Position numbers and translations under genes: made by a program. From the IMG/VR virus record IMGVR_UViG_3300045961_000282, positions 1 to 64,000 of that record: a stretch of 64,000 nucleotides of DNA; one strand, 5' to 3'. This document shows, in pieces, positions 1 through 64,000 of this stretch. Each line of letters opens with the position of its first letter. Within the stretch, counting starts at the first letter, position 1. The notes under the pieces are model-generated. The model was given only the letters and a program-made list of their open reading frames with translations. It made no database searches and had not been told where the DNA came from.

Positions 1-373
1 ATGGTGAATGTTCTCCCCCCTCACCCCGCATATCTCACACGAATTCCCGCTGCGCTCCCTGACCAGCGCTTTTATTTCCTCCCCGATCATGCTATATTGA
101 TCTTTTGTAGCACGCCAGCACTCCAATATCCCTTGACACCGGTACCCATGCCCCGAATGCTCCCATGCCTCTTCGTCCTCGGTCCCATGGTTTCCCCTCG
201 TGTCGTGCTCGTTCCTATCGTTCCCGTCGTTCCCATGGGTTCTGTGGGTTCCGTGGGTCCCGCTCCCCTGTTCCCCTCTCTGGTCTGGTACACGTCTGCG
301 CGATGGAGGAGTACGCCCTCCCTGTGCGCGCCGCGCCTTCGCGAGAGCGTGGGGGAATGCGCACGCACGTTGA

Positions 374-390
374 GTAGCGCCGCGCGAAAG
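374..390. repeat. 17-bp direct repeat GTAGCGCCGCGCGAAAG, copy 1 (downstream of MTase gene)
   Basis: Identical to 1772-1788. Confidence 0.9.
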
Positions 391-432
391 TGGGCGTGCC
401 GCGCCGAATTCCTCACCAGCGAGGCGGATTCC

Positions 433-1749
433 TCACAACAGGTCGAACAGGCTCGGCTCGTCATCCTCGGTCTTGGTCAACTTGTGGTGCGTCACCGGGT
501 CACGCCTCTTGGATATCCGTGCCACCGTCAGGTCGAGGTACTTCTCCTCGCGCTCGATAGCGATGCAGCGCATCCCCTCCAGCACGCACGCCTCAGCCGT
601 GGTGCCGCTGCCCGCAAACGGCTCGAGGACTGCCCCCCCCTGCGGGGTCACCAGCCGCACCAACCACCTCATGAGGTCCAGCGGCTTCACCGTCACGTGG
701 GCGACCCCATCCACCACGGGCCTCTCATCAGCCCCCGCCTTGGCGGTGTAGAAGAATCGCGACGCGCCGCCGAAATCGCCGTGGTCACGGATTCCCACGT
801 TCTCCGCACCGGCTCTCTGCATTCCGTGGTCCTGCGCCCACGACCCCCCGCCGCTCTTCTTTCCTGCCGATACCTTTGCCACCCCCGTGTTCGTCCCTGA
901 CTTTCCGCTCTGCTCATCAAGGAGCGCCGCGGCTTCCGTATCCAGCGTGACATTCGCAGGCCATCTCCCGGGAGCGTCGTAATTCGTTCGCTCCACCATT
1001 GAGAAATCGCCGTACACCGCATTGCCGCCGGGTTCGGTGCCGAAGTCGGCGTGCCGGTTCTTGTCCTTGCTCTCCCGCTCATCAGCCTCGTTGGCGAACC
1101 CGATCCGGCATCCATCGATGTTCAGCGCCCCCGTGCCGTGCTCCAGTACGTTCGCGGCCACCGTTCCCGCCAGCGGCTTGCGCGCCAGCACGATGGGCTC
1201 GAACGCCGGTTTCAAGGCGGTGGCCCACCCCTGCCACTGAACGGCCCCTGAGGTGGCAGGGACAGTGTCAGCGATCTCGATGTCCGCGTACCCCTCACCG
1301 GGGTTGCCGTAGTTGCCCCCGCGCATATCGCCCGCGCGCTTGACCCGCGTCCCCACGACCTCGCGCGTCGCACCCGCCGCCTTGTCGATGGCCTTGCTCA
1401 CGTCCATTGCCTTCGGGAATCCCGAACCATACATCCATACCAGTGAGTCGCGGATCTCGAATCCTGCATCCTCGATCGCGCATGCCATCCGGTGGTAGGT
1501 CCGTGTGCCGCCGAACGAGATCAGATGTCCGCCGGGCTTGAGAACGCGCAGGCACTCGCCCCACATCGCGACGTTGTAGGCGATCCCCGTGGCGTCCCAG
1601 CCCTTGCCCATGAATCCCAACTCGTAGGGCGGGTCGGTCACCACGGAGTCCACCGAGTTGTCGGAGAGTTCCCTGAGCACCTCAAGACAGTCGCCGTGGT
1701 ACAGGGTGACGCCGTGGTTGTCATAGTGGGGGGTCAGCACAGGGGTCAT
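433..1749 (-). CDS. DNA N6-adenine/N4-cytosine methyltransferase (beta class)
   Basis: HGDCL, VTDPPY catalytic motif, RVLKPGG, H-TVKP, EPFAGSGTT SAM motif; start set at MTPVL (1749), after the upstream hairpin. Confidence 0.95.
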   Translation of the reverse strand: MTPVLTPHYDNHGVTLYHGDCLEVLRELSDNSVDSVVTDPPYELGFMGKGWDATGIAYNVAMWGECLRVLKPGGHLISFGGTRTYHRMACAIEDAGFEIRDSLVWMYGSGFPKAMDVSKAIDKAAGATREVVGTRVKRAGDMRGGNYGNPGEGYADIEIADTVPATSGAVQWQGWATALKPAFEPIVLARKPLAGTVAANVLEHGTGALNIDGCRIGFANEADERESKDKNRHADFGTEPGGNAVYGDFSMVERTNYDAPGRWPANVTLDTEAAALLDEQSGKSGTNTGVAKVSAGKKSGGGSWAQDHGMQRAGAENVGIRDHGDFGGASRFFYTAKAGADERPVVDGVAHVTVKPLDLMRWLVRLVTPQGGAVLEPFAGSGTTAEACVLEGMRCIAIEREEKYLDLTVARISKRRDPVTHHKLTKTEDDEPSLFDLL

Positions 1750-1771
1750 GCTAATACGTACGCACACGTCC

Positions 1772-1788
1772 GTAGCGCCGCGCGAAAG
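1772..1788. repeat. 17-bp direct repeat, copy 2 (upstream of MTase start)
   Basis: Identical to 374-390. Confidence 0.9.
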
Positions 1789-1789
1789 G

Positions 1790-1829
1790 AGAAGAGCCCC
1801 GGCGCCGTTCGTGGCACCGGGGCTCTTCT
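1790..1829 (-). terminator. Hairpin terminator after GHKL ATPase gene
   Basis: AGAAGAGCCCCGG...CCGGGGCTCTTCT inverted repeat just past stop at 1841. Confidence 0.8.
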
Positions 1830-1840
1830 GTTGGGGTTGG

Positions 1841-4084
1841 TCACGCGGCCCGCTTGGCACGCACCGCCTTCTTCAGCGAACCGAGGAACCCGGCAGCGAT
1901 CTGCTTCTGCGGGTAGTACCCACGCAGCGAGTTGGAGAAGTTGAACGGCTTGACCGCCTCGTCCATCATCTCGACAGTCACGCCGTCGGTGGGGTCCCAC
2001 ACTCGCGCGACGGGGTCCCACTTGCCCTGCGCCAACAGGTGGGCAGCGACGGCCTGTGCGCAGGCCATGTAGGAGCCCTTGACCGCCTTCTCGACGGCCC
2101 ACGCCTGCGCCGGGCCGTACTCAGCCTGCTTGTCCTGCACCGCCGCATAGATCACGGGGCTCTCCCCATCGACCCACTCGTCGGGCTTGGTGTACGGCGC
2201 GCCGTCGTGGAACTTGCGATCCGCCGGGGCGACTTCGGGGTCATGGCCCTTGAGCCACACCACTCCCGAAGTGCCGCTGCCCGCCATGCCCGGCAGACGG
2301 AACAGGGCCACGGCCCCGCGTGCCTCATCAGATGCCCACTCGGGGTGGTCACCGGGAACCCAGTGCACCTCGGGCAGCGCCGCTGTCACGACGGCCTTGG
2401 TCGCCCGCTTCCCGGTTGCCGTGATCTCGCCACCCTTGCGGTCACCCTCTGCGTCGGGCGTGGCGGGCGGGTTCGGATTCGGCTCGCCCCGCTTGCCACC
2501 CGTGCGCGGGTTGCGCCGCCGGAAGCCGGTCGTCCCGGTGGTGCGGACCTTCGGCTTCTTCCCGCCGATGATGGCGATCTCGCGAGTCAGTGCGCCCTTG
2601 AGCGCCTCCGCGATCCGCGAGGTCGTCTTGGCGTCCAGCGCCGAGGCGCCCGACGTGCCCGAGGCCCAAGCGGCGTCGAGCAGCGCACGGATCGCGGGGG
2701 GGAACTTCGCGTCGGACTGGAAGTCCCTGCCCCACTCGCGCATCAGGGTCTCGATCGGCTCCGAGTGACGGAACGTCGAAGTGGCCACAAGGTGCGAGCG
2801 CGACGGGTCCATGCCCACGCCGGGTACCAGCGGCTCGCCGGTGTCCCGGTTCGCCGGGCGGTAGACCTGCGGGGTGATGGTCATCCAGACCTGCTCCTGA
2901 ACGCTGCCCGCGTCGATGCCGAACTGGCGGAACCGGGGGTTCGCGTCGGCCTCGCTGACAAAGTCCATCACGTCATACAGGCCCAACTTGGACGCCGCCG
3001 ACACGGCCATGATCGTCCCGACGCCGCCGGGGTTGATCTCCGTGGAGGAGCCACCCTTGCGGACAGAGCCCGAGGCAAGTGTCGAGGCGAACTTCGTGAT
3101 GACCCAGTCCACCGTCGCGGGGATGCCGTCGGCAGAGGTGACCGCCACCGATCCTTTGTCCACGAGGAACGTCGGGTTGTAGAGGTGCGACTTCAAGCCC
3201 TTGATGAACCGCCACTGGGTACGCTTGTGGCCTCCCGAACCATACTTCTTCGGGATCAGGGTCTCGTCATCTTCGGACTTGGGCCACTCGGACTTCTCGG
3301 TCCAGATGCGGAACTCCAGCGCCCGCACGGTGATCGTGTCGGGCACGTCCCAGATGCGCGACTCGAGATACTTGGCTAGTCCGTACTTGCTGGACTCGGC
3401 CTCGCGCTCGGGGTCACCGAGGATGGTGTCGTTGGTGCCGTCGCCCATGAACACCACGGCAGTTCCGGTATCGGGATCCCCCAAGTTGTCGAACGCCTCA
3501 TCCATGACCTCCTGCCAGTCGGTTCCCTCGTCGAACGGGAGAGTGCCCGCCTCGTCGAAGAACAGGACCTGCGGGCGGTGAATGGAGCGACGCACGACCT
3601 CGTCGTCGTCGTTGAGGCCCCATAGGCGCAGCAGCCCGTACTCACCGACGGAGTCGTCGCGAACATAGATCGCGATGGCGTCGCCGTCCTCGACGGTGCG
3701 GGTCAGGTACACCACGCCCGCCGGGTTGAAGTAGGCCGAGGCAACCTTGGCGCCCTGCCCGAGGTTGTCCGCGCTGCCGCCGCCACGCGTCGAACGCCCG
3801 CCTCCGATCTTGTTGATGCAGTCGCTCAACTCGCTGCGGGTCATCCCGCTTCCGTTGTCGGCGATCATCCGGCGGTAGATGTTGCGGTTGCGGGCGGTGA
3901 CGAAGTCGGCGGTGAACGACACGAGCGTCGCGCCAGCCTCGATGGAGTTGAAGCCGAACTCACGCGCCCACTGGTACGCGCGGCCCATGGAGTAGGCCAT
4001 CTCGATCATGATTGCGTTCTGCCCGAACGTGGTGTGCTCCACGTCCGAGTAGGTGTGTGGCTTTGCCACAGTCGTTACTGTCAT
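1841..4084 (-). CDS. GHKL (HSP90/MORC/rIIA-like) ATPase-domain protein
   Basis: REFGFNSIEA (N box), IADNGSGM (G1 box), NLGQGAK (G2 box); long unrecognised C-terminus. Confidence 0.8.
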   Translation of the reverse strand: MTVTTVAKPHTYSDVEHTTFGQNAIMIEMAYSMGRAYQWAREFGFNSIEAGATLVSFTADFVTARNRNIYRRMIADNGSGMTRSELSDCINKIGGGRSTRGGGSADNLGQGAKVASAYFNPAGVVYLTRTVEDGDAIAIYVRDDSVGEYGLLRLWGLNDDDEVVRRSIHRPQVLFFDEAGTLPFDEGTDWQEVMDEAFDNLGDPDTGTAVVFMGDGTNDTILGDPEREAESSKYGLAKYLESRIWDVPDTITVRALEFRIWTEKSEWPKSEDDETLIPKKYGSGGHKRTQWRFIKGLKSHLYNPTFLVDKGSVAVTSADGIPATVDWVITKFASTLASGSVRKGGSSTEINPGGVGTIMAVSAASKLGLYDVMDFVSEADANPRFRQFGIDAGSVQEQVWMTITPQVYRPANRDTGEPLVPGVGMDPSRSHLVATSTFRHSEPIETLMREWGRDFQSDAKFPPAIRALLDAAWASGTSGASALDAKTTSRIAEALKGALTREIAIIGGKKPKVRTTGTTGFRRRNPRTGGKRGEPNPNPPATPDAEGDRKGGEITATGKRATKAVVTAALPEVHWVPGDHPEWASDEARGAVALFRLPGMAGSGTSGVVWLKGHDPEVAPADRKFHDGAPYTKPDEWVDGESPVIYAAVQDKQAEYGPAQAWAVEKAVKGSYMACAQAVAAHLLAQGKWDPVARVWDPTDGVTVEMMDEAVKPFNFSNSLRGYYPQKQIAAGFLGSLKKAVRAKRAA

Positions 4085-4256
4085 TTGTTCTGTTATCCGT
4101 TTCCCGTGGTTCCGGGCCACACGGTGTGGTCCGGCGAGTGGGTCACGGCGCAGTGCGTCGCGTCCCGGGGTGCCACTAGCAGCCGAATATGCGTGGCTAG
4201 CCCAGCGTATCACGCCGGAGTCGAATCAGAAATGCGTCAGCAATCGGTGGCGGGGG

Positions 4257-4673
4257 TCACCGGCAGGTGTGCGGCGAACCATAGTCACACCCGCAATCCT
4301 CCTCATCCCACCAGTCCAACTCACGCGCTTCCTCCGCCGTGAGCCGCCGCGCCGAGCCGGGGATCTCCTCCCCGAATTCGTGCATCCGGCAGAACACCTC
4401 GTAGAGCACCGTGCGCACCGTGCGGGGGTAGTAGTCCTCGCCCTGTTCCTCAGCGTCGGCTTGGGCCTGTTCGTCATCCCAGAACGGCCAGCGCCGGTCC
4501 AGCCAGTCCGGGGTGCAGCACCCGCACAGCCGCGTGCGAGCCATCGCCTCACCGACGACCTCCTTGAGCGCGCCGCGCCAACCGAGGGCCTCGGTCCATT
4601 CCCGCACGGCCTTGACCTCGCGCATCTCCCCGCGCACGGTGCGGTGGAGCCGAGGGGGGATGGTGATGTTCAT
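4257..4673 (-). CDS. hypothetical protein
   Basis: Last gene of coupled minus-strand operon; natural protein composition. Confidence 0.7.
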   Translation of the reverse strand: MNITIPPRLHRTVRGEMREVKAVREWTEALGWRGALKEVVGEAMARTRLCGCCTPDWLDRRWPFWDDEQAQADAEEQGEDYYPRTVRTVLYEVFCRMHEFGEEIPGSARRLTAEEARELDWWDEEDCGCDYGSPHTCR

Positions 4674-4682
4674 GTCCCCATT

Positions 4683-5069
4683 CTACCGACGCGATTTCCT
4701 CGGCGGTCCCTGCGGGAACTTGATGAAGTCGCGATTCTCGGCGAAGAACAGCAGCATGTCCACCCGCGTCTTGGCCTCGGCGCAGACCTTGTGGAACTCG
4801 CGGTCGTCTTGGTCGAACGCCCGGCTGGCCATCTCGTCGGTGAACACCCGCAGCGTGCGCACGTTGCACAGGAAGCCGCCCTCGGCCTCCTGTGCCGGGG
4901 GGATGATCAGCGCCTTGTCCAGCGCCCTGTCCAGCGCCACCGTGAGGTCGCGCAGTGCGGCGAGCACGTCGCGCAGCCTGTTCACGCTCCCGGCCCTGCG
5001 CGCCTGCTGCGCGAAGTCGACGTGCTGGCCGATCAGGTTCAGGTGCCCTTCGATCTGCTCGTTCATCAT
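4683..5069 (-). CDS. hypothetical protein
   Basis: ATGA overlap with upstream gene. Confidence 0.7.
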   Translation of the reverse strand: MMNEQIEGHLNLIGQHVDFAQQARRAGSVNRLRDVLAALRDLTVALDRALDKALIIPPAQEAEGGFLCNVRTLRVFTDEMASRAFDQDDREFHKVCAEAKTRVDMLLFFAENRDFIKFPQGPPRKSRR

Positions 5070-5452
5070 GCCGATCGCCGAGCGGGGAACTCGATGAGGT
5101 CGGTGACCGCCGTGCGCGTGCGCAAGGACCGGACCCGATCCAGCGCATCGGCATGCAGCGCCGTGAAAAGGGCCCGCTCGCAATTAGGTTTCCGGACGTT
5201 CCCGAACAGAATTTCGAGTTCGTTATTGAGCGACCCCGCGCTCTGCACGAAACTGAATTCATGGATCGGCCCGATCCCGACGACCACCGATTCGCCGAGC
5301 AGCCGCTGGAATCCTGCCATCATCGTCACGGCCCCGCGGATGCTGAACCGGACCCCGTCCATGTCGTCGTCCTCCCAGTAGTCGCTGGCCGCCTGCAGGT
5401 CGGCCTCGATGTTGCCCAGCAGGATCTGCGCGGTCTCGGTCCCGCTGTTCAT
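5066..5452 (-). CDS. hypothetical protein
   Basis: ATGA overlap. Confidence 0.7.
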   Translation of the reverse strand: MNSGTETAQILLGNIEADLQAASDYWEDDDMDGVRFSIRGAVTMMAGFQRLLGESVVVGIGPIHEFSFVQSAGSLNNELEILFGNVRKPNCERALFTALHADALDRVRSLRTRTAVTDLIEFPARRSA

Positions 5453-5802
5453 CGCGGCTCCATGGGGAACGCATGGAACTCGATGCCCTCGGCCGACTCC
5501 AGCGTGAGCGCGAGGGATCGCTGCGCTTGGCCGCAGCGCTTCGCGAACTCCTTCTGCCCCGGGGTGGCGCGCAGCAGCCCGAGCATCGCGTCCAGATACA
5601 GCAGGGCCTCGGCGAACTTCTCCACCGCGTCCAGTTGACCGATGGCCAGATGCCGGTTCACCTCGCCCATGGCGTCGCGGACGTGTGCGAGGGCCACCTC
5701 GGCGTGGTCGCGTGCGATGGACAGCCCGCCGCCCACGTTGGCCACCGCGGCGTCGTCGAGCAGCCCCGCGATGGGCGCCAGCGCCGCGCGCGGGCCCGTC
5801 AT
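5449..5802 (-). CDS. hypothetical protein
   Basis: ATGA overlap. Confidence 0.7.
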   Translation of the reverse strand: MTGPRAALAPIAGLLDDAAVANVGGGLSIARDHAEVALAHVRDAMGEVNRHLAIGQLDAVEKFAEALLYLDAMLGLLRATPGQKEFAKRCGQAQRSLALTLESAEGIEFHAFPMEPR

Positions 5803-6338
5803 CCCGCCGCGGCGAACAGGTCAGTCAGCCGGTCGGGAACCGCCTCGGTGACCTGCGGGGACATCTGGGTCAGCCACGCCAGCATCTGGGTCGCCGGGAA
5901 CGGGGCATCCTCGTCGCTGGTGCCCATATCCACGAAGCCCCCCGCGCCCGAGCGCCAGACCGTCCACCCGCCCGCTGGGTCCACGGCCACGTCGAGGCTC
6001 TCCCCGTTGACCAGCCACGTCACGAACAGCGTGCCGTCGTCGTCCACGGAGGGCTGCGGCGTCGGCGAGGTGATCCGCAGCACCGGGGCCAGCAGGTCGC
6101 GGGCGGCCTGCAGCGCCAACACGGTGCCGGTGGAAACCATACGAACCGTCTCGCCGGTCTCGGCATCAACGACCTGCCAGCCCACCGGGTTCACCACGCA
6201 CAGCCGAACGGCATCGGCCAGCGCCGCGTGCAGGTCGGCGTACTCCGCGCCGCGCGGAACCCCGGCGTTGTCGCACGAGATGCCCTCGTACCCGCGCTGC
6301 GTATACGTGCGCGTCGCCTTGATCAGGTGCAGCCTCAT
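5799..6338 (-). CDS. hypothetical protein
   Basis: Start MRLHL with GGAGG RBS and ATGA overlap. Confidence 0.7.
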   Translation of the reverse strand: MRLHLIKATRTYTQRGYEGISCDNAGVPRGAEYADLHAALADAVRLCVVNPVGWQVVDAETGETVRMVSTGTVLALQAARDLLAPVLRITSPTPQPSVDDDGTLFVTWLVNGESLDVAVDPAGGWTVWRSGAGGFVDMGTSDEDAPFPATQMLAWLTQMSPQVTEAVPDRLTDLFAAAG

Positions 6339-6619
6339 GCTTCCTCCCACGAATCGTCCCAGTGCTCCCCCTCGGCGAACAGCAGCCGTACGCGCGTGCC
6401 CCAGCCCGCCGCGCGGAACAGGCTCTCGGGCGTGCAGTCGAACACGTATACATCCCCGTCCGGGCGCATCACCAGCAGTGCCCACGGGTTGTGCCACGAC
6501 ACCGCCTCGCGAATCCGCTGGTGCCATGCCGTCATGCTCGCCGGGTCGGTGCGCCACGTGTCGGACGGGAACTCCAGCACCGGCCCATCGGCATGCAGGG
6601 TCAGGTCCATGTCAGCCAT
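6335..6619 (-). CDS. hypothetical protein
   Basis: Coupled ORF MADMDL. Confidence 0.65.
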   Translation of the reverse strand: MADMDLTLHADGPVLEFPSDTWRTDPASMTAWHQRIREAVSWHNPWALLVMRPDGDVYVFDCTPESLFRAAGWGTRVRLLFAEGEHWDDSWEEA

Positions 6620-6980
6620 CCTCATCCCCCGAGGCCGAGAGCGGGTAGATCCCCAGCGGAATCCGCTTGCCCTTGTAGCGCTCGTTCGCCTGCGATCTGC
6701 GCTGTATCTGGAAGTCAATCCGCAGGCCCGATGCTCGGACATAGTGATCGGTGATGCTCACCTCGATGAAGTCGGCCAGCGGGTGCCGCGCCCGGCTCGG
6801 GAACAGCCGGTCGTACTCCTCATCGGCGAGCATCACCCGGATGTCCACGTCGCGGAAGTCGGCACGCTCAAGGGCGGACCCCACGAGGTAGGGGGTATCC
6901 AGCGCCTCCCTGACCACGAACGAGGCGAGGTCGATTTTGGCCAGTTCAGGGGCGTCGATGAAGCACCACTTGTCAGCCAT
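6612..6980 (-). CDS. minimal nucleotidyltransferase (Pol beta superfamily)
   Basis: YLVGS...RDVDIR motif plus distal IDFQ. Confidence 0.75.
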   Translation of the reverse strand: MADKWCFIDAPELAKIDLASFVVREALDTPYLVGSALERADFRDVDIRVMLADEEYDRLFPSRARHPLADFIEVSITDHYVRASGLRIDFQIQRRSQANERYKGKRIPLGIYPLSASGDEDG

Positions 6981-7332
6981 CGATGCCCCCGATCCGGCGA
7001 ATCTCGGCCTCGATGTCATTGAGCATGTCGTGCTCACGGGCATCCATGCACCAGTGGGCCACATCGCCGGACCCCGCGGGGTCGTAGATCTTGTGCCAAC
7101 TGGCGACGTATGTCGCGATCTCCTCCGTGAGGGCGCGGCGGATGTCCGGCTCGGTGTCGGCGCAGCAGAACTCCAACGCCCTCGCCTGCTCCTCGGCGCG
7201 GATCACCGGCTCGATGGCATCGATCACCGCCTCGGCGAAATCCCAGTCGCTGTCGGCGTGGCCAACAATCCCCTTGCTCCGGTTGGCGACGATGCCCCGG
7301 ACTGCGATCTCCACCAGTTCCTGCCGGTTCAC
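6973..7332 (-). CDS. modular array protein (B-like and C modules)
   Basis: RQELVEIA ... EPVIRAEEQ. Confidence 0.7.
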   Translation of the reverse strand: MNRQELVEIAVRGIVANRSKGIVGHADSDWDFAEAVIDAIEPVIRAEEQARALEFCCADTEPDIRRALTEEIATYVASWHKIYDPAGSGDVAHWCMDAREHDMLNDIEAEIRRIGGIDG

Positions 7333-7679
7333 TCCACTCCCCCGATCTGTCGCACGTCCCAATCCACCACTCGCAGCGCGGCTGCATAGCCTTCGCGGTA
7401 CCGCTCGTCGGCGCCGAGCCGCGTCGATTCCACGTGCCTCTTCTCGATGGCCTGCACCATCTCCTCGGTCAGGTGCCGACGCTCCCTTGCAATGAACGAC
7501 GGGTCGCGCCACCCCAGTTCGATCATCTGCAACTGCACGGCAGGCTCGACCAGCGCGACGATCCGTTGGGCGATCGCGTCCGACGCGGCCCGGATTCCCT
7601 CCTTGTCGGTGATGTCCGAGAACAGGATCACCGACGCAGCCTCGCGCGACGCAGCCTCGATCAGTTCCTCGCGCGTCAC
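7329..7679 (-). CDS. modular array protein (B-like module)
   Basis: TREELIEAA; GTGA overlap. Confidence 0.7.
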   Translation of the reverse strand: MTREELIEAASREAASVILFSDITDKEGIRAASDAIAQRIVALVEPAVQLQMIELGWRDPSFIARERRHLTEEMVQAIEKRHVESTRLGADERYREGYAAALRVVDWDVRQIGGVE

Positions 7680-8068
7680 GGTGCGCCCCCTGCCCTGTGA
7701 ACGATGTCGGCATAGGTGCTGCACCGACAGGTGTAATCGTAATGCAGCAACTTGAATGGGCACTCGTCAACTACGGCCTTGCCGATTCGCTCTGTGACGG
7801 CGCTGCGCTCCTCGCTCAACAGGGTCGCAGCGATGTCGTTGGGGCTCCACAGGCATGAGCAGAGGTAGTTCAGCCCAGTGTCGTCCATCTCCCCGACGCC
7901 GCACGGCCCGCCGGGATTGGTGCCGTGCGGATCTATCCCATGCGAGCACGAAGGACACGTCACCACCGGCAGCGAGAATGGCTGGGGCGGGGCGGCAGAG
8001 CGCTCCCGTGCGCACCATGAACAGGGGCAGTCGGGATCGTGCGGGCCATCCATCGACGCGCGCCTCAT
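7676..8068 (-). CDS. Cys/His-rich small protein
   Basis: HDPDCPC, CPSCSH, CSC motifs; ATGA overlap. Confidence 0.65.
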   Translation of the reverse strand: MRRASMDGPHDPDCPCSWCARERSAAPPQPFSLPVVTCPSCSHGIDPHGTNPGGPCGVGEMDDTGLNYLCSCLWSPNDIAATLLSEERSAVTERIGKAVVDECPFKLLHYDYTCRCSTYADIVHRAGGAP

Positions 8069-8232
8069 TGCGCCACGCTCTGTCCGCGCTCCCACACCAC
8101 CGGATACTGCTGCCACGGCAGGTCCAGCAGCACCTTGATCACGAAGTCGGCGTCGACCGCGATGGCCGCGGTGAGGTTCGTGTAGATGCCGCACGGCGGC
8201 TCGCGGTCGTAGCAGGCGGCGTACAGGGCCAT
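8065..8232 (-). CDS. hypothetical protein
   Basis: MALYAAC; coupled. Confidence 0.55.
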   Translation of the reverse strand: MALYAACYDREPPCGIYTNLTAAIAVDADFVIKVLLDLPWQQYPVVWERGQSVAQ

Positions 8233-8405
8233 CAGTTCTCCCGTTCGGATGAGTTGGACAGGGCAGCGAAGAACCAGTCGGAATCTGGCGGCGCCGGGCG
8301 CTTGGCGCGCCTGCGGTCGGCGAACGCGAACAATACGCCCGAGACGAAGTCCCACACGATCACCAGCAGCGCCAGCGCCGCGACCAGCATGAGCAACTCG
8401 ATCAC
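8232..8405 (-). CDS. small membrane protein (57 aa, below ORF-track cutoff)
   Basis: MIELLMLVAALALLVIVWDFVSGVLFAF hydrophobic stretch; overlaps neighbours at both ends. Confidence 0.6.
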   Translation of the reverse strand: MIELLMLVAALALLVIVWDFVSGVLFAFADRRRAKRPAPPDSDWFFAALSNSSEREN

Positions 8406-8695
8406 AGCACCACCGCTTCCTCATCGTCATCGGCACTCAGCAGGTCCAGCACCTGACCCCGGACCCAGCGGGCCTCCGGGGTGTCGGCGGTCAGGGAACG
8501 CACCTTCGCGCGCAGCCCGATCAGGTCAGCGGTGAGCCGCCGGTTCGTCTGCTCCCAGAAGGAGATGGCCAGATCGGCCCGGTGCTTCTCGGCCTCGCGG
8601 GCGGCGTCGAGGTAGGAGCAGATGCACAGCACCGCCTCGTCGCCGGTCCCCACCTTGGCCATGTGGTCAAGGCACGCGGATTGATGTTCACTCAT
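8402..8695 (-). CDS. modular array protein (A+D+E)
   Basis: HQSAC..CIC; GLRAKVRSL; VLDLL..DEEA. Confidence 0.75.
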   Translation of the reverse strand: MSEHQSACLDHMAKVGTGDEAVLCICSYLDAAREAEKHRADLAISFWEQTNRRLTADLIGLRAKVRSLTADTPEARWVRGQVLDLLSADDDEEAVVL

Positions 8696-8883
8696 CGCTT
8701 GGGTTCCTCTGTCGTTGGCGGGGCAACCAGTAGGGTCGCGCGGTAGGTCGGTTCCGACGGGCAGCCGTTGGCCGCGCACCACTTGGCCAGCCGTCGCGCG
8801 GCGATGTCCGGCGGGAAACCGCGGCCATCCGGGGCGACCTGCACAACTCGACCACACAGGCGGCATGTCTGCGTGGCCATCAC
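8692..8883 (-). CDS. small Cys-motif protein
   Basis: CRLCG...CAANGC; coupled. Confidence 0.6.
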   Translation of the reverse strand: MMATQTCRLCGRVVQVAPDGRGFPPDIAARRLAKWCAANGCPSEPTYRATLLVAPPTTEEPKR

Positions 8884-9146
8884 AGGGCCTCATCGAACAC
8901 GGCAAGGACGCGCTGGTATCCGATGACTCCCAACCCACGGGGCAACGCCTCCACCTTCGCCCGCAGGTCTGCGCGGGTGGCCTCCACGATCCGCACTCGT
9001 TCCTCCAGCGTGAGCCCCGGCCCCTCGCGGACAGCGCGCCCCCGTTCGTCGGCGCGGATGCGGGCCACCCGTTCGCAGTCGCAGAACCGCGTCAGGTCGT
9101 CGGGCAGGAACTCCTGCGAGATGCACATCAGGTCGTGGTCACTCAT
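8880..9146 (-). CDS. modular array protein (A+C+D+E)
   Basis: HDLMC..CDC; IRADER; DLRAKVEAL; VLAVFDEA. Confidence 0.85.
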   Translation of the reverse strand: MSDHDLMCISQEFLPDDLTRFCDCERVARIRADERGRAVREGPGLTLEERVRIVEATRADLRAKVEALPRGLGVIGYQRVLAVFDEAL

Positions 9147-9472
9147 CGCCCTGATCTCCTCAGTTCATCCAGCACGGAATCGTGCGCCGACTTCCACACG
9201 TCCCGGATCAGCGCGTCGGCGGGCCGGGCGCGGTCGTCCGGGTCCGGCCCCTCGTGCATCCATGCGAGCAGGTGGAACGAGTCCATCCCGAGGAACGGCG
9301 GCGTGAGGTCTCGGGCGGCTGCCGCAGCGTCCTCCGCCCGTTGCCGCTCGCGCTCCACCACGCGAGCGATCAGGGCGCAGACGCATCCGAACTCGTGTGC
9401 ATAGCACAGCGGGTCATGGGCGAGTGTCTGCGACAGGTACTCGTCCCGCACCCACTTCTTGTCGGCGCTCAC
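9143..9472 (-). CDS. modular array protein (A)
   Basis: HDPLC..CVCALIARVVERER. Confidence 0.8.
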   Translation of the reverse strand: MSADKKWVRDEYLSQTLAHDPLCYAHEFGCVCALIARVVERERQRAEDAAAAARDLTPPFLGMDSFHLLAWMHEGPDPDDRARPADALIRDVWKSAHDSVLDELRRSGR

Positions 9473-9792
9473 GGCTGGGCCTCCTCATCGAGCAGGGCGA
9501 GAACGGCATCAACACGCACCGTATCGATCACCTTGCCTGACGGCACCCACCCGGTGCCGTTCAGCCACTCGTACTCCATGCGCACCGCGTGGGCGGGCAG
9601 CATCACCACCTTTGCCCGCAGGTCGGCGAGGCGTTCTCGTGCAGCATCTAACTCTGAGTTGAGGCGGTGAACTTCACGCGAGCAGTGCTCGCGCTGCTCC
9701 CGCTCGCGCTCCACCACGCGGGCGATCAGGGCGCAGGTGCACTGCAAGGTCAGCGCGGACGCAGCCGGACACGGGGCGTCATGTGCGTTCAC
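9469..9792 (-). CDS. modular array protein (A+D+E)
   Basis: HDAPC..CTCALIARVVERER; DLRAKV; VLALLDEEA. Confidence 0.85.
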   Translation of the reverse strand: MNAHDAPCPAASALTLQCTCALIARVVEREREQREHCSREVHRLNSELDAARERLADLRAKVVMLPAHAVRMEYEWLNGTGWVPSGKVIDTVRVDAVLALLDEEAQP

Positions 9793-10037
9793 TGGGCACC
9801 ACCCATGAACGAACGAGCGATCTGCTCAGCGACATCCAGCCCGTCGAGGTACCACTGGTCAGCCGTTGTCGGGCGCTCGCCGAACTCGGCCTTGTCGGAC
9901 TGGTACCGGGCGTCGATGGCCGCCGCGATCTCCTCGGCGACAGCGGCGCGGATAGCAGCGACGCGCTCGCAGTCGCAGAACGCCGGGTTGGTCCACGACG
10001 GGTCAGCGCAGCGGCACATGGGGTCGTGGTCACTCAC
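9789..10037 (-). CDS. modular array protein (A)
   Basis: MSDHDPMC..FCDCERVA. Confidence 0.8.
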   Translation of the reverse strand: MSDHDPMCRCADPSWTNPAFCDCERVAAIRAAVAEEIAAAIDARYQSDKAEFGERPTTADQWYLDGLDVAEQIARSFMGGAQ

Positions 10038-10234
10038 CGCTGGGCCTCATCGAGCAGGGCGAGGACGTCGGAGCGGAGCAGCAACTCGCTCCCGAGAACC
10101 TCCCACGACGGCAGTGCCTCCACCTTCGCCCGCAGGTCGGCGTAAACGCGGGCGATCAGGGCGCACTGGCAGTCGGGGTCGAAGGGATGGTCACGATTGG
10201 GCTTCCACGGACACAACGGATGGTGGGTGGTCAC
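10034..10234 (-). CDS. modular array protein (A+D+E)
   Basis: HHPLC..CQCALIARV; DLRAKVEAL; VLALLDEA. Confidence 0.85.
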   Translation of the reverse strand: MTTHHPLCPWKPNRDHPFDPDCQCALIARVYADLRAKVEALPSWEVLGSELLLRSDVLALLDEAQR

Positions 10235-10707
10235 GGCCGGGCCTCCTCGTCGCGTGGCGCGATGGCGGAGCATGCGTACCCGTTCCCGGCGAGGCTGTGA
10301 TCGATCGTGTGATCCGACCACCAGTGGCCGTACTCCTCGTCGTCGTGCGGGTCCAGCCGTTCACACTGGTACCCCCCGGACTCCCGGTACTCACAGACGA
10401 ACCGGACGGACCGGTCGGCCACCGGGCACCGGTACGGGCGCTCTCCAGCCTCCTCATCGAACAAGGCGAGGACCCATCTCAGTGCTGCGTTGGAGTGCTC
10501 GTGGGTCGTCGGCAGCAGTGCCTCCACCTTCGCCCGCAGGTCGAGCAGGATCTCCTCCCGAAGGCACGCGCGGGTCACCTCGACCATCTCGCCTTGGATG
10601 ATCGGCTGGACGGTGTCGTAGACGGCAGCGATGATCTCCCGATCCGGGTGGTCGAATTTCCCCACGGCCTGCATCGCGGCGTCGATAGCACGCTCGCGGG
10701 CCGTCAT
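10231..10707 (-). CDS. modular array protein (B+D+internal E, fused Cys/His tail)
   Basis: ARERAIDA; DLRAKVEAL; internal VLALFDEEA; second DEEA at end. Confidence 0.85.
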   Translation of the reverse strand: MTARERAIDAAMQAVGKFDHPDREIIAAVYDTVQPIIQGEMVEVTRACLREEILLDLRAKVEALLPTTHEHSNAALRWVLALFDEEAGERPYRCPVADRSVRFVCEYRESGGYQCERLDPHDDEEYGHWWSDHTIDHSLAGNGYACSAIAPRDEEARP

Positions 10708-11150
10708 GGCTTGGCCTCCTCATCGAACAGGGCGAAGACCTCATTGCGTTCGATCAGGGCGAATGTCGTCAACTCTCCGTCGATCATGCGCGCTCCAGTG
10801 CCGCGCGTCCGCAGCCCCTCCACCTTCGCCCGCAGGTCGGAGAGGCGGTCCTCCGCTCTGGCCGCGTCTGCCTGAGCAAGCCCCAGCGCCTCTACCGCTT
10901 CATCGCCGCGCCGCTGTTCGTCGGCGCGGATGATCGGCTCGGTTGCCGCGAGGACAGCCGCCGCGCGGCCCCGCGCCCAGTGGACCGCTGAGCACTCCCT
11001 CTCGGATTGATTGGCGAACGGCGCCCACTCGTCAACGAACAGGGTCGATTTGTGCGCCACGCAGACGTCTCCGAACCGCTTGCACGGGTTGTCGGTTCCT
11101 AGCAGGGCGTTCGCTCCAGCCTCAATGGCCCGCTCTCGGGCGCCGCTCAT
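10704..11150 (-). CDS. modular array protein (B+C+D+E)
   Basis: ARERAIEAG; EPIIRADEQ; DLRAKVEGL; VFALFDEEA. Confidence 0.85.
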   Translation of the reverse strand: MSGARERAIEAGANALLGTDNPCKRFGDVCVAHKSTLFVDEWAPFANQSERECSAVHWARGRAAAVLAATEPIIRADEQRRGDEAVEALGLAQADAARAEDRLSDLRAKVEGLRTRGTGARMIDGELTTFALIERNEVFALFDEEAKP

Positions 11151-11686
11151 CGTCCAACCTCGCAGTCGTACCGTTCCTCGTCCTTGATCCACACGCAGTT
11201 CTCATGCGTGTGCACGTAGTCCGGATTGTCGGCCTTCCCATCCAGCAGGGCGTCGATGGCCTCTGCCTCACGGCTGTCCCGCGGGTAGTCGCCAGCCTCC
11301 CCGCCCAACTCATCGAGCAGTTCAAGGGCCTTGGACTTCCAGCAGTCGCACGCTCGGCGCCGCCGACGGAGATCGCGCGGGCTGGCCCACGAGGCACACT
11401 CGTCCTCGCACAGTTCGCTCTGGATCTTCGTCCGCAGGTCGGTGAGGAATCCCTCGATCACCCGCGAGCACATGTGCGTCGCATCCGCCCTCCCCCGTTC
11501 ATCGGCTCGGATGATCGGCTCAGCGCCATCGAGAACCATACGCGCGATGCAGTCCGGGCAGTCCGCGACGCTTTGCGGATCCCATGTTCCCGCGCCGTGC
11601 TCGGGGATCATGCACTTCTCCCTGCGCCATCGCGCGGCGAGGTTGCTCGCCCCGGCCTCGACGGCGCAAACGCGGGCGTCGCTCAT
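11147..11686 (-). CDS. modular array protein (B+C+D+E)
   Basis: DARVCAVEAG; EPIIRADER; DLRTKIQ; ALELLDE. Confidence 0.85.
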   Translation of the reverse strand: MSDARVCAVEAGASNLAARWRREKCMIPEHGAGTWDPQSVADCPDCIARMVLDGAEPIIRADERGRADATHMCSRVIEGFLTDLRTKIQSELCEDECASWASPRDLRRRRRACDCWKSKALELLDELGGEAGDYPRDSREAEAIDALLDGKADNPDYVHTHENCVWIKDEERYDCEVGR

Positions 11687-11770
11687 TTCCGACCCTTCCC
11701 TGCTAGGAACTTCTGGTACGGGTGCCACGGCCCTGCCGAGTACCGGCGCGATGCCATCAGCGCCAACCGG

Positions 11771-12250
11771 TCATGTCGCGTCATCGATGGCTCCGTCATC
11801 AAGCAGGGAAAGGAGGTCATCGACAGCCGCGCGATAACCGACATTCCAAGGGCCAATCCCCTCTGACGCGGTCACCTTCGGCAGCGCCTCCACCTTTGCC
11901 CGCAGATCGGCAACGACGGTGCGACGGACTCCGACTTGGTAGTCGGCGTACACCTGTTCATCGACTGCGCGCCAAGCGCGAAATGCATCGTCAAGGATGA
12001 TCCGCTCGACCGCGTCAAGGACGGTGACGGCGATGGCCCGACGATCCCAGCCACCCTTGAACGTCGCCATCGCCTCCGACCCGGCCTCGATGGCCCGCTC
12101 GCGTGCATCGCCCATCGTCGATCTCTCCGCTCGACCGTCCTGCTCAGGCACGGGCCCCGGCCACGGCACCTCACCGAGCACCGGGCACCGGCCATCGCCG
12201 ACCAGACAGCCGTCCGGCATGCAGTCCATGTGGAGCCGAAGGTCACTCAT
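11771..12250 (-). CDS. modular array protein (Cys N-extension + B+D+E)
   Basis: Internal MGDARERAIEAG at 12115; DLRAKVEAL; LLSLLDD. Confidence 0.8.
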   Translation of the reverse strand: MSDLRLHMDCMPDGCLVGDGRCPVLGEVPWPGPVPEQDGRAERSTMGDARERAIEAGSEAMATFKGGWDRRAIAVTVLDAVERIILDDAFRAWRAVDEQVYADYQVGVRRTVVADLRAKVEALPKVTASEGIGPWNVGYRAAVDDLLSLLDDGAIDDAT

Positions 12251-12599
12251 CGCCAGTCTCCTTGTCCAGCAGGGCGAGGACTTCGCGCAGGGCCACAGCC
12301 GCACCCACGTCGAACGTGTCGTGCGACACCACATACTCGGCGTCGCGTTCTTCAAGCAGTGCCTGCACCTTCGTCCGCAGGTCGGCGTAGATGTGGGCCC
12401 GAGATTCGATCTCGATCGTGGCTGCCAACTCCTCTGCCCACATGCTGCGGCGCTGACGGGAGAGCACGGCCTCCCGCTCGTCGGCGCGGATCACCGGCTC
12501 GGCGGCTTCGACGGCGGCTTCGACTCCGCCACGGATGTCGCTTGCCTTCAACCACGCTTGCCATCCAGCCTCGATGGCGTCGTCGCGGGCGTCGCTCAT
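12243..12599 (-). CDS. modular array protein (B+C+D+E)
   Basis: DARDDAIEAG; EPVIRADER; DLRTKVQAL; VLALLDKE. Confidence 0.85.
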   Translation of the reverse strand: MSDARDDAIEAGWQAWLKASDIRGGVEAAVEAAEPVIRADEREAVLSRQRRSMWAEELAATIEIESRAHIYADLRTKVQALLEERDAEYVVSHDTFDVGAAVALREVLALLDKETGDE

Positions 12600-12811
12600 G
12601 TCAGGGCATCCTCTCGGGCACGACGGTTCTGCACGACGGTGAGCCGGAATGCCACGTTCAGTGGCAGGTCGGACGTGAACTGGCCCAGTGAGATGACCCC
12701 CACCAGACCGGAGAAAATCTCCGCCGATCCGACCAGTACGCCCCACTGGGCGCGACGCAGGAACGGCCTGCTGTGTGCGTGCCGCCACGTGGGCGTGAGC
12801 AGGCCCTTCAC
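12596..12811 (-). CDS. small putative membrane protein
   Basis: Coupled at both ends; hydrophobic core. Confidence 0.6.
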   Translation of the reverse strand: MKGLLTPTWRHAHSRPFLRRAQWGVLVGSAEIFSGLVGVISLGQFTSDLPLNVAFRLTVVQNRRAREDALT

Positions 12812-13203
12812 GACTCCTCGCCCTTTTCCGGTACCACGCCAGACCCCTCATCGAGCATCGCGAGGACGCTGGCTAGGGAGCAGCAGCACGACAGCGCATA
12901 CGGCGCGTACGACAGGTAGCACGCCTCCGGGTGCTCTAGCCCGTCCACCTTCGCCCGTAGGTCGGCGAGGAGGGTCTCGCGGGCCTCGCGCTCCAGTTCG
13001 GGGAGCGAGCGCCGCCAGACCTCGCCGTCGATCTTGACCTGCGCGATCTGCTCGTCGGCGCGGATGATCGGCTCGACGGCGGCGAGAATCGTCTCCGCTG
13101 TCTCATACGCCTCCGCGATCGTCTGGCTGACGTAGTTGTCGCGGCGTCCGGAAAGCCACGCCCTCGCTCCGGCCTCGATGGCCTGCTCGCGTGCGTCACT
13201 CAT
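12808..13203 (-). CDS. modular array protein (B+C+D+A-like+E)
   Basis: DAREQAIEAG; EPIIRADEQ; DLRAKVDGL; HPEAC..CCC; VLAMLDE. Confidence 0.85.
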   Translation of the reverse strand: MSDAREQAIEAGARAWLSGRRDNYVSQTIAEAYETAETILAAVEPIIRADEQIAQVKIDGEVWRRSLPELEREARETLLADLRAKVDGLEHPEACYLSYAPYALSCCCSLASVLAMLDEGSGVVPEKGEES

Positions 13204-13507
13204 GATCGACCACCTCCCACTCTCCAACCAACCGTCGCTCGATGCGCAGGTTTGGTTTGCCCCCGGAGTGCCGAGCACCCATGCGAACGATCTTCAGTCC
13301 GCGCAGGGCCTCCTCGAATGTCCTGAGCCTGCCTGCCACTCGACGCTCGTGGCCACCGTCCATCTTTGGGTCGCCGTCATAGACGATCTCGTACTCCCAC
13401 GCCTGCGTGGCGTCGGCCTTGGCCCGCTCGTCGTCGAGAGCGATTGGGGCGCACTCGCACCACTGCTCTGGTACATGACACTGGCACATCGGGTCGGGAT
13501 CACTCAT
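13196..13507 (-). CDS. modular array protein (A + DGDP-MDG/LRIERR module)
   Basis: MSDPDPMCQC..CEC; C-terminal module shared with 15576-16172. Confidence 0.8.
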   Translation of the reverse strand: MSDPDPMCQCHVPEQWCECAPIALDDERAKADATQAWEYEIVYDGDPKMDGGHERRVAGRLRTFEEALRGLKIVRMGARHSGGKPNLRIERRLVGEWEVVDHE

Positions 13508-13871
13508 CTCCGACCTCCTGCTCGAAGAGGGCGAGAACGGCGTCAAAACCGTCCGTGCGCCCGTTGTGCCACGTCGGAATGATGGCGTCCATGTGCCCAC
13601 CGCTGGCCTGCCTGCGGCTGGCGACGGACTCCTCGCGCAGCACTTCCACCTTCGCCCGTAGATCGGCGAGGACGTCACGCTGAGCGCTGTTCCGAGCATC
13701 GTGGACGACTTGCGTCCACTCGGGCAGCGTCATCCGTTCCCGCTCGTCGGCGCGGATGATCGGTTCTGCTGCGTCGATGACGGCAGCGAGGACTGCTGGA
13801 AGATCGAACGGGCTCAGGCCCGACACTGCCCTCGCCCCGGCCTCGATGGCCTGCTCGCGTGCGTCACTCAT
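13500..13871 (-). CDS. modular array protein (B+C+D+E)
   Basis: DAREQAIEAG; EPIIRADER; DLRAKVEVL; VLALFEQE. Confidence 0.85.
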   Translation of the reverse strand: MSDAREQAIEAGARAVSGLSPFDLPAVLAAVIDAAEPIIRADERERMTLPEWTQVVHDARNSAQRDVLADLRAKVEVLREESVASRRQASGGHMDAIIPTWHNGRTDGFDAVLALFEQEVGDE

Positions 13872-14106
13872 TTCCAACCTCCAGAGGCTCGTTGCCCTTC
13901 GGGTCCCATGGCCGGTGCCAGCGGACGCCCATCCAGAGGAATCCCTTGCACTGCTTCGGGTTCTTCCGGGTGCCTTTGCCGCCGAACTGGCAGCCGCGCT
14001 CCGGATAGACCCCGTGACATCCGTTCTCGTCGTGGCGGAACGCCATGTGCCCGCAGTCGTCGCAGAGCGCGCCGGGGCCGTACGGCTGCTCGGGTGCGTC
14101 ACTCAT
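13864..14106 (-). CDS. Cys/His small protein (CxxCGH zinc-binding-like)
   Basis: CDDCGH..H..GC..C..C. Confidence 0.7.
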   Translation of the reverse strand: MSDAPEQPYGPGALCDDCGHMAFRHDENGCHGVYPERGCQFGGKGTRKNPKQCKGFLWMGVRWHRPWDPKGNEPLEVGNE

Positions 14107-14401
14107 TGCCAGCCTCCTCATCGAACGCGGCGAGAACTTCGGCGCGGTTCACCGCTGGCTCAGAGCCCATGTTCCATGTCAGCAGCCCCTCCACCTTCGC
14201 TCGCAGATCAGCGAGTAGGGCAGCACGCTCCCGTGGGTACAGGTCTACCCATTCCGCCATTTGCTCCCGCTCGTCGGCGCGGATGATCGGATCGATGGCT
14301 TCGTTGAGCATCTCGGCCAGCGCGCCGTCACCGATGGTCTTGTCGAACCGGGCAACTTCCAGCACGCGGCGCAGGGCGGTCAGTGGATCGCGGTCGGTCA
14401 T
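14099..14401 (-). CDS. modular array protein (C+D+E)
   Basis: DPIIRADER; DLRAKVEGL; VLAAFDEEA. Confidence 0.85.
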   Translation of the reverse strand: MTDRDPLTALRRVLEVARFDKTIGDGALAEMLNEAIDPIIRADEREQMAEWVDLYPRERAALLADLRAKVEGLLTWNMGSEPAVNRAEVLAAFDEEAGNE

Positions 14402-14661
14402 GGTTTTCCCTCGGCAATCATTGCGGCCCACTCCGTGTCGTTGGCGAAATCGGAGGGAGTCTCCGCGTCGAGACGCAGGGGACGCCTGCGGTCCGGGTCG
14501 GCTGCGACGGCCCGGATCTCTGCGGCGATCTGCGCGCGCAGAGCCTTCTCCACCACGTCGACCACGGCCAGCCATGGGGTGTCACGATCCATGACGCGGC
14601 TCTTGGGGAAGTCGAGGTAGGCCCGGCGCGCCGCCGCCGCGACCTGCTCTCGTGTCGTCAT
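14398..14661 (-). CDS. modular array protein (B-like)
   Basis: TREQVAAAA; LRAQIAAEI. Confidence 0.7.
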   Translation of the reverse strand: MTTREQVAAAARRAYLDFPKSRVMDRDTPWLAVVDVVEKALRAQIAAEIRAVAADPDRRRPLRLDAETPSDFANDTEWAAMIAEGKP

Positions 14662-14999
14662 TTGACATCTCCGATCAGGTGTTCGGACAACGCGCGGGCC
14701 AAGGGTTCGATGTCGGCCGCCAGCGATTGGGGGATCCCATTCACGAACCAGTCGGCGTATACATCGGGCACGAATGTGCAGTTCTTCGGGTCGTCGCATT
14801 CATGGGCATCGAAGGCGTCCGCGCCCTCCTGTGCGAGGTCGCGCATGATCGCCGTGAGCCGCTCGGGGGACACGATCTCGCGGAGCGCCGCGTTCACGAC
14901 CTCCACCGACACGTCGATGGCGGGCCACCGCCGCCAGTCACCCGAGTGCCGATCCAGCGCCCGCGCCCCCGCAGCGTATCCGTCCTGTCGGGCTGTCAT
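14658..14999 (-). CDS. hypothetical protein
   Basis: MTARQDGY; coupled. Confidence 0.65.
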   Translation of the reverse strand: MTARQDGYAAGARALDRHSGDWRRWPAIDVSVEVVNAALREIVSPERLTAIMRDLAQEGADAFDAHECDDPKNCTFVPDVYADWFVNGIPQSLAADIEPLARALSEHLIGDVK

Positions 15000-15166
15000 G
15001 CCTGTCCCCCTCTGGTGCGATAACGCAAACGGTTCATGTGGGCACGTTGCACGGCGCGGCGCCTGACGGTCCAGACCCAGAACACCGTCTTGGGCCGGGC
15101 ATCGTCCGGCTCGCGCCACGGAATGACGATCGCGACGCTGCCCCGTCGCTGGTAACGGAAGGTCAC
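14996..15166 (-). CDS. small basic protein (56 aa, below cutoff)
   Basis: GTGA/ATGA overlaps at both ends fill the gap exactly. Confidence 0.55.
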   Translation of the reverse strand: MTFRYQRRGSVAIVIPWREPDDARPKTVFWVWTVRRRAVQRAHMNRLRYRTRGGQA

Positions 15167-15579
15167 GGCTGGGCCTCCCCGAGCATGTCGCTGACCATTT
15201 CGAGCGCGGCCACGTAGCCCGCCGCGAACTGCGCCGCGGGCTCGGGGGCGTCGCCGTGCGAATGTGGGCGCAGCGCCTCCACCTTCGCCAACAGGTCGCC
15301 AATGAGTTCGCGGCGGACGTGTGTGGGCAGGTGGTCGATGTGGTTCTCAAGTTCCTCGATGGTCCCTCGGGCACGCGCCCGCTCCTCGTCGCGAGCAATC
15401 GCCCAGACGGCATCGACGACGGCACCCGCCAACGCATCGCGCGCGATGGGGAGCAGGGACAGGGCGCCCAACACCCCACCCGCAGCCTCGATGGCGCGCT
15501 CACGGGCCGGGGCCGCGATGGGTTGTGGGGTGCAGTCGCTGCACGGGCAGTAGGTGCCATGGCCGACGCTGTACGTCAC
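15163..15579 (-). CDS. modular array protein (Cys motif + B+C-like+D)
   Basis: HGTYCPC; ARERAIEAAG; IARDEER; DLLAKVEAL. Confidence 0.8.
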   Translation of the reverse strand: MTYSVGHGTYCPCSDCTPQPIAAPARERAIEAAGGVLGALSLLPIARDALAGAVVDAVWAIARDEERARARGTIEELENHIDHLPTHVRRELIGDLLAKVEALRPHSHGDAPEPAAQFAAGYVAALEMVSDMLGEAQP

Positions 15580-16172
15580 GACTGCACCTCCCACGGCCCG
15601 ACGACGCGGCGCTCGATGCGCAGGTTGACCTTGGGGTCGTGCGTGCTGCGCAGAACCACGCTGTCATACGCGGCGCGCGCATTCGACAGTGTGGTGAACG
15701 GACCGCCGATCTGGCGGCGGGCGTAACTGCCGTCCATCCGTGGGTCGCCGTCGCAGACGATGACCCACTCCTGCTGCACGGTGGCCGAAGGGCTGGCCGC
15801 ATCGAGGGGGCCGAACAGGACTTCGGCGATGCCGACGACGTAGCCCGCGGCGTGCATCCGCTGGCCGTAACCATACGGATCCTCGCGCATGTCCTCGACC
15901 GGCTTCAGTGCGTCCCGCTTGCCCTTGGCCTCGGTCAGCATCTCGTCGACCTTCCCCTGAAGGTTGGCCAGCAGGGTGGTCTGAATGGCCGAGCGCATCC
16001 GCGGCCACGTCGACTCGGCGGCGCGCCGCCCCTCTTCGTAGAAGGTCGGCTCCACGATGTCGATCACCGCGTCGGCCATGTCGCCAAAGGTCGCCGCATC
16101 CCCCTTCGCGTCGATCACGCGCATCAGCGCCTTGATGCTGCGGGCGCGCGCGTTTCTGCGGGCGGTGCTCAT
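15576..16172 (-). CDS. modular array protein (divergent B/C/D + DGDP-MDG/LRIERR module)
   Basis: ARARSIKA; NLQGKVDEM; C-terminus similar to 13196-13507. Confidence 0.75.
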   Translation of the reverse strand: MSTARRNARARSIKALMRVIDAKGDAATFGDMADAVIDIVEPTFYEEGRRAAESTWPRMRSAIQTTLLANLQGKVDEMLTEAKGKRDALKPVEDMREDPYGYGQRMHAAGYVVGIAEVLFGPLDAASPSATVQQEWVIVCDGDPRMDGSYARRQIGGPFTTLSNARAAYDSVVLRSTHDPKVNLRIERRVVGPWEVQS

Positions 16173-16474
16173 GCGTCCCCTCCGGTGTACTTCTTGAGTC
16201 GTTCGTTCTGGCTGCGGCCAAGGTTCGGGCACCCATCCCGTCGGTGCTTGGCCACCCCGCTGTTGGACACGAACCGCGCCCCGCATGTCTGGCAGGCGCA
16301 CGGGTGCCCCCCCAGATGGCGGGCCTGCCACAGCATCGGCCGCTCCACGCCGTCGTAGCCGGTGGCGCCACAGGTCAGGCAGGACACTCGCGCGCTCTGG
16401 CCGAGGTACGCGAACTGGTCGCGCCATCCCTCGGGCGGGTTGAGCATGATGCGCCGGGCATCGACGTCCCTCAT
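16169..16474 (-). CDS. zinc-finger protein (C2H2-like)
   Basis: CLTCG; HPCACQTCGARF....VAKH. Confidence 0.65.
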   Translation of the reverse strand: MRDVDARRIMLNPPEGWRDQFAYLGQSARVSCLTCGATGYDGVERPMLWQARHLGGHPCACQTCGARFVSNSGVAKHRRDGCPNLGRSQNERLKKYTGGDA

Positions 16475-16884
16475 CGCTCCCCCTCCCGACCGGGGATGTT
16501 GGCCAGCAGCCACCTGACGACGGCCCGGTCGTGGATCCACCAGTCGTAGAGACTGTTGCTCGACAGGTCGAGGGCAACCACGGCCTCAACAGGGGAGTCG
16601 AACCACCGGATCTGGTTACGCAGGTCGTAGCACAGCGACACCATCTCCGACCAGTCGGCAGAGTCGTCGTCCGGGAACGGAGTCGCGGCCTCGAAGGCGT
16701 CGCAGCCCGAGCACGACCCGTACCCGATGACGCTGATGCCGAACCGATCTCCGTCGGACAGGATGTAGACCTCGTCGCCCTGCCACGAACCGAACCGCTC
16801 CGAAGCGGTGATCTCATAGCCCCACGACGCGACAAGACCCCCCAGCGAGGGGTCCACCTCGTACCAGTCAGGCTTCGAAATCAC
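16471..16884 (-). CDS. conserved-type phage hypothetical protein
   Basis: GSWQGD and GYGSCSGCD motifs. Confidence 0.7.
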   Translation of the reverse strand: MISKPDWYEVDPSLGGLVASWGYEITASERFGSWQGDEVYILSDGDRFGISVIGYGSCSGCDAFEAATPFPDDDSADWSEMVSLCYDLRNQIRWFDSPVEAVVALDLSSNSLYDWWIHDRAVVRWLLANIPGREGER

Positions 16885-16889
16885 CCATG

Positions 16890-16901
16890 AAGCATAGCAC
16901 G
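16890..16901 (-). promoter_or_regulatory. extended -10 promoter CGTGCTATGCTT
   Basis: TGnTANNNT; identical 12-mer at 22257-22268; lies in a short intergenic gap. Confidence 0.65.
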
Positions 16902-16902
16902 G

Positions 16903-17157
16903 TCATGTGTCAGGACAGACACACGGCAGGTCGCAGACGTGCCTGTCCCGCTCGTCGGTGCGGATCTTGGCCTCAAGGCGCTGCAGCCACCCGTCGCAGA
17001 TGTGCTCGCCCCACGACGCAAGGTCATGGTTGATCGTTCCGATCGTCGCCGACAGCCCCGCCACCGCGTCGTGGGCCTCGCACATCGGGATCGCCCACTC
17101 CAAGTCCTCCGCCGGGTTGCGGCAGCCCGGGACGGCGCAGGGGACTTCTTCAGGCAT
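16903..17157 (-). CDS. Cys-rich small protein with C-like module
   Basis: CAVPGC..CEAH; IRTDER. Confidence 0.65.
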   Translation of the reverse strand: MPEEVPCAVPGCRNPAEDLEWAIPMCEAHDAVAGLSATIGTINHDLASWGEHICDGWLQRLEAKIRTDERDRHVCDLPCVCPDT

Positions 17158-17341
17158 CCTCGACCAGCCGCCGGATCGCCACCAGCACGTCACCTAAGGC
17201 GTCGACTGCACCGTTGCAATACTCCGCTGGCTGACGGTCGTTGAGGCGCCGGTTGCGCCACACATCGCGCAGCAACTCGACCTGCACCTGTACCTCGGTG
17301 AACGCGTCGTCGCGGGCGACGATTGCCTTGTCAATCTCCAC
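17150..17341 (-). CDS. hypothetical protein
   Basis: Coupled ORF. Confidence 0.6.
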   Translation of the reverse strand: MEIDKAIVARDDAFTEVQVQVELLRDVWRNRRLNDRQPAEYCNGAVDALGDVLVAIRRLVEDA

Positions 17342-17780
17342 TAGTGCTCAACCTCTCTCGCATCTGGTCCCACAACCGAACGTCGCCGAACTCATGGGTC
17401 ATCACCTCGCGCCCCAGCAGCGCCTCCGCGCGACGATGGAACTCCTCGGTCGGCAGCGCAAGCGAACCCGTCAGCACCGAGGCGCGGAACGCATCGGCCA
17501 GCGCCTTCTCGGCCTCGGCGCGAACCATAGGCATCACGGCATCGATGACGGTGCTCGCCACGAGGAACCAGTCCGGCCGCCCGTTGCGCAGCGTCGGCGG
17601 CCCGTCGAACATCCGCTCACGCAACTGCGCGACGGCAGCGGTGATCTCCGGGGTCCACTCATCAAGGGACACGTCGCAGGAGATGCACACCTGATGCGCG
17701 CCGCCGATGGTGCAGTGGAAGTTGCCGCACTCGATCCGCTCGGTGGGGCCGTTGCAGCCGGGGCACTCAGGCATCGTCAT
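17331..17780 (-). CDS. zinc-ribbon + C-like module protein
   Basis: CPGC..C..HC..CISC; VIDAVMPMVRAEAE. Confidence 0.7.
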   Translation of the reverse strand: MTMPECPGCNGPTERIECGNFHCTIGGAHQVCISCDVSLDEWTPEITAAVAQLRERMFDGPPTLRNGRPDWFLVASTVIDAVMPMVRAEAEKALADAFRASVLTGSLALPTEEFHRRAEALLGREVMTHEFGDVRLWDQMRERLSTSGD

Positions 17781-18090
17781 CCCATCGGTGACCCTCGGGC
17801 AGGGGGCCGGTGTAGTCGTCGCGCAGCATGCACCGCACGTGTGGCTGCACATGGCTCTTGCACGCGGGACAACAGGTCCGGACGTAGCCGCCTTGGACCT
17901 CCATCTTGTGGTGCGCCATGCGCTCGCGCACCTTGGCGACCGCCACCATCGCCTCGTTCTGCTCGGGGGCAACCCAGCCGTCGGCGACCAGTCGCTTGCG
18001 CTCCCGCTCGGCGACCATGAGGATGAAGTCGCACCGGCAGGGCTCGTAGACCCCAGTGGTGACGCACGGGCAGAACTCATCATGCGACAA
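17767..18090 (-). CDS. modular array protein (A)
   Basis: TTG start after AAGGAG; HDEFCPC..CRCDFI..ERER. Confidence 0.7.
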   Translation of the reverse strand: MSHDEFCPCVTTGVYEPCRCDFILMVAERERKRLVADGWVAPEQNEAMVAVAKVRERMAHHKMEVQGGYVRTCCPACKSHVQPHVRCMLRDDYTGPLPEGHRWDDDA

Positions 18091-18289
18091 GGTGGTGCTC
18101 CTTCTCGTCGATGATGATGAACCGCAGCGGCAGGTAGATGCGGCTCTCGTAGAACCGTACCGCGCCCTTGGCGCTCCGCCGCAGGTAGAACCGCTGGGGA
18201 TCCTCGTTGAAGGTGTCAGCGAGGCGCTGGTTGAACTCCCAGTTCTCCCCCTGCAGCGGCACGGCATGCAGCCGCCAGCGCTTCGTCAC
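18080..18289 (-). CDS. hypothetical protein
   Basis: Coupled ORF. Confidence 0.6.
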   Translation of the reverse strand: MTKRWRLHAVPLQGENWEFNQRLADTFNEDPQRFYLRRSAKGAVRFYESRIYLPLRFIIIDEKEHHLVA

Positions 18290-18516
18290 GGCTGCTCGAT
18301 CCGCGCCGCCGCCCAGCGCAGCGCCGCTGCGTGGGTCTCGATCTGCACCTTGGGGTGGCGCCCGCGCACGGCGAAGTTAGCCACCACGGCCTGCTCCCGC
18401 AGGTCGGTGGCGATCTGTCGGCGCAGGTGCGCCTCGGCATCCCGCAGCAGGTCGCACTGGCAATCGTCGTGCCCGCTGTGGGGCTCCTGCGGGCACATCG
18501 GGTGGTGATCAAACAT
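18286..18516 (-). CDS. modular array protein (A + D-like)
   Basis: HHPMC..DCQCDLL; DLREQ. Confidence 0.75.
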   Translation of the reverse strand: MFDHHPMCPQEPHSGHDDCQCDLLRDAEAHLRRQIATDLREQAVVANFAVRGRHPKVQIETHAAALRWAAARIEQP

Positions 18517-18772
18517 CGTCGGTCTCGGTCATCCTGAGGAACTCGGTCAGCGAATCGCGGATCTCGCGGGCCTGCTCCCGGGTCAGGTGGGCAACGGCGC
18601 GGGTCCGATCGCTGTCGATGACCCTCAACCATACGAAGGGGCCCTCGATGATCTCGCGGGGCCCGACGACCGCGACCGCGCTCGATTCCTGCACCTCGAT
18701 GGTCTCGCCGCCGGTTCCGCGCACGCGAGCGAACCCGACCAGCCCGCGGGGTCCGGTGAACGTGTCAGACAT
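18509..18772 (-). CDS. hypothetical phage protein
   Basis: VQESSA..VWL..AHLTREQA motif. Confidence 0.7.
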   Translation of the reverse strand: MSDTFTGPRGLVGFARVRGTGGETIEVQESSAVAVVGPREIIEGPFVWLRVIDSDRTRAVAHLTREQAREIRDSLTEFLRMTETDDV

Positions 18773-18962
18773 CGCTGCTCCTCGTGCGCCCCAGATGCAG
18801 GTAGGCCATGACCTCGTCGCGACGGAAGCGCCGATGCCCACCGGGCGTGACGATCACCGACAGCCTGCCGGTGTTCGCCCAGCGGGTCACCGTCTTGGGG
18901 TCGACTCCGAACATCCGAGCGACCTCGACGGGCCGCAGCAGTTCACGATCCTTGGGAATCAT
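18765..18962 (-). CDS. BldC-like MerR/Xis-type winged-HTH DNA-binding protein
   Basis: LLRPVEVARMFGVDPKTVTRWA..G.L....TPGGHRRF closely matches the actinobacterial BldC signature. Confidence 0.85.
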   Translation of the reverse strand: MIPKDRELLRPVEVARMFGVDPKTVTRWANTGRLSVIVTPGGHRRFRRDEVMAYLHLGRTRSSDV

Positions 18963-19177
18963 TTCCGGTCCTTCCGTTCAGCCTGAGCGGCTTCGAGCAG
19001 AACGCCTGCGGCAGCGTACAAGCGGTTCGCAGCCCCGGGGTGCAGGGAGCCGACGGAGTCCGCCAGCGCCTCGGCCTGCTCGGCGTAGGTGCCCAACAGC
19101 GACGCCCGCAGGCCCACATGGGCAGCGCACCAGCGCTTGTGGGCCCCCTCGCCGCGACAGCCGCCGCAGTCGCTCAC
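18959..19177 (-). CDS. hypothetical protein
   Basis: CGGC..HKRWC; coupled. Confidence 0.6.
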   Translation of the reverse strand: MSDCGGCRGEGAHKRWCAAHVGLRASLLGTYAEQAEALADSVGSLHPGAANRLYAAAGVLLEAAQAERKDRK

Positions 19178-19515
19178 AGCCACACCTCCATGCGGTTCGG
19201 CCCTCCACCGATGGGCGGGTTGAGCAGTTCCAGTACGTCCTTGATCGGGCACTCGCAGTGCCCGTAATCGCTGAGCGCCGCCGGGCAGCAGTCGGCGTGG
19301 GGCAGGTCCTCAACCTTGGCGCGCAGTTGGTCCAGCCACGCCTGCTCGGCGGACGTGGCCCGCTTCTCGGTCGGGGTCACCGCCTCCTCCTTTCCTGTCG
19401 GACTGCTCAGGGCGAAGATGCCCAGCGCGCCGATTGCCACGATGGAGCCGAATGCCACGAAGAACAGCATCGTCGCCGAGATCAGTGCGGCAATCGCCAC
19501 CGCGACCTCAGCCAC
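19174..19515 (-). CDS. TM helix fused to modular array segment (D + A-like + E-like)
   Basis: N-terminal hydrophobic helix; QLRAKVEDL; HADCC..CEC; DVLELL. Confidence 0.7.
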   Translation of the reverse strand: MAEVAVAIAALISATMLFFVAFGSIVAIGALGIFALSSPTGKEEAVTPTEKRATSAEQAWLDQLRAKVEDLPHADCCPAALSDYGHCECPIKDVLELLNPPIGGGPNRMEVWL

Positions 19516-19969
19516 GCTCAGGGTCCTCGGGCATGGGCAACAGACCCCCCTCGCGCAGGGCGACCTCGGCGGCCTTGCCGCGCATCCAGTCGGCGGCGCT
19601 GCTGGGGCCGTAGTTGCGCAGGTCGGGGATGAAGGTCGTCTTGACCGCCGCAGCGATGTCGCGGGCCGTCTCAGTGCGGACCACCTGCGCGGGCCACTTG
19701 TCGCCGGGGAACGCGCCGGTCAGCGGCCCGGCCACGCGCACCCGGTAGCACCCGGCGGCGCAGGAGTGGTGGCACGCGCCGCCGTCCGGGCAGCGGCGGG
19801 CCCTCGGGTCGCTCTCGCCCAGCACCTGCACCAGCACCGCAGGGTCGGTCAGCGTCGCCGCGACGATGGCCACGCCCAGCGGGCCGTATTCGTCACCCAG
19901 TCGCTCCAGTGCCTCAACCAGATTCGGGGACGCATTCACGTAGGTCGCATCCACCCATGAATCACTCAT
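19508..19969 (-). CDS. hypothetical protein
   Basis: MSDSWVD; CPDGGACHHSC motif. Confidence 0.7.
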   Translation of the reverse strand: MSDSWVDATYVNASPNLVEALERLGDEYGPLGVAIVAATLTDPAVLVQVLGESDPRARRCPDGGACHHSCAAGCYRVRVAGPLTGAFPGDKWPAQVVRTETARDIAAAVKTTFIPDLRNYGPSSAADWMRGKAAEVALREGGLLPMPEDPERG

Positions 19970-20123
19970 AGCCCGCCTCCGTGAAGATCTTCCACTCGCC
20001 CGCCGCGTAGCCGAGGATCGCGACCCCGCCCTTGATGAACAGCAGCGCCCCGTCGACGATGGCTGCCGAGTCGGCGCCGACATCCTCCATCTCGCCGTTG
20101 GCAACCGTGACGATCCACCTCAC
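19962..20123 (-). CDS. small beta-rich hypothetical protein
   Basis: GTGA overlap; YAAGEW motif. Confidence 0.6.
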   Translation of the reverse strand: MRWIVTVANGEMEDVGADSAAIVDGALLFIKGGVAILGYAAGEWKIFTEAGYE

Positions 20124-20350
20124 AGATCCTCCAGCAGTTCGAGCACGTCGGACTTCCACACCAGCGGCGACGGGTCATGGTCGGTCAGCGCGAAGGCGGC
20201 GGCGGGCAGCCCCGCGACCTGCTCGCGCAGGCGCGCCGCGAACCGACGGGTCAGTTCCTTGTCGATGCTGCGGATCGTGGTGCACTCGCACCACGAATCC
20301 CCGAGCCGATGGCTGGCCACTGGGCACAGGGGATGGTGCCCCTCAGCCAT
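20120..20350 (-). CDS. modular array protein (A+D-like+E-like)
   Basis: HHPLC..WCEC; RLREQVAGL; SDVLELLE. Confidence 0.75.
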   Translation of the reverse strand: MAEGHHPLCPVASHRLGDSWCECTTIRSIDKELTRRFAARLREQVAGLPAAAFALTDHDPSPLVWKSDVLELLEDL

Positions 20351-20702
20351 CAGTGCCCCCCATCAGTGCCGCAGCCGCCTCCACATGCCTGCCGACGCGG
20401 GCGCTCAGCACCTCGGTCAGTAGCGCCGCCGCATCGGCCCGCGCCAGCCGGGCGATCAGGATGTCGCGGTTGGTCAGCGACGCCGCGGCAAGGGCCACGT
20501 TCTGTGAACCATACGTCTGCCCGAGCATCTGCAGCGCCGACAGCAACTCCGGTTCCGCGGCTCTGGTTCCGGTGTCCAGCGGCTCCAGTGTCGTCAACAG
20601 GGCGGCGGCAAGGTGCCGGGCGACCGAGCGCGATTCCGACGGCAGCACCATCGGCCATGCGTCGGATTCGATGCGCTCCAGTTCTGCGCGGATGTCGGTC
20701 AT
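20343..20702 (-). CDS. hypothetical protein
   Basis: ALQMLGQTYG..NVALAAA.LT resembles ALERLGDEYG..GVAIVAATLT in 19508-19969. Confidence 0.65.
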   Translation of the reverse strand: MTDIRAELERIESDAWPMVLPSESRSVARHLAAALLTTLEPLDTGTRAAEPELLSALQMLGQTYGSQNVALAAASLTNRDILIARLARADAAALLTEVLSARVGRHVEAAAALMGGTDG

Positions 20703-21001
20703 CTCGGCTGCACCTCACTGATCCGTACACATACGGTCGTCCCACCACCGATGCTGGTCCATGAACCACCCGCAGCAAGACAGGCCATCTCCTGTTCGTG
20801 GTCGCGGACCATGGAGCGCTCGACGACGAACGTGATCGACCCAAGAGCGATGGCCACGATAAAGCAGACCACCACTCCGATCGTGATGTTCCTGACGCGC
20901 TCGGTGATCTGCTCGCGACGGGCCTGCTCCTCGGCGTTCTTCTCGCGCATCAAGCGAAACTCATGGTCCCGCTCGGCGGAGATCCAGTCGCTGTCATTCA
21001 C
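20699..21001 (-). CDS. single-pass membrane protein
   Basis: TM helix; CLAAGGSW..C motif. Confidence 0.7.
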   Translation of the reverse strand: MNDSDWISAERDHEFRLMREKNAEEQARREQITERVRNITIGVVVCFIVAIALGSITFVVERSMVRDHEQEMACLAAGGSWTSIGGGTTVCVRISEVQPR

Positions 21002-21411
21002 AGTCGGAATCCTCCGTTGGCGGGGACGCCGAACACGGCCGACATCAGCGTGGTCAGGCTGCCGGTCCAGCGCAGCATCACGTCGGTGTACTTCCCGCAC
21101 GCGCACGACGCAGGGTAGACGTTCAGGCCGACCTCATCCTCGTTGCCCGTGAAGGTGTCAGCGAACTGCGAGTAGGTGACTTCGTGAACCTCGGCGCCGG
21201 GCGCGATGATCCAGCGGCACGGCTCGACATCCTTGTCGTAGGGGCGCATGTGCTCCGATGCGTCCCAGTCCTGCCACCCGTAGACGGACACCGCCGCCCA
21301 GCGCCACGGCTCACCGTCGACCCATCCGGTGACCTTGACCTTCTTGGCCGACCGGGCAAGGAACTCCCGAATCCGGATCGCCTGATCCTCGGGCAACGTC
21401 AACTCACTCAT
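20998..21411 (-). CDS. hypothetical protein
   Basis: Coupled ORF; SCACG. Confidence 0.7.
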   Translation of the reverse strand: MSELTLPEDQAIRIREFLARSAKKVKVTGWVDGEPWRWAAVSVYGWQDWDASEHMRPYDKDVEPCRWIIAPGAEVHEVTYSQFADTFTGNEDEVGLNVYPASCACGKYTDVMLRWTGSLTTLMSAVFGVPANGGFRL

Positions 21412-21725
21412 GATCCATCTCCGATGACGTCGAGCACTTCCTTCATCCCCTGTGCACGAATGTGCCCGATGGTCCGCATCACGTACTGGCCCTCGCGGCC
21501 CTCGCGATCGGCCTCGGCGCTGGTGGTGTCCATCAACGCCGTGACCCGCCTCCGCAGGGCCTCGCGCTCACCCGAGACCGCGCGGTCGATCAGGGCGCAC
21601 TGGCACTTGACCCCGCAGCGGCAGTCCCCGGCCTTGCCGCGGTCGTGCCACTTGCTCGTGCCGCCCACGGTGATGCACTTCTCGTCGGCCATGACGGGGC
21701 ACAGCGCGCGGTGCTTGTCAGCCAT
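21408..21725 (-). CDS. modular array protein (A+D-like+E-like)
   Basis: HRALC..CQCALIDR..ERE; ALRRRVTAL; EVLDVI. Confidence 0.75.
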   Translation of the reverse strand: MADKHRALCPVMADEKCITVGGTSKWHDRGKAGDCRCGVKCQCALIDRAVSGEREALRRRVTALMDTTSAEADREGREGQYVMRTIGHIRAQGMKEVLDVIGDGS

Positions 21726-21990
21726 TGGCAGTCCTCCAGACCATGAACACGGCGAACCCGAGGACGGCCCAGAATCCGATGGAGATCAGAAATCCGAAGG
21801 CCATTCCCCGGTGCAACAGGTTCCTCATGTGTGCGGGGCAGATCGCCTCGCCGTTCACCACGCGCCACCCGGCCACCCGTTCGAGGTAGCGCAGCGCCTT
21901 GACGTGGCCAGACTCCGCGTCCTTGACCCGGAAACTCTGGACCGCATGGCACACCGAGCACTGGACCTCGATGACTGCAGATTCAGCCAC
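21718..21990 (-). CDS. zinc-motif membrane protein
   Basis: CSVC..GW..CPAH plus C-terminal TM. Confidence 0.65.
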   Translation of the reverse strand: MAESAVIEVQCSVCHAVQSFRVKDAESGHVKALRYLERVAGWRVVNGEAICPAHMRNLLHRGMAFGFLISIGFWAVLGFAVFMVWRTANG

Positions 21991-22219
21991 GGTTCACTCC
22001 AATCTCGGACTCCATCAGGACGGGGCGGTTCTTTGCGTCGGACAGCGCCATCTCGAGGGCGACGACGACCCCGTCCGGGCCGTCGTCAGAGGCGAAGTCG
22101 GTGGGGTCGGCGGTCATCGCTACGGGACGACCGGCGTCGTCGTAGTAGACCTCATGCAGCGCCCACATCGGACCATCCTTGGTCTCGGTGCGGACGATCC
22201 GGTAGTTCCATGTGCTCAC
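21983..22219 (-). CDS. conserved-type phage protein
   Basis: TWNYRIV..LHEVYYD..G.P motif. Confidence 0.7.
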   Translation of the reverse strand: MSTWNYRIVRTETKDGPMWALHEVYYDDAGRPVAMTADPTDFASDDGPDGVVVALEMALSDAKNRPVLMESEIGVNRG

Positions 22220-22256
22220 GCTTGCCCCGCCCTTCCCCCCATGCTTGTGGTGTTGC

Positions 22257-22268
22257 AAGCATAGCACG
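22257..22268 (-). promoter_or_regulatory. extended -10 promoter CGTGCTATGCTT
   Basis: Same 12-mer as 16890-16901, intergenic. Confidence 0.65.
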
Positions 22269-22271
22269 CGG

Positions 22272-22610
22272 CTAGCGGTTGTCCCCTGATCCCTTGATCA
22301 CGCCACGCGCGGCGCGCCACGCCAGTTTCTCGATGTTGTCGGCCGCGATGTCATCCAACGACAGGTTCAACTCCCGCGCCAGCATGGCGACGTACCACAG
22401 CACATCCCCAAGTTCACCCGCGACGGCCTCGCGGACCTCGGGGGTGACGATCCCGTCGTCGTCGCGCAGGACCTTCTTCAGTTTGCCCTGAACCTCGCCA
22501 GTTTCGCCCAGCCCCAGCCCGAGGTAGGACAGGGCCCGCAGCGAGCCCGTCCCCGCGTCAGGGTAGATCGCTGTCGTCGCAGCGCGATCCTGATATTCAT
22601 TCATGTCCAT
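22272..22610 (-). CDS. MazG-like nucleoside triphosphate pyrophosphohydrolase
   Basis: EYQ..A..TAIY, GETGEV, ELGDVLWY, NIEKL..R..RG...GSGDNR. Confidence 0.9.
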   Translation of the reverse strand: MDMNEYQDRAATTAIYPDAGTGSLRALSYLGLGLGETGEVQGKLKKVLRDDDGIVTPEVREAVAGELGDVLWYVAMLARELNLSLDDIAADNIEKLAWRAARGVIKGSGDNR

Positions 22611-22613
22611 GTG

Positions 22614-22829
22614 TCATCGCTTCTTTCTGATTTCGAGTTCTGAGCGTTCCATTTCGCCCGTGAACACTTTTGCGTTCAAATGACCGAGATGCCAATAGTC
22701 GCCGCAGGCGTACGCCGCGAGGTGGGCGCCGCGATGCACGGTCCTTGCCGCCGCCTTCGCTTCGCGCTTGGACAGGTACCGCCGCTTCCCGCACTCAGGG
22801 CAGCGGCCGACATGGCTCAGGGAACCCAC
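22614..22829 (-). CDS. small zinc-binding protein
   Basis: CGKRRY.SKREAK..YAC..WHL; start uncertain. Confidence 0.6.
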   Translation of the reverse strand: MGSLSHVGRCPECGKRRYLSKREAKAAARTVHRGAHLAAYACGDYWHLGHLNAKVFTGEMERSELEIRKKR

Positions 22830-23188
22830 TTGTCCACCGCTTGGATGCAATCGGCCACTGCCAGTTCCCACAGCATCCCCGGCGGCTTGGGCAGGTTGGC
22901 CGTCTGGCCCCGCCCGGCGTACTTGTACCAGCGCAGCACGAAGCCCGCGGCCCCGTAGACGAACTGTGGCGGGCAGCCCTCCGGGTGCACGTCGCCCTCG
23001 CACCAGCAGTAGGGGCGCATCTGGAACGTCCCACAGACGAACTCGTCCCCGCCGCTGTTCTGCACCAGCGCGTTGGCGTCGCCGCGCTTCGCCGCGATGG
23101 CGTCCGCGATGACGTACAGCCCCTCGGTGGCCCAGTTCGCCTCGTACTGCATCACTTCGTCGCCCCGTGCCATCTGACCAAGTTCCAT
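22817..23188 (-). CDS. hypothetical phage protein
   Basis: F.MRPYCWC..WYKY.GRG motif. Confidence 0.7.
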   Translation of the reverse strand: MELGQMARGDEVMQYEANWATEGLYVIADAIAAKRGDANALVQNSGGDEFVCGTFQMRPYCWCEGDVHPEGCPPQFVYGAAGFVLRWYKYAGRGQTANLPKPPGMLWELAVADCIQAVDKWVP

Positions 23189-23219
23189 CGTCGCTCGCTC
23201 TCGTGTCGTTGTGCCGTGC

Positions 23220-23399
23220 TCAGTTGCCTATGTAGACCTCGGCGCAGCCGTTGCAGGTGTACCGGGAGCCCTTGCGGGTGAACACGTTAGCCCCGCAGCG
23301 GCACCGGAACGACTTGCCGTTGATCCGCGGCATCACCTGCTCGCGGGGGCGCTTCGCGTGGCGCGCGGCCGTGCGGCGGACCCGCTCAAGGGCGGTCAT
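23220..23399 (-). CDS. small zinc-ribbon protein (59 aa, below cutoff)
   Basis: FRCRCGANVF..YTCNGC. Confidence 0.6.
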   Translation of the reverse strand: MTALERVRRTAARHAKRPREQVMPRINGKSFRCRCGANVFTRKGSRYTCNGCAEVYIGN

Positions 23400-23562
23400 G
23401 ATCCACCCGCTCCATGCGGCGCGACGGGCAGTATTCGTTCGGACAGCGCTCGACCTCCCAGCGCTCGTTGCCCCACCAGCGCCCGCCGGGCTTCCACGGC
23501 TGCCACGGCACGAACTCCCCGCAGCACAGCATCTGGAACAGGCCCTGCTTCGGGTCAGCCAT
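23386..23562 (-). CDS. small Cys protein
   Basis: CCG..CPNEYC. Confidence 0.55.
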   Translation of the reverse strand: MADPKQGLFQMLCCGEFVPWQPWKPGGRWWGNERWEVERCPNEYCPSRRMERVDHDRP

Positions 23563-24151
23563 CCCCATCTTGGTCCCCCAGCATCTGCATGATCAGCGGA
23601 GCCTCCCCGTCACCGACCGCCGTGGCCGCCTCGTCGGCGCCCATGAAGAACGCGTCGCCCTGATTGAACCGCACCGCGCCCTCCCAGACCGAATCGGCAA
23701 GGATCGCGTGCGGCTCGTGCCAGTCCTGATCAAGGCGCTCGACGACCATCTGACGCAGGAACGCAAGGCTCTCGTCGGTCACGCCGAGCCACTGGTAGTC
23801 CTCGGGCTTGACCTCGACCTCGTCGCTCTGACGCTCCGAGAATCCGTAGACCCCGCAGCCCACCATCATGTCGGCGCCGGGGTTCCACTCGTAGCCGCTC
23901 CACACCATGACGTACACGCCGTTCTGCGGGCCGCGCTGGGCGAGGATGCACACGTCGCGGTAGTTCACCTCGCCGTGCTGGATCTCCATGATCACGGGCT
24001 CGGTGTACCGGCCCTCGCGCCACGCCTCCGGGTCACGCACGTAGAGCCAGTTCTTGTAGATCTCGACCGTGACCCCCAGCGGACTGGTGAACGCCCCGTT
24101 GCAGGGCCCCTCTGCGGTCAGGGCAAGCGTGTCCCAGTTGGACAGAGCCAT
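23555..24151 (-). CDS. hypothetical protein
   Basis: MALSNWDTL, RBS upstream, promoter-like TGATAGGGT at ~24180. Confidence 0.75.
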   Translation of the reverse strand: MALSNWDTLALTAEGPCNGAFTSPLGVTVEIYKNWLYVRDPEAWREGRYTEPVIMEIQHGEVNYRDVCILAQRGPQNGVYVMVWSGYEWNPGADMMVGCGVYGFSERQSDEVEVKPEDYQWLGVTDESLAFLRQMVVERLDQDWHEPHAILADSVWEGAVRFNQGDAFFMGADEAATAVGDGEAPLIMQMLGDQDGDG

Positions 24152-24236
24152 GGCGATTTCCCTTCGTTGTGATATGCGAACCCTATCATGACGAAGTTCC
24201 CTGCCCAGCCGTGCGAGATGTGGCATGCTAACCCGC

Positions 24237-24578
24237 ATGGCTGCCCCCACCGGACTGACCTCGATCCGCCTGCGACTGTTCCCCAGCCGGGTCCACATGC
24301 CCGATGGCACGGTCCACGACACCGTCCTGACGCTGGTCGGGCTGGATCGGGTGTGGTTCTACACCGAAACCGGGCACCTGATCGGTGAGCACATGCTCGA
24401 CGACCTGTGGGGCAACCAGCAGCAGGGCTACGGGCTTCTGGTCAACGGGCAGGAAATACAGGTCAAGCGCGGCGGCGGATGCGGCTGTGGTTCGCGGTTC
24501 CGAAGCACCTCGACCAATCCGTTCCCCGTCCGCATGACCATGTCGCCGATCCCCAAGACTCGCCGGGTCGGTGTCTGA
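24237..24578 (+). CDS. hypothetical protein
   Basis: GCGCGS motif; divergent from 24151. Confidence 0.65.
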   Translation: MAAPTGLTSIRLRLFPSRVHMPDGTVHDTVLTLVGLDRVWFYTETGHLIGEHMLDDLWGNQQQGYGLLVNGQEIQVKRGGGCGCGSRFRSTSTNPFPVRMTMSPIPKTRRVGV

Positions 24579-24596
24579 TGTCGCCCAAAGGGGAAC

Positions 24597-24941
24597 CTGT
24601 CGCGCACTGAGCGCGCGTGGCTGGCGCTGGCGATGAAGGTCGCCGGGCGCTCGGAGGCGGTGCAGCGGCACGGCTGCGTACTGGTCCGCGGTGGACGGGT
24701 GATCGGCATCGGGATCAACCGCTACGTCAACCAGCCCTATCTGGTGTCGCCTGAGCACGCCAAGGCCCACTGCTCCGTACACGCCGAAGTCGCCGCCCTG
24801 CGTGCCGCCGGAACTGCCGCGCGCGCGACGGCCTACGTCGCACGGGTCAACCCTCGCGGCGAGCCGATGCTGTCCGCCCCCTGTCCGGCGTGCGCCGCGT
24901 CGCTTGCGGCGGCGGGGGTTCGACGGGTTGTGCACACCTGA
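24597..24941 (+). CDS. zinc-dependent cytidine/dCMP deaminase-family protein
   Basis: HGCVL, G.N, HAE, PCPAC motifs; true start unclear (first ATG 24633). Confidence 0.85.
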   Translation: MSRTERAWLALAMKVAGRSEAVQRHGCVLVRGGRVIGIGINRYVNQPYLVSPEHAKAHCSVHAEVAALRAAGTAARATAYVARVNPRGEPMLSAPCPACAASLAAAGVRRVVHT

Positions 24942-24960
24942 GCCCTGCTATCGTCGTGTG

Positions 24961-26415
24961 ATGCCTCACACATCCCGGCTTCTGCGCCGCATCGGCATGA
25001 CCGTAGCAATCGTGCTCACAGCAGGGCTGGCCGCCGGGCCGCCTGCGCTGGCTGACACTTCGCCCACGGTGGTGTCGATCACCTTCGACGACGGTTACGC
25101 CAATACCGCCCAAGGGCTCGACGCGATGACTGCGCGCGGACTCAAGGGGACCATCTACGTCAACAGCCAGCGGGTCGGGTACAACTCCCTGTTCCTGACC
25201 CGCAACCAGTTGAGGACCTACCAGCAGAACGGGTTCGAGATCGGCGGGCACTCGCTGAACCATGAGGACCTGAGCGCCCTGTCGCTCGATGCGGCCACGG
25301 CCAACGTGTGCGCCGACCGCAGCAACCTGATGGATCTGGGGCTTCGGGTGACTTCCTTCGCCTACCCGTTCGGTGCGAATACTGCCGAGACCCAGCAGGC
25401 GGTCAAGGCGTGCGGATACAACTCGGCGCGGTTGATCTCCGACCTCAGGTCGCCGACCAGTTGCTTGCGCTGCTCTCCCGCCGAAGCGATCCCCCCGGTG
25501 AAACCGTATGCGATCCGCACCCCTGCCTCGATTCGTGCCGCGTTCACCCTCGATGACGTCAAGGGTATGGTTACGCAGGCCGAGACCGGCGGCGGTGGCT
25601 GGGTCCCGCTGGTGTTCCACCAGATCTGCGACGGATGCAGCACCAACGCCATCACCCCCACGGACTTTGTCGCGTTCCTCGACTGGCTCAAGGAGCGCCC
25701 CGAGAGCACCGTGGTCAAGACGGTCGATCAGGTGATCGGTGGATCCCTGCAGCCCGAGCCCATCGACCCCGAGCCGGTGCCCGAGGAGGACGCGGTCATC
25801 ATCGGCTCGCAGAGCCGGACCATCGACGGGATCAACTCGGCACGCACCACCAACGCCCTGATCCTGTACACCCGCGTGCGGGGCACCACCACCGGGACGA
25901 ACTCCTATGGCACTGAGGTTGCCGTGGTGAACAACGTGGTGACCAAGGTTGAGAACAACATCGGCAACATGGCAATCCCGACCGGCGGCGTAGTGCTGTC
26001 CGGGCACGGCACGTCGGCCACGTGGTTGAAGAACTACGCCAAGGTCGGGGTCACTGTGCAGTTGACGGACTCCACCACCCTGCCGCCCCCGCCGCCTCCC
26101 GTTGTGACACCGACGACGCAGGTCACCATCGGGGCCGCGACTCGCGCGATCGATGGGGTAGACGTTGCCCGCAAGGCCAACTTCCTCGTGATCTACACCA
26201 GCAAAACCGGATCGAGCACTGGCACCAATCAGTATGGTTTCGAGGCGGCCGTGGTCGATGGCGTCATCACCAAGATCGATGGCGTCATCACCAAGATCGA
26301 GAACGGCGTCGGCAACATGGACATCCCGGCGAACGGATACGTCCTGTCCGGGCACGGAACGGCACGCACGTGGCTGTTGGCCAATGCCACCGTGGGCGCC
26401 ACGGTCACCGGCTGA
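24961..26415 (+). CDS. secreted polysaccharide deacetylase (CE4/NodB) with two C-terminal beta repeats
   Basis: Signal peptide; TFDDG, HSLNH, FAYPFG, LVFH; repeated GTN.YG.E..V..GNM.IP..G.VLSGHG. Confidence 0.9.
   Translation: MPHTSRLLRRIGMTVAIVLTAGLAAGPPALADTSPTVVSITFDDGYANTAQGLDAMTARGLKGTIYVNSQRVGYNSLFLTRNQLRTYQQNGFEIGGHSLNHEDLSALSLDAATANVCADRSNLMDLGLRVTSFAYPFGANTAETQQAVKACGYNSARLISDLRSPTSCLRCSPAEAIPPVKPYAIRTPASIRAAFTLDDVKGMVTQAETGGGGWVPLVFHQICDGCSTNAITPTDFVAFLDWLKERPESTVVKTVDQVIGGSLQPEPIDPEPVPEEDAVIIGSQSRTIDGINSARTTNALILYTRVRGTTTGTNSYGTEVAVVNNVVTKVENNIGNMAIPTGGVVLSGHGTSATWLKNYAKVGVTVQLTDSTTLPPPPPPVVTPTTQVTIGAATRAIDGVDVARKANFLVIYTSKTGSSTGTNQYGFEAAVVDGVITKIDGVITKIENGVGNMDIPANGYVLSGHGTARTWLLANATVGATVTG
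26257..26298 (+). repeat. 21-bp in-frame tandem duplication
   Basis: GATGGCGTCATCACCAAGATC x2 (DGVITKI x2). Confidence 0.9.
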
Positions 26416-26423
26416 CTCAACAG

Positions 26424-26466
26424 ACAACAAACCCCCCGTCCTGCCATCGGACGGGGGGTTTGTTGT
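26424..26466. terminator. bidirectional intrinsic terminator
   Basis: 18-bp perfect inverted repeat between convergent genes. Confidence 0.9.
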
Positions 26467-26475
26467 TGCGGTGGA

Positions 26476-26934
26476 TCAGAAAGGCGGTGCGTCCTGCGCC
26501 GGGGCGCCCCATGCGCCCTGCTGCGCCGGGGCCTGCTGGGGGGCCGGGGGCTGGTTTGGCGCGGTGGGCCACTGGGCGTTCGGCGCGGCCGGGGCGGGGC
26601 GGGAGGCCACCCGGAAGGCGTTGTACTGCCGTCCCGCGCCCGAGGACTTCTTGCCGTCGTAGACCACGGCGAACTCGTCGCCGGGCCGCGGGCGCTGCTC
26701 CTCGACCTCGTTCTTGAGCACGGTGGCCATGCAGTGCACCGCGATGTCGGTTCCGTCGGCCTGCTTGATGGTCACGATCGGGTAGCCGTCGGGGTGGTTG
26801 TCGTTCTTGCGGCGATCGACGGACACCACGATGCCCTCGACGCCATCGCCCGGCTGCTCCCACCGCCACGACGGGGCGTACTCGACACCACTGTCTTCGG
26901 CAGGCTTGCTGCGCAGATCATCCAACAGACCCAT
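26476..26934 (-). CDS. single-stranded DNA-binding-like (OB-fold) protein
   Basis: PGD.VEG.V..., Y.GKK..Y..F; P/Q/A-rich tail ending DAPPF. Confidence 0.6.
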   Translation of the reverse strand: MGLLDDLRSKPAEDSGVEYAPSWRWEQPGDGVEGIVVSVDRRKNDNHPDGYPIVTIKQADGTDIAVHCMATVLKNEVEEQRPRPGDEFAVVYDGKKSSGAGRQYNAFRVASRPAPAAPNAQWPTAPNQPPAPQQAPAQQGAWGAPAQDAPPF

Positions 26935-26989
26935 GTCGCTGTGTCCTTTCCTCCCGCCTTAGGTCCTTAGCGCCTAGGGCATGCCGGGG

Positions 26990-27018
26990 AGCCTAATGGG
27001 GCCGTCAAGCCCTGTCAA
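26990..27018 (-). promoter_or_regulatory. SigA-type promoter TTGACA-17-TAGGCT with tandem TTGAC
   Basis: Consensus spacing, upstream of SSB-like gene. Confidence 0.75.
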
Positions 27019-27211
27019 CACCCCCGCATCGGTGGTTCGGGAACACTGATCCACAGGACCGGCAGTGGGACATGTCGTGCTGGCTGCCCTTGATGAAGCG
27101 GTGGTAGCGCATGTACTCCGAGGCTGCCCTGCGGCATTCGGGGCAGGGGGGTTCGCCGCTGCGCTGGTGGGCGTTCCATCCTGCATAAGTCCCACATTGC
27201 TCGCGCTTCAT
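27005..27211 (-). CDS. small Cys/His protein (motif often found with phage WhiB-like proteins)
   Basis: CGTYAGW.AH.R.GE.PC..CR.A. Confidence 0.65.
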   Translation of the reverse strand: MKREQCGTYAGWNAHQRSGEPPCPECRRAASEYMRYHRFIKGSQHDMSHCRSCGSVFPNHRCGGVDRA

Positions 27212-27221
27212 GGTAATCACG

Positions 27222-27701
27222 CTACGCCTCTGTCCTGAATGCTTCGTCGAGCACCACTCCGGTGACCTTGAGGCCGTCCAACTTGGTGATCCGGGCCCGC
27301 CGCGGCGCGACCACGATCCGGCCGGAGGCGGGCTTGAGCGTCAACCGGGACCTCGGCTGGGCTTCGGGCAGCGGAACCATATCCACATGCCGGGCTGTCG
27401 CCTCGGCGAGCCGCAGCGACTTGTTCACGCTTCGCCACTGCGCGTCCCTGACCCGAGTGGTGGTTGCGCGCATGGCGCGCAGTTCCTTCTCGGCGGCGTC
27501 GAGGTGGGCCATCATCTGCTCGGCCGACCCCGCAGAACCGATGACGTGGTGGCTCTGCAGCATGGTGCGGGCGCGGCCGATGCTGTGGATCGCTCGGACG
27601 GTGTCGGGATCCAACTGCCGCGCGTTGGAGCGCGACGCCCCCTCTGCGGAACGGCGCGCCAGCAGGACCTCATTGACGAACTCGATCGCCGCTTTGTTCA
27701 T
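27222..27701 (-). CDS. hypothetical protein
   Basis: Coupled ORF. Confidence 0.6.
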   Translation of the reverse strand: MNKAAIEFVNEVLLARRSAEGASRSNARQLDPDTVRAIHSIGRARTMLQSHHVIGSAGSAEQMMAHLDAAEKELRAMRATTTRVRDAQWRSVNKSLRLAEATARHVDMVPLPEAQPRSRLTLKPASGRIVVAPRRARITKLDGLKVTGVVLDEAFRTEA

Positions 27702-28042
27702 TTCGGGGCCTTTGGGAGGTCGAATGTGTCGGAGGTGCCCAGCAGTTCAATCGCGTGAGCGAGGGACACCTGCGCCTGCTTGACCGGGCGCAGGTCCTTG
27801 CGATCCAACAGGTAGACGGTCAGACTGCGCTGTGCGTTGACCAAGAACATCAGCACCGCGCTCGACACGGGGACCCGCGAGGAACCCGTCGGCCCGATGA
27901 GCACGGAGGTGTCCATGGCTTGGATGGCGCGCCCGACGTGGGTCAGGGCGTTGTTGGCGAACAGGCCCCGTTCGTCCTTGGTGCGCTCGGCCACGTCGAT
28001 CAGCAGCAGCAGGGCGGCATTGGCCTCGGTGGCGACGCTCAT
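27698..28042 (-). CDS. hypothetical protein
   Basis: Coupled ORF. Confidence 0.65.
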   Translation of the reverse strand: MSVATEANAALLLLIDVAERTKDERGLFANNALTHVGRAIQAMDTSVLIGPTGSSRVPVSSAVLMFLVNAQRSLTVYLLDRKDLRPVKQAQVSLAHAIELLGTSDTFDLPKAPK

Positions 28043-28392
28043 CACGGCGCCTGCGGGAACGGCACCACCCACGTGGCGTCAAGGCTGGCCCGCGACCGCG
28101 CGGCCCGCCCGGCGAGGGTGGCCAGCGCAGAGTTCATGGTCTGCTTGCCATGCATGCCGCCATCCTCGTACCCCTTGAGGTACACCCCGTAGTCCCACAG
28201 CATCATGGCTGCCGCCTTTTCTAGGTCCAGCCACGATGGGCCGATGACCAGCAGGTCCTCAAGAGTTTCGCGGTACCGACTGATGGTGTGGAACAGCCTG
28301 CCGGGCCTGCCGCTCTTCGCGGTGTGTTCGATTTCCAAGTCGATCTCCCGCAGCCATTTGCGCAGGGGTTCGTTGGGGTCGGTGGTAGTCAT
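28042..28392 (-). CDS. hypothetical protein
   Basis: Start just after TGATAGGCT at 28401-28412. Confidence 0.65.
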   Translation of the reverse strand: MTTTDPNEPLRKWLREIDLEIEHTAKSGRPGRLFHTISRYRETLEDLLVIGPSWLDLEKAAAMMLWDYGVYLKGYEDGGMHGKQTMNSALATLAGRAARSRASLDATWVVPFPQAP

Positions 28393-28407
28393 GGTCCCCA
28401 AAGCCTA

Positions 28408-28785
28408 TCACGCCGCTGTGTCGGCGGCTCTCGCGGTGCGCAGCGGCAGTGGGTGGATGTCGGATTTCCCGATGGCCTCGGACACCCACCCGTGTCGGGC
28501 CATGTAGGCCGCGCGCAGCGACAGGGCCCGCGACGTCGGGATGGTGGTGGAGATCGTGCTCAGCACCTCCCGCAGCATCCACAGCCGGACCTCCATCGGG
28601 TAGTGGCCGACCACCACCACGTCCGTGGTCAGGTACAGGTGCAGCACCTTGGCATGCCGGTACGCCGAAGCCAGCCACAGGTGCGCCGTCTCATCGTCAC
28701 CCGCCGCGGCAGCCTCGAACCCCGCCTCGGCGGCCCTCATGATGTGATCGACCCGCCCGAGCGCGTCGCGTTTGGCGTCGTTCAC
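28408..28785 (-). CDS. hypothetical protein
   Basis: GTGA overlap. Confidence 0.65.
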   Translation of the reverse strand: MNDAKRDALGRVDHIMRAAEAGFEAAAAGDDETAHLWLASAYRHAKVLHLYLTTDVVVVGHYPMEVRLWMLREVLSTISTTIPTSRALSLRAAYMARHGWVSEAIGKSDIHPLPLRTARAADTAA

Positions 28786-29183
28786 GCCTCTTGCCTGTGC
28801 AGGTACTCCAGCCACGCCAGCGCGACGGCGGCGACCTGCACCAGTTCCTCGGCCAGCATCTCGGTGGGGTCGCCGTCGAGAACCGATCGGGCCACCTCGC
28901 CGACCTCCTCGGTGAGCACGACAACCTTGTGCTCGGCCGGAATCGGGTGGGCGCAGGTGCGGTTTGGGTGCAGAGCCTCCTGTCGGACCCGCTCAGCCAC
29001 GATTCGATCGAGCAGTACCTCGCGCGCCTCCCGCGCTTCCGGGACGGGACTCAGGTGCACCAGCAGGGCGTCGCGCAGCACCTCGGACTTGCTCTTGCGC
29101 TGCCGCGTGGCGGCCTCGGAGAGCGCGGCGCGCTGCACCGGGTCGATGCGCACGCAGACCGGGGTTGCATCAAACGACGGCAC
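28782..29183 (-). CDS. ribbon-helix-helix + MazG-like NTP pyrophosphatase fusion
   Basis: VCVRID..L..AA....SKSEVLRDAL (RHH); RQE..., LTEEVGEVA, EELVQVAAVA (MazG-like). Confidence 0.75.
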   Translation of the reverse strand: MPSFDATPVCVRIDPVQRAALSEAATRQRKSKSEVLRDALLVHLSPVPEAREAREVLLDRIVAERVRQEALHPNRTCAHPIPAEHKVVVLTEEVGEVARSVLDGDPTEMLAEELVQVAAVALAWLEYLHRQEA

Positions 29184-29520
29184 GGAGTTTCTCCTCTGCA
29201 ACGGCAAGCCAGCCCTCGACGTTCTCGCCGCGGGAACTCAGGTAGACCCAGAAGCCAACGATCGAACCATACGAGAACCGCTCGCCGAACTCCTCGACGG
29301 TGCCGCGCCACGCCTTGACCTTCTGTCCGGTGGGGAACGTGCACGGGGCGCCCGCCTCCAGAATGGTCACCACGTCACCATCGCGGCCCACGACGTAGAC
29401 CCAGTACGCCAGCATCTCGTGGAACCGATCGCCGGGCTGCGGGTCCCAGAACGCCTCGGCAGTGGCCCGCTTGGCCTCCTTGAGGCCGGGAGCCTCGGCG
29501 AAGGGGTCCGTGTGCGTCAT
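29170..29520 (-). CDS. hypothetical protein
   Basis: Start just after TGATAGGCT. Confidence 0.65.
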   Translation of the reverse strand: MTHTDPFAEAPGLKEAKRATAEAFWDPQPGDRFHEMLAYWVYVVGRDGDVVTILEAGAPCTFPTGQKVKAWRGTVEEFGERFSYGSIVGFWVYLSSRGENVEGWLAVAEEKLRAVV

Positions 29521-29544
29521 ACGTCGAAGCCTATCAACCGCCGA

Positions 29545-29943
29545 TCACCAGCACGGCTTGCTGCGGGAGTACCAGTGCGAGCGTCCGCGCCCGTGGTCCC
29601 ACACGGTCCAGAAGAACCGATCCTGATCTGCGCGCGACCAGCGATTGACAGGCGTTCCAGCCAGCCACGGCTTGCCCATCTTCTTCGCTCCATAGCGGCG
29701 CAGGGGACCCATGACCTGATAGGCCCCAGCGGCGCCGGAGTAGCGATTGACGACCCCGTAGTGCCCCCGAGACTCGCGGTGCACGATGCACTTGCGCACG
29801 GCTTCGTAGCGGGGGCTGTAGAACTTCCCGGTGTACGCCGACGACCGCACGTCGCGCGGGGAGCCCGTGTGCGCCGTGGCGGGCGCGGCAGTCAGCAGCA
29901 GGGCAAGGGACAGCGGAACGGCCACGAGGGCGCGGCGAAGCAT
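29545..29943 (-). CDS. secreted Rpf/SceD-like lytic transglycosylase
   Basis: Signal peptide; CIVHRES.G.Y..VN..SGAAGAYQ; QD; HW. Confidence 0.8.
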   Translation of the reverse strand: MLRRALVAVPLSLALLLTAAPATAHTGSPRDVRSSAYTGKFYSPRYEAVRKCIVHRESRGHYGVVNRYSGAAGAYQVMGPLRRYGAKKMGKPWLAGTPVNRWSRADQDRFFWTVWDHGRGRSHWYSRSKPCW

Positions 29944-29981
29944 CAGGTACCTCCGGTGAGTCGGCGATTCTGGTGGTGGTG

Positions 29982-30188
29982 CTAGTTGGACCAGTTGCGC
30001 ACCGCGGCGCAGATCTGGGCCCGATCGGGGTCGAACCCGATGTCGGCGTACAGGTCGTCGGCGATCTGGTCGAGCAGGTAGGGCAGGGCGGCGGCGATCA
30101 CGCTGTCGGCCACCTCCCGTGGGTTGTCGTATCCATGGAAGGCAGCCGCCTGCGCCCCCGCTTCCAGCCACTTCGCAGTCGCGCTCAT
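29982..30188 (-). CDS. hypothetical protein
   Basis: AAAGGAAAG RBS; WLEAGA..VIAAALP weakly resembles module B/C. Confidence 0.6.
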   Translation of the reverse strand: MSATAKWLEAGAQAAAFHGYDNPREVADSVIAAALPYLLDQIADDLYADIGFDPDRAQICAAVRNWSN

Positions 30189-30227
30189 TCGGTCTTTCCT
30201 TTCGGTCGGCCTACAGAGTGCGGATCA

Positions 30228-30256
30228 CAATGTCCGATCAGTCAAGCAGTGTCAAG
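30228..30256 (-). promoter_or_regulatory. promoter TTGACA-17-CATTGT with tandem TTGAC
   Basis: Same architecture as 26990-27018. Confidence 0.6.
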
Positions 30257-30271
30257 CACATCACGGCTGAA

Positions 30272-30484
30272 TCAGTCGATGACCTCCATCGGCGCGAACC
30301 GGGCGGCGGCGTCACGCATCATGCAGTCGACGCTGCAGTAGACGCTGTACGCCCCATCGGCACTGCCGTCCGGGTTCGGCCAGTAGATGACCACGAACCC
30401 GTGCTCGCGAGGAGTTCGGCTCCATGTGTCACAGCCGGGCCCCTCGCAGTGGGCGGCGTTGAACCAGAACGGCTGCTCACCCAT
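30272..30484 (-). CDS. small zinc-binding protein
   Basis: CEGPGC..YCS.DC. Confidence 0.6.
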   Translation of the reverse strand: MGEQPFWFNAAHCEGPGCDTWSRTPREHGFVVIYWPNPDGSADGAYSVYCSVDCMMRDAAARFAPMEVID

Positions 30485-30725
30485 GGGACACCCGCTTGGC
30501 AATGACCCGGCGGCCATGCTCGGTCAGGATCTCGTAGCGCCCCGCTGCAGCCAGCGTCCGCAACCCGTCGGCGTAGGCGCTCAGGGCCATGGAGTCGACC
30601 GTTCCGTCGTCGTCGATGGCACAGCCCTGCCGGGTCAGATCCTCGACCAGATCGAGCAGTTCGTCGACGTCGTTGCGCAGTGCGGCCACCTCGATTTGAA
30701 GGCCCCTCATGCGGTCGTCGCTCAT
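30477..30725 (-). CDS. hypothetical protein
   Basis: Coupled; LTRQGC..DSMALSAYA. Confidence 0.7.
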   Translation of the reverse strand: MSDDRMRGLQIEVAALRNDVDELLDLVEDLTRQGCAIDDDGTVDSMALSAYADGLRTLAAAGRYEILTEHGRRVIAKRVSHG

Positions 30726-30985
30726 TTCCTGTCCACCTCAAATGCGTGCCAGACAAACGGGCCCTGCTGAACCGTGGCGATGTAGGTCCCCGGGTCGTCC
30801 GGAACGGGGTTGCCGGTGCCGTAGATCGCGATGGTGCGCGGCTCAAGGTCGTTGGTCTGGTTCACGGTTCCCCACAGGGTCAGGTGACCGCCCTGATTCT
30901 GTGCCGTCAGGAACTTGGTCCCCACCGGCACGTCGATCACCTGCAGGTCGGTGACGAGCAGGTTCCACTTCCAGATGCTTTTCAT
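30722..30985 (-). CDS. conserved-type phage protein
   Basis: IWKW.L..., GTG.P..YIATVQ..FVWH. Confidence 0.75.
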   Translation of the reverse strand: MKSIWKWNLLVTDLQVIDVPVGTKFLTAQNQGGHLTLWGTVNQTNDLEPRTIAIYGTGNPVPDDPGTYIATVQQGPFVWHAFEVDRK

Positions 30986-31857
30986 GGCTGCTCCGTCTGG
31001 TTGAGGATGTTGCCGCCGGGCTGACGCGGGTTGAGGCCCTTCTCGGTCATCAACTTCTCGATGTAGCCGTCCTCGCCGAGCAGGTCGACCCACGGCTTGG
31101 CCTTCTCAGCCTCGGCCTTCTCCACGGCCACCTGCGCCTCCGCAGCGGCGACGCGGGCATCGGCCTCGGCCTTCGCGGCGTCGGCGCGAGCCACGGCGGC
31201 CTGCTGCTCGACCAGCGCCTCCTTGATGCTGGCGGGCGGCTCGGGCTTCTGCAGCGTGATGGAGAAGTTCTGGAAGAACTGCTCGTCGCCGTCGGTCTGG
31301 CGATCCACCAGCCCCGGCAGGAGTTCGAGCACCTCGTTCTCCCACTGCGTCTTGGTCGCAGTGTCGTTGTACAGCGCCGTGTACTTGTACTTCTGTCCGG
31401 CGCGGTCGACGGCGGTGTTCAGCGGCTGCCCGACGTAGAGAGCCAGCGTCTTGTTCCACCCCTCGGGCGTGTTCTGGTCAGTGAAGTAGGCCGCGTTGCG
31501 GTTGCCGATCTTCTCGTGGAACTGACGCAGCGTGTCGCACTCGGTGTTGAGGTTGAAGTTCACCACGCCCGTCACGGACATCTCGATGCCGTCGGCGGTC
31601 ACGAAGGTGATCGGGCCCGTGTCCGCGTTCGCGGTGTCGAACGACCAGTACCGCTGGGATGCGGGGTACTGGTAGTAGGAGTCCGAGATGCCGCCCCAGT
31701 CGCGCGTCGAGGGCTCGATGCAGTCGATGAACGACTGCGACTGCGTGGCACCGCCGGAGTACGCGACCGCCACCATGTCGGGGGGCGTGCTCACGGTCGC
31801 GCACCCCGCGAGGGCGAGCGCCGCCAGTGCGACGGCGGGAATGGTGATCTTCTTCAT
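30982..31857 (-). CDS. SPFH/band-7-like lipoprotein
   Basis: Lipobox LAGC; T.DG..M.V; C-terminal AE/AK coiled coil. Confidence 0.8.
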   Translation of the reverse strand: MKKITIPAVALAALALAGCATVSTPPDMVAVAYSGGATQSQSFIDCIEPSTRDWGGISDSYYQYPASQRYWSFDTANADTGPITFVTADGIEMSVTGVVNFNLNTECDTLRQFHEKIGNRNAAYFTDQNTPEGWNKTLALYVGQPLNTAVDRAGQKYKYTALYNDTATKTQWENEVLELLPGLVDRQTDGDEQFFQNFSITLQKPEPPASIKEALVEQQAAVARADAAKAEADARVAAAEAQVAVEKAEAEKAKPWVDLLGEDGYIEKLMTEKGLNPRQPGGNILNQTEQP

Positions 31858-32102
31858 GAGAGTTCCCTTTGCTTGAACTTGGTGATTTGGATGTCGATGA
31901 GGGCAGCGCTGGGGTCCACGTCGAGCGCGTTGCGCGCAATGTCGTGGATCTCATTGACCAGCGTCTGGTACTGCCCGATCCGGTATCGCTGTGAGGACAG
32001 CAGTTCTTCGCGCCTCGCCCGGCGCATTTGTGCCATGACCACGACGAAGGTCAGGACCACCGCCAGTCCGATCACGATGACCAGTGCCAGTCTTGGATTC
32101 AT
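31854..32102 (-). CDS. small membrane protein
   Basis: N-terminal TM; coupled to SPFH gene. Confidence 0.7.
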   Translation of the reverse strand: MNPRLALVIVIGLAVVLTFVVVMAQMRRARREELLSSQRYRIGQYQTLVNEIHDIARNALDVDPSAALIDIQITKFKQRELS

Positions 32103-32151
32103 AGGCTGAGCCTAGCACGTTGCGGACATGACCCAGTTCCACGTGAAACCG

Positions 32152-32499
32152 TCAGCGCAACCTGCTCCCGCAGCAGCCGTCGCAGGAGTGCGCCGCGAGC
32201 ACCTTCGCCTCTATGGCGCCCCGGCTCTCCATCAGGTACTCCCACTGGTCTGGGTCGAAGTGCCCGACCCCGTGCTCGCAGATGCGCTCGATGAGGCCCG
32301 TGTCGTTGCGCCAGACCTGCGTCATCGCCCGCATGGAGTGCACGGTGCGATGGTGCAGCGGGCAGGCGCCCTGCCCCGCGCACTTCTCGGGTGGGTGTGC
32401 CATCACCTCGACGTCGGAGTGCTCCAACTTGGCAGCGACGAAATCGGACGGAACTATGCCGGTCGGCCAGACGAAGGGGCTCTCAGGCTTCTTGGGCAC
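32152..32499 (-). CDS. His/Cys-rich phage protein
   Basis: H..C.G...C.LH..H.M..ERICEHGVGH.DPD..H.CDGCC. Confidence 0.7.
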   Translation of the reverse strand: MPKKPESPFVWPTGIVPSDFVAAKLEHSDVEVMAHPPEKCAGQGACPLHHRTVHSMRAMTQVWRNDTGLIERICEHGVGHFDPDQWEYLMESRGAIEAKVLAAHSCDGCCGSRLR

Positions 32500-32830
32500 T
32501 GAGCCACTCCTCGAGTCGTGGGTTGATGACGTACTTCTCGCCCCGTTCGATGCGGGAGATCGTGGAGAACGACATGCCCACCTCGCGCGCCAGCGCACGC
32601 TGGCTGAGCCCGGCATCCATCCGCGCCGCGCGCAGCCGCTCGGCCATCGGTGGCTGGTGGATCGGGTGCAGGGCGCAGTCGGGAAGCACGGAGCGCAGGG
32701 AGTCCACGTCGGCGAACCTGCTCACTGTCTCGCCCGCGTACCAGCAGATCACCACCGAACCGTTGAAGAACTCCACGCCCTCCCCGAGCGGGCCCTCATC
32801 TCCGTCGCGCACCAGCAGGAACGGCCTCAT
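32483..32830 (-). CDS. XRE-family HTH protein with N-terminal phage domain
   Basis: RLRAAR..GLSQRALA..VGMS.STISRIERG. Confidence 0.85.
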   Translation of the reverse strand: MRPFLLVRDGDEGPLGEGVEFFNGSVVICWYAGETVSRFADVDSLRSVLPDCALHPIHQPPMAERLRAARMDAGLSQRALAREVGMSFSTISRIERGEKYVINPRLEEWLSAQEA

Positions 32831-33135
32831 GAAGTCACTTCCTTGATCAGGTCGATGGCGTACTGCTGCTCGAACCGGCAGCCCTCACAGGCGATGCAGT
32901 CCTCGGTCGGGTGCCCCTCGGGAATCGTCAGGCTCAGCCACGCAGCAATCTCGAACGGCGGCGCGCCGGATGCGATCTGCTCCAGCACCAACCGATGCCA
33001 GTCGGCGCAGACCAGACAGGCGAAGGAGTTGGGTCCGTGGTCGGACTGTGGATCCACGTCGAACATCGCGTCGATGACGCCGATCGCATAGTCGGCGTCG
33101 ATGTCGAAATCGGGCATGAAGTGATCTTCGGTCAT
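32827..33135 (-). CDS. hypothetical protein
   Basis: Two H..CxxC motifs. Confidence 0.65.
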   Translation of the reverse strand: MTEDHFMPDFDIDADYAIGVIDAMFDVDPQSDHGPNSFACLVCADWHRLVLEQIASGAPPFEIAAWLSLTIPEGHPTEDCIACEGCRFEQQYAIDLIKEVTS

Positions 33136-33341
33136 CTCAGGTACCCCTTCTGCCACAACTGGTCGCGCACCACGGACTTGCGGCCCCCGGCCAGTTGGTG
33201 GTCCAGCATCGACACGGTGTTGCGCGGCCAGCGGCGGAACCTGCGGGGGACGCAGTACCGCCGATGCCACCGCAGCGCGGCCACTGGGTTGTTGGTCATG
33301 ACCCGGCTGCCGCAGTCGGTGCAGTAGGCCTTGTGCTTCAC
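33132..33341 (-). CDS. small zinc-finger-like protein
   Basis: CTDCG..WH..C. Confidence 0.6.
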   Translation of the reverse strand: MKHKAYCTDCGSRVMTNNPVAALRWHRRYCVPRRFRRWPRNTVSMLDHQLAGGRKSVVRDQLWQKGYLR

Positions 33342-33619
33342 GGGGTCATCCTCACGAACATGTCCCGCAGCGACGCGAGGTAGCCCGCACGCCAGTCCTC
33401 GCTGCGCGCGGCGAAACCGGCGGGCGGGGTCGCCTCGAACTTGTCGGCCAACGCATCGCAGAGCCGAGCGAAGGCGCGGGCGGAGTCGGCGCGAACCATA
33501 TGCACGATGTCCAGCAGCAGCGCGTCGGTGACCTGCCCGTCCCTGACCTCATCGAGCCGATGGCTGATCACCATTGCGATCCGCTCCAGAAGGACCTCGT
33601 CCTCGTCCATCAGGGTCAA
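33338..33619 (-). CDS. hypothetical protein
   Basis: Coupled ORF. Confidence 0.65.
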   Translation of the reverse strand: MTLMDEDEVLLERIAMVISHRLDEVRDGQVTDALLLDIVHMVRADSARAFARLCDALADKFEATPPAGFAARSEDWRAGYLASLRDMFVRMTP

Positions 33620-33747
33620 CTGTGGTCGCCCTCCTCCAGAATCCAGAGCAGGCGGGCACGCTCGGCGCCCAGCCGCGAGAGTTCGGCCTCGTGGCCCTCG
33701 ATGAGGGCATCCACCTCGGCGAGGCGGCGCACGGCGTCAGATGGCAT
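33616..33747 (-). CDS. small coiled-coil protein (43 aa)
   Basis: GGGAGG RBS; coupled to next gene. Confidence 0.55.
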   Translation of the reverse strand: MPSDAVRRLAEVDALIEGHEAELSRLGAERARLLWILEEGDHS

Positions 33748-33809
33748 GGCTCGACCTCCCTGTTGCGTGGGTGTGGCCGAAGGCTAGCAGGGAGCGGCGA
33801 ACCGTGCTG

Positions 33810-35612
33810 CTAGTTGTTCGTCCAGCCCGCCTCCGAGAACGTTCCCCACCCCGATGACGGGGCCGCGGGGGGCGGCGCCGAAGATGGAGCAGAGTCTGGT
33901 GGATAGGTCTCGGTCCTCTCGATGGCGGCTCTGACCGCTTCGATCGGATGGTTGTTCGCATCTCGCGGCTCGCATGGCAGCCACGGCCAGTTGTCGGGGT
34001 CATTGCTGCGCCGCAGCGCCACGGGCCACTCCCGCTCGTCGCGCGCCCCGCGCCACGCGAGGAAGTCGGCGTAGTTGAGGTCGGGCATGCCCGGCTGGAT
34101 CGGGGCATCACCGGGCTGCGGGACATGCTCAGGTCCGGGATCCCGGAACGACAGCCCATACCCGAACTCGGGCCAACGAAGCAACAGGCTGGAACCGGTC
34201 GGACGCACCGGACGCACGCCACCCATCTTGTTGGACTTGAATCCGTCACTGTGTGGTGAATGCGCCTCCATCAACGTGGTGAACCCATACCGGGCCCGCG
34301 CCTGATCGATGGTTGACACGACCTTGCGGGTCAGGTCCTCCTCGTTGGGATTGCCGACGAACAGCCGGTACCACGGCCCGATGATGACCAGATCTGGCTT
34401 GAGAATTGCGAGCCGTTCAAAGAACCACGCAACATCATCCGGCTTGGTCAGATCGATTCCCTCGGTCCGATGTGCGAATCGGAACGCCCCCGTCGCGACA
34501 GGCCTGCCCATTTCGATGGCGATTCTTCCCAGATTCCCAAAGGCTCTTCGGTTCTGACGGATCGAGTTCTCTGCATCGAACCATGCCACCCGCTTCGGCT
34601 CGATGCTGGTCATGTAGAAGGGATGGATACCGGCAGCAACACATGTGGCGAACTGGCGAAGGACGCTGCTTTTACCGCCACCCTCAATTCCAGTTATGAT
34701 AATCCTGTCGCCTTTTTCGAGGAGACCCGGAATGAGCCATTCATACTGCTCCTCCGGGCCACTGATCAAGTCGACAAAATCAATCAGCCCCAAGTCGGGC
34801 GTCTCGATCTGATCGGTGATCTGCAGGTCGGCCAGCGTGTGCCCGGCGTTGATGTGGTCGGTGAAGTCCTTGAGATCGTCGGCCGCCTCGGCCACGAAAT
34901 CCACGACCCCGCCGACCTCCTCGATCAGTGACTTGACCAGCCGCGCGTGCTTGCGCCCGGCCTCATCGGCGTCGGCGATGATCGCGACGTGGGCCCCCGC
35001 CTTGAACACGTCGGCGAACTCGGGCAGGAACTTCCCGGCACCGCCGGAGTTGCAGGTGGCCACCAGCCCTAACGACTCGGCGGTGTGGACGTCCTTCTCG
35101 CCCTCAAGGATGTACGTGACCTCCCCCGCTGCCACCGCCGCCAGCACCTTGGGCAGCCGGTAGAGCACCGGGCGCACGCCGTCGAGGTTCCACGACCACC
35201 CGCTGGCCTTGGTCCCGTCGGGGCGGCGCTGGCGAAAGGTCTTCTTGCCGTCAGGGGTGTTGACCCGCACGACCTCGTAGAGCAGCGTGCCCTTCTCGTC
35301 CTCGTAGCGGTAGACCGCCGTCGCGGGCAGGTTGTTGCCGAACTGGTCCTTGACCGGGGTCCACTCTCCCGTGGTTTCCTCCTTGGGTTTCTCGCCCATG
35401 ATGTCGCGGAACGACAGCCCCCACGCATCGAGGATGTTCGGGGTGTCGCACCCTCCGTGGCAGTGGAGCAAAGCCATTCCCGTGTCGCTGACCTTGATCG
35501 CCAGCGACGCCGTGCCATCGTCGTGGGACGGGCACTTCGTCAGCCACTGGTCCCCGGCGCGCGTGATGCGTCCGGCCTTTGCTTCCAGTGCGGGGGGCAA
35601 CGCTCGTGGCAC
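33810..35612 (-). CDS. DNA primase/helicase (Zn finger + TOPRIM + RecA-like helicase)
   Basis: CPSHDD..CHGGC; EGEKD; DAD..G; Walker A GIEGGGKS. Confidence 0.92.
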   Translation of the reverse strand: MPRALPPALEAKAGRITRAGDQWLTKCPSHDDGTASLAIKVSDTGMALLHCHGGCDTPNILDAWGLSFRDIMGEKPKEETTGEWTPVKDQFGNNLPATAVYRYEDEKGTLLYEVVRVNTPDGKKTFRQRRPDGTKASGWSWNLDGVRPVLYRLPKVLAAVAAGEVTYILEGEKDVHTAESLGLVATCNSGGAGKFLPEFADVFKAGAHVAIIADADEAGRKHARLVKSLIEEVGGVVDFVAEAADDLKDFTDHINAGHTLADLQITDQIETPDLGLIDFVDLISGPEEQYEWLIPGLLEKGDRIIITGIEGGGKSSVLRQFATCVAAGIHPFYMTSIEPKRVAWFDAENSIRQNRRAFGNLGRIAIEMGRPVATGAFRFAHRTEGIDLTKPDDVAWFFERLAILKPDLVIIGPWYRLFVGNPNEEDLTRKVVSTIDQARARYGFTTLMEAHSPHSDGFKSNKMGGVRPVRPTGSSLLLRWPEFGYGLSFRDPGPEHVPQPGDAPIQPGMPDLNYADFLAWRGARDEREWPVALRRSNDPDNWPWLPCEPRDANNHPIEAVRAAIERTETYPPDSAPSSAPPPAAPSSGWGTFSEAGWTNN

Positions 35613-35673
35613 GGAACCTCCTTGGTGGTGTTGATGCCCGAAACCCTAGCAGGCAATCGGTAGGGTGGTCAGC

Positions 35674-36477
35674 ATGCCATGTGCGACCTGCGGAGGCCCC
35701 CTGACCGGACGGGCCAAACGCTACTGCTCCGACTTCTGCGCGAAGGCCAAACCGTGTCGCACCTGCGGGACGCTCAAGGTCGGTCAGAGCCCCTACTGCC
35801 CCGACTGCCGCCGCGACCGCACCCCCAGCGTCGAACTGTGCCTCGACCCCGAGTGGCTGGCCCGGCAGGCCACCCGCGACGAACGACCCAAGCGCAAGCC
35901 GCAGGGAGGCCCCACCGACCTGTGGTGGTGCGCCGGATGCCGCGACTGGCTGAGCCCGCGATGGTTCCTGTCGTGGAAGCAGATCAAGGCGCAGGCCAAG
36001 GTGCCCGACCGCTGCCGCCCCTGTCGGTCGGCCCGCGGCCATGCCGCGAAGATCAAGGCCGAGTACGGCATGACCCCCGAAGATTACGACGCCCTGCTGG
36101 CCCTACAGGGCGGCGGGTGCGCCATCTGTGACGGCAAGCCCAAGACTGAAAGGTTGTCGGTAGACCATGATCATGAGACGGGCGCGGTTCGAGGCTTGCT
36201 CTGCAGCAAGGACAACAGCGAGTTGCTGTCCGGTGTCCGGCACTCGCATCGGCTGGCCTCACGTGCCGCGCTGTACCTGATCAGCCCTCCCGCGCAGACC
36301 GGCGTCGCCGTGCCCTACGCCACGTCCATCGCGACCGAGGAACTGCGCCTGCTGGTGCAGGGCGCAGCGTGCGCGCTGCTGGGGGACGCGGCGCTGGAGG
36401 TGTGCTGCGACGACGTGCCACGACTGCGGGATCTGGTCGACCGGCTGTGGGTGGAGTTGGACCCTACGGCCGGTTGA
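35674..36477 (+). CDS. endonuclease VII family protein with N-terminal zinc ribbons
   Basis: YG.T.EDY..L...QGG.CAIC..VDHDH.TG.VRGLLC..N. Confidence 0.9.
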   Translation: MPCATCGGPLTGRAKRYCSDFCAKAKPCRTCGTLKVGQSPYCPDCRRDRTPSVELCLDPEWLARQATRDERPKRKPQGGPTDLWWCAGCRDWLSPRWFLSWKQIKAQAKVPDRCRPCRSARGHAAKIKAEYGMTPEDYDALLALQGGGCAICDGKPKTERLSVDHDHETGAVRGLLCSKDNSELLSGVRHSHRLASRAALYLISPPAQTGVAVPYATSIATEELRLLVQGAACALLGDAALEVCCDDVPRLRDLVDRLWVELDPTAG

Positions 36478-37189
36478 TGATCGTCACACCCATGCCCTTG
36501 AACAGGTGCGTCGCCTGCTTGGGGCCCACGCTCGACTTGCCCTTCGGGTCGCTGCCGAACCCGTGCGCCTTCTGGCACGCCCGCACCGCGGCGTCGGTCA
36601 TGTCCCCGTAGTTGCCGGTGACCGGCAGTTTGTCCTGCCCGGGGATGCTGTGGGCGTTGAGGGCCTTCTGCAGCAACCGCACGCTGGCGGAGTCCTTGGT
36701 CCCCGCCTTGAGTTGTTCCAGTCGCACGGTGGGCTTGGGCGGCGCTGGCGGCGGCTTGGGCGCGGCGGGGGCGGGCGACCACTTCAGCGACGGCGCCGGG
36801 TCCACGCAGTTGCCGCAGGACCACGTCCCGGCCTTGCGGTGCCGCTCGAAGTGCAGGTGCGGCCCGGTCACGTTGCCTTCTGCGCCGATCTCGCCGATCT
36901 TGTCCCCGGCCTTCACCTTCGTGCCCGCGGCAACCCGCATCCGCATATGGGCGTAGAAGTCACCCGTGCCGTCGGCGGCCACGATCAGCACCTGCTTGGA
37001 GCCGAATGCCCGCCCGAAGTTGACGTGGCGCACCGTGCCCGGCCGGGCGGCCACGACCTTCGTGCCCAACGGGGCCGCGATGTCGATGCCGGTGTGCTTG
37101 CCAAGACCGTTGCGCCGGTCACATGACCAGTATTTGCTGCGCTTTCCGTATGCCGTCGAAACAGAACGGCCCGGGACGGGATTTCCGAT
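36464..37189 (-). CDS. endolysin: M23 peptidase + peptidoglycan-binding domain (non-canonical ATC start inferred)
   Basis: HTGID, YAH, GPHLHFE zinc motifs; LQKALN..G.YG..T..AV..Q PG-binding; frame is open to 37210. Confidence 0.85.
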   Translation of the reverse strand: MGNPVPGRSVSTAYGKRSKYWSCDRRNGLGKHTGIDIAAPLGTKVVAARPGTVRHVNFGRAFGSKQVLIVAADGTGDFYAHMRMRVAAGTKVKAGDKIGEIGAEGNVTGPHLHFERHRKAGTWSCGNCVDPAPSLKWSPAPAAPKPPPAPPKPTVRLEQLKAGTKDSASVRLLQKALNAHSIPGQDKLPVTGNYGDMTDAAVRACQKAHGFGSDPKGKSSVGPKQATHLFKGMGVTIINRP

Positions 37190-37210
37190 GTCTACTGCCC
37201 TCGCTTCCGA

Positions 37211-38488
37211 TCAGATGATTCCGGCAGGAATCATTGATTCCTTGGTCGACACGGCCCCACCATTGGTGGGCAGCACGAAGACCCTGCCCCGCCTGCCTGC
37301 GATCTGACTGTCGCTGACCGACTCGACGCGCGGCATCCACGTGATCCGCGTGTCGCGCCACGCGATGGGCCTGCGGTCGGATGCGTAGACCCCGGCCTTC
37401 TTCATCGCGGCAGTGAGTGCTGTCTGTGGGTCTGCCCACTTGGGTCGCGACCGGGGATCGACGTAGACCCCGAGCCCGTACCGCCCCCCGGTCAGCCTGC
37501 AGGCATCGATGCGCACCCCCGAGGCGCCCGACACCTTCACTGCGTCCTGCCCCGCCTTGACGGTGAGGTTCTTCATCCGCAAGGCGTGGGACAGTTCGAA
37601 GAACACCCCGTTGCCTGTCGCGTCGATGCTGCCACCGGAGATGTCCACGTCAGTTGTGGACTGGTCGAACCAGAGCCCGTGACCGACCGCTTCGCGAACG
37701 GTGGGATTGATCAGCGTCACCCCCCGACAGCGGCTGGTCTTGAGTGCCCCCGACTGCGGGCTGGCGGTGAACATGCGCTGCGAGTTCACCTTCGTCCAAC
37801 TCACATTCTCGAGCCGCAGCGTGGTGCACAGCACTGCCGCGATGCCCATCCACCCGCACCGGGACAGCGCAGTGTCCTTGATCACCACCTTGGACCCGGT
37901 CGCTCGCACGGATGCGAACGAACAGGAGTCGATGGTGCATGACTCGATCCGCCCGCCGTCCTTGACCAGAATCGCTGCCCCGTCCCCGGGCGTCGGGCTG
38001 TAGCGCGCCACTGCGACGCCCTTGAGCGTCCCGGACAGGTTCTTGATCGCCACCCGATGCCGCGAGGCGATGATGCCCAGCGCCTCGTCGTCCTTGTGGA
38101 CCCACAGGCGCCCGCCCGCGACAGCGAACGTGCCCCGCTTCACCGCACCCGTGGTGGCGACCCGCCGCAGCCTGCCGTCGCCCGCCCCGCGGCGCGTCCA
38201 CACCTGATCGGCATGCTTGCCCATCGGGTCGGCGAGGTTCTGGCCCTTGGAGAACGCGATGCCGTGTCCATCGACGACAGGCAACTGGCTGTAAGGGGCT
38301 GAGCGCAGTTCGCCCTCGGGGCGCCATCCGGAGATGACCTGCGACCCTTCAAGGGTGGCCTTGCCCTTGCCGTCGAGCGTCGCCCCCTTGGGGATCACCA
38401 GATTCGAGAATCGGTGCGTGCCCGGCTCGAGCACGACCACCCCGCCCTTGTTGAGCGCGGCCTGCACCTGCGTCTGAGTCTGTGCCAT
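37211..38488 (-). CDS. right-handed parallel beta-helix protein (pectin-lyase-like)
   Basis: L.PGTH, beta-helix repeats, GHGLWFD, GVFFELS. Confidence 0.75.
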   Translation of the reverse strand: MAQTQTQVQAALNKGGVVVLEPGTHRFSNLVIPKGATLDGKGKATLEGSQVISGWRPEGELRSAPYSQLPVVDGHGIAFSKGQNLADPMGKHADQVWTRRGAGDGRLRRVATTGAVKRGTFAVAGGRLWVHKDDEALGIIASRHRVAIKNLSGTLKGVAVARYSPTPGDGAAILVKDGGRIESCTIDSCSFASVRATGSKVVIKDTALSRCGWMGIAAVLCTTLRLENVSWTKVNSQRMFTASPQSGALKTSRCRGVTLINPTVREAVGHGLWFDQSTTDVDISGGSIDATGNGVFFELSHALRMKNLTVKAGQDAVKVSGASGVRIDACRLTGGRYGLGVYVDPRSRPKWADPQTALTAAMKKAGVYASDRRPIAWRDTRITWMPRVESVSDSQIAGRRGRVFVLPTNGGAVSTKESMIPAGII

Positions 38489-38904
38489 CAACCCAGCCTC
38501 GTGGACTTGCACACGAATCGCATCTGATGGGTCCCCGACGACAACTTGATGCGGAACGCCACCGGCCCGCCGCCGTAGATGGGGTGCTCGATCGGGGTCC
38601 GCCACCGATGCCACTCCGCGCCCCACTTGCGCGCAGGCATCACGGCGTTGTGGCCGGTGGAGTCCTCCTTGGACAGCCCCGACCAGCCGACCCGCACCAG
38701 TTGGACCTCAGCCTCAACCTTGGGGTCGGCGGGCATCCGCACTTGGAAGGAGTGCAGGAACTTCCCGCCCTTCGGGGTGTTGATGACGGCCGCCGTGAAC
38801 CATACGCCACCCTTGACCGACACCGGCTTGTCCGCCGGGGTCTTGTGCATCACCGATTGCCCTTTTGCCCACTTTGTCAGTGGAAGTCCGAGTGCAGCCA
38901 CCAT
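38488..38904 (-). CDS. hypothetical protein
   Basis: AAGGAG RBS; TGATG overlap. Confidence 0.65.
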   Translation of the reverse strand: MVAALGLPLTKWAKGQSVMHKTPADKPVSVKGGVWFTAAVINTPKGGKFLHSFQVRMPADPKVEAEVQLVRVGWSGLSKEDSTGHNAVMPARKWGAEWHRWRTPIEHPIYGGGPVAFRIKLSSGTHQMRFVCKSTRLG

Positions 38905-38911
38905 GTGCTCC

Positions 38912-40015
38912 TTATAGTCGTTGGGCAGTAAGTGCGAGCGTAACGTTTTGCGTTGATGCAGAGTTATGGACCACGTATGGGACGATCTCGATCTGGCTGG
39001 TGTTGGACGCCCTGAATATCCATGACAACTCACCACCGGACATTCCGGTGCTACCGTTGATAGAGGAGAATTGAACTCTATCCGCAAGACCCATGGCGAG
39101 TCGAATGCCGATATTCATGTTGCCACCAAAAATTGCATGATAGACAACTAGAAAAACATCACCTGCTGAATGCCCATTGATTCGCAGGCTCGTTGAGGTC
39201 CATGTTGCCCAAATCGGTTGGGTTCCAGAAGGAGTCATCGCCGATGACAGGCCCCGCCACCCGGTTCCTGACGCAGTGCTGTTGTTTACCCACGCGTAAG
39301 CATGCTCAGAATCGGCTCGTCGATCAACGTAGCCTTTCGTGGCGATGCCCAGCGCAGCCGTTGGGTTGCCTGACACCGTCGCTAGCCCTGTTGCGCGATC
39401 GAAGAGCATGGCCGAGCCGAGCGGTGACCCATCGTCGGCGTACCGATTGACCGTCAAACTGCTCCCTGCGTTACCGCCACTCTCGACGTCAGGGTTTTTT
39501 GCGATCAGCCACCGAGTTTTTCCTGCCCTACTTCCAACCAGCATCCCGGCGTGGCCATCCGAGTAGGTGCGCAAATATGCCGTTGTGTCCTTGGAGAGGA
39601 TGAGATCACCGCTCATTGTGTCGCCAGTCTTGGCGACTTTTTGATCGGCATACTGCTTGGTAGCGGCAGCGTTTTGGTCCTGCGGATGATCGACGATCAA
39701 TTGCTCCAATTTTCCATCAAGTTTGTTTATCAATCGAACCTGTCCGGTCACCTCGGTCAGCCGGGCACTCTCCCATTCCGGACCAAGCCAATCTGTAAAT
39801 CCGATGTTCCCAGACATCATGTCGCCGGACTTCTGGACGAACGACGACACATCAGGAGCAGGCCCTTCCGGGCCCGACGGCCCTTCAGGCCCTTGGGCTC
39901 CGTCGGCTCCCGCAGGGCCTTGGGGGCCGGGGGGCCCTTGCGGTCCGCGGGGTCCCGCGATGTTCAGGGACTTCCACTCACCGGTATTTGGGTCGCGGTA
40001 CTTGATCGCGCCCAT
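38912..40015 (-). CDS. collagen-like fibre protein with YRD tag
   Basis: MGAIKYRDP; GXY repeats; GD.MSG and AATK.Y repeats. Confidence 0.85.
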   Translation of the reverse strand: MGAIKYRDPNTGEWKSLNIAGPRGPQGPPGPQGPAGADGAQGPEGPSGPEGPAPDVSSFVQKSGDMMSGNIGFTDWLGPEWESARLTEVTGQVRLINKLDGKLEQLIVDHPQDQNAAATKQYADQKVAKTGDTMSGDLILSKDTTAYLRTYSDGHAGMLVGSRAGKTRWLIAKNPDVESGGNAGSSLTVNRYADDGSPLGSAMLFDRATGLATVSGNPTAALGIATKGYVDRRADSEHAYAWVNNSTASGTGWRGLSSAMTPSGTQPIWATWTSTSLRINGHSAGDVFLVVYHAIFGGNMNIGIRLAMGLADRVQFSSINGSTGMSGGELSWIFRASNTSQIEIVPYVVHNSASTQNVTLALTAQRL

Positions 40016-40067
40016 CAGGCAGCCCTTTCCGAAATGAAATGCAGGTCATGAGAAATCATGCTATTTC

Positions 40068-40868
40068 TCAAATCTTTTTCATGATGTAGGTCAGGGCGTA
40101 ATAAGGTGGGCGGTTTTCGTGCGCCTGCCCGCCTCCCTCGGCTGTGATGCTGTGGCTGTGAACGTTGCTCTGACTCATCCAGCCCGTGGAGAAGTCGTGC
40201 TGGTGATCGGTGTTGACCACGCCTGCGTTCAGGTCATTCCAGTAGCCGCCCGGCGGCGCATCGGTATGTCGCTTGAGGACGTTGCCATCCCACCCACCCG
40301 CCTCTGGCGGCCCGCCCGTCCCGGTCCGCAGGCCAGTGCCGTGTCCGTGGGCGGCGTTGTAGCCGTCTGCCTGATGTCCCGTGCGCCCCGAGTGCGTATG
40401 GTTCACATCGACCTGTGACGTGCTGCCCGTGTGGTTGTGCCACGGCACGTGCTCGATCCCAAGGGTCACCGCCGCCGCGCCACCCGTCGCGCCGTTGGCG
40501 TAGCCCGCACCGGCCCCGACGACGAACCTGTCCCGCAGGTCCGGGGTCGTTGCGGACCCGATGATGGCCTGCAGTTCGGTCGACCCGTGGGCGCTGCCGT
40601 CGCACAGGTGCCACCCCTCCGGAGCGACCGACCCGCCGTAGGCGATCACCGCGCCGATCGGCATGGCGGCATTGAGTTCGGCCCTCTGCACGAACGTCGA
40701 CGTGTCCGGTGCGGGACCCTCGGGCCCCTGCGGACCATCGGCCCCTGCGGGCCCTGCGGGCCCTTCGGGGCCCTGTGGGCCGGGGGGCCCCTGAGGGCCA
40801 CGGGGGCCTGCCGTGTTCAGGGACCGCCACTCACCCGTGTCCGCGTCGCGGTACTTGATGACAGCCAT
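40068..40868 (-). CDS. collagen-like fibre protein with tail-collar domain and YRD tag
   Basis: MAVIKYRD; P.G.VI.Y..P.GWHLCDG..PDLRDRF; H.H repeats; PPYYAL.YIMK. Confidence 0.9.
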   Translation of the reverse strand: MAVIKYRDADTGEWRSLNTAGPRGPQGPPGPQGPEGPAGPAGADGPQGPEGPAPDTSTFVQRAELNAAMPIGAVIAYGGSVAPEGWHLCDGSAHGSTELQAIIGSATTPDLRDRFVVGAGAGYANGATGGAAAVTLGIEHVPWHNHTGSTSQVDVNHTHSGRTGHQADGYNAAHGHGTGLRTGTGGPPEAGGWDGNVLKRHTDAPPGGYWNDLNAGVVNTDHQHDFSTGWMSQSNVHSHSITAEGGGQAHENRPPYYALTYIMKKI

Positions 40869-41335
40869 CAGACCGCCTTCTTCTTCTTGGGCTCCGGCTC
40901 TGGTTCACGCTCAACCTCAGGCTCAAGTTCCGGCTGAGCCTCGCCCTCGATCTCAATCTCGGGTTCGTACCCGAACTCGACCTCAGGCTCCGGTTCGTAC
41001 CCCACCTCGGATTCAGGGGCGGCCTCGTATCCAGTCTCGGGTTCGACCTCGGGCTCGTATTCAAAGTCCGGCTCAGGCTCAACCTCGGGCCGATATCCGA
41101 CCTGATCGTCGATGCCGAAGTAGGAGCCCAGCCCCGCCGACACCAGTCCGATGACGCCCGTGCCCAGCACCAGCAGCAGCCCCGTCTCGGCATCGCCGAG
41201 GTTACGGGTCGAGTTCAGTGCGCCCCACAGCACGGCAAAGGTGAGCAGCAGGAACAGGATGCACACCGCAGAGGTGAGCATGATCACGACGCGGGTCACT
41301 CCGGGGTGCGGTTCGCGCTCCATGTCAACGCCCAT
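40868..41335 (-). CDS. 2-TM membrane protein with Glu/Pro repeat tail (holin candidate)
   Basis: Two TM helices, YEPE repeats, basic C-terminus. Confidence 0.6.
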   Translation of the reverse strand: MGVDMEREPHPGVTRVVIMLTSAVCILFLLLTFAVLWGALNSTRNLGDAETGLLLVLGTGVIGLVSAGLGSYFGIDDQVGYRPEVEPEPDFEYEPEVEPETGYEAAPESEVGYEPEPEVEFGYEPEIEIEGEAQPELEPEVEREPEPEPKKKKAV

Positions 41336-41627
41336 TTATCGACCTGCGGCCGAAGTATCGACCGATGATCGTCGACAGCAGCGACAGCACGCCGCCGGTC
41401 AGGGTCAGGATCAGGTTCTGGGCGTTGCTGGACAGATCAAGTCCGGGCTCACCGGAGGAAGAATCGATCACGATGCCGATGCCCACCATCATGAAGAACA
41501 CCAGAACCGCTCCGGCGGCGATCTGAAGGGCGATCAGGAACCCCGCGTCGAGGTCGCCGCTCCACGCCTTGCCTATCCCACCCTGCTCTTTCTGGGGAGA
41601 GTTGGAGGGGCTAGTCACATCGCTCAT
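41325..41627 (-). CDS. 2-TM membrane protein (holin candidate)
   Basis: Two TM helices ending GRYFG, like the neighbour's GSYFG. Confidence 0.6.
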   Translation of the reverse strand: MSDVTSPSNSPQKEQGGIGKAWSGDLDAGFLIALQIAAGAVLVFFMMVGIGIVIDSSSGEPGLDLSSNAQNLILTLTGGVLSLLSTIIGRYFGRRSINGR

Positions 41628-41869
41628 GGCGCTCCTTCCGCGCTTCTCATCTCAGCGATCAGATGTTCCAGAGATTCGATTCTGGTCAGGATGTCGGTCA
41701 TGGTTGCGTCATCCCGCGAAGGCAAGCGCGTCGAGGTGTTGACCCATAACTTGACGTCAGGATCGGTGGGCTCAGTGGGAGAGACCTCGATCTCATCGAG
41801 GGGGTCCCGGGGAACGACCAGTGGAACCCACTTGCCGCCAGCGAGATCGCGGTAGTACAGGATGGCCAC
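41624..41869 (-). CDS. small YRD-tag adaptor protein
   Basis: MAILYYRD..KW.PL; EVSPTEPTDP..LWV. Confidence 0.75.
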   Translation of the reverse strand: MAILYYRDLAGGKWVPLVVPRDPLDEIEVSPTEPTDPDVKLWVNTSTRLPSRDDATMTDILTRIESLEHLIAEMRSAEGAP

Positions 41870-41871
41870 AG

Positions 41872-42636
41872 TCAGGCCCCCTTGTAGATTATGTGGTTCA
41901 GCGCGAAGTAGGGCGGCATGATCGAGAAGGGCGCGCTTCCGCCGTCAGAAGGAATGGGGTGCGCATGCGGGCCACTGCCGACCTGCCGCAGCATGCTCGG
42001 ATCCCCCTCCAGCAGGGCGGGGTCGATCTGCCACCTGTCCGCGTCGCCCGTGGCCCCCTCGCCCGCGGGCCCCGTCGCGCCACCGTGGTTGTGGCGGGGC
42101 ATGTTGCTCACGGTCAGCGCGACCCGCTCGGCCCCGCCCTTGCTTCCGTGGGGGTATCCGTTGCCTGAGACCAAGATGAACCCGCTGCGCAGGTCGGGGG
42201 TGCGGTCGCTGCCCAGCACCTCTTCGAGAGCCGGAGAGCCGTGCACCGTCCCGTCACACAGGTGCCACCGCGGCGGCGCCAGTCGGCCCCCGAATGGGAC
42301 GATCACTCCGATCGGAACCGAGCCCTGTGAGTCGACGCGCTCGTCGACGTACTCCTTGGTCGCCGCATGGAACGGCTCGTGTGGCGGGCCCACCAGCGAC
42401 AATGGACCCAGCATCCGGTCACCGTCGGCATTGACGAACCGCTTGTCCAAGAAGGTCCAGCCGTCGACCTCGTCTGCGGTGCGAACGACATCATCGGACG
42501 TGTCGATCCAGATCTCGTAGCCGCCCTCCTTGATCGGCGGCTGCGCACCGCCGATCTGCACCTCTTCGGCCAAATCCGTCGTGGCAAACGGACGCCACTC
42601 ATCATCCGCGGGGTCGCGGTAGTACAAAGTGGGCAC
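41872..42636 (-). CDS. tail-collar fibre protein with YRD tag
   Basis: PTLYYRDP..EW; AATKEYVD; WHLCDG..PDLR; PPYFAL.HI. Confidence 0.85.
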   Translation of the reverse strand: MPTLYYRDPADDEWRPFATTDLAEEVQIGGAQPPIKEGGYEIWIDTSDDVVRTADEVDGWTFLDKRFVNADGDRMLGPLSLVGPPHEPFHAATKEYVDERVDSQGSVPIGVIVPFGGRLAPPRWHLCDGTVHGSPALEEVLGSDRTPDLRSGFILVSGNGYPHGSKGGAERVALTVSNMPRHNHGGATGPAGEGATGDADRWQIDPALLEGDPSMLRQVGSGPHAHPIPSDGGSAPFSIMPPYFALNHIIYKGA

Positions 42637-42715
42637 GGTCGGCCTCCAGCGGGGTGCGGCGCAGCACGAATGTACCAACGGGGCCCCGTGCGGGCGGGGC
42701 GTTTCTGCAACGGTC

Positions 42716-42730
42716 GTCAAGCAATGTCAG
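42716..42730. promoter_or_regulatory. GTCAAGC-nn-TGTCAR motif in divergent promoter region
   Basis: Matches 27004-27018 and 30241-30255. Confidence 0.55.
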
Positions 42731-42831
42731 ACCCCCCGCCTAGGGTCGCAGTGTGGGTTCGGAACCGGGCCCGGCACCGCGATCCTGATAGGGTTACGGC
42801 AGCATCACCAACGACACAAGGAAGGTCTCCC

Positions 42832-43551
42832 ATGGCATCCACCCCCTACGACGACGACTACCAGTCCGTCGCCGAGCGCATCGCGATCTTCCGCACCAAG
42901 CACCCGGATGGGAGCCTGTGCGCCCTTGACCCGGCCAAGCCGTTCGAGATCGTCCACGTCGGCGACAAGGTTTTCATCGCCGTCACCGCGGCGGCCTATC
43001 GCAGTCCCGAGGATCCGGCCCCCGGCGTCGGGCTGGCGTGGCAGGTGTTCCCCGGCACCGACGAGTACACCCGCGACAACGAGTTGATGATCGCCCAGAC
43101 CTCGGCGTGGGGCCGGGCCATCGTCGCCGCGCTGGCCGCCGATGCCAAGAAGATCGCCACCAAGGACGAGGTCCGCGCGGCGCAGTCCAACCGAGCCCCT
43201 GCCAACCCGGCCCCGAGCGCCGCGAGCGCCAACGGCACGGCGGTCAAGCAGGAGGAGCCCCCGCAGTCCACCGACCCCACGGCGGAGTTGTACAACTCGG
43301 CTGTGGTCGATGAGGCGATGCGCCTGATGAAGGCGCCCACCACCACCTATGACGAACTGCGCGACGTCTGGCAGATGCTCTCGCAGGCGCGACTGGGCGC
43401 CCGGCGCATCGACCCGCCGCCCGGCATGGATGCCGATGGCGATGGCAAGGTCCCGATCCTCTCGGCGGTCGCCTTCGTGGGCAAGCAGCGCAAGGAGAAC
43501 GCCCCCGCCGCGCAGACCGAACTGGCGGTCAACGAGAAGGGTGCGAAGTGA
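42832..43551 (+). CDS. putative single-strand annealing protein (Rad52/Sak-like)
   Basis: YQSVAERI..FR.KHP.G, A.TSAWGRA motifs; coupled to exonuclease. Confidence 0.65.
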   Translation: MASTPYDDDYQSVAERIAIFRTKHPDGSLCALDPAKPFEIVHVGDKVFIAVTAAAYRSPEDPAPGVGLAWQVFPGTDEYTRDNELMIAQTSAWGRAIVAALAADAKKIATKDEVRAAQSNRAPANPAPSAASANGTAVKQEEPPQSTDPTAELYNSAVVDEAMRLMKAPTTTYDELRDVWQMLSQARLGARRIDPPPGMDADGDGKVPILSAVAFVGKQRKENAPAAQTELAVNEKGAK

Positions 43552-45608
43552 CCGACGACCTGACCACTGACGCCGCGACCGACATCGTCCTGCCCGACGT
43601 CCACGAGGCAGCCACGGGCGAGATCCCGCACACCGTCGTGCACTTCAATGCCATGGTCGGCGCGGCGTTCCGGGCGGCCAACGACAAGCGGGCGCGCAGC
43701 CAGCAGCGAGCGCTGGGCATGAGCGAGTTGGGCGGCTGCCGCCGACAGGCCGGGTTCAAGGTCACCAACACCCCGCAGTCCAACCCACAGGGGGACCGCA
43801 CTGACATCTTCGCCGACTCTCGCGAAGCCATGATCGGTTCAATGATCCACGACACGATCCTGCCGCAGATCGCCGAGATGAGCATGACCGCCGAGATCGA
43901 GAAGCCGGTGGTGCTCAAGTTCGAGGGACTGCCCGAAGTCCCCGGATCAGTCGATATGGTTGATGGGGATATCGTGCTGGATCTCAAGTGCCTGTCCCCA
44001 GAAACCCCGATCCTGATGGCGGATGGGCGCGCGAAAAGGGCCGATGAAATCAAGGTCGACGACCTTGTGGTGGTCTACGACCAGATCCACGACAAGTTGG
44101 TCCACGGCACCATCGCGGCAGTCGAGGAGAACGGCGACCAGCCGACCGTCGAGGTGATCACCGAGAGCGGGCGGCGGCTCAAGGTCACCGACGAGCACCC
44201 GGTCTGGGTCAAGGACGATCCCGAGTCGCTGGGCCGCTGGGTGGATGCCTTCGACCTCGAGGCCGGAATGCTGGCCACGCTGGCCCTGTCCGCGCCCGTG
44301 GAGACCCCGCAGCCGTTGCCGGAGATCGGCCCCGATGACCCATGGCTGCTGGGGCTGCTGGCGGCGGTTCAGTTCACCCCCGATGACCTCATGGTCAAGG
44401 TCTCCGACGAGACGGTGCGGGCCGTGGCAATGACGTCCATCGCGCTGATGGAGCCCGGCTACGCCAACGAACTGTGGCGGCGCAACTCGTGGATCGGGCT
44501 GGGCGACCCGCAGATCCCCGACGACGTGATCCTGTCCGGCCCGCGGGCGTGGCAGGAGTGGCTGTCGGGCTTCTCGGCCATGGCCCTGTCGTTCGAGGAG
44601 CGCACGTCGTGGAAGACCCCCAACCGGGCCTTCGCCGAACAGATGGCCGCGATGCTGTGCGGGCTGGGCATCAAGGCCCACATCGGCATGGACGACTACG
44701 GCAAGCCCGTGGTGTCGGTGCGCGACGACTACGGGGTCAAGCGGCTGTCCAGCGCCCTGTGGCTGCGCGGCAACAAGAGCGAGCGGCTGCGGGCCATCGC
44801 CGAGCGGCTCGACGGCACCCGCCCGGAGCACTACGAACTGGACAGGATCACCGCCGTCATCCGCGACAGCGAGCCGACCCGCACGTTGGCCATCGAGGTT
44901 GCCGAGTTCCACACGTTCGTCACCGGGGGTCTGGTCACCCACAACACCGTCGGGTCCAACTCAGCGACCTACTACCAGACCCACGGAGCCAGCCGTCGGC
45001 ACCTGTTCCAGACGCACGGGTACGCCCAAGCCCTGATCAACGCAGGGCACGACATCCGCCACGTCGCGCTGGCCTACATCGACCGGTCCAACGGGCAGGT
45101 CGTGCACATGCACTACCAGCCCTTCGACCCCGGCATCGTGATGGACATCGAGCAGTGGTGGCTGGAGGTCAACTCGGCCACCGACCCGATGGACCTTCCG
45201 CGCGACGAGAAGGGGCCCGGGATCTCGCGGCAGTGCGACTGGTGCCCGTGGCTCAACCTGTGCTGGGGCCCCGATGCCAAGCCCGGCGAGATCGGCCCAC
45301 AGAAGGTCATCGTCCACGAGGCCAGTGACGAGAACGCCGAGGTTGAGCGCTGGCTGCGCGAGTACCACGCCGCGTCGAAGGCTGAGAAGGAGGCGACCGA
45401 GAACAAGAAAATGGCCCGCGCCGTTCTGGCCGACGCCCCTGCGGGTCAGTATGGTTCGTTCGTCCTCGGCTGGAGCCCGGACGGGTCCTACGAAACCCTC
45501 GATGCCGATGCTGCCGAGAAGGCCCTGACCGCCGCCGGGCTGCCGGTGCCCAAGGTCACCCGGACCCGGCAGGGCGCGATTCGGGTGAAGCCCAGCAAGA
45601 AGGTCTGA
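43548..45608 (+). CDS. Cas4/RecB-like PD-(D/E)xK exonuclease containing an intein
   Basis: MSELGGCRR, G..IH, GSVD, DLK, Q.HGY, CDWCPW..C (4-Cys). Confidence 0.85.
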   Translation: MTDDLTTDAATDIVLPDVHEAATGEIPHTVVHFNAMVGAAFRAANDKRARSQQRALGMSELGGCRRQAGFKVTNTPQSNPQGDRTDIFADSREAMIGSMIHDTILPQIAEMSMTAEIEKPVVLKFEGLPEVPGSVDMVDGDIVLDLKCLSPETPILMADGRAKRADEIKVDDLVVVYDQIHDKLVHGTIAAVEENGDQPTVEVITESGRRLKVTDEHPVWVKDDPESLGRWVDAFDLEAGMLATLALSAPVETPQPLPEIGPDDPWLLGLLAAVQFTPDDLMVKVSDETVRAVAMTSIALMEPGYANELWRRNSWIGLGDPQIPDDVILSGPRAWQEWLSGFSAMALSFEERTSWKTPNRAFAEQMAAMLCGLGIKAHIGMDDYGKPVVSVRDDYGVKRLSSALWLRGNKSERLRAIAERLDGTRPEHYELDRITAVIRDSEPTRTLAIEVAEFHTFVTGGLVTHNTVGSNSATYYQTHGASRRHLFQTHGYAQALINAGHDIRHVALAYIDRSNGQVVHMHYQPFDPGIVMDIEQWWLEVNSATDPMDLPRDEKGPGISRQCDWCPWLNLCWGPDAKPGEIGPQKVIVHEASDENAEVERWLREYHAASKAEKEATENKKMARAVLADAPAGQYGSFVLGWSPDGSYETLDADAAEKALTAAGLPVPKVTRTRQGAIRVKPSKKV
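43989..44945 (+). mobile_element. intein (319 aa) with degenerate LAGLIDADG-type core
   Basis: Starts CLSPETPILMADG, block B TDEHP, ends VTHN followed by Thr; inserted right after DLK. Confidence 0.9.
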
Positions 45609-45619
45609 CCCACATCCCA

Positions 45620-45655
45620 GAGGGCCCCGAAAGCATCGACGCTTCCGGGGCCCTC
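45620..45655 (+). terminator. hairpin terminator
   Basis: GAGGGCCCCG...CGGGGCCCTC after stop. Confidence 0.7.
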
Positions 45656-45743
45656 GGCGTTCGTGGGCACCTTCGGCGGTGCTAGGTTTGAAAGGTCCCG
45701 TTGGGGACACGGACGCCCCCATGGGGGCACTAGGGAGAAGAAG

Positions 45744-46889
45744 ATGAAGCGCACAATCGCAGCCGCTGCAGCGGCTGCGTTGGCGGTCATCGGACTCGCC
45801 TCCCCGGCCACGGCCGCCGAGACAAAGTTCGATCTGATCGCCAACGGTGGCACTACCGCCACATCGCAGGACATCGGTGATGTGTTCGTCACCGATGACG
45901 GGGCCACGCTCGCAGTCCGCGTTGTCCTCAACGGAGAACTCGACGCCAGCAACAACGTGCCCACCCTTGTCTACGGCATCAGCGCCGAAGCGAACTGCAC
46001 CATTGCTGAGTTCCCGCTGTCCAAGGGCAACCCGGTCCCCGGGCAGTTCGACTACCAGCAGGCGTACCCCGATGGGGCGGCCGGACCGTTCGAGTTCACC
46101 CTGACCCGTCCGGCCTGCGATGACCCGCTGGTGGCCGTGCATGCCGACGTCAAGGAACTCGGAAACATTGCGGGGTTCAACTCAGTGTTCCCCGCCTCAG
46201 TGTCGTTCCGCCTCGTGCAGGACACCGGCGCTGACCCAGATGCGTCCTACTTCGACACCACGTTCACGGCGACGTCGGGCCTGCTCGCGGGCGAGACGTT
46301 CAACGGGTGGTGCGTCGACGTTGGGCACAGCGTCTCGATGAACACGACATACCCGGCCACGGCGTACTCGATCCTCGAACTGCCCACCGGGCCGATCGGC
46401 AACATCGACAAGCCGCAGAACCTGCCCGGCGTGATGTGGCTGCTCAACAACTACCGCCCCGGTGATGTGGTGACCGCTGACATCACGCCGAACGACGGGA
46501 TCGCCAACCCGGTGACCCGAACGCTCACCTCGGGCGACATCCAGCGGGCCATCTGGTACATCGTGGACAACACCCAGTCCACATCCGGCCTCGGGGCATA
46601 CAGCGATCCGTGGGCCAAGTACCTAGCGGACCTCGGACTGGCGAACGTCGCCTACGCGCCCGCGAGCCTGTGCGGTCTGGTCGTTCCGATCATCCTCGTG
46701 ACGAACAACAACGGCGTGCAGACGACAATCGCGCAGACCACGCTGGTCGAACTGGGCGTCCCCTGTGCGGACATCACTGCCACGGCGATGGCGATGAACA
46801 CCGCTGTGACGGTCACCGAGAAGGGATCGGTCCGCTACGGCGAACAGTTCCCGGGATCCAATTGGTTCTCCTACGTGATCGCCCTGTAG
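45744..46889 (+). CDS. secreted protein with thioester-domain (TED)-like motifs
   Basis: Signal peptide; GWCVD and IQRAIW motifs; distal VQ. Confidence 0.6.
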   Translation: MKRTIAAAAAAALAVIGLASPATAAETKFDLIANGGTTATSQDIGDVFVTDDGATLAVRVVLNGELDASNNVPTLVYGISAEANCTIAEFPLSKGNPVPGQFDYQQAYPDGAAGPFEFTLTRPACDDPLVAVHADVKELGNIAGFNSVFPASVSFRLVQDTGADPDASYFDTTFTATSGLLAGETFNGWCVDVGHSVSMNTTYPATAYSILELPTGPIGNIDKPQNLPGVMWLLNNYRPGDVVTADITPNDGIANPVTRTLTSGDIQRAIWYIVDNTQSTSGLGAYSDPWAKYLADLGLANVAYAPASLCGLVVPIILVTNNNGVQTTIAQTTLVELGVPCADITATAMAMNTAVTVTEKGSVRYGEQFPGSNWFSYVIAL

Positions 46890-46900
46890 TACCCCAACGC

Positions 46901-46930
46901 CAAAGGGCCCCGGCTCTCCGGGGCCCTTTG
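46901..46930. terminator. bidirectional terminator
   Basis: CAAAGGGCCCCGG..CCGGGGCCCTTTG between convergent genes. Confidence 0.85.
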
Positions 46931-46941
46931 CTTGCGCCTAC

Positions 46942-47466
46942 CTAGTCGACGTCCTCTTCCTCGACCACCGTGGCATCCACAACGTTGTCGATGGCCGTTG
47001 CCCGGCCCAGCCGCTCCAACCGTTCGGCCAGCACCGCCGCCGGGTTGGTTTGCCGGACGTTGATATCGATCTCCTGCTTCTGCGGCGGCGGCGTCACGCC
47101 GATGCGGTCCAGCGTCACCTCCACGGCGCGCATCCGCACGTTCTGCCGGGTGTCGGGGCCCAACAGGTCGGCCAGTGCGTCCAGCGCGGTGTCGGCCATG
47201 CCCATCAGCCGCAGGCGCGCAGCCTCCACCACCGCGTCGGCGTAGACGCCCACGCTCGGGAACGACTCATACCCGGCGTGGGCGGCACACTCACTCAAGC
47301 CGCGGATGCTCCAGCGGCCACAGCGCTCCATCGTGTCGGGGTTCACCACCGCCACGCAGCGCATCGTCGGCAGCGGCGCGTCGAGAGTGGGCTCCCAGCC
47401 CTCTTCGATGACCAGCGGAACACCCTCGGGGTCCGGGTCGGTGAAGCGAACGGGTTCGGCAGTCAT
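46942..47466 (-). CDS. terminase small subunit-like protein
   Basis: RC.A..RC....G...C..H.G zinc motif; AL..L..L..VR.RA....LDR.G helical motif. Confidence 0.55.
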   Translation of the reverse strand: MTAEPVRFTDPDPEGVPLVIEEGWEPTLDAPLPTMRCVAVVNPDTMERCGRWSIRGLSECAAHAGYESFPSVGVYADAVVEAARLRLMGMADTALDALADLLGPDTRQNVRMRAVEVTLDRIGVTPPPQKQEIDINVRQTNPAAVLAERLERLGRATAIDNVVDATVVEEEDVD

Positions 47467-47518
47467 GGGGTCAGTATGACTCTTTCGAACGGATGCGACC
47501 AAAGAATCTGCTAAGTCG

Positions 47519-49198
47519 TCATTCCCAGATCGTGTACTTGATCTCCAGCCATGGCTTGTTGCTCGAACTGTGATTGTCGGCGTAACCGTAGTAACTGTTC
47601 GACGTCGAGGGCCCCGGGCCCAGAGCGATGCCCTTGGCGCCGCTGAGGAACTTGCTGCGTATGGTTGCGTTCAGGGTCATGTCGACCCAGCCCGGCTTCG
47701 GGGCACTTCCGTTCTGCTGCAGGTCGGTGCTCGCCGATCCGAACTTGGTCGGCTTGCTGCCGTTGGTATGCGTCCCGATGGGGATGTTGCCGCCCGAGTT
47801 GTTGTAGTGGTGCCGGTTGTAGAACTTCAGGCGCACCGAGGTGACCGACACGGCGCTGGACAGGTTGGGAACGGAGAAACCGATCAGCGAGCGCTGGTTG
47901 CCATGGATCGATGAGTAGTAGCCGTAGTACAGGTAGGACCCGGCGTCAGTGCGCTGCGTGCTGTCGCCGTCATAGGACTGCGACCACGATGCATTGCCAC
48001 TCCACGTCTTGGTGACCAACTGCCGGACGGTCACCCCGACTCCGTTCGACGTCGACCCGAGATAGGCTCCGTTGGCCACGTACTCCGCGTAGTAGGTGGT
48101 GCTTCCGCCGGGGGCGACGCCCACCGACGCGGCGCCGCCCGCAACACCCGCCGTGGCAACGACGCCTCCCGACGGAGACCCTGCGCGGAAGTACACCGTG
48201 CCGCTGGGGGCTCCACCGACATAGGCGGTCAGCGTCAGGGATTGCCCGTTGTTGATCGTCCCCGTGGAGGCTGCCAGCGAGATGCTGGTGGGGTAGTAGA
48301 CCGAGATGGTCACGTAGTTCGAGGTCGACGCGAGGTAGTAGCCGTTGGCGACGTACTGCGCCTGATAGGACGTCGACACCCCCGGCGCCACCGCGATCGA
48401 GGCTGCGCCGCCGGAGACCCCGGCAGACCCGATGATTGCGCCGTTGGACCAGAAGTACACCGTGCCGCTGGCGGCGCCGCTGACATAGGCCGTCAGAGTG
48501 GCTGCCTGCCCGTTGTTGATCGTTCCCGTGGATGCCGCCAGCGAGATGCTGGTGGGGTAGTAGACCGCCACAGCGACCCCGCCCGAAGTCGAACCGAGGT
48601 AGTTTCCGTTGGCGACGTACTGGGCGTAGTAGGTGGTCGCCGCACCGGGGGACACGGTGGCAACAGCCCTGCCCCCGGAAACGCTGGCCGTGGCCGCGAT
48701 GGCGCCCGATGCAGACCCCGAACGGAAGTACACGGTTCCCGATGTCGCCCCGGTCACCGTGGCCGTCAGGGTGACAGCCTCTCCATTGTTGATGCTTGCC
48801 GCCGAGGCCGCCAGCGAGATGCTGGTGGGGTAGTTGACCGTCACGGCGACGCCGCCGGAGGTGGAACTCTTCCACGGCGGGTTCTCGACGAATTCTGCGT
48901 AGTAGGTGGTGCTGGCGCCGGGGTTGACGGTGACCTGCCACGGGCTGCTGGTGCTGGTGGCCACGATGGTCCCGGAGGGTGAGCCGGAACGGAACCGAAC
49001 GGTCGAGTTCAGCGGAACGCCCGCCGTCGGCGTCGCCGTGAGGGTGATCCCCGACCCGTAGTTGATCGTTGTCGCCGATGCCGACAGCGAGATGGTCGTG
49101 GCCTTCTGGTACTCCCAGACCAGTACCGCCCCCTTGTAGACGCGCCAGACCTGTGCGCCCCCCCACTTGACGTTCTTCGCTGTGTTCAGAAGCGGCAT
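47519..49198 (-). CDS. virion adhesin with four tandem Ig-like repeats
   Basis: N-terminal VWRVYKG..VW; 4x TSISLAAS..INNG..TLTA; siphovirus minor-tail-like C-terminal domain. Confidence 0.8.
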   Translation of the reverse strand: MPLLNTAKNVKWGGAQVWRVYKGAVLVWEYQKATTISLSASATTINYGSGITLTATPTAGVPLNSTVRFRSGSPSGTIVATSTSSPWQVTVNPGASTTYYAEFVENPPWKSSTSGGVAVTVNYPTSISLAASAASINNGEAVTLTATVTGATSGTVYFRSGSASGAIAATASVSGGRAVATVSPGAATTYYAQYVANGNYLGSTSGGVAVAVYYPTSISLAASTGTINNGQAATLTAYVSGAASGTVYFWSNGAIIGSAGVSGGAASIAVAPGVSTSYQAQYVANGYYLASTSNYVTISVYYPTSISLAASTGTINNGQSLTLTAYVGGAPSGTVYFRAGSPSGGVVATAGVAGGAASVGVAPGGSTTYYAEYVANGAYLGSTSNGVGVTVRQLVTKTWSGNASWSQSYDGDSTQRTDAGSYLYYGYYSSIHGNQRSLIGFSVPNLSSAVSVTSVRLKFYNRHHYNNSGGNIPIGTHTNGSKPTKFGSASTDLQQNGSAPKPGWVDMTLNATIRSKFLSGAKGIALGPGPSTSNSYYGYADNHSSSNKPWLEIKYTIWE

Positions 49199-49207
49199 GG
49201 CCGTCCC

Positions 49208-49576
49208 TCAGACGATCACGTACAGAATCGCGGGATCCTTGGGGGAGGTCGCGTCGTACTGCGCCTGCGTCATGGTTCGGACCTGCCCGTACCGAGCGTC
49301 CAGATCGATCTGGTTGGCGACCACCTTGCCGCCGGTGATCGTCATGCCCCAACCCGTGATCACCTTGATGACGCGACCCACGTTCGGCTGTTGCTCATCG
49401 ACCAGACCTGCACCCGCGGTGAACTCAGCCGCGTTGGTCACCCACGTGTTGTTCGTCGTGTAGGTGACGACCTTGTTGGTCGTGGTGTCGAAGTACATGT
49501 CGCCGGGCTGAGCCCCCGGCGGCGGGGCGCTGAACATCGGGATACCCAGAGGGATGTAGAACTTGTGCCGCATCAT
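49208..49576 (-). CDS. fibre adaptor protein
   Basis: PGDMYFDT; C-terminal MTQAQYDA...KDP.ILYV motif. Confidence 0.75.
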   Translation of the reverse strand: MMRHKFYIPLGIPMFSAPPPGAQPGDMYFDTTTNKVVTYTTNNTWVTNAAEFTAGAGLVDEQQPNVGRVIKVITGWGMTITGGKVVANQIDLDARYGQVRTMTQAQYDATSPKDPAILYVIV

Positions 49577-49680
49577 CCCCTCCCTCCTGATCGCCGCGTC
49601 ATGGCAGCGCGCGCGCCGCGGCGCTACTCATGGCGCATGGTAGTCGGCATATGGTTCTGCTGTCTGGCTCTTGCTCACGA

Positions 49681-49929
49681 TCACGGATTGCTTGAATCAA
49701 CCGACGGTTCCGGGCCGCTGATGATCTCGATGGTCACGTCATCCAGCCCGAAGATGTAGGTCATTCCGCCCGTCGCGCCATCCCAGAAATGCACCATCTG
49801 GTTGCCCCACGTGATGGCCAGATCGTCACTTGACTCGAACGTGTTGTCGGTCAGATCGCCGATCAGGATCGAGTTGTCCCCGGCCCAATGGACCTGAACG
49901 CGCTGACCCGCCTTGAAGGGTCCCTGCAT
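49681..49929 (-). CDS. hypothetical protein
   Basis: AGGGAG RBS. Confidence 0.6.
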   Translation of the reverse strand: MQGPFKAGQRVQVHWAGDNSILIGDLTDNTFESSDDLAITWGNQMVHFWDGATGGMTYIFGLDDVTIEIISGPEPSVDSSNP

Positions 49930-49938
49930 GGTTGCTCC

Positions 49939-50451
49939 CTACCTCTCTGCCACGGCGAAGTAGTCCACTCGGGTCGCCGTGGTGTTGGTCCGATAGATGT
50001 ACAGCGTGAATCCGCCCGTGCTCGGACTATCTGTTGAAACGTTGACGACCGTTGTCCCGATGACCGAGGAGCGGGCCGAAACGACGAGCGTCGGGGTCAC
50101 CCGGAACCCGCCCTCTGCGTATCCGAATGCCGCCGACGTGTTGGTGTTCGCGACCGGGGTGATGACGACGCTGCCCGCCTTGATCATCCAGTAGTGGTCC
50201 TTGCCCGCGGGGCCCTGAGGTCCCTGTGGGCCTCCGCCACCCTGCGGCCCCTTGGCCCCACCCCATCCCGCAGGGCCCTTGGCTCCAGTGAGACCCTGCG
50301 GCCCCTTGGCCCCTGTGGCGCCAACCGCCCCCTTGGCCCCTGTGGGCCCGATCGCGCCCTTGGCTCCGGTGGGTCCCTGCGGCCCGCGATCGCCGCGCAG
50401 ACCGACGATCTCCCACTCCCCCTGCGAGTTGCGAATCTTGAGGACGGCCAT
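49939..50451 (-). CDS. collagen-like fibre with lectin-like C-terminal domain
   Basis: MAVLKIR..GEW tag; GXY repeats; F..TP.LVV..VDYFAV. Confidence 0.85.
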   Translation of the reverse strand: MAVLKIRNSQGEWEIVGLRGDRGPQGPTGAKGAIGPTGAKGAVGATGAKGPQGLTGAKGPAGWGGAKGPQGGGGPQGPQGPAGKDHYWMIKAGSVVITPVANTNTSAAFGYAEGGFRVTPTLVVSARSSVIGTTVVNVSTDSPSTGGFTLYIYRTNTTATRVDYFAVAER

Positions 50452-50480
50452 TTCTACCACGCCCATTGTATGGTTTGGGG

Positions 50481-51023
50481 ATGATCTGCATTCATTGCGA
50501 CAGGCCCGTCCGCTGTCGAGCACTGTGCTCCATGCACTACCAGAGAGACCGCAAAGGACTTCCGATGACCGCTCCGGGCAGAGTGGTTATGAGAGGAGCC
50601 ACCGCCGAGGAGCGCCTGCTTGCTGGCTTGCCCGATAGGCCCGCGGACGGCTGCTGGATGTGGAGAAGATCCACGGCGCGCTTGGGCTACGGCAAGTTGT
50701 ACTGCGACGGTCGTCTTGTGTCCGCTCACCGGCTCGCATACGAGGTGTGGGTCGGACCTATCCCCGAAGGGGCGCATCTGCTCCACGGGTGCGACACGCC
50801 CGCCTGCTGCAACCCAGCGCACCTGCGTCCGGGGACGCATCAAGAGAACATGCAAGACATGGCTACGAAAGAGCGGAGTGGAAGCACCCGACTCTCCGCG
50901 GATCAGGTGCGCGCAATCCGCGCCGATGGGCGCACTTACGGAGACATCGCCGATACGTACAGCATCAGCCGCTCGATGGTCTACAAGATCAAAGCGCGCA
51001 TCTCGTGGCGACAGGTGAGTTGA
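50481..51023 (+). CDS. HNH homing endonuclease
   Basis: CW.W, GYG, AHRLAY, H.CD.P.C.NP.HL..GT..EN; C-terminal HTH; opposite strand to neighbours. Confidence 0.92.
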   Translation: MICIHCDRPVRCRALCSMHYQRDRKGLPMTAPGRVVMRGATAEERLLAGLPDRPADGCWMWRRSTARLGYGKLYCDGRLVSAHRLAYEVWVGPIPEGAHLLHGCDTPACCNPAHLRPGTHQENMQDMATKERSGSTRLSADQVRAIRADGRTYGDIADTYSISRSMVYKIKARISWRQVS

Positions 51024-51026
51024 CAT

Positions 51027-51566
51027 CTAGTACGTCCCCCAAGCGATCCACGCAACACGGCAGTCGTCGGCCGAACCGCTTCGGTTATGCACGACTCCCA
51101 CCAATCCGTTTGCATTCACCTCGGTGATGCCCGCGCCATCCATGCTGTTTCCCCAGTTGTTCTTGACCCCGGTGCAAATAGCGCTGACCGATTGGTAGGA
51201 GAACCCGAAACCAGCACTCCACGTTGTGTACGAATTCGCGGGACAGGTGACGTAGGTCGCACCCCAGATGATCCGCCAGCGGGGTGTGCCGTACCCGCCC
51301 GAGGTCGGGTTCCCGTCATACCCGACTGGCCCCTGCCCCCCCGTGGGGCCGCGGTCACCCTGCGGCCCCTTGGGTCCCTGATCTCCCGTCTGGCCCTTGG
51401 GCCCCATGTCGCCTTGGGGCCCCTTGGCGCCCGCGTCCCCCGTGGCGCCCTTGGCCCCCATGTCACCCGTCGGCCCCTTGGCCCCTTGGGGCCCCGTTGG
51501 CCCAGCAGGCAGGGACAGCAGGGTCCATGCGCCATCGCTGGACCGGCGGTACCGCAAGACGCTCAT
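51027..51566 (-). CDS. collagen-like fibre protein
   Basis: MSVLRYR tag; GXY repeats; VAWIAWG end. Confidence 0.85.
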
Positions 51567-52090
51567 GACGGTGACCCCACGCCCACGGCGATCCACTGCA
51601 CGTAGGTGCCAGTGGTGTTGCTGCGAACCACATTGACCTGTGACGACGTCATGCCGGGGCCGGTCATGGTGCCACAGGCGCGCACCGTTCCGGGGACCGA
51701 GGTGCGCGCCGAACAGATGACCGTCGGAAGTTGGGTGAACCCGTCGTAGTAGATGGTCACAGCCGTCGACGTGTTGGACACCGGGGTGATGTAGGCCTCG
51801 CCGCGACGGAAGGTGATCCCCGATGGAACGCCCGGAGCCCCTTGGGGGCCCTGCCCACCTTGGTAGCCCTGTGGGCCCTGATCCCCGGTTGGACCAGTCG
51901 GGCCCTGATCACCCGTAGGCCCAGTGGGCCCTTGATCACCCGTGAGTCCGGTCGGGCCCCGGTCCCCGACGGGCCCCACAGGTCCCTGATCTCCAGTGGG
52001 GCCAACGGGTCCCTGTGGTCCAGTGGGGCCCTTGAGGGGCAGGAGGGCCATCGCCCCCGTCCCCGAGTGACGGTACCTCAGGACGCTCAT
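51563..52090 (-). CDS. collagen-like fibre protein
   Basis: MSVLRYR tag; GXY repeats; VQWIAVG end. Confidence 0.85.
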
Positions 52091-52233
52091 GGGTAGTTCG
52101 AAGCCTCATCGATCCAGATCAGGATCGCCGGATCAGCGGGCTCCTGCGTTCCGACAGCAACCTGCTTCGGCTCCGGTGTCGCGAACGGCTTGAACTGCTG
52201 GTCGACCGGGTCGCGGTACCACAGGGTTGCCAT
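52087..52233 (-). CDS. 48-aa minimal YRD-tag adaptor (below cutoff)
   Basis: [32 protein letters not shown]; GGAGG RBS; ATGA overlap. Confidence 0.75.
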
Positions 52234-52363
52234 CGGGCGGGCTCCCTCCAGTGTTGGCTACTGTGGCAGCGTAGTTGCAGGAGCCCCCTCGGCGACCCTA
52301 GAAACACACATCGCCCGATCGGCTCGAGCGCGACATCCCCGCCGAGGATTGAATCAGACAAAT

Positions 52364-53911
52364 CTACCCGAAGTTGATATAGCCACCTTCGTAAACAAAA
52401 GCACGATATCCATCAACGTAGTGAATAGTTAAAGTTGGCCGCAAAAGGGTATTGCACCCGATACCCCAAACCGGATTTGGGGTATCTCCATATCCCACCA
52501 TCCTCCATCCAAATGGAGTGAAGTCCTGCAGGATATTGTTTGCGTAACACCAGTCACCTCCAGACTGATGCATAGCAACAGGCCCTCTCAGGCCACCGCC
52601 AGACTGAGCCCTATTTCCCTTGTTCCACCACTGCGTGTATGGATTGCTTGGAATCCCAGTGCAATACCAACCCTCTGAGTCCGGAACATGGAAAGTGATC
52701 GAAGTGGCGAGGTCCATAGTTGCCTTGGGGATGTTGTACTCCACCCGAGCGCCTGCAGCAAACAGGTTCTCCATGAACAGAGACGTCTGTGTTTGCTCAG
52801 CGGTTCGCAACGAAACCGATTCGCTGCGACTACGATAGGAGAACGAAACCGAAATCTCCGGTGAATACACCGTATCCGCACCCGCTGATCGAACTCGGAA
52901 GCGCGCGGAAGCCCCAAACCAGCCAATCTCATAATTCCCAGCCGGAATAGCAGAGTTAATCGGAATCGGAGAACCCGACGACATGGTCGCAACGTCAACC
53001 CAGCCCTGATTCGGCAATTGGCGCTGCAGCATCAATGGACCGATGAGATGGGCATTAGCCGTGACGACTGGCGTAAACGTGATCTGCGTGAAGTAGACCT
53101 CGGCACTGGTCGTGCTGGCATCAAGGCGAAGCACCGGGACAGGCTTGGTCAGGGTCTTGGCTGACGTAGAGGCCTTGGCTCCCTCGCCCCCTTCGGAAAT
53201 CCCCGCGAGCCAGTAATAGTATGTGGTGTTCGAAGCCAACCCGGAGTCGCCGCGCGTCGTTTCTCCTGCGGGGATGGTGGCGATCTTTGTGGCATTGGCA
53301 ACGTCCCATGAAGTGCCGCGATACAGCGAGTAGCCGTGGGTCGCGGTGGACTGGGCGTCCCACGACAGCGCGACGCTGGTCTCGCTCGGCACCGCCCTGA
53401 ATCCGGCTGGGGCACCGGGCGGGCGCTCCGTCCATGGCCACACCGTCTCTGTTCCTGTGGTGAAATGCATCACTACCTCAGAAACCGACAAAGTTCGATA
53501 CGTAGGCACCTGAATGCCGTTGAGCCAATACCGCAGTCCGAGGACCAGAACGTCGCAGCCCTCATCCCCGAGTTCGATGCCGCACCATTGTCCGACCGCA
53601 GTGAACTCATGAGCGATGGTCTGATATCCATCCGTCCACGGTCCCGACGACGTGTATGCGTGCGAAATTCTGGCCCTGCCCGCCAGCACGCGAACATCGG
53701 CCTCCATGCGAACTACGTCACCGGAGACGTACCACGGGTTGGTGGCGACCAGCCCCACGCCTCCGGGCGGCGACATCAGGCGCAGGCCATGGTTCGTCCG
53801 TGACACATGCACCTTCTGGTAACCAAGCCCGAAGTTGTCTTTCCACTCGGTCGGCGTGTTCAGTGGGTCGGGAGTGCAATACAGCGCATCACCATCGGCG
53901 AGAAGAGGCAT
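52364..53911 (-). CDS. virion adhesin with fibronectin type III domain
   Basis: MPLL start; PGAP.GF..V.LSW..YSLYR..L.SNTTY.Y FN3 pattern; AT-richer C-terminus. Confidence 0.75.
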   Translation of the reverse strand: MPLLADGDALYCTPDPLNTPTEWKDNFGLGYQKVHVSRTNHGLRLMSPPGGVGLVATNPWYVSGDVVRMEADVRVLAGRARISHAYTSSGPWTDGYQTIAHEFTAVGQWCGIELGDEGCDVLVLGLRYWLNGIQVPTYRTLSVSEVVMHFTTGTETVWPWTERPPGAPAGFRAVPSETSVALSWDAQSTATHGYSLYRGTSWDVANATKIATIPAGETTRGDSGLASNTTYYYWLAGISEGGEGAKASTSAKTLTKPVPVLRLDASTTSAEVYFTQITFTPVVTANAHLIGPLMLQRQLPNQGWVDVATMSSGSPIPINSAIPAGNYEIGWFGASARFRVRSAGADTVYSPEISVSFSYRSRSESVSLRTAEQTQTSLFMENLFAAGARVEYNIPKATMDLATSITFHVPDSEGWYCTGIPSNPYTQWWNKGNRAQSGGGLRGPVAMHQSGGDWCYANNILQDFTPFGWRMVGYGDTPNPVWGIGCNTLLRPTLTIHYVDGYRAFVYEGGYINFG

Positions 53912-53915
53912 TTGA

Positions 53916-55439
53916 TCATCCCGTCAGCACATAGAGGACGCCAGCAGCCTTAGTTGGCAAAGCGTTGTACTGCTCTCGCGTACCGAACCACATGCGGTTG
54001 TCCACATAGGCTTTTGTCGCCGCTCCCAACGGCTTCTCGGGATCTCCCGAAAGCGTGAGCGGGCCAATCATCGTGTCGCCCTTGCGCTGGACCGTCGACT
54101 TCTCGCCGTTGGCCAGCAGTTCGAAGCCTTCTGGGCCACGGTAGAACATGTCAACCACATCGATGGCTGACTGCTCAACGGAGAAATCCTTGAAGTCAAT
54201 CGTGAAGATACGGTCGCTCGAAAGAGTCGGTAGTCCCGGATTGCTCATAGCCCCCCATGCACCGACTGAAACAGAAATCGAGATAGATGGGTTGTCTTTT
54301 ACGACAGCCATGACATCAAAAGATAGACTCGTCGCAAGTTTCGGGCCAATCTCCGTAAACTTCCCGGAATAGACTGCACTCAAAATTCGACTTGCGGAAG
54401 TATAGGCATGCTTCTCAGTCCACCCATCACCGATAGGACCGTCCGGAGGGAGCAATGGATCGGATACAGCCAGACCTGCACCAAAAGTTACGTAAACGGT
54501 CACACTCATCGGTTGATCGATCATTGCCGCCGGAACGCTATCGAACAATCGATCGATGTTCAGTTCAATGCGACCCCGAAGACGAACCTCGGAGTTATAG
54601 GTAACTTCCGTCAATGGAATATTGAGAGCGCCAATCGATGTACCGAACTGCCATCCAGAAGGGGTGGCTCCAGCAGAGAACATCGTCTCGATGCGCCCTA
54701 GGTCACCGGGGATCGAACCGCTTTCAGGCTGCGTGAGGACTCCAGCAGGAGTGGCGAGGGCTACGGTTGTGCCGGTGGTGTAGTTCACCGGAGCCGACAA
54801 TTGCCGCGCGGAGACAGTGCGCTCGTTGACCCACAACTTGGCGGTTTCCATGGGCTCGCCGATGGAAACCTCTGGAGGAGTCGCAGAGTCGTCTACGTAA
54901 CCCTTCGTCGCCACGTGGTGAGATTCGGTTGGACTCGGCACCGACAGTGGCCCGATCATCGTGTCGCCAGTCACGTTGATGTAGCGCGCATCTGCTTCAT
55001 CCCACGACGAACCCTCGCCGCCCCCGGCGATGCCGCCCGTGTCGTCGTCGAGGTCAACCCAGATCTCGATGTCCGGCTCCTCAACGGGAGGCTCCTCGTG
55101 GATCCAGACCTCCTTGGCCCCACCACCCCCCGTGCCAGCCTCCGGCTCGGCGTTGGGGTCGATCCAGATCTCGACCTCGGGGTCGACGGGCTCTACGCCG
55201 ATCCAGACCTCATCGACCTCCATCGGCGGGTTGACCCACGCCGCGTCATGGTCGGAGTCGCTGGCCTTGATGAGCATCTGCCCCTCGGTGCCCCCCGCGG
55301 GCACCCCGGGGCCAGCGGGGCCCTGTGCACCGGGTTCGCCGGGCGCGCCGGGCTCGCCCTGCGGACCTGCCGGACCACGTGCGCCCACGATCGGCACGTA
55401 TTGCTGGGATACTTCGTCCCAGACCTTGAGAACGCCCAT
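53916..55439 (-). CDS. fibre protein (tag, collagen, W-D linkers, QY-LY C-terminal motif)
   Basis: MGVLKVWD; GXY; EVWI..IWID x2; GTREQYNAL..K..VLYV. Confidence 0.8.
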   Translation of the reverse strand: MGVLKVWDEVSQQYVPIVGARGPAGPQGEPGAPGEPGAQGPAGPGVPAGGTEGQMLIKASDSDHDAAWVNPPMEVDEVWIGVEPVDPEVEIWIDPNAEPEAGTGGGGAKEVWIHEEPPVEEPDIEIWVDLDDDTGGIAGGGEGSSWDEADARYINVTGDTMIGPLSVPSPTESHHVATKGYVDDSATPPEVSIGEPMETAKLWVNERTVSARQLSAPVNYTTGTTVALATPAGVLTQPESGSIPGDLGRIETMFSAGATPSGWQFGTSIGALNIPLTEVTYNSEVRLRGRIELNIDRLFDSVPAAMIDQPMSVTVYVTFGAGLAVSDPLLPPDGPIGDGWTEKHAYTSASRILSAVYSGKFTEIGPKLATSLSFDVMAVVKDNPSISISVSVGAWGAMSNPGLPTLSSDRIFTIDFKDFSVEQSAIDVVDMFYRGPEGFELLANGEKSTVQRKGDTMIGPLTLSGDPEKPLGAATKAYVDNRMWFGTREQYNALPTKAAGVLYVLTG

Positions 55440-55532
55440 CAGCCCTCCTGCGAACCGCTCACGTCAGGGTCACGGTATTAGACCAGCGCTTCCGAGAGGA
55501 GAAGATTCCGCACTCTCGTCGGCCCGTTGCCG

Positions 55533-55799
55533 TCAGGGGTTGTTGCGCAGGTGCTGAACCGCAGCGAGGATCATCTCGTCGGTGATCACCGCGGGATCCT
55601 CGCCGGGCTTCTCATTGCCCGCCGCGAGCGCCGAGTCCCACGCCGCGCCCCAGCCGGGCTGCGAGGCCCACCGGAAGGCGTTGGTCGACGTCCAGATCTC
55701 CGGGTTCGGGTCACCCTCGGTCGCAGCGCACGCGGTCACCCGGTACCGCATCATGGTGTCCACCGAGATCTTCGCGATGGACAGGTACGAGTCAGCCAT
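55533..55799 (-). CDS. small fibre-associated protein
   Basis: SY.SIA..RV.ACAA.E..P..W..ITD..IL.AVQ. Confidence 0.7.
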   Translation of the reverse strand: MADSYLSIAKISVDTMMRYRVTACAATEGDPNPEIWTSTNAFRWASQPGWGAAWDSALAAGNEKPGEDPAVITDEMILAAVQHLRNNP

Positions 55800-55801
55800 T
55801 A

Positions 55802-56767
55802 CTACCTCCACGGGATGATGACGAGTGAGTAGCCATCAATCCACGCATCCCTCGTGGATTGGGCCCACAGGGCGAAGGCCCCTTGCCTGAAAAGTACGGC
55901 CATGCTGACGCCATAGGTATCGCCGCCGACCGCCGTGGCCATGACGTTTGCCCACTGCCAGCCATACGGCAGAGCGCTATCGGCAACCGTGTTCCGCTGC
56001 CCCGCGTAGATGCGCTGCCGGTGTGCAACAGTGACCCCGTAGACCAGAGGAACGGTTGCATTGGGACCCGCCGGTCCCTGAGCGCCCTGCGGTCCCTGAT
56101 CACCCCTCACTCCCTTGTCGCCCTGCGGGCCGGGAGACCCTGCAGCGGGCACGAAGTCCTGATACGAAACACCCGACAGGCCCGCGGTGAGGAAGGGCAC
56201 TGAGTCCCCGACGGCGGGACGCACGCGGGCCGAGCCCACCGACAGGGCCCAGTTGTAGGTCGAGAAGACCAGCGTGGCATCTCCGGGATGCTGGACTGGC
56301 TGCGCCTGATCCCACGGCGTGTAGAGGCCACCGTCGTGCTGATGTCCCAGAACCACGTTGTAGGGCTCATCGGCATGCTGAACAACTCCGATGGCCACGG
56401 ACTTCTCTGCGTTCGCCTTCGCCGCATAGCCGATCGCGACCGAGTCGTCGCGCATGTCTGGCCATTGCTCAACACGGTTGCCGAAGGTGGCGTCGATATA
56501 GGCGCCGCCCTGACCGATCAGGGTGCCGCGGCTGCGCGTATCGACCTTGAGGTAGTCGGTGATCGAAGCGCCAGTTCCATCTGCAGAGACGTGCACCTCG
56601 GCGCTGCGGTGATCTGAGTTGATCCCCTCAGTGATGGGCTCCTCGGAGCGGATCGCGAACTGCAGTTTGGAGCCCTGATTCTCAACGGTGAATGGCGGGA
56701 TGTTTGGGTCCTCAGAATCAAAAGTGATTCCGTCTTCTACCGCTTCCAAATCATGCAGATGCTTCAT
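55802..56767 (-). CDS. fibre protein with YadA-like head motifs and short collagen
   Basis: SVAIG x2; GXY. Confidence 0.75.
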   Translation of the reverse strand: MKHLHDLEAVEDGITFDSEDPNIPPFTVENQGSKLQFAIRSEEPITEGINSDHRSAEVHVSADGTGASITDYLKVDTRSRGTLIGQGGAYIDATFGNRVEQWPDMRDDSVAIGYAAKANAEKSVAIGVVQHADEPYNVVLGHQHDGGLYTPWDQAQPVQHPGDATLVFSTYNWALSVGSARVRPAVGDSVPFLTAGLSGVSYQDFVPAAGSPGPQGDKGVRGDQGPQGAQGPAGPNATVPLVYGVTVAHRQRIYAGQRNTVADSALPYGWQWANVMATAVGGDTYGVSMAVLFRQGAFALWAQSTRDAWIDGYSLVIIPWR

Positions 56768-57735
56768 AGCCAGATCACCACATAGAAGAGTCGAAAGTAT
56801 TCTCCGTAAGGACCATAGTTATGCACCTGCACCTGCAGGTCGATCCCGCTGGTGATGGCAAAAACCGCAAGACAGTTTCTGTCCACTTCGATTGGCATCG
56901 CCGAAGCGTACAAAAGATTCGCCCCATAGCCAGATGCATTTGGAATATTGATGGTGAGATACTCGTTTGACTTCACATAGAAGTTGTCGGTGCCGTTGAT
57001 TCCCGACGGGGCGACCATTCTGGCGCGGATGTTTCCGTAGTGACTGACTCCCGCAGTTCCTTGCGGGCCCTGCGGGCCCCTGTCGCCCGTGGGCCCCTTG
57101 GGTCCCGTGTCGCCCTTGACGCCGACTGTGCCGGGGTATACCGGAGGAGAGAACCACCCCAGCGAGCCATCTGGCAGGGCGCCGAAGACCTGCCCGGGTG
57201 AACCATATCCAGAGTTGCCCACGCGGAACTTGTAGGCCGTGTCTGCGCGACCGAACGTGTAGTCAGTGACGTGCGGGTACCACCAGTACCCGTACTTGAC
57301 ATGAACTGCCCCGCGGTCCTCTGCTCCCGCTCCGGCCACGAATGAGGGTGACCCGGTCGCGCGCGCCCCGTAGCCGATGGCTTGGGCACGCATGGCCAGA
57401 TCTCCCGCGCTCTCATTGTTACCTTGGGGCGGGGGCGGGACCCATGAATCTGGCACGCCGACGTAGGCGTCCTTGCCGATGGCGATGGCGTGGTAGCCGC
57501 GCAACACGTGGGCGGAGGTGTCTGCTCCGTGGCCCACCACGGTCTGCACGGGTGGCAGGCCACCTCGATCGGAGCGCGAGTTGATCAACAGCGACCCACG
57601 CCCGTCCGGAACGCGCCAGTAGATCGTCGAGCGCCCATCCGTGAACTTGGAGAACACCGACGGAGTTGCCCCGGTGAGTTTCGCAGGCTCGGTGAAGGCG
57701 AACCACGCCTGCCTGATCTTGGTGGCGATCTTCAT
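56764..57735 (-). CDS. fibre protein with YadA-like motifs and collagen
   Basis: AIAIG/AQAIG; GXY. Confidence 0.75.
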   Translation of the reverse strand: MKIATKIRQAWFAFTEPAKLTGATPSVFSKFTDGRSTIYWRVPDGRGSLLINSRSDRGGLPPVQTVVGHGADTSAHVLRGYHAIAIGKDAYVGVPDSWVPPPPQGNNESAGDLAMRAQAIGYGARATGSPSFVAGAGAEDRGAVHVKYGYWWYPHVTDYTFGRADTAYKFRVGNSGYGSPGQVFGALPDGSLGWFSPPVYPGTVGVKGDTGPKGPTGDRGPQGPQGTAGVSHYGNIRARMVAPSGINGTDNFYVKSNEYLTINIPNASGYGANLLYASAMPIEVDRNCLAVFAITSGIDLQVQVHNYGPYGEYFRLFYVVIWL

Positions 57736-57736
57736 C

Positions 57737-59227
57737 TCAACCCACCGCGATCCATTGAACGGTGTAGTTGGATGCGGCGTAGGGAGAGGAGTTGTAGACC
57801 ATGATCTCCGCCCAGTTCCCCGATTTCTGCCGGATGCTCACCGGTAGCGGTGGGCCAGACTTCGGGCTCAGCGTGAGGCCCGCGATGTCCCACGGCGCTG
57901 TGATCCCGAGGTAGGCCGCCGCGCCCTTGGCGATGGAGGGGAACGTCACCTGCCCCCCCGCGATGCGCGGGTGCAGATCTGCCCCCGCGGGCCCTTGCGG
58001 GCCCTGTATCCCGACCGCCCCCTTGTCGCCCGGGGGCCCAGTCGGCCCCTTGGGTGCGATACCCGCCACGCCGATGCCGGTGCAGACGATGCTCTCCATC
58101 CGCAGGATCGGCTCGCCTGACCCCTGACAGTCGAACAGAATCTCGAACACCGCCCACAATGGCCCCAATGCGGCGGCCTCGGCAGCAAGGGGCCCCGAGG
58201 TCGCTCCGATCCCGGGGGTCGCCGTCACGGAGGCGTACACGTCGCGACTCGAACCGCCGCGGGCGTTGATGTAGTTCTGGTCGATGACCGTGGTGGCCGC
58301 CCACGTGGTTCCCTGATCGAACGACACCCGCAGCAGGACGCGCGCCCCGTTGAGCAACTGGGCGCCCGCCTTTATCTGGATCGTCATCTGGCAGGGCACG
58401 TTTGCACGCGCCAGACCGAACTTCCATGCGCGGGCGTAGTTCCCGATCGGCCGCGGCAGGGTGCCGACAAAACCGTCGCCACCTTCGGTGTTGTAGTCGA
58501 TGACGTTGCCATCCATGCCGTTGAGGCGACAGCCCGTCGGTTCCTTGTTTGTATGTGGCGCCGGAGCGCAGATGCCAGTCGGGTCAGTGGGTCGAACAGT
58601 CCACTCGGCCCAGAACCACGACCACGTTGGGGAGAACCGCCCCGGCGACTTGGGTCCTGCCCCTCGGTCGTTGAACGCCGGGTCGTAGAACGGTGTCACA
58701 CCCTTGGTGGCCATCCAGTCGCCCTGCCCACGGGTGTACTGCCCGCCGGGAAACCGCCATTCATTGACGCTGCTGGCATTGACAGCGAGCGCCTGCCCGG
58801 GCTGCGGGAGGTAGGCCTTTGTGGGCCATTTGTAGGGCTTGGTGTTGGTGCCCAGTTGCACCACGGGCCCCGTCAGCCCTGCATCGGTGGCCTGATACCC
58901 GATGGCGATGCTGTCCTCGTTGTCAGTGCGCGCCTCTGCGCCGACGGCCACGGAGTTGCGGCCCCGGGCGCGCGAACCATACCCGATCGCAACAGCGCCG
59001 GTGGTGGCCTCGGTGCCGTTGAGCAACGTCGCCCCGGCGCCCAGTTGCTCCGGGGTCTGCGTGGTCATCGCCAGCGCCCCGCCGTCATTCAGCGCGATCT
59101 TGAGTCCGCCGATGTCGGCGACCTGCGAGATGCTGTCGTCGGAAGCGGTGGCTTCAAGGGTCAGCGCAGGGCCCGGCCCCGGAGCGATCATCCGCCCGAA
59201 GTGCTCGATCCGCTGACGCCATTTCAC
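57737..59227 (-). CDS. fibre protein with YadA-like head repeats, collagen and lectin-like tip
   Basis: AVAIG/SVAVG/SIAIG at 14-aa spacing; GXY; VQWIAVG end; GTG start 59227. Confidence 0.8.
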   Translation of the reverse strand: MKWRQRIEHFGRMIAPGPGPALTLEATASDDSISQVADIGGLKIALNDGGALAMTTQTPEQLGAGATLLNGTEATTGAVAIGYGSRARGRNSVAVGAEARTDNEDSIAIGYQATDAGLTGPVVQLGTNTKPYKWPTKAYLPQPGQALAVNASSVNEWRFPGGQYTRGQGDWMATKGVTPFYDPAFNDRGAGPKSPGRFSPTWSWFWAEWTVRPTDPTGICAPAPHTNKEPTGCRLNGMDGNVIDYNTEGGDGFVGTLPRPIGNYARAWKFGLARANVPCQMTIQIKAGAQLLNGARVLLRVSFDQGTTWAATTVIDQNYINARGGSSRDVYASVTATPGIGATSGPLAAEAAALGPLWAVFEILFDCQGSGEPILRMESIVCTGIGVAGIAPKGPTGPPGDKGAVGIQGPQGPAGADLHPRIAGGQVTFPSIAKGAAAYLGITAPWDIAGLTLSPKSGPPLPVSIRQKSGNWAEIMVYNSSPYAASNYTVQWIAVG

Positions 59228-59487
59228 TTGAAGACCACCCAGTTCACACTGATGTCGCGCGTGGCCCGAAGGGTCAGGGTGTTGGCATCCTTCACAGCCA
59301 CGTCGAGCATGACCATCTCGTTGCCCTCGTAGAAGGTTGCGCTGACGCCGGTGTCGCCGAGGTTGTGGGCGACATCCAGCGGGGTGTGGGCAACCAGCGT
59401 CGCACTGCCGATGGCCTTGGACTTGCTTGACCCCTGAACTGGGATCCACTCATTGAGCGTCGGGTCGCGGTAGTACAGAACTGCCAT
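59224..59487 (-). CDS. small YRD-tag protein with HNLG beta domain
   Basis: MAVLYYRDP..EWIP; V.HNLG..D.NTLTL. Confidence 0.8.
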   Translation of the reverse strand: MAVLYYRDPTLNEWIPVQGSSKSKAIGSATLVAHTPLDVAHNLGDTGVSATFYEGNEMVMLDVAVKDANTLTLRATRDISVNWVVFK

Positions 59488-59578
59488 CAGTTGCTCCTCG
59501 GTTCAGCGACGACGGACGCCCCTTCGGTCTGTTCGCATGGTACGGACCAACGCGCGGGGGCACACCGAAATACCCTCA

Positions 59579-60424
59579 TCAGGTCCTCCGAAGGGTGTAC
59601 TCGGCGTTGATGTTCAGCCACGCAGGATTCACGGCCTTGGCGGAGACCAGTTGGATCGAATGTCCTGCCGCATCAGGTTTTGCGTCCATGCGCATGGATG
59701 CCGCCGATCCACCCGCCCACACAATTGGCGCCATGGCTTCGATCAGGATGTTGCCCACCAGTGGTCGAGGGTGTGTGAACGTCAGGACGAGATCGAACGG
59801 CGGAGCCTGCCCGAGCGCACCACCGCTGTTGGTGAGCAGTCCGCGCAACTGCCATCGGTTCAGGTCATGGCTGACACGCCACTGACCGGAGTGGTAGTTG
59901 GCATCCCCGAAAGCAGCCCATCGAGGGGCAACGGTGCATCGAACGGCGCTCCCGGGCAGATCGGTGTGTACCGGCTGCCACGCTGAGAACTCTGGGTCGG
60001 GGCCCAGTGAAACGGGCTCCGACCCCAACCAGCACCACTGGCCAACCGGAATCGTTGCAGAGTCGATGACCGCATACAGGTAGTGGTGGATCCCCTCCGT
60101 TGGGGTTGGGGAAAGGTCAATCCTGAACATGTCATTCGACTCAGTGCCAAATGCAGCGATAGAGCGCAGAATGGTCCGAGCCGTTGGCTTCTGGAATGCC
60201 AATGATTCGTCTGCGTAGCAGTACAGAATGTCTGGTCGTCCGGTTTGATTGGCCGTTACCTTGACCAAGCCTCGATACTGGACGTACCCCCGCTCTCGGT
60301 GGTACCGCCACTGGGGCTGTGCCCAACTTGGATGGTAGCGAGTGAATGCTCCTGAGAGAACGGCGTAGGGCCGGGGGCCCGAATATCCAGATTCGTGGAC
60401 GGGGAGCCACGGTGACCACGTCAT
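59579..60424 (-). CDS. fibre-associated protein, two tandem beta domains
   Basis: V.YRGL / QLRGL, RID/RMD, W..L motifs. Confidence 0.7.
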   Translation of the reverse strand: MTWSPWLPVHESGYSGPRPYAVLSGAFTRYHPSWAQPQWRYHRERGYVQYRGLVKVTANQTGRPDILYCYADESLAFQKPTARTILRSIAAFGTESNDMFRIDLSPTPTEGIHHYLYAVIDSATIPVGQWCWLGSEPVSLGPDPEFSAWQPVHTDLPGSAVRCTVAPRWAAFGDANYHSGQWRVSHDLNRWQLRGLLTNSGGALGQAPPFDLVLTFTHPRPLVGNILIEAMAPIVWAGGSAASMRMDAKPDAAGHSIQLVSAKAVNPAWLNINAEYTLRRT

Positions 60425-61413
60425 AGGTCACCGCCAATCGGAAATATGCATTCCAAGTTGAACCACATTCCGTTCGGAATTGGATGCCCGGGCTTCACGT
60501 ACAAAGACTGAACCTGATGGTGATAGGTGGCGTGCGCACCACAGTCGTAGCGCGCCGCCATTCCGGTCCAGAGCGACGTCACATTCTCTCCGACGAGGCC
60601 GAAGGACATGGATAGTGTCGTCGGCTTCGGCAACACTCCGGGGTCCATGGACGACACGATGATCACCTCGCCGTAGTCGAGGGCCTTCAATGCCTTTGCC
60701 AACCCCCGGTACTCGACGATCTTCGCCGTAGGGGAGTACCGCCACATCACGCGGTGATGGTCGCCCCCGTCGTAGTGGGTCGCGTTGCCGTTGAACCATG
60801 CTTCGGGGCCGGTCCCGCTCGGAGAGGCCTTGACCTCCATCCATGGCGACCACGTGTCGACCTGACTCGGCACAGATTCGGGCAGCCAGCGGGAGCCGTC
60901 CCAGAACCGGGCATCCTCCCACTGGGAGCCGTCCCACCCCTTGATCTCTGGCTTCCACTGGGTGCCATCCCATGCAACCGGGACCGGCGCATCCCACAGG
61001 GTCAGGTTGCGCACCCAGATCCGTTGCCCCGCTGGGGCGACGTCGTAGAGCATGTCGACCCAGAGCAGCGGATTGCGGTCATGGACCTTCGCGGCCCCCT
61101 GTGCAACCCGCCACGTCGAGTCGCCGATGAGCATTCCATATCCGCTGTAGTTGGTATGCCCACCTGCCATTCCGCCGATGTAACCGTTCACTTCCGCGCG
61201 GTACTCGCAGGTGATCCAGTAGATCTGGTGGCTGATCGGATCGATGGCCGCCGGGGCCTGAAAGAGGCTGTCCCGGTGGCTGTGGTACGTGATCTCGGTG
61301 CACCACTGGGAATCGATCTGCTTGGCCTCAAAGGTGACGGCTCCGTCGGCCGCTATGCCCGACTTCTTCCAACCCTGAGTCAGTGCATGGTTGGCTCGGG
61401 CGATCGCCCTCAC
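60421..61413 (-). CDS. fibre-associated protein with WDG repeats
   Basis: WDG.QW x3; C-terminal VEYRGL domain like 59579-60424. Confidence 0.75.
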   Translation of the reverse strand: MRAIARANHALTQGWKKSGIAADGAVTFEAKQIDSQWCTEITYHSHRDSLFQAPAAIDPISHQIYWITCEYRAEVNGYIGGMAGGHTNYSGYGMLIGDSTWRVAQGAAKVHDRNPLLWVDMLYDVAPAGQRIWVRNLTLWDAPVPVAWDGTQWKPEIKGWDGSQWEDARFWDGSRWLPESVPSQVDTWSPWMEVKASPSGTGPEAWFNGNATHYDGGDHHRVMWRYSPTAKIVEYRGLAKALKALDYGEVIIVSSMDPGVLPKPTTLSMSFGLVGENVTSLWTGMAARYDCGAHATYHHQVQSLYVKPGHPIPNGMWFNLECIFPIGGDL

Positions 61414-61820
61414 AGCGGGACCCAGATCTGCCCGACCGGCGGGTCGGCCGGGGCACTGTGGCTGACGATCACGAAGTTCTGCAACTGCGCCTTCGTTGCG
61501 TACTGCGGGTGCGGATCGGCGGCCTGCTCATGCTCGGCGATGCGCTGCTGCGCCGAGCCGCGCGGGTCGTAGAGCGAGTCGGCCTCGGCGTGGGTGAGGT
61601 ACTTCGAGGTCTCGACGCTGGCGTCGGGATCCAGCCACAGGTCCAAGCCCTCGCGCGGCGCGGGCTCGCCCTCTTGGATCAGGATCTCCTCGGGCACGAA
61701 GATGTTGCCATCCGTGCCGATGACCGCATTGTTGCCCGGGTCGATCGACGGCTCGGGCTTGGGCTGGACCAGCGGGACGAACTCGCCAGTTGCTGGGTCC
61801 TTGTACTTCAGGGTGGGCAT
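61410..61820 (-). CDS. YKD-tag adaptor protein
   Basis: MPTLKYKDP; DPHPQY; C-terminal SAP..PPVGQIWV. Confidence 0.8.
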   Translation of the reverse strand: MPTLKYKDPATGEFVPLVQPKPEPSIDPGNNAVIGTDGNIFVPEEILIQEGEPAPREGLDLWLDPDASVETSKYLTHAEADSLYDPRGSAQQRIAEHEQAADPHPQYATKAQLQNFVIVSHSAPADPPVGQIWVPL

Positions 61821-61914
61821 CGGTGGCTCCCATCGATCGTCGCGCGCGCCCGCGGCTACCTGTGCGTCAGGGTAGTGGTCGACCCTTGCTCAGCAAGGGC
61901 GATTTCGCACCCAG

Positions 61915-63741
61915 TCACGCGGTGCGCCATGACGCGTTGAGGACGATCCATGCGTCCGTGTTGATCGTGACGCTCGGGTTGCACATCATCTGAACCGTGC
62001 CGCTGGTCTCGAACGAAACCCTTCCCATCGCCCATGCTTCGGGATCGGCCCGGTTGGTCAATACCAGCGCGATCTGGTTCGCCAACTCCGCCGGGCGGTA
62101 CCCGACAGGAACGGTACACAGGACATTGTTGACGTTCCTACCTGTCGTCAACGCCGCGCCCGTCCTACGGAACAGGGCGGAGAAGATGACGATCTGCCCA
62201 ACCCGAGTTACCTTCGCTGCCGCATAGGCGCCCCAGTCTGGGGCATACGCACACTCGACCGTGCCCTTGCCTGCCATTTCGTCGGCGTACGCCTTGGTGG
62301 CCGCATCCTCAGCCACCGAGGGGGTCGCCACTTGGAGTTGGACGAGGTTGCCAAACCCTCCATCCTTGACCTGCATCCGGTTGTTCGACCCCAGACCAAT
62401 GGTTTGGAAGGACACGCCCGGCTTGTGGAACCGAATCCTCGGGTCGGCCGCGTTCTGCACCTCGAAGCCCAGTTGGGCAGTGTTGGTCAACTGCCCAGAC
62501 ATCGTGTCGCCAGTTTCGTTGACCTTACCTGCCAGTGCGGTGGAAACCGCATTCTGACTGGGCGCCTGATCGGTGATGGAGCCCGGAGACATGGAATTGA
62601 TAACTCTGCCGTTGGCATAGGCCTTTGAGGCGTTGACACTCATTGCCCTGTCGGTCTCAGATCCTGCCGAAGTGTTCAGGATTTTTCCGTCGACATATCC
62701 CTTAGTGGCAATTCCAAGATTCGTGGTTGGACTTCCGACAATTTCAATAAGACCAGTTTGATTGCTGATTCTCAAAGCATCGGTGGCCGACGCATAGTCC
62801 TTGCGCCACAGCCGGAACCGCACGTCGCCAGCATCTGCGCCGAGCGAGACTACCTGCGCCACCCACCCCCATCCATCGCGCGCCAACGTCAGGGCCGAAT
62901 CGCCAGTGGGGGACGCGACGGCAAGGGCGTTGGCGTGGCCGCTGGCATCTGCGGTTACTTCGAGTCGAGGGGTTCTCAAAGTTCCGGTCATGCTGTCGCC
63001 ATCGACGTTGACGTACCGCAGGTCGGCCTGCTCCAAGGTCAGACCGCCGCCCGAGTCATCGTCTGTGTCGACCCAGATCTCGATGTTCGGGTCGACAGGC
63101 TGTTCTGCGTCGACCCAGACCTCTTTGACTCCGCCGCCGCTGGATGCCGTGACCGGGATCCACATGTCGTGGTCGGTGGAGTAGACGTGGGTCTTCGCGT
63201 CGCCGTGGGTGACATTGAATACCCGGATGCCGAAGACCTCGCAGGTTGCGCCGCCAAGCAACTCGATGCCGAACTCCTGCGGGGCCTTGTGCATAGAGGT
63301 CAGGGATATGGTTTGTTCCTCGTCCTGAACCTCGGCGAGTTTCCCGCTGACGACGAAACTCTGGGAGACGCGCACCTCGCCAGTCACCTTGCGTACGTCG
63401 AACTCGACGTGGATCGCGTCGCCGTCCTGCCAGCCAGAGGCGTCGTACTGCGCCCGCGCAAGGCCCTTGCTCGCAGGGCCAGTCAGGCGCACCACTCCGC
63501 CGCCCAGAGTCGTCAGAGCGACAGAGTCATAGCCGAATCCAAAGTTCAGTCTCCACTGGGTGGCGTTGGCGCCCCAGCCTGCAGTGATCAGGTTCGGCGC
63601 GATGGGTTCGATCCACACCATGCCCGCGGCGTAGAACTCCGGCGCGCTGGTGCCCACGTAGGGCTCGGCTCCGGCATCCCCCGTCGACACGAGGGGAATC
63701 CACTGGTCCGTGACGGGATCGCGGTACCACAGTTTCGCCAT
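61915..63741 (-). CDS. long fibre protein with YRD tag
   Basis: MAKLWYRDP..QWIPL; GD.MTG; ATK.YVD repeats; P.GYRP tip domain. Confidence 0.85.
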   Translation of the reverse strand: MAKLWYRDPVTDQWIPLVSTGDAGAEPYVGTSAPEFYAAGMVWIEPIAPNLITAGWGANATQWRLNFGFGYDSVALTTLGGGVVRLTGPASKGLARAQYDASGWQDGDAIHVEFDVRKVTGEVRVSQSFVVSGKLAEVQDEEQTISLTSMHKAPQEFGIELLGGATCEVFGIRVFNVTHGDAKTHVYSTDHDMWIPVTASSGGGVKEVWVDAEQPVDPNIEIWVDTDDDSGGGLTLEQADLRYVNVDGDSMTGTLRTPRLEVTADASGHANALAVASPTGDSALTLARDGWGWVAQVVSLGADAGDVRFRLWRKDYASATDALRISNQTGLIEIVGSPTTNLGIATKGYVDGKILNTSAGSETDRAMSVNASKAYANGRVINSMSPGSITDQAPSQNAVSTALAGKVNETGDTMSGQLTNTAQLGFEVQNAADPRIRFHKPGVSFQTIGLGSNNRMQVKDGGFGNLVQLQVATPSVAEDAATKAYADEMAGKGTVECAYAPDWGAYAAAKVTRVGQIVIFSALFRRTGAALTTGRNVNNVLCTVPVGYRPAELANQIALVLTNRADPEAWAMGRVSFETSGTVQMMCNPSVTINTDAWIVLNASWRTA

Positions 63742-63822
63742 CAGGTGGGCTCCGATCCTCCAGTTCTGCCGCTCACCGCAGGGTATCGACGCCCACCGCT
63801 GCGGCGGCCCTCAAAACGCGAA

Positions 63823-64000
63823 TCAGCCGTTCAGCGGCACCCACCGCGTGCCGTTCCATGCCTTGGCATCCGAGCGCCAGCGGGTGCCGTTCCACATCTG
63901 GATCGGGTCCATCGCAACCCATGCAGAGCCGTTCCATGTCTTTGCTTCAGACTTGTCCTCGGGAACCTGTTGAGGCCCGGCCCATGTCGAGCCGGTGCCG
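63823..64000 (-). CDS. 3' end of WNG-repeat fibre-associated protein (truncated by window)
   Basis: KTWNGSAW..MWNGTRW..KAWNGTRW before TGA at 63823. Confidence 0.7.
   Translation of the reverse strand, partial: GTGSTWAGPQQVPEDKSEAKTWNGSAWVAMDPIQMWNGTRWRSDAKAWNGTRWVPLNG

What the first reader, a model, noticed from the sequence alone, without database searches (positions are those of the whole stretch)
6973..21725. ~15 kb array of about 30 small genes assembled from five recurring modules with hypervariable inserts
Seen: consecutive, overlapping minus-strand genes reuse the same ordered peptide blocks. A = H-x(2-4)-C...C-x-C-x-(L/I); B = (D)ARERAIEAG; C = EPIIRADER; D = DLRAKVEAL (about 15 clear copies); E = VLALLDEEA. 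The segments between blocks are unrelated from gene to gene, and the combinations differ (A+C+D+E at 8880, A+D+E at 9469 and 10034, B+C+D+E at 10704, 12243, 12808 and 13500, C+D+E at 14099). Inference: a constant amphipathic helical scaffold displays variable payloads and is diversified by recombination at the conserved blocks, i.e. a combinatorial library of small early proteins. Anti-defence or host-takeover roles are plausible but unproven. It is loosely comparable to repeat-bounded cassette loci in T-even phages, but here the repeats are coding and lie inside the proteins.
Basis: partly seen in the sequence, partly recalled or inferred. Interest (0 to 1): 0.88.

Follow-up and report, generated by a model that had tools for sequence, protein, structure and literature searches.

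The report
Phage array of one small helical family
A 206-kb uncultivated phage of high-GC bacteria carries about 23 tandem copies of one previously undescribed ~100-residue helical protein domain, built with interchangeable front ends, which shows how phages can expand and reshuffle a small-protein family whose function is still unknown.

Summary
Window 6973-21725 holds about 45 tiled minus-strand genes. At least 23 carry the recurring blocks: 11 copies of the D-block 21-mer and 7 of the C-block 24-mer, against 0 in 100 shuffles. The blocks are not five free modules. B, C, D and E are the four helices of one ~100-aa domain (AF2 pLDDT 89.7). That domain has 299 representative clusters in metagenomes, no Pfam, PHROG, PDB or cultured-phage relative, and almost no presence in bacterial genomes. 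Block A is an H-x3-C...C-x(1-2)-C cap, probably metal-binding. It replaces helix 1 (pLDDT 81.2, same three-helix body) or sits in loops. The 'variable inserts' are loops that are conserved in orthologues from other phages, so they are not hypervariable. Exchange at the blocks is supported over evolutionary time: N- and C-halves have different nearest relatives, and all four combinations of two head types and two tail types exist. Ongoing shuffling is unproven. Tandem arrays of 2-8 mixed-head members occur in other contigs; this is the largest seen. Function is unknown. Most likely these are non-enzymatic binders with a common scaffold and paralogue-specific loops. Interpretation partly supported; new variant of a known kind.

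The parts
13500..13871 (-). g13500, reference member of the core family (B-C-D-E, 123 aa)
   Evidence: Full-length match to the family profile. AF2 pLDDT 89.7 with helices 3-16, 24-47, 51-90, 100-121. N-half closest to P0005, C-half closest to A-headed P0002/P0003.
12808..13203 (-). g12808, core B-C-D-E with Cys-rich H3-H4 loop
   Evidence: Its first 15 codons plus the upstream junction are 97.7% identical over 44 nt to those of g13500.
12243..12599 (-). g12243, core B-C-D-E
   Evidence: N-half closest to P0037, C-half closest to P0082.
11771..12250 (-). g11771, core B-C-D-E with a 45-aa Cys-containing N-terminal extension
11147..11686 (-). g11147, core B-C-D-E with Cys/His insert in the H1-H2 loop, a Cys motif in the H3-H4 loop and a C-terminal extension
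   Evidence: The H1-H2 insert is conserved in P0024 (52% over 61 aa).
10704..11150 (-). g10704, core B-C-D-E with a 45-aa H1-H2 insert; clean mosaic
   Evidence: The N-part through the D block matches P0097 (46% over 116 aa). The D-loop-E half matches A-headed L026:2284-2562 (66% over 44 aa).
10231..10707 (-). g10231, core B-C-D-E plus a 70-aa Cys/His-rich C-terminal extension
14099..14401 (-). g14099, core with degenerate helix 1 (C-D-E clear)
15163..15579 (-). g15163, core B-C-D-E with a short Cys-containing N-terminal extension
15576..16172 (-). g15576, divergent core domain fused to a C-terminal domain 'd4'
   Evidence: Core profile hit and d4 HMM hit. The C-terminus is 44.6% identical to g13196 residues 27-99. 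A d4 gene also lies next to family genes in L001.
13196..13507 (-). g13196, A cap + d4 domain
10034..10234 (-). g10034, A cap + D + E (66 aa)
9469..9792 (-). g9469, A cap + C-like helix + D + E
   Evidence: Its C-half is 49% identical to B-headed P0005.
8880..9146 (-). g8880, A cap + C + D + E; target of the second structure model
   Evidence: AF2 pLDDT 81.2 with helices 24-40, 47-67, 75-87 behind a His/Cys cap.
8402..8695 (-). g8402, A cap + weaker D and E
   Evidence: A HMM hit; LRAKV motif; alignment.
20120..20350 (-). g20120, A cap + divergent D + E
21408..21725 (-). g21408, extended A cap + C-like, D-like and E-like helices (weak)
   Evidence: A HMM hit and alignment. hhalign against the B-head profile is not significant.
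19174..19515 (-). g19174, N-terminal hydrophobic (membrane-like) segment + D + A-type motif in the loop + E
9143..9472 (-). g9143, A cap + C-like helix + unrelated C-terminal part
   Evidence: A 37-nt tract is 97% identical to g9469.
9789..10037 (-). g9789, A cap + unrelated C-terminal part
18286..18516 (-). g18286, A cap + other
17767..18090 (-). g17767, A cap + Cys-rich tail
6973..7332 (-). g6973, helices 1-2 (B+C) of the domain joined to a different C-terminal half
   Evidence: hhalign probability 97%, covering B+C only.
7329..7679 (-). g7329, helices 1-2 (B+C) joined to a different C-terminal half (weaker)
   Evidence: hhalign probability 87%.
10699..10744 (-). Example of the gene-junction cassette: E-helix tail codons (…FDEEAKP-stop) contain the GGAGG Shine-Dalgarno sequence of the next gene and overlap its ATG by 4 nt
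   Evidence: (repeat families D4, D9, D16). Analogous cassettes (L-I-D-G-G-S-D-E-stop overlapping M-S-D) occur in L004, L006, L014, L017, L021 and L026.
18765..18962 (-). Non-family gene inside the array: HTH_17/MerR-type DNA-binding protein (65 aa)
   Evidence: One member of the region hits Pfam HTH_17 (2.9e-12) and PHROG 66 (excisionase/transcriptional regulator). The assignment to this gene is by its sequence.

Best explanation
The region is a tandem multigene family. One previously undescribed small helical domain is present in about 23 of about 45 translationally coupled genes of a single long minus-strand operon, in a 206-kb uncultivated actinobacteriophage-like genome. The domain has helix 2 with EPxIRADER, a long helix 3 with DLRAKVEAL and helix 4 with VLALLD. 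The three-helix body carries one of two alternative front ends. One is a helical head (helix 1, ARExAIEAG). The other is a His/Cys3 cap (H-x3-C...C-x(1-2)-C) that probably binds a metal ion. Specificity-carrying variation sits in the loops, often as further Cys/His mini-motifs, and in C-terminal extensions. The paralogues are old, individually conserved lineages, not a recent burst. New combinations arose by recombination whose breakpoints fall in or next to the conserved helices. Whole-gene gain and loss is probably helped by a conserved junction cassette: E-helix tail, Shine-Dalgarno sequence, 4/8-nt stop/start overlap, then M-S-D. Shown here: anatomy, fold, family breadth, mosaic relationships. 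Inferred: the proteins are non-enzymatic binders that share a scaffold, and perhaps an oligomerisation or docking surface formed by the conserved helices, and each paralogue recognises a different partner through its head and loops, most plausibly host or phage proteins during takeover or counter-defence.
For: Coding status and tiling. One domain: nine genes align end to end at 30-42% identity. The profile finds 299 representative clusters (69 at E<=1e-10), mostly 95-130 aa and matched over almost the whole profile. In an 89-sequence alignment, E36, P37, I39, R40, A41, E43, L71, R72, V75, V112, L113 and L115 are more than 90% invariant, with variable-length loops between them. Fold: AF2 pLDDT 89.7 with four helices coinciding with B, C, D, E. 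The A-head model has pLDDT 81.2 and the same C-D-E helices. A cap: H4, C8 and C24 are invariant in 24 sequences from 12 contigs, with the fourth ligand 1-2 residues before C24. The same motif occurs inside the H3-H4 loop in at least 8 outside members and 3 window genes. Old paralogues and conserved inserts: nearest relatives of most halves are in other genomes. Mosaicism: g13500 vs P0005 is 35/57 identical in the N-part and 7/36 in the C-part. P0005 vs g9469 is 5/34 and 19/39. P0002 vs P0003 is 9/32 and 35/41. g10704 combines a P0097-like N-part with an L026-like C-part. Substrate for recombination: tracts of 22-44 nt at 90-100% identity lie on the blocks. Codon identity at identical residues is 0.68 in block columns (0.51 expected) and 0.47 elsewhere (0.46 expected). 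The window copies share CGG-GCG in the D block where other genomes use CGC-GCC. Arrays with mixed heads elsewhere: L004, L006, L014, L017, L020, L021, L022, L026. Single operon: no promoter or terminator excess. Junction cassette. Phage context.
Against: There is no functional evidence of any kind. No Pfam, PHROG, PADLOC, PDB-sequence or Foldseek relative exists. Metal binding is inferred from the ligand pattern only, because model coordinates could not be inspected. pTM is only 0.51-0.56, so the packing of the helices is uncertain and oligomerisation is a guess. The excess synonymous identity in the blocks could reflect stronger codon preference at conserved sites. Non-block identical residues may be chance alignments. 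D-block synonymous similarity does not decay significantly with distance (rho 0.16, Mantel p 0.15). The low N-half/C-half correlation (r = 0.12) is inflated by the 50%-identity clustering of the library. Acidic pI is shared with non-family neighbours, so it is not informative.
Confidence: 0.6

Rival explanations
1. One reading: an actively shuffling combinatorial library. Recombination at the blocks continually generates new payload combinations within phage populations, so the array is a diversity generator.
For: Near-identical 22-44-nt tracts lie on the blocks. Blocks show excess synonymous identity and window-specific codons. Mosaic relationships exist between genomes. An endonuclease VII and a RecB/Cas4-like exonuclease are encoded nearby.
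Against: The paralogues are only 30-42% identical to each other. Each has closer relatives in other genomes, with its inserts conserved there. That indicates long-lived, fixed combinations. No recent chimeras are seen inside the array. D-block similarity does not depend on distance. No sister genome is available.
Confidence: 0.12
2. The paralogues are subunits of one hetero-oligomeric helical assembly. The conserved helices C, D and E zip together, and translational coupling provides the stoichiometry. The array would then encode one machine or scaffold rather than many independent binders.
For: The long amphipathic helix 3 has an L-x2-L-x3-V-x2-L heptad-like pattern. pTM is low despite high pLDDT. 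Coupling by 4/8-nt overlaps is nearly universal. Several members always occur together in other phages.
Against: Copy number varies from 2 to about 23 between phages, which is unlike a fixed complex. No multimer prediction could be run. Translational coupling is general in this operon, including the unrelated genes.
Confidence: 0.15
3. Metal- or redox-dependent transcription modulators. The H-x3-C...C-x(1-2)-C cap would work like the zinc site of ZAS anti-sigma factors or the Fe-S site of WhiB-like proteins, with each paralogue targeting a different host sigma factor or regulator.
For: The His/Cys3 ligand set is invariant. The body is a small helical bundle. Actinobacterial hosts, inferred, have many sigma factors (established knowledge). 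A lone HTH gene lies inside the array.
Against: There is no Pfam hit to zf-HC2, RsrA-like or Whib models for any window protein. There is no PDB sequence or fold match. The ligand order and spacing differ from ZAS (H-x3-C-x2-C with an upstream Cys) and from Wbl (four Cys). Most family members (B heads) have no such motif.
Confidence: 0.1
4. The selected feature is the DNA or RNA repeat itself, for example regulator-binding sites or RNA elements spread through the operon like stoperators, and the shared peptides are a by-product.
For: There are 11 same-strand copies of a 21-mer and 7 of a 24-mer. Synonymous identity in the blocks is elevated. The E-tail codons double as Shine-Dalgarno sequences.
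Against: The blocks are always in the same reading frame and at the same place in a folded domain. They are conserved as peptides in other genomes that use different synonymous codons, and in a 48%-GC phage (L001). Only the E-tail/SD overlap shows a plausible dual constraint.
Confidence: 0.03

Closest known systems
Hyperplastic regions of T4-type phages with PeSL cassettes (Arbiol et al. 2010, PMC2839356; Comeau et al. 2014, PMC4122927)
   Same: Clusters of small, mostly unknown, non-core genes. Short repeated sequences at gene boundaries serve as recombination points for modular shuffling, gain and loss of genes.
   Different: PeSLs are intergenic promoter plus stem-loop terminator units bounding unrelated ORFans. 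Here no promoter or terminator signals occur, and the genes overlap by 4/8 nt. The repeats are coding (helices of one protein family, plus a coding junction with the SD), and the genes are paralogues.
gp38 adhesin of T2/T6-type phages: conserved glycine-rich motifs separating hypervariable segments (Trojet et al. 2011, PMC3157838)
   Same: Conserved structural-core motifs inside the protein alternate with variable, specificity-determining segments that can be exchanged. This is the best conceptual match to 'repeats that are coding and lie inside the proteins'.
   Different: gp38 is a single virion gene in the tail-fibre locus with Gly-rich motifs and a beta-rich fold. Here there are 23 helical cytoplasmic-type paralogues in one operon. 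The variable segments are not hypervariable between orthologues.
Terminal multigene families of large DNA viruses (poxvirus ankyrin/PRANC and BTB-kelch genes; African swine fever virus MGF families); own knowledge, not checked here
   Same: Tandem arrays of diverged paralogues sharing a scaffold or docking part, with variable target-binding parts. They lie near a genome (here: contig) end, and copy number differs between relatives.
   Different: Different hosts, folds and sizes. A role in host range or immune evasion is established there and entirely untested here. The physical genome end is unknown for this contig.
Host-takeover or early small-gene modules of large virulent phages (e.g. SPO1 terminal-redundancy module, T5 pre-early genes); own knowledge
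   Same: Long runs of small, tightly packed genes of unknown or host-directed function, adjacent to DNA-metabolism genes.
   Different: Those modules consist of unrelated genes under strong early promoters. Here half of the genes belong to one family, and expression timing is unknown.

Membership tests
The B-C-D-E helical domain family defined here (no public name) | Full-length match to the family profile with the EPxIRAxE, LRxxV and VLxL motifs | tested here: met
   Sixteen window ORFs hit the profile. 299 outside clusters match. The invariant columns are listed.
The B-C-D-E helical domain family defined here (no public name) | All-helical fold with the blocks as helices 1-4 (or cap plus helices 2-4) | tested here: met
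   AF2 models with pLDDT 89.7 and 81.2. The tertiary packing is less certain (pTM 0.51-0.56).
The B-C-D-E helical domain family defined here (no public name) | Occurs as tandem sets with mixed head types in phage contigs | tested here: met
   L001, L004, L006, L012-L014, L017, L020-L022 and L026. Absent from 30 control loci.
PeSL-type mobile regulatory cassettes (T4-type HPRs) | Intergenic sigma-70-like promoter plus stem-loop terminator flanking the shuffled genes | tested here: not met
   0 promoter-like sites and 5 terminator-like sites (5.9 expected) in 5.5-25 kb. The genes overlap and leave no intergenic space.
gp38-type GRM/HVS adhesins | Glycine-rich conserved motifs separating hypervariable segments in a tail-fibre adhesin | tested here: not met
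   The conserved motifs are charged or hydrophobic helices, not Gly-rich. The genes are not in a tail locus. The inserts are conserved in orthologues.
ZAS anti-sigma factors (zf-HC2 / RsrA-like) | H-x3-C-x2-C zinc motif within an anti-sigma domain; Pfam zf-HC2 match | tested here: not met
   No such Pfam hit among the 49 region proteins. No PDB profile or Foldseek match for the A-head model. The motif here is H-x3-C...C-x(1-2)-C.
WhiB-like (Wbl) Fe-S proteins | Four conserved Cys (C-Xn-C-X2-C-X5-C) and a Pfam Whib match | tested here: not met
   No Whib hit. Only three Cys plus one His are conserved.
Metal-binding knuckle (generic) | Four ligands converging on one site and bound metal | not testable with these tools
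Diversity-generating retroelement targets | Template/variable repeat pair of about 100 nt or more with adenine-specific differences | tested here: not met
   The longest intra-region repeats are 22-57 nt and coincide with the conserved blocks, not with the variable parts.
Diversity-generating retroelement targets | A nearby reverse transcriptase | not tested
   No systematic search for a reverse transcriptase was made in the window, and the remaining 142 kb of the contig were not examined.
Known anti-phage-defence or anti-defence proteins | Match to a PADLOC model or to a named PHROG | tested here: not met
   No family member matches. A library of anti-defence proteins was not available.

The most novel reading that the evidence does not exclude
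The family is a phage adaptor system. The invariant surface of helices 2-4 (EPxIRADER / DLRAKVEAL / VLALLD) docks all paralogues onto one common hub, either a host machine such as RNA polymerase or a protease, or each other as hetero-oligomers. The interchangeable heads and Cys/His-bearing loops each capture a different host target. The array would then work like the multigene host-range families of large eukaryotic DNA viruses. It would be kept evolvable by in-frame recombination joints inside the helices and by a conserved gene-junction cassette.
Probability: 0.2. Interest if true: 0.8.

Novelty: new variant of a known kind. Interest (0 to 1): 0.55.

Why it matters
Most genes of large phages are small ORFs of unknown function, and very few families among them have been defined. 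This work defines a widespread but entirely unannotated domain: 299 clusters, none named, none in cultured phages. It comes with a confident fold, clear invariant residues and two alternative front ends. One genome holds about 23 diverged copies, which is a natural panel for specificity studies. The array also gives a concrete, testable case of how phage small-protein families evolve. The recombination joints lie inside conserved helices, and a coding junction couples translation while supplying homology for unequal crossing-over. If the paralogues bind different host proteins, the array would be a ready-made toolkit for probing actinobacterial physiology. If they bind one another, it would be an unusual modular assembly.

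Tried and rejected
(1) Close relatives: megablast of the array and of 20 kb elsewhere against 50,697 phage records found nothing. tblastn of three family members against the same records found nothing meaningful.

(2) Annotation libraries: Pfam, PHROGs and PADLOC on all 49 region proteins, Pfam on 89 family members and PHROGs on 10 further outside members gave no family-level hit.

(3) PDB by sequence profile and by fold: nothing below E = 0.1. The anti-sigma (ZAS) and WhiB ideas prompted by the H-x3-C signature were therefore dropped as membership claims.

(4) Bacterial genomes: one 2-kb MAG fragment only, so a prophage or host origin was rejected.

(5) Syntenic sister genomes sought through two non-family array genes: only distant partial hits. 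These loci served as a negative control.

(6) Gene conversion by proximity: D-block synonymous differences against distance were not significant.

(7) The N-half/C-half identity correlation was judged biased by the 50% clustering of the library and is used only qualitatively.

(8) DGR-type hypermutation was rejected because the repeats coincide with the conserved parts, not the variable parts.

(9) Assembly artefact was rejected. The paralogues are only 30-42% identical, the shared tracts are at most 57 nt, and GC3 supports coding throughout.

(10) The first alignment (A3) was too diverse for the locus finder. A back-translated D-block pattern and a deeper alignment were used instead.

Full report
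**Source and context.** The window is the first 64 kb of IMGVR_UViG_3300045961_000282, a 206,257-bp uncultivated viral contig. It has 62-69% GC and no tRNA genes. It has no nucleotide-level relative among 50,697 deposited phage genomes.

The neighbouring genes are phage-like:
- a DNA methyltransferase, a primase/helicase, a RecB/Cas4-like exonuclease and a tail-fibre-like protein;
- an endonuclease VII, an M23 peptidase with a peptidoglycan-binding domain, a polysaccharide deacetylase and a beta-helix protein.

The closest cultured relatives of the primase/helicase are Arthrobacter, Gordonia and Streptomyces phages at about 40% identity. The genome is therefore most likely a large actinobacteriophage.

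- Third-position GC and frame analysis, with start codons chosen by tiling, give about 45 minus-strand genes between 6973 and 21725.
- About 40 of 48 junctions in 5.8-22 kb overlap by 4 or 8 nt.
- Promoter-like and terminator-like sites are not enriched (0 and 5 found; 1.4 and 5.9 expected). The region therefore reads as one translationally coupled operon.
- The D-block 21-mer (up to 3 mismatches) occurs 11 times, 4 of them exact. The C-block 24-mer occurs 7 times. Both gave 0 in 100 shuffles.
- Repeat finding shows the same families of 20-57-nt coding repeats.
- Module HMMs hit only within 7.1-21.7 kb of the 64-kb six-frame translation, and nowhere in 30 unrelated phage loci.

Two corrections apply. 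There are about 45 genes rather than 30. Of these, 23-24 carry at least one block, and the rest are unrelated small genes: an HTH_17/MerR-type protein, membrane-like peptides and several Cys-rich proteins.

**What the blocks are.**
- All-against-all BLASTP joins 21 genes into one network.
- Nine of them (g10231, g10704, g11147, g11771, g12243, g12808, g13500, g14099, g15163) align from end to end at 30-42% identity.
- A profile of these plus five metagenome relatives finds 299 representative clusters at E<=1e-3 (69 at E<=1e-10) among 1.84 billion representatives. Most are 95-130 aa and match nearly the whole profile.
- An 89-sequence alignment has the consensus MxxRDELIEAG...DAVEPxIRADER...LADLRAKVEAL...VLALLDG. 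E36, P37, I39, R40, A41, E43, L71, R72, V75, V112, L113 and L115 (g13500 numbering) are more than 90% invariant, with variable-length loops between them.
- AlphaFold2 on this alignment gives mean pLDDT 89.7 (pTM 0.56) and four helices at 3-16, 24-47, 51-90 and 100-121. These coincide with blocks B, C, D and E.

So B-C-D-E is one small helical domain, not four modules.

The domain has no public annotation or solved relative:
- no Pfam, PHROG or PADLOC model;
- no PDB relative by sequence or fold;
- no member in cultured phages;
- one 2-kb MAG fragment among 185,579 species genomes.

All members checked are unnamed metagenome proteins.

**Block A.**
- Twenty-four A-type proteins from 12 contigs share M-x-D-H-D-P-L-C...C-x(1-2)-C-x-L-I-A-K-V-R-A-D-E-R, followed by the D and E helices. 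H4, C8 and C24 are invariant.
- The AF2 model of g8880 (pLDDT 81.2) keeps the C, D and E helices (24-40, 47-67, 75-87). A short His/Cys cap takes the place of helix 1.
- The same H...C...C-x-C motif also occurs as an insert in the loop between helices 3 and 4. It is seen there in at least eight outside members and in g19174, g11147 and g12808.
- Other loop inserts carry their own conserved Cys/His sets.

One His plus three Cys is a typical tetrahedral metal site. This is inferred from the pattern and was not tested. The A-head model has no PDB neighbour, and no window protein matches zinc anti-sigma or WhiB models.

**Other combinations in the array.**
- The A cap is also joined to unrelated C-terminal parts (g9143, g9789, g18286, g17767).
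- In g13196 it is joined to a second small domain, 'd4'. That domain recurs at the C-terminus of g15576 (44.6% identity) and next to family genes in L001.
- Helices 1-2 are joined to different C-terminal halves in g6973 and g7329 (hhalign probabilities 97% and 87%).

**Are the inserts hypervariable?** No. For most window members, the nearest relative of each half is a protein from another genome, not a neighbouring paralogue.
- g10704 and P0097 are 46% identical over 116 aa, including the 45-aa helix 1-2 insert and its Cys/His positions.
- g11147 and P0024 are 52% identical over 61 aa, including the insert.
- The helix 3-4 loop of g13500 is conserved in P0002 and P0003.

The paralogues are therefore old, individually maintained lineages with lineage-specific loops.

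**Is there exchange at the blocks?** Over evolutionary time, yes.

| Pair | N-part identity | C-part identity |
|---|---|---|
| g13500 vs P0005 | 35/57 | 7/36 |
| P0005 (B head) vs g9469 (A head) | 5/34 | 19/39 |
| g13500 (B head) vs P0002 (A-type N-terminus) | not used | 16/40 |
| P0002 vs P0003 | 9/32 | 35/41 |

All four combinations of two front types and two tail types therefore exist, with the switch around the D block. In addition, g10704 follows P0097 up to the D block. It then follows A-headed L026:2284-2562 (66% over 44 aa).

Across 3,916 pairs of B-head members, N-half and C-half identities are almost uncorrelated (r = 0.12). The 50% clustering of the library biases this figure, so I use it only qualitatively.

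**DNA-level evidence inside the array.**
- Tracts of 22-44 nt at 90-100% identity lie on the blocks. The best are 13160-13203 vs 13828-13871 (44 nt, 97.7%) and 9344-9380 vs 9700-9736 (37 nt, 97.3%).
- Identical residues use the same codon 68% of the time in block columns (51% expected) and 47% elsewhere (46% expected).
- The window's D blocks mostly use CGG-GCG, where other genomes use CGC-GCC.

This fits some homogenisation or shared recent origin of block DNA, but it is not conclusive. D-block synonymous similarity does not fall significantly with distance (Mantel p = 0.15). Whole-protein similarity does fall with distance (rho = -0.38), as expected for tandem duplication. No sister genome is available to test for recent shuffling.

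- In the window, the E-helix tail codons (...L/F-D-E-E-A-x-P-stop, or ...G-D/N-E-stop) contain the GGAGG Shine-Dalgarno sequence of the next gene, 6-7 nt before its start. They overlap that start by 4 or 8 nt, and the next gene often begins M-S-D.
- In L004, L006, L014, L017, L021 and L026 the equivalent cassette encodes L-I-D-G-G-S-D-E-stop, a G-rich SD and M-S-D in overlap.

This explains part of the nucleotide conservation of block E. It also supplies in-register homology for unequal crossing-over that would add or remove whole genes. That last step is inference.

**Generality.** Tandem sets with mixed A and B heads occur in other viral and metagenome contigs:
- 2-4 members in L001, L004, L006, L012, L013 and L014;
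- 4-8 members in L017, L020, L021, L022 and L026.

One of these contigs (L001) has only 48% GC. With 16 profile hits and 23-24 block-bearing genes, the array in this window is the largest seen here.

**How it most likely works.**

Shown: one operon of translationally coupled genes. About half encode a common three- or four-helix body with alternative heads, lineage-specific loops and extensions. Evolution was by duplication and by exchange near the conserved helices.

Inferred: the proteins are small non-enzymatic binders. The invariant helices provide the fold, and perhaps a shared oligomerisation or docking surface. Helix 3 has a heptad-like L-x2-L-x3-V-x2-L stripe, and pTM is low despite high pLDDT. 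The heads and loops give each paralogue its own partner. The long-term retention of many distinct paralogue lineages across phages argues for non-redundant specificities. A host-directed role (takeover or counter-defence) is plausible from the genomic setting. It has no direct support.

**Comparison with known systems.**
- The array works somewhat like the hyperplastic regions of T4-type phages, where PeSL repeats mediate modular shuffling (PMC2839356, PMC4122927). It fails their defining features, which are intergenic promoter-terminator cassettes.
- It resembles the gp38 adhesin design of conserved core motifs alternating with exchangeable specificity segments (PMC3157838). It differs in fold, locus, copy number and degree of variability.
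- The terminal multigene families of large eukaryotic DNA viruses are a further functional analogy. This rests on my own knowledge and was not checked here.

I rate it a new variant of a known kind, built on a previously undescribed protein domain.

Noticed in passing
window 16471-16884 (-): This 137-aa acidic protein inside the array belongs to a widespread phage family. It has partial relatives in 24 other IMG/VR contigs of very different GC content (29-65%) and matches phrog_28969 (unknown function). It is unrelated to the helical family.
   Followed up: partly
window 19508-19969 (-) and 20343-20702 (-): Two non-family genes in the array share a 45-residue segment (42% identity). The first matches phrog_13737 and has partial relatives in six other viral contigs, including contigs of 162 kb and 82 kb.
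   Followed up: partly
window 7676-8068, 8692-8883, 13864-14106, 16169-16474, 16903-17157, 17331-17774 (all -): Several other small proteins in the operon are rich in Cys/His (up to 11 Cys in 130 aa), with CxxC-type pairs suggesting zinc ribbons. They are not family members, except for a weak C-block-like stretch in g17331 (hhalign probability 45%).
   Followed up: partly
window 12596-12811 (-) and 14996-15166 (-): Two further short ORFs (71 and 56 aa) would fill the gaps left after start-codon correction, and they keep the 4-nt overlap tiling. Coding support is weak for the first and absent for the second.
   Followed up: no
window 43353-45608 (+): The 751-aa RecB/Cas4-like exonuclease has a sub-threshold Pfam match to an intein splicing domain across residues 221-531 (E = 1.8e-5, below the curated cut-off). 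It may be an intein-interrupted nuclease.
   Followed up: no
window 1841-4225 (-) and 433-1872 (-): At the downstream end of the same strand lie a 794-aa protein with only a weak HATPase_c_3 match and no PHROG, followed by a DNA methyltransferase (phrog_67, E = 1.3e-79).
   Followed up: no
window 5799-22000, one of the 49 proteins (not identified which): One region protein matches the PADLOC model mad1 (E = 2.7e-9) and one matches Pfam DUF7736 (E = 1.7e-8). The summary output did not say which genes these are.
   Followed up: no
L001 9742-11192: A 48%-GC, 100-kb phage contig carries two adjacent family members and a separate gene for the 'd4' domain just downstream of ThyX. The family therefore crosses a large GC range, and d4 is associated with it in more than one genome.
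   Followed up: partly
window 35650-37210: An endonuclease VII gene (+) and an M23 peptidase with a peptidoglycan-binding domain (-) lie tail to tail and overlap by a few bases. A beta-helix protein (37211-38707) lies next to them.
   Followed up: no

What the first reader, a model, noticed from the sequence alone, without database searches (positions are those of the whole stretch)
8949..15297. Module blocks are near-identical DNA repeats, including synonymous sites
Seen: CTCCACCTTCGCCCGCAGGTC (D) is exact at 8949, 10118, 10522 and 10818, with 2-3 mismatches at 9604, 11888, 12363, 12943, 13644, 14189 and 15277. A 37-bp block at 9344-9380 and 9700-9736 differs by 1 nt. A 44-bp gene-start block at 13160-13203 and 13828-13871 differs by 1 nt. 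Flanking sequence is unrelated. Inference: recent gene conversion or short-homology recombination. The SSAP/exonuclease pair at 42832-45608 is a candidate engine, since Rad52/Sak-type annealases are known to use short, imperfect homology.
Basis: partly seen in the sequence, partly recalled or inferred. Interest (0 to 1): 0.65.

Follow-up and report, generated by a model that had tools for sequence, protein, structure and literature searches.

The report
Mosaic small-gene array in jumbo phage
The repeated 21-base motif is the coding sequence of a conserved peptide (D-L-R-A-K-V-E) shared by about 14 tandem copies of an uncharacterised small helical phage protein. The copies match at silent codon positions more than codon bias explains, which points to recombination at these short blocks, but the effect is moderate and the general phenomenon is already known.

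Summary
The D motif occurs 11 times with 3 or fewer mismatches (0 expected), all on one strand and only in this array of the 206-kb phage genome. The 37-nt and 44-nt blocks each differ by 1 nt.

The genes lie on the minus strand. D is the in-frame codon string for D-L-R-A-K-V-E in tandem paralogues of a four-helix, roughly 100-130 aa protein family with no Pfam or PHROG match. The genes are mosaics of conserved peptide modules (N1, M, D, C and Cys motifs) separated by unalignable segments.

At identical amino acids in the blocks, codons match in 0.71-0.73 of pairs against about 0.50 expected (z=7.6). Variable columns sit on the null.

Just under half of that excess is also seen against homologues from other metagenomic phage contigs (0.56 vs 0.46). 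The remainder is specific to this genome (permutation 0/1000), which looks like concerted evolution.

Cross-contig mosaics break exactly at the M and D modules. Exact identity is short: the longest run is 35 nt, and 8 pairs reach 23 nt.

The proposed engine has weak support. The annealase candidate gives a weak RAD52/Mgm101/Sak fold match, the neighbouring gene is an exonuclease, and nothing shows a link to the array.

Verdict: real, partly supported, moderately interesting.

The parts
7129..19365 (-). Full extent of family-profile hits: 14 places, all in this stretch of the 206-kb genome
   Evidence: profile A1 against the window's own genome
8402..8695 (-). Divergent family member (ADLIGLRAKV variant of D)
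8880..9146 (-). Gene g9146: Cys motif Z + RADE + D + C modules
9143..9472 (-). Gene g9472: Cys motif Y (C.CALIARVVERER), no D module
9469..9792 (-). Gene g9792: Y + D + C. Its D-to-C segment resembles that of L009/P0005
9789..10037 (-). Gene g10037: Z motif only
10034..10234 (-). Gene g10234: Y-like + D + C (66 aa)
10231..10707 (-). Gene g10707: N1-M-D-C member that reads on into a 70-aa Cys/His-rich tail
10704..11150 (-). Gene g11150: N1-M-D-C. Its D-to-C segment resembles L005:2284-2565
11147..11686 (-). Gene g11686: N1-M-D(variant), long C-terminal extension
11771..12250 (-). Gene g12250: Cys-rich leader fused to an N1-D-C member (internal Met at 12115)
12243..12599 (-). Gene g12599: N1-M-D-C
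12808..13203 (-). Gene g13203: N1-M-D-C
13196..13507 (-). Gene g13507: Z-like start + W domain (paralogue of the C-terminus of 15576-16172)
13500..13871 (-). Gene g13871: N1-M-D-C. Modelled as four helices (pLDDT 84), with D in the middle of the long helix 3
14099..14401 (-). Gene g14401: alternative N-terminus + M-D-C. The N-terminal 46 aa are 78% identical to L004:396-701, then unrelated right after M
15163..15579 (-). Gene g15579: N1-like + D (DLLAKVEAL) + C-like
15576..16172 (-). Gene g16172: weak family N-terminal part (ANLQGKVDEM) + W domain
8949..8969 (-). D block, exact copy (codons GAC CTG CGG GCG AAG GTG GAG on the minus strand)
9604..9624 (-). D block, 2 mismatches
10118..10138 (-). 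D block, exact. Part of a 29-nt exact repeat with 10515-10543
10522..10542 (-). D block, exact
10818..10838 (-). D block, exact
11888..11908 (-). D block, 2 mismatches
12363..12383 (-). D block, 2 mismatches (both change the peptide: RTKVQ)
12943..12963 (-). D block, 2 mismatches. Shares the rare Leu codon CTA with 13644-13664
13644..13664 (-). D block, 3 mismatches
14189..14209 (-). D block, 2 mismatches
15277..15297 (-). D block, 2 mismatches (Arg replaced by Leu)
13160..13203 (-). 44-nt gene-start block (MSDAREQAIEAGAR), 43/44 identical to 13828-13871, including a 35-nt exact run
13828..13871 (-). Partner of the 44-nt gene-start block
9344..9380 (-). 37-nt Y block (CALIARVVERER), 36/37 identical to 9700-9736
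9700..9736 (-). Partner of the 37-nt Y block
13738..13763 (-). M block (PIIRADERE), 26-nt exact repeat with 14265-14290. Shorter exact copies lie at 10918-10941, 13050-13075 and 12471-12491
42832..43551 (+). 239-aa protein proposed as the annealase. No Pfam or PDB sequence match. The AF2 model has a beta-beta-beta-alpha core, and the best Foldseek hits are RAD52, Mgm101 and 80alpha Sak
43548..45608 (+). Exonuclease (PHROGs 1674, 35747, 1706) interrupted by an intein-like insert. It overlaps the preceding gene by 4 nt

Best explanation
The region is a tandem array, on the minus strand, of about 14 paralogues of an uncharacterised small (roughly 65-180 aa) all-helical phage protein family. The array sits in the early or replication-side part of a 206-kb phage genome assembled from a freshwater sediment metagenome.

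Each 'module block' is the codon string of a conserved peptide motif:
- N1: MSDAREQAIEAGA
- M: EPIIRADERE
- D: ADLRAKVEAL
- C: VLALLDEE
- two alternative Cys-motif N-termini

The segments between the motifs are unalignable and of different lengths.

Shown:
- The blocks are more alike at synonymous sites than codon bias predicts.
- The excess is larger among paralogues of this genome than against homologues from other phage contigs.
- Homologues from other contigs share whole variable segments with individual window genes, and the similarity stops at a module.

Inferred: the short conserved blocks act as crossover points for homology-dependent exchange, namely gene conversion, unequal crossing-over within the array, and exchange with related co-infecting phages. 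This exchange reassorts the variable segments and keeps the blocks partly homogenised (concerted evolution).

Part of the conservation at the C/N1 junction has a different cause that is shown directly. The last codons of one gene encode the ribosome-binding site, and the stop/start codons of adjacent genes overlap (ATGA, GTGA, ATGAGTGA).

The phage's own Rad52-like annealase/exonuclease pair is a plausible catalyst but has not been tested. The function of the proteins is unknown; my guess is host-takeover or anti-defence proteins under diversifying selection.
For: - The motif is in-frame codons of paralogues.
- Codon-bias null: 420/579 same-codon sites in runs of 5 or more identical residues, against a simulated mean of 292.9, sd 16.7, max 338.
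- HMM-aligned set of 43 copies from 12 contigs. Conserved columns: within window 0.706 (expected 0.488), window vs others 0.562 (0.464), others vs others 0.555. Variable columns: 0.43-0.455, close to the null of 0.45. Within minus between = 0.100, permutation 0/1000. The whole pairwise distribution is shifted, median 0.71 vs 0.56.
- Site-specific codons run against preference. Arg in D is CGG in 10/13 copies (usage 0.30). Val in KVE is GTG although Val before Glu is GTC in 0.64 of cases genome-wide. Leu in VLAL is CTC in 7/8 (usage 0.29). Asp in C is GAT in 7/8 (usage 0.26). The Ala in RAK is GCG in 9/12 window copies but GCC or GCA, never GCG, in other contigs.
- Abrupt tracts: 43/44 nt and 36/37 nt followed by unalignable sequence of different length. 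Single-pair P is 2e-3 and 1e-3.
- Mosaics: g14401 vs L004 (78% identity over 45 aa, ending at M); g11150 vs L005 (from D onward); L005 vs L003 (32 aa with 28/29 identical codons, flanks unrelated).
- The synonymous similarity of those shared variable segments across contigs (64/106 = 0.60) is no higher than that of modules across all paralogues. Modules therefore coalesce about as recently as orthologous segments.
- Exact identity reaches the 23-27 bp minimal pairing length reported for Red-beta in 8 pairs (PMC3945230).
- Junction dual coding: 20 of 22 junctions overlap by 4 or 8 nt, with GGAGG or GAGG in the upstream C-terminal codons.
Against: - No direct product of recombination was seen. 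Only Logan contigs of the probable source sample were available. The 'joints' there have 21-25-nt sides at low depth and are best read as other organisms' family genes.
- Two other arrays (L005 and L011, 7 copies each) show no within-array excess (0.51-0.53). Homogenisation is therefore not a general property of the family, and a more recent expansion in this lineage is an alternative.
- Some window D blocks keep synonymous variants of their cross-contig counterparts (g13871 GAT/GAA as in L008; g9792 GCA as in L009). Conversion, if any, is incomplete.
- Distances in different modules are mostly uncorrelated, but the test is underpowered.
- No close relative of the phage was available for an orthologue-by-orthologue comparison.
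Confidence: 0.55

Rival explanations
1. Plain paralogy without recombination. The array arose by duplication. Peptide motifs are held by purifying selection, linkers drift or are replaced, and the synonymous excess only reflects incomplete saturation plus a somewhat more recent expansion in this lineage.
For: The excess is moderate: 0.71 vs 0.49, corresponding roughly to 0.6 substitutions per synonymous site. Just under half of it is also seen between contigs. The other arrays, L005 and L011, show no within-array excess. Some ortholog-specific synonymous variants persist in the blocks.
Against: The variable segments of window paralogues are unalignable with each other. Yet they are 52-78% identical to particular genes on other contigs. 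The paralogues therefore predate the split, while the block synonymous signatures are genome-specific. The 98% identical tracts end abruptly in sequence of different length, which uniform divergence cannot produce.
Confidence: 0.25
2. The blocks are kept at the nucleotide level because the DNA or RNA itself is functional. Possibilities include an internal Shine-Dalgarno-like pause site (AAGGTGGAGG in D), a regulator or nuclease recognition site, or an mRNA structure.
For: Val in KVE is GTG in all 8 copies from other contigs and in 12/14 window copies, against the context preference. With the next codon this creates GGAGG. CTC in VLAL is also family-wide. The C/N1 junction is demonstrably dual-coded for the ribosome-binding site and stop/start overlap.
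Against: The motif occurs nowhere outside homologous in-frame positions of the paralogues in the 206-kb genome. Copies with changed residues lose the GGAGG (g9792, g12599, g11686). No consistently spaced start codon follows D. The genome-specific variants (CGG GCG here, CGC GCC elsewhere) show that the exact sequence is not required.
Confidence: 0.12
3. Assembly artefact: repeats collapsed or chimerically joined in a metagenome assembly.
For: Logan contigs of the source run break at the 44-nt repeat (13051-13174 and 13842-13866).
Against: Independent contigs tile the region with 0 differences and even depth of about 12-15. All repeats are 44 nt or shorter, well below read length. All 22 genes keep open frames and regular 4- or 8-nt overlaps. 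Similar arrays occur on contigs from other samples.
Confidence: 0.03

Closest known systems
gp38 adhesins of T-even phages: hypervariable segments separated by conserved glycine-rich motifs (PMC3157838)
   Same: Conserved short coding motifs alternate with hypervariable segments. [quoted passage not shown] Here, cross-contig mosaics break at the M and D modules.
   Different: gp38 is one virion gene compared between phages. Here there are about 14 tandem paralogues of a small helical non-structural protein within one genome, with a within-genome (concerted) component. There is no sequence or fold relation.
PeSL mobile regulatory cassettes in T4-type hyperplastic regions (PMC2839356, PMC4122927)
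   Same: Short repeated sequences flank small ORFan genes in a plastic region. They are proposed, and shown by inverse PCR mini-circles, to mediate homologous shuffling.
   Different: PeSLs are intergenic promoter plus stem-loop elements. Here the genes overlap by 4-8 nt, there is no intergenic space, and the repeats are in-frame codons. No circles have been shown.
Relaxed homologous recombination by Rad52-like phage recombinases (PMC3945230)
   Same: A phage-encoded annealase/exonuclease pair sits next to a mosaic region. Exact runs of 23-35 nt match the reported Red-beta minimal pairing segment of 23-27 bp.
   Different: That work measured exchange over hundreds of bp of diverged homology in lambda. 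Activity of this protein is untested, and its family assignment rests on a weak fold match.
Concerted evolution of tandem multigene families by gene conversion or unequal crossing-over (general knowledge)
   Same: Tandem paralogues whose conserved parts are more alike within a genome than between genomes.
   Different: Homogenised tracts are only 20-45 nt long and limited to motif-coding blocks. The rest of each gene is unrelated.
Stoperators and start-associated sequences of mycobacteriophages (general knowledge, not tested against data here)
   Same: A short asymmetric motif repeated many times in one orientation in an actinophage-like, GC-rich genome.
   Different: Those are repressor-binding or translation-start sites at gene boundaries throughout a genome. 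D lies mid-gene, in frame, only in paralogues, and nowhere else in 206 kb.

Membership tests
Tandem multigene family under concerted evolution (gene conversion / unequal crossing-over) | Paralogues in tandem, same orientation | tested here: met
   14 profile hits at 7.1-19.4 kb, all on the minus strand. Chain of overlapping ORFs.
Tandem multigene family under concerted evolution (gene conversion / unequal crossing-over) | Silent-site similarity of paralogues within a genome exceeds that to homologues in other genomes | tested here: met
   0.706 vs 0.562 in conserved columns, permutation 0/1000. Variable columns sit at the null. The regex-module version gives 0.721 vs 0.640, permutation 10/2000.
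Tandem multigene family under concerted evolution (gene conversion / unequal crossing-over) | Patchy tracts with abrupt ends; discordance between tract and flank relationships | tested here: inconclusive
   There are two clear tracts (43/44 and 36/37 nt; single-pair P 2e-3 and 1e-3) and a reticulate nearest-neighbour pattern. The tracts are very short, the Mantel tests are underpowered, and some blocks keep ortholog-specific variants.
Tandem multigene family under concerted evolution (gene conversion / unequal crossing-over) | Direct recombination products (deletion, duplication or converted variants in the population) | tested here: inconclusive
   Only contigs of the source run were available. 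The joints have sides of 25 nt or less and low depth.
Rad52/Sak-type single-strand annealing protein (for 42832-43551) | Sequence-profile match to a known SSAP family | tested here: not met
   No Pfam family even at E 5. No PDB sequence hit at E 1. The only match is PHROG 23738, of unknown function.
Rad52/Sak-type single-strand annealing protein (for 42832-43551) | Rad52-like beta-beta-beta-alpha DNA-binding core | tested here: inconclusive
   The AF2 model has pLDDT 86 with strands 28-73 followed by helix 84-104. The top Foldseek hits are RAD52, Mgm101 and 80alpha Sak, at E 5e-3 to 9e-2, probability 0.9-1.0, TM 0.25-0.38.
Rad52/Sak-type single-strand annealing protein (for 42832-43551) | Adjacent cognate exonuclease | tested here: met
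   43548-45608 matches exonuclease PHROGs 1674 and 35747 and overlaps the candidate by 4 nt.
Rad52/Sak-type single-strand annealing protein (for 42832-43551) | Ring oligomer and strand-annealing activity | not testable with these tools
   Needs biochemistry.
PeSL-type mobile regulatory cassettes | Repeat is an intergenic promoter plus stem-loop | tested here: not met
   The repeats are in-frame codons. 20 of 22 gene junctions overlap by 4-8 nt, leaving no intergenic space.
Regulator-binding repeats (stoperator-like) | Sites spread over the genome at gene boundaries, independent of coding homology | tested here: not met
   All 11 copies lie at homologous in-frame positions of paralogues. There are none elsewhere in 206 kb.
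Known protein family for the array genes | Match to Pfam, PHROGs, GenBank phages or a solved fold | tested here: not met
   Pfam and PHROGs give nothing significant. tblastn against 50,697 phage records gives no hit. Foldseek PDB best E is 0.9. The Atlas search gives only generic helical hairpins. 376 metagenomic cluster representatives are all unnamed.

The most novel reading that the evidence does not exclude
The array could be a standing diversification locus. Conserved 20-45-nt codon blocks would serve as built-in joints. The phage's own Rad52-like annealase/exonuclease would continually reassort variable helical segments among tandem copies and between co-infecting relatives. The result would be population-level combinatorial diversity in a host-interaction or anti-defence protein family, a phage counterpart of cassette-based antigenic variation.
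Probability: 0.1. Interest if true: 0.75.

Novelty: new member of a known kind. Interest (0 to 1): 0.4.

Why it matters
If the blocks really are recombination joints, this is a clean natural case of sub-gene module shuffling in a phage accessory-gene family. It has a measurable concerted-evolution signal and a candidate phage-encoded recombinase. It bears on the long-running question of whether phage mosaicism comes from homologous exchange at short conserved sequences or from illegitimate recombination plus selection. It also flags an unannotated family (376 cluster representatives, no Pfam or PHROG model) that recurs as tandem arrays in uncultured GC-rich phages. Its expansion suggests a host-interaction role. 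If the simpler paralogy reading is right, this is an ordinary expanded gene family.

Tried and rejected
- Megablast of the region and tblastn of a member against GenBank phages: no match.
- IMG/VR scans with a single protein and with an alignment: pattern hits but no confirmed relative. The first alignment was too diverse to seed a scan.
- Pfam and PHROGs on ten members: only sub-threshold noise.
- Foldseek PDB and Atlas on the family model: only generic helical hairpins such as HisKA and DksA-like coiled coils, which say nothing about function.
- Reads: a single run, the probable source, kept as contigs. Its joints were rejected as evidence because their sides are 21-25 nt at low depth. There is no verdict on deletion or duplication variants.
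- Mantel-type correlation of module distances: underpowered, with 6-8 genes per comparison.
- A first HMM-column codon tally had an offset bug, giving values around 0.07. It was discarded and redone.
- D as an internal translation start: the spurious 178-aa ORF from the GTG at 8938 has no support, and there is no consistent spacing to a start in other copies.
- Codon bias and neighbour-dependent codon bias as the full explanation: rejected.
- Chimeric assembly: judged unlikely.

Full report
**1.

The 21-mer CTCCACCTTCGCCCGCAGGTC is exact at 8949, 10118, 10522 and 10818. It has 2-3 mismatches at seven more places. All copies are on the + strand, against 0.00 expected in 100 dinucleotide-preserving shuffles. 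The window is the first 64 kb of a 206,257-bp IMG/VR virus record (linear, CheckV 99% complete, 65.7% GC). The motif occurs nowhere else in that genome.

A self-BLASTN confirms the other two blocks:
- 13871-13828 vs 13203-13160, 43/44 nt
- 9736-9700 vs 9380-9344, 36/37 nt

The repeats are short. The longest exact run is 35 nt. Only 18 exact direct-repeat pairs of 20 nt or more exist in the array: 8 reach 23 nt, 2 reach 27 nt and 1 reaches 31 nt. Identity decays within about 15 nt of each core.

**2. What the blocks are**

The genes here run on the minus strand as a chain of small ORFs. Of 22 junctions, 20 overlap by 4 or 8 nt (ATGA, GTGA or ATGAGTGA). On that strand the D motif reads GAC CTG CGG GCG AAG GTG GAG, in frame, giving D-L-R-A-K-V-E at homologous positions of paralogous proteins.

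All-against-all BLASTP and a profile search show one family with 14 places between 7.1 and 19.4 kb. Members are mosaics of these modules:
- N1: MSDAREQAIEAGA
- M: EPIIRADERE
- D: ADLRAKVEAL
- C: VLALLDEE
- alternative Cys-motif N-termini: Z (as in g9146, g10037, g13507) or Y (C.CALIARVVERER, as in g9472, g9792, g10234)
- a separate W domain shared by g13507 and g16172

The sequence between modules differs in length and cannot be aligned. The 44-nt block is the N1 start of g13203 and g13871. The 37-nt block is the Y motif of g9472 and g9792.

An AlphaFold2 model of g13871, built from a 17-sequence alignment, has pLDDT 84. It consists of four helices, with D in the middle of a 41-residue helix.

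**3. The family is unannotated**

- Pfam and PHROGs give nothing significant.
- GenBank phages give no hit.
- PDB and Atlas fold searches return only generic helical hairpins.
- A word search found five JGI metagenome proteins.
- The exhaustive profile search found 376 cluster representatives at E <= 1e-3, of which 98 are at <= 1e-10. All ten sampled representatives are metagenomic and unnamed.
- On their contigs the genes sit among small early or replication-region phage genes, next to DnaB-like AAA_25, Toprim, methylase, Metallophos, GP88 and Thy1. They are often in tandem: L005 and L011 carry 7 copies each, L004 and L010 carry 3 each, and L001 and L003 carry 2 each.

**4.

I estimated codon usage from 123 long ORFs with a strong GC3 signature, leaving out the array.

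- At identical, aligned residues of array paralogues, the same codon is used in 420 of 579 sites (0.725) inside runs of 5 or more identical residues.
- 500 synonymous resamplings give a mean of 292.9, sd 16.7 and max 338 (z = 7.6).
- Isolated identities are near the null: 0.516 vs 0.475.
- Array-specific codon usage is nearly the same as the genome's.
- Neighbour-dependent usage does not rescue the null, because the blocks go against it. Val before Glu is GTC in 0.64 of cases, yet KVE uses GTG. Val before Leu is GTG in 0.62, yet VLAL uses GTC. Ala before Lys is GCC in 0.66, yet RAK uses GCG.
- The same amino acid takes different fixed codons in different blocks. Arg is CGG in D (10/13) but CGC in M (6/7). 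Leu is CTC at VLAL position 2 (7/8) but CTG in D.

Block identity is therefore higher than amino-acid conservation plus GC3 bias predicts.

**5. Is it this genome or the whole family?**

I aligned 43 copies from 12 contigs to one profile and split the columns by conservation.

| Comparison | Same-codon share, 24 conserved columns | Expected |
|---|---|---|
| Within the window | 0.706 | 0.488 |
| Window vs other contigs | 0.562 | 0.464 |
| Other vs other contigs | 0.555 | 0.455 |
| Within other contigs | 0.543 | 0.454 |

- In the 62 variable columns every class lies at 0.43-0.455, on the null of about 0.45. This serves as an internal control for the null.
- Within minus between is 0.100, and 0 of 1000 label permutations reach it.
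- The whole distribution of window pairs is shifted, with median 0.71 vs 0.56.
- A simpler regex-anchored version gives 0.721, 0.640 and 0.617, with permutation 10/2000.

So just under half of the excess is family-wide and the remainder is specific to this genome.

Genome-specific silent signatures are visible by eye. D is CGG GCG here, CGC GCC in L003 and L005, CGG GCC in L002 and L008, and CGG/CGA GCA in L001 and L009. The Asp of C is GAT in 7/8 window copies but mostly GAC elsewhere.

The two other large arrays, L005 and L011, do not show a within-array excess (0.51-0.53). Homogenisation is therefore a feature of this array, not of the family.

**6. Evidence for exchange at the blocks**

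- g14401 and L004:396-701 are 78% identical over the first 45 residues, variable part included. They become unrelated directly after M.
- g11150 and L005:2284-2565 are alike from D to the C-terminus (67%), with unrelated N-termini.
- g9792 shares its D-to-C segment with L009. g13871 shares its D-to-C segment with L002 and L008.
- L005:2284 and L003:2460 share 32 residues from M through D, with 28 of 29 degenerate codons identical. The flanks are unrelated.

The window paralogues' variable segments therefore have closer relatives on other contigs than inside the window, while their blocks carry the window's silent signature. That is what conversion, or cassette import by crossover inside the blocks, predicts. 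A recent burst of duplication does not predict it.

Across contigs, shared variable segments have a same-codon share of 64/106 = 0.60 (expected 0.47). This is no higher than blocks compared across all paralogues.

The two named tracts have single-pair probabilities of 2e-3 and 1e-3 under the codon null. The 44-nt pair shares rare codons: GCA (0.10), AGG (0.07) and AGT (0.05). The same pair also shares the rare Leu codon CTA in D.

**7. Caveats**

- AGT in MSD is forced by the overlapping stop of the upstream gene (GAG TGA inside ATGAGTGA). The GAG GAG GC codons of the C tail are the ribosome-binding site of the next gene. Part of the junction conservation is therefore dual coding, not recombination.
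- Some D blocks keep silent variants of their cross-contig counterparts.
- Module-to-module distance correlations are mostly absent, but they rest on 6-8 genes.
- Only one sequencing run holds the region. It is the probable source (freshwater sediment) and is kept as contigs. Those contigs tile the region without differences, break at the 44-nt repeat, and show only short-sided, low-depth joints that I attribute to other organisms' family genes. I report no verdict on deletion or hybrid forms.

**8. The proposed engine**

- 43548-45608 matches exonuclease PHROGs and carries an intein-like insert.
- The 239-aa product of 42832-43551 has no Pfam or PDB sequence match and falls in a PHROG of unknown function.
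- With a 33-sequence alignment it models at pLDDT 86, with a strand-strand-strand-helix core. Its best Foldseek hits are human RAD52, yeast Mgm101 and the 80alpha Sak annealase, but only at E 5e-3 to 9e-2.
- The pair is plausible as an annealase/exonuclease module.
- De Paepe et al. report minimal pairing segments of 23-27 bp for Red-beta and 31-34 bp for RecA (PMC3945230). Eight block pairs reach 23 nt and one reaches 31 nt.
- Nothing links the pair to the array.

**9. Comparison with known systems**

The closest designs are two:
- The T-even gp38 adhesins have conserved glycine-rich motifs that separate hypervariable segments, and exchanges fall in or near the conserved motifs (PMC3157838).
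- The PeSL cassettes of T4-type hyperplastic regions have repeats that flank ORFans and yield mini-circles (PMC2839356).

This case differs from both. The repeats are intragenic codons of a tandem family inside one genome, and there is a concerted-evolution signal. It is not a member of the PeSL or stoperator kinds, because the repeats are not intergenic, not genome-wide and not independent of coding homology.

**10. Verdict**

The repeat is real and non-random. The codon-bias refutation fails. The recombination reading is the best supported one, at about 0.55 by my estimate, but it is inferred and not shown. The effect is moderate and limited to tracts of 20-45 nt.

I file it as a new member of a known kind: an expanded mosaic phage gene family with exchange at conserved motifs. 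Interest is 0.4.

Noticed in passing
window 43548-45608 (+): The exonuclease gene (PHROGs 1674, 35747, 1706) appears to be split by an intein-like insert. Pfam Intein_splicing matches residues 156-466 but falls below the curated cut-off.
   Followed up: partly
L001:10001-10354 (JGI contig Ga0671656_0000028): A family gene of about 61% GC sits in a 100-kb phage contig of 45-50% GC. A second family member lies just upstream (9742-10008). This looks like an import from a GC-rich phage.
   Followed up: partly
G000:C1 145671, 147816, 162944, 164032, 174661, 178941, 183515, 185316, 188661 (outside the window): A 20-27-nt motif containing TACCAACAC recurs, often preceded by GTGCTA. It is probably a promoter or regulatory repeat of the right arm of the genome.
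   Followed up: no
window 39855-40830, and G000:C1 66.7-67.6 kb and 91.5-93.0 kb: Collagen-like GGCCCTGCGGGCCC-type repeats and 26-27-nt exact matches are shared between tail-fibre-like genes (40068-40868 hits tail fibre PHROGs).
   Followed up: no
window 10231-10707 and 11771-12250 (-): Two in-frame fusions occur inside the array. g10707 reads through its usual C-terminus into a 70-aa Cys/His-rich tail. g12250 has a 45-aa Cys-rich leader before an internal Met (12115) that starts a normal family member.
   Followed up: partly
window 13196-13507 and 15576-16172 (-): A second paralogue pair shares a roughly 66-aa C-terminal domain (WEYEIVYDGDP...NLRIERR..G.WEV), blastp 2e-14. It has been joined to different N-terminal modules.
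   Followed up: partly
window 8402-16172 (-): 20 of 22 gene junctions overlap by 4 or 8 nt, with a GGAGG or GAGG encoded in the last codons of the upstream gene. This suggests translational coupling along the whole array.
   Followed up: yes
window 433-4213 (-): An N6/N4 DNA methylase (433-1860) overlaps a 790-aa protein with a weak HATPase_c_3 match (1841-4213) at the left end of the genome.
   Followed up: no
window 13051-13174 and 13842-13866: Logan contigs of the source run break exactly at the two copies of the 44-nt block. Assemblers with k around 31 cannot resolve this repeat. The gene order between the two copies rests on the IMG/VR assembly.
   Followed up: partly
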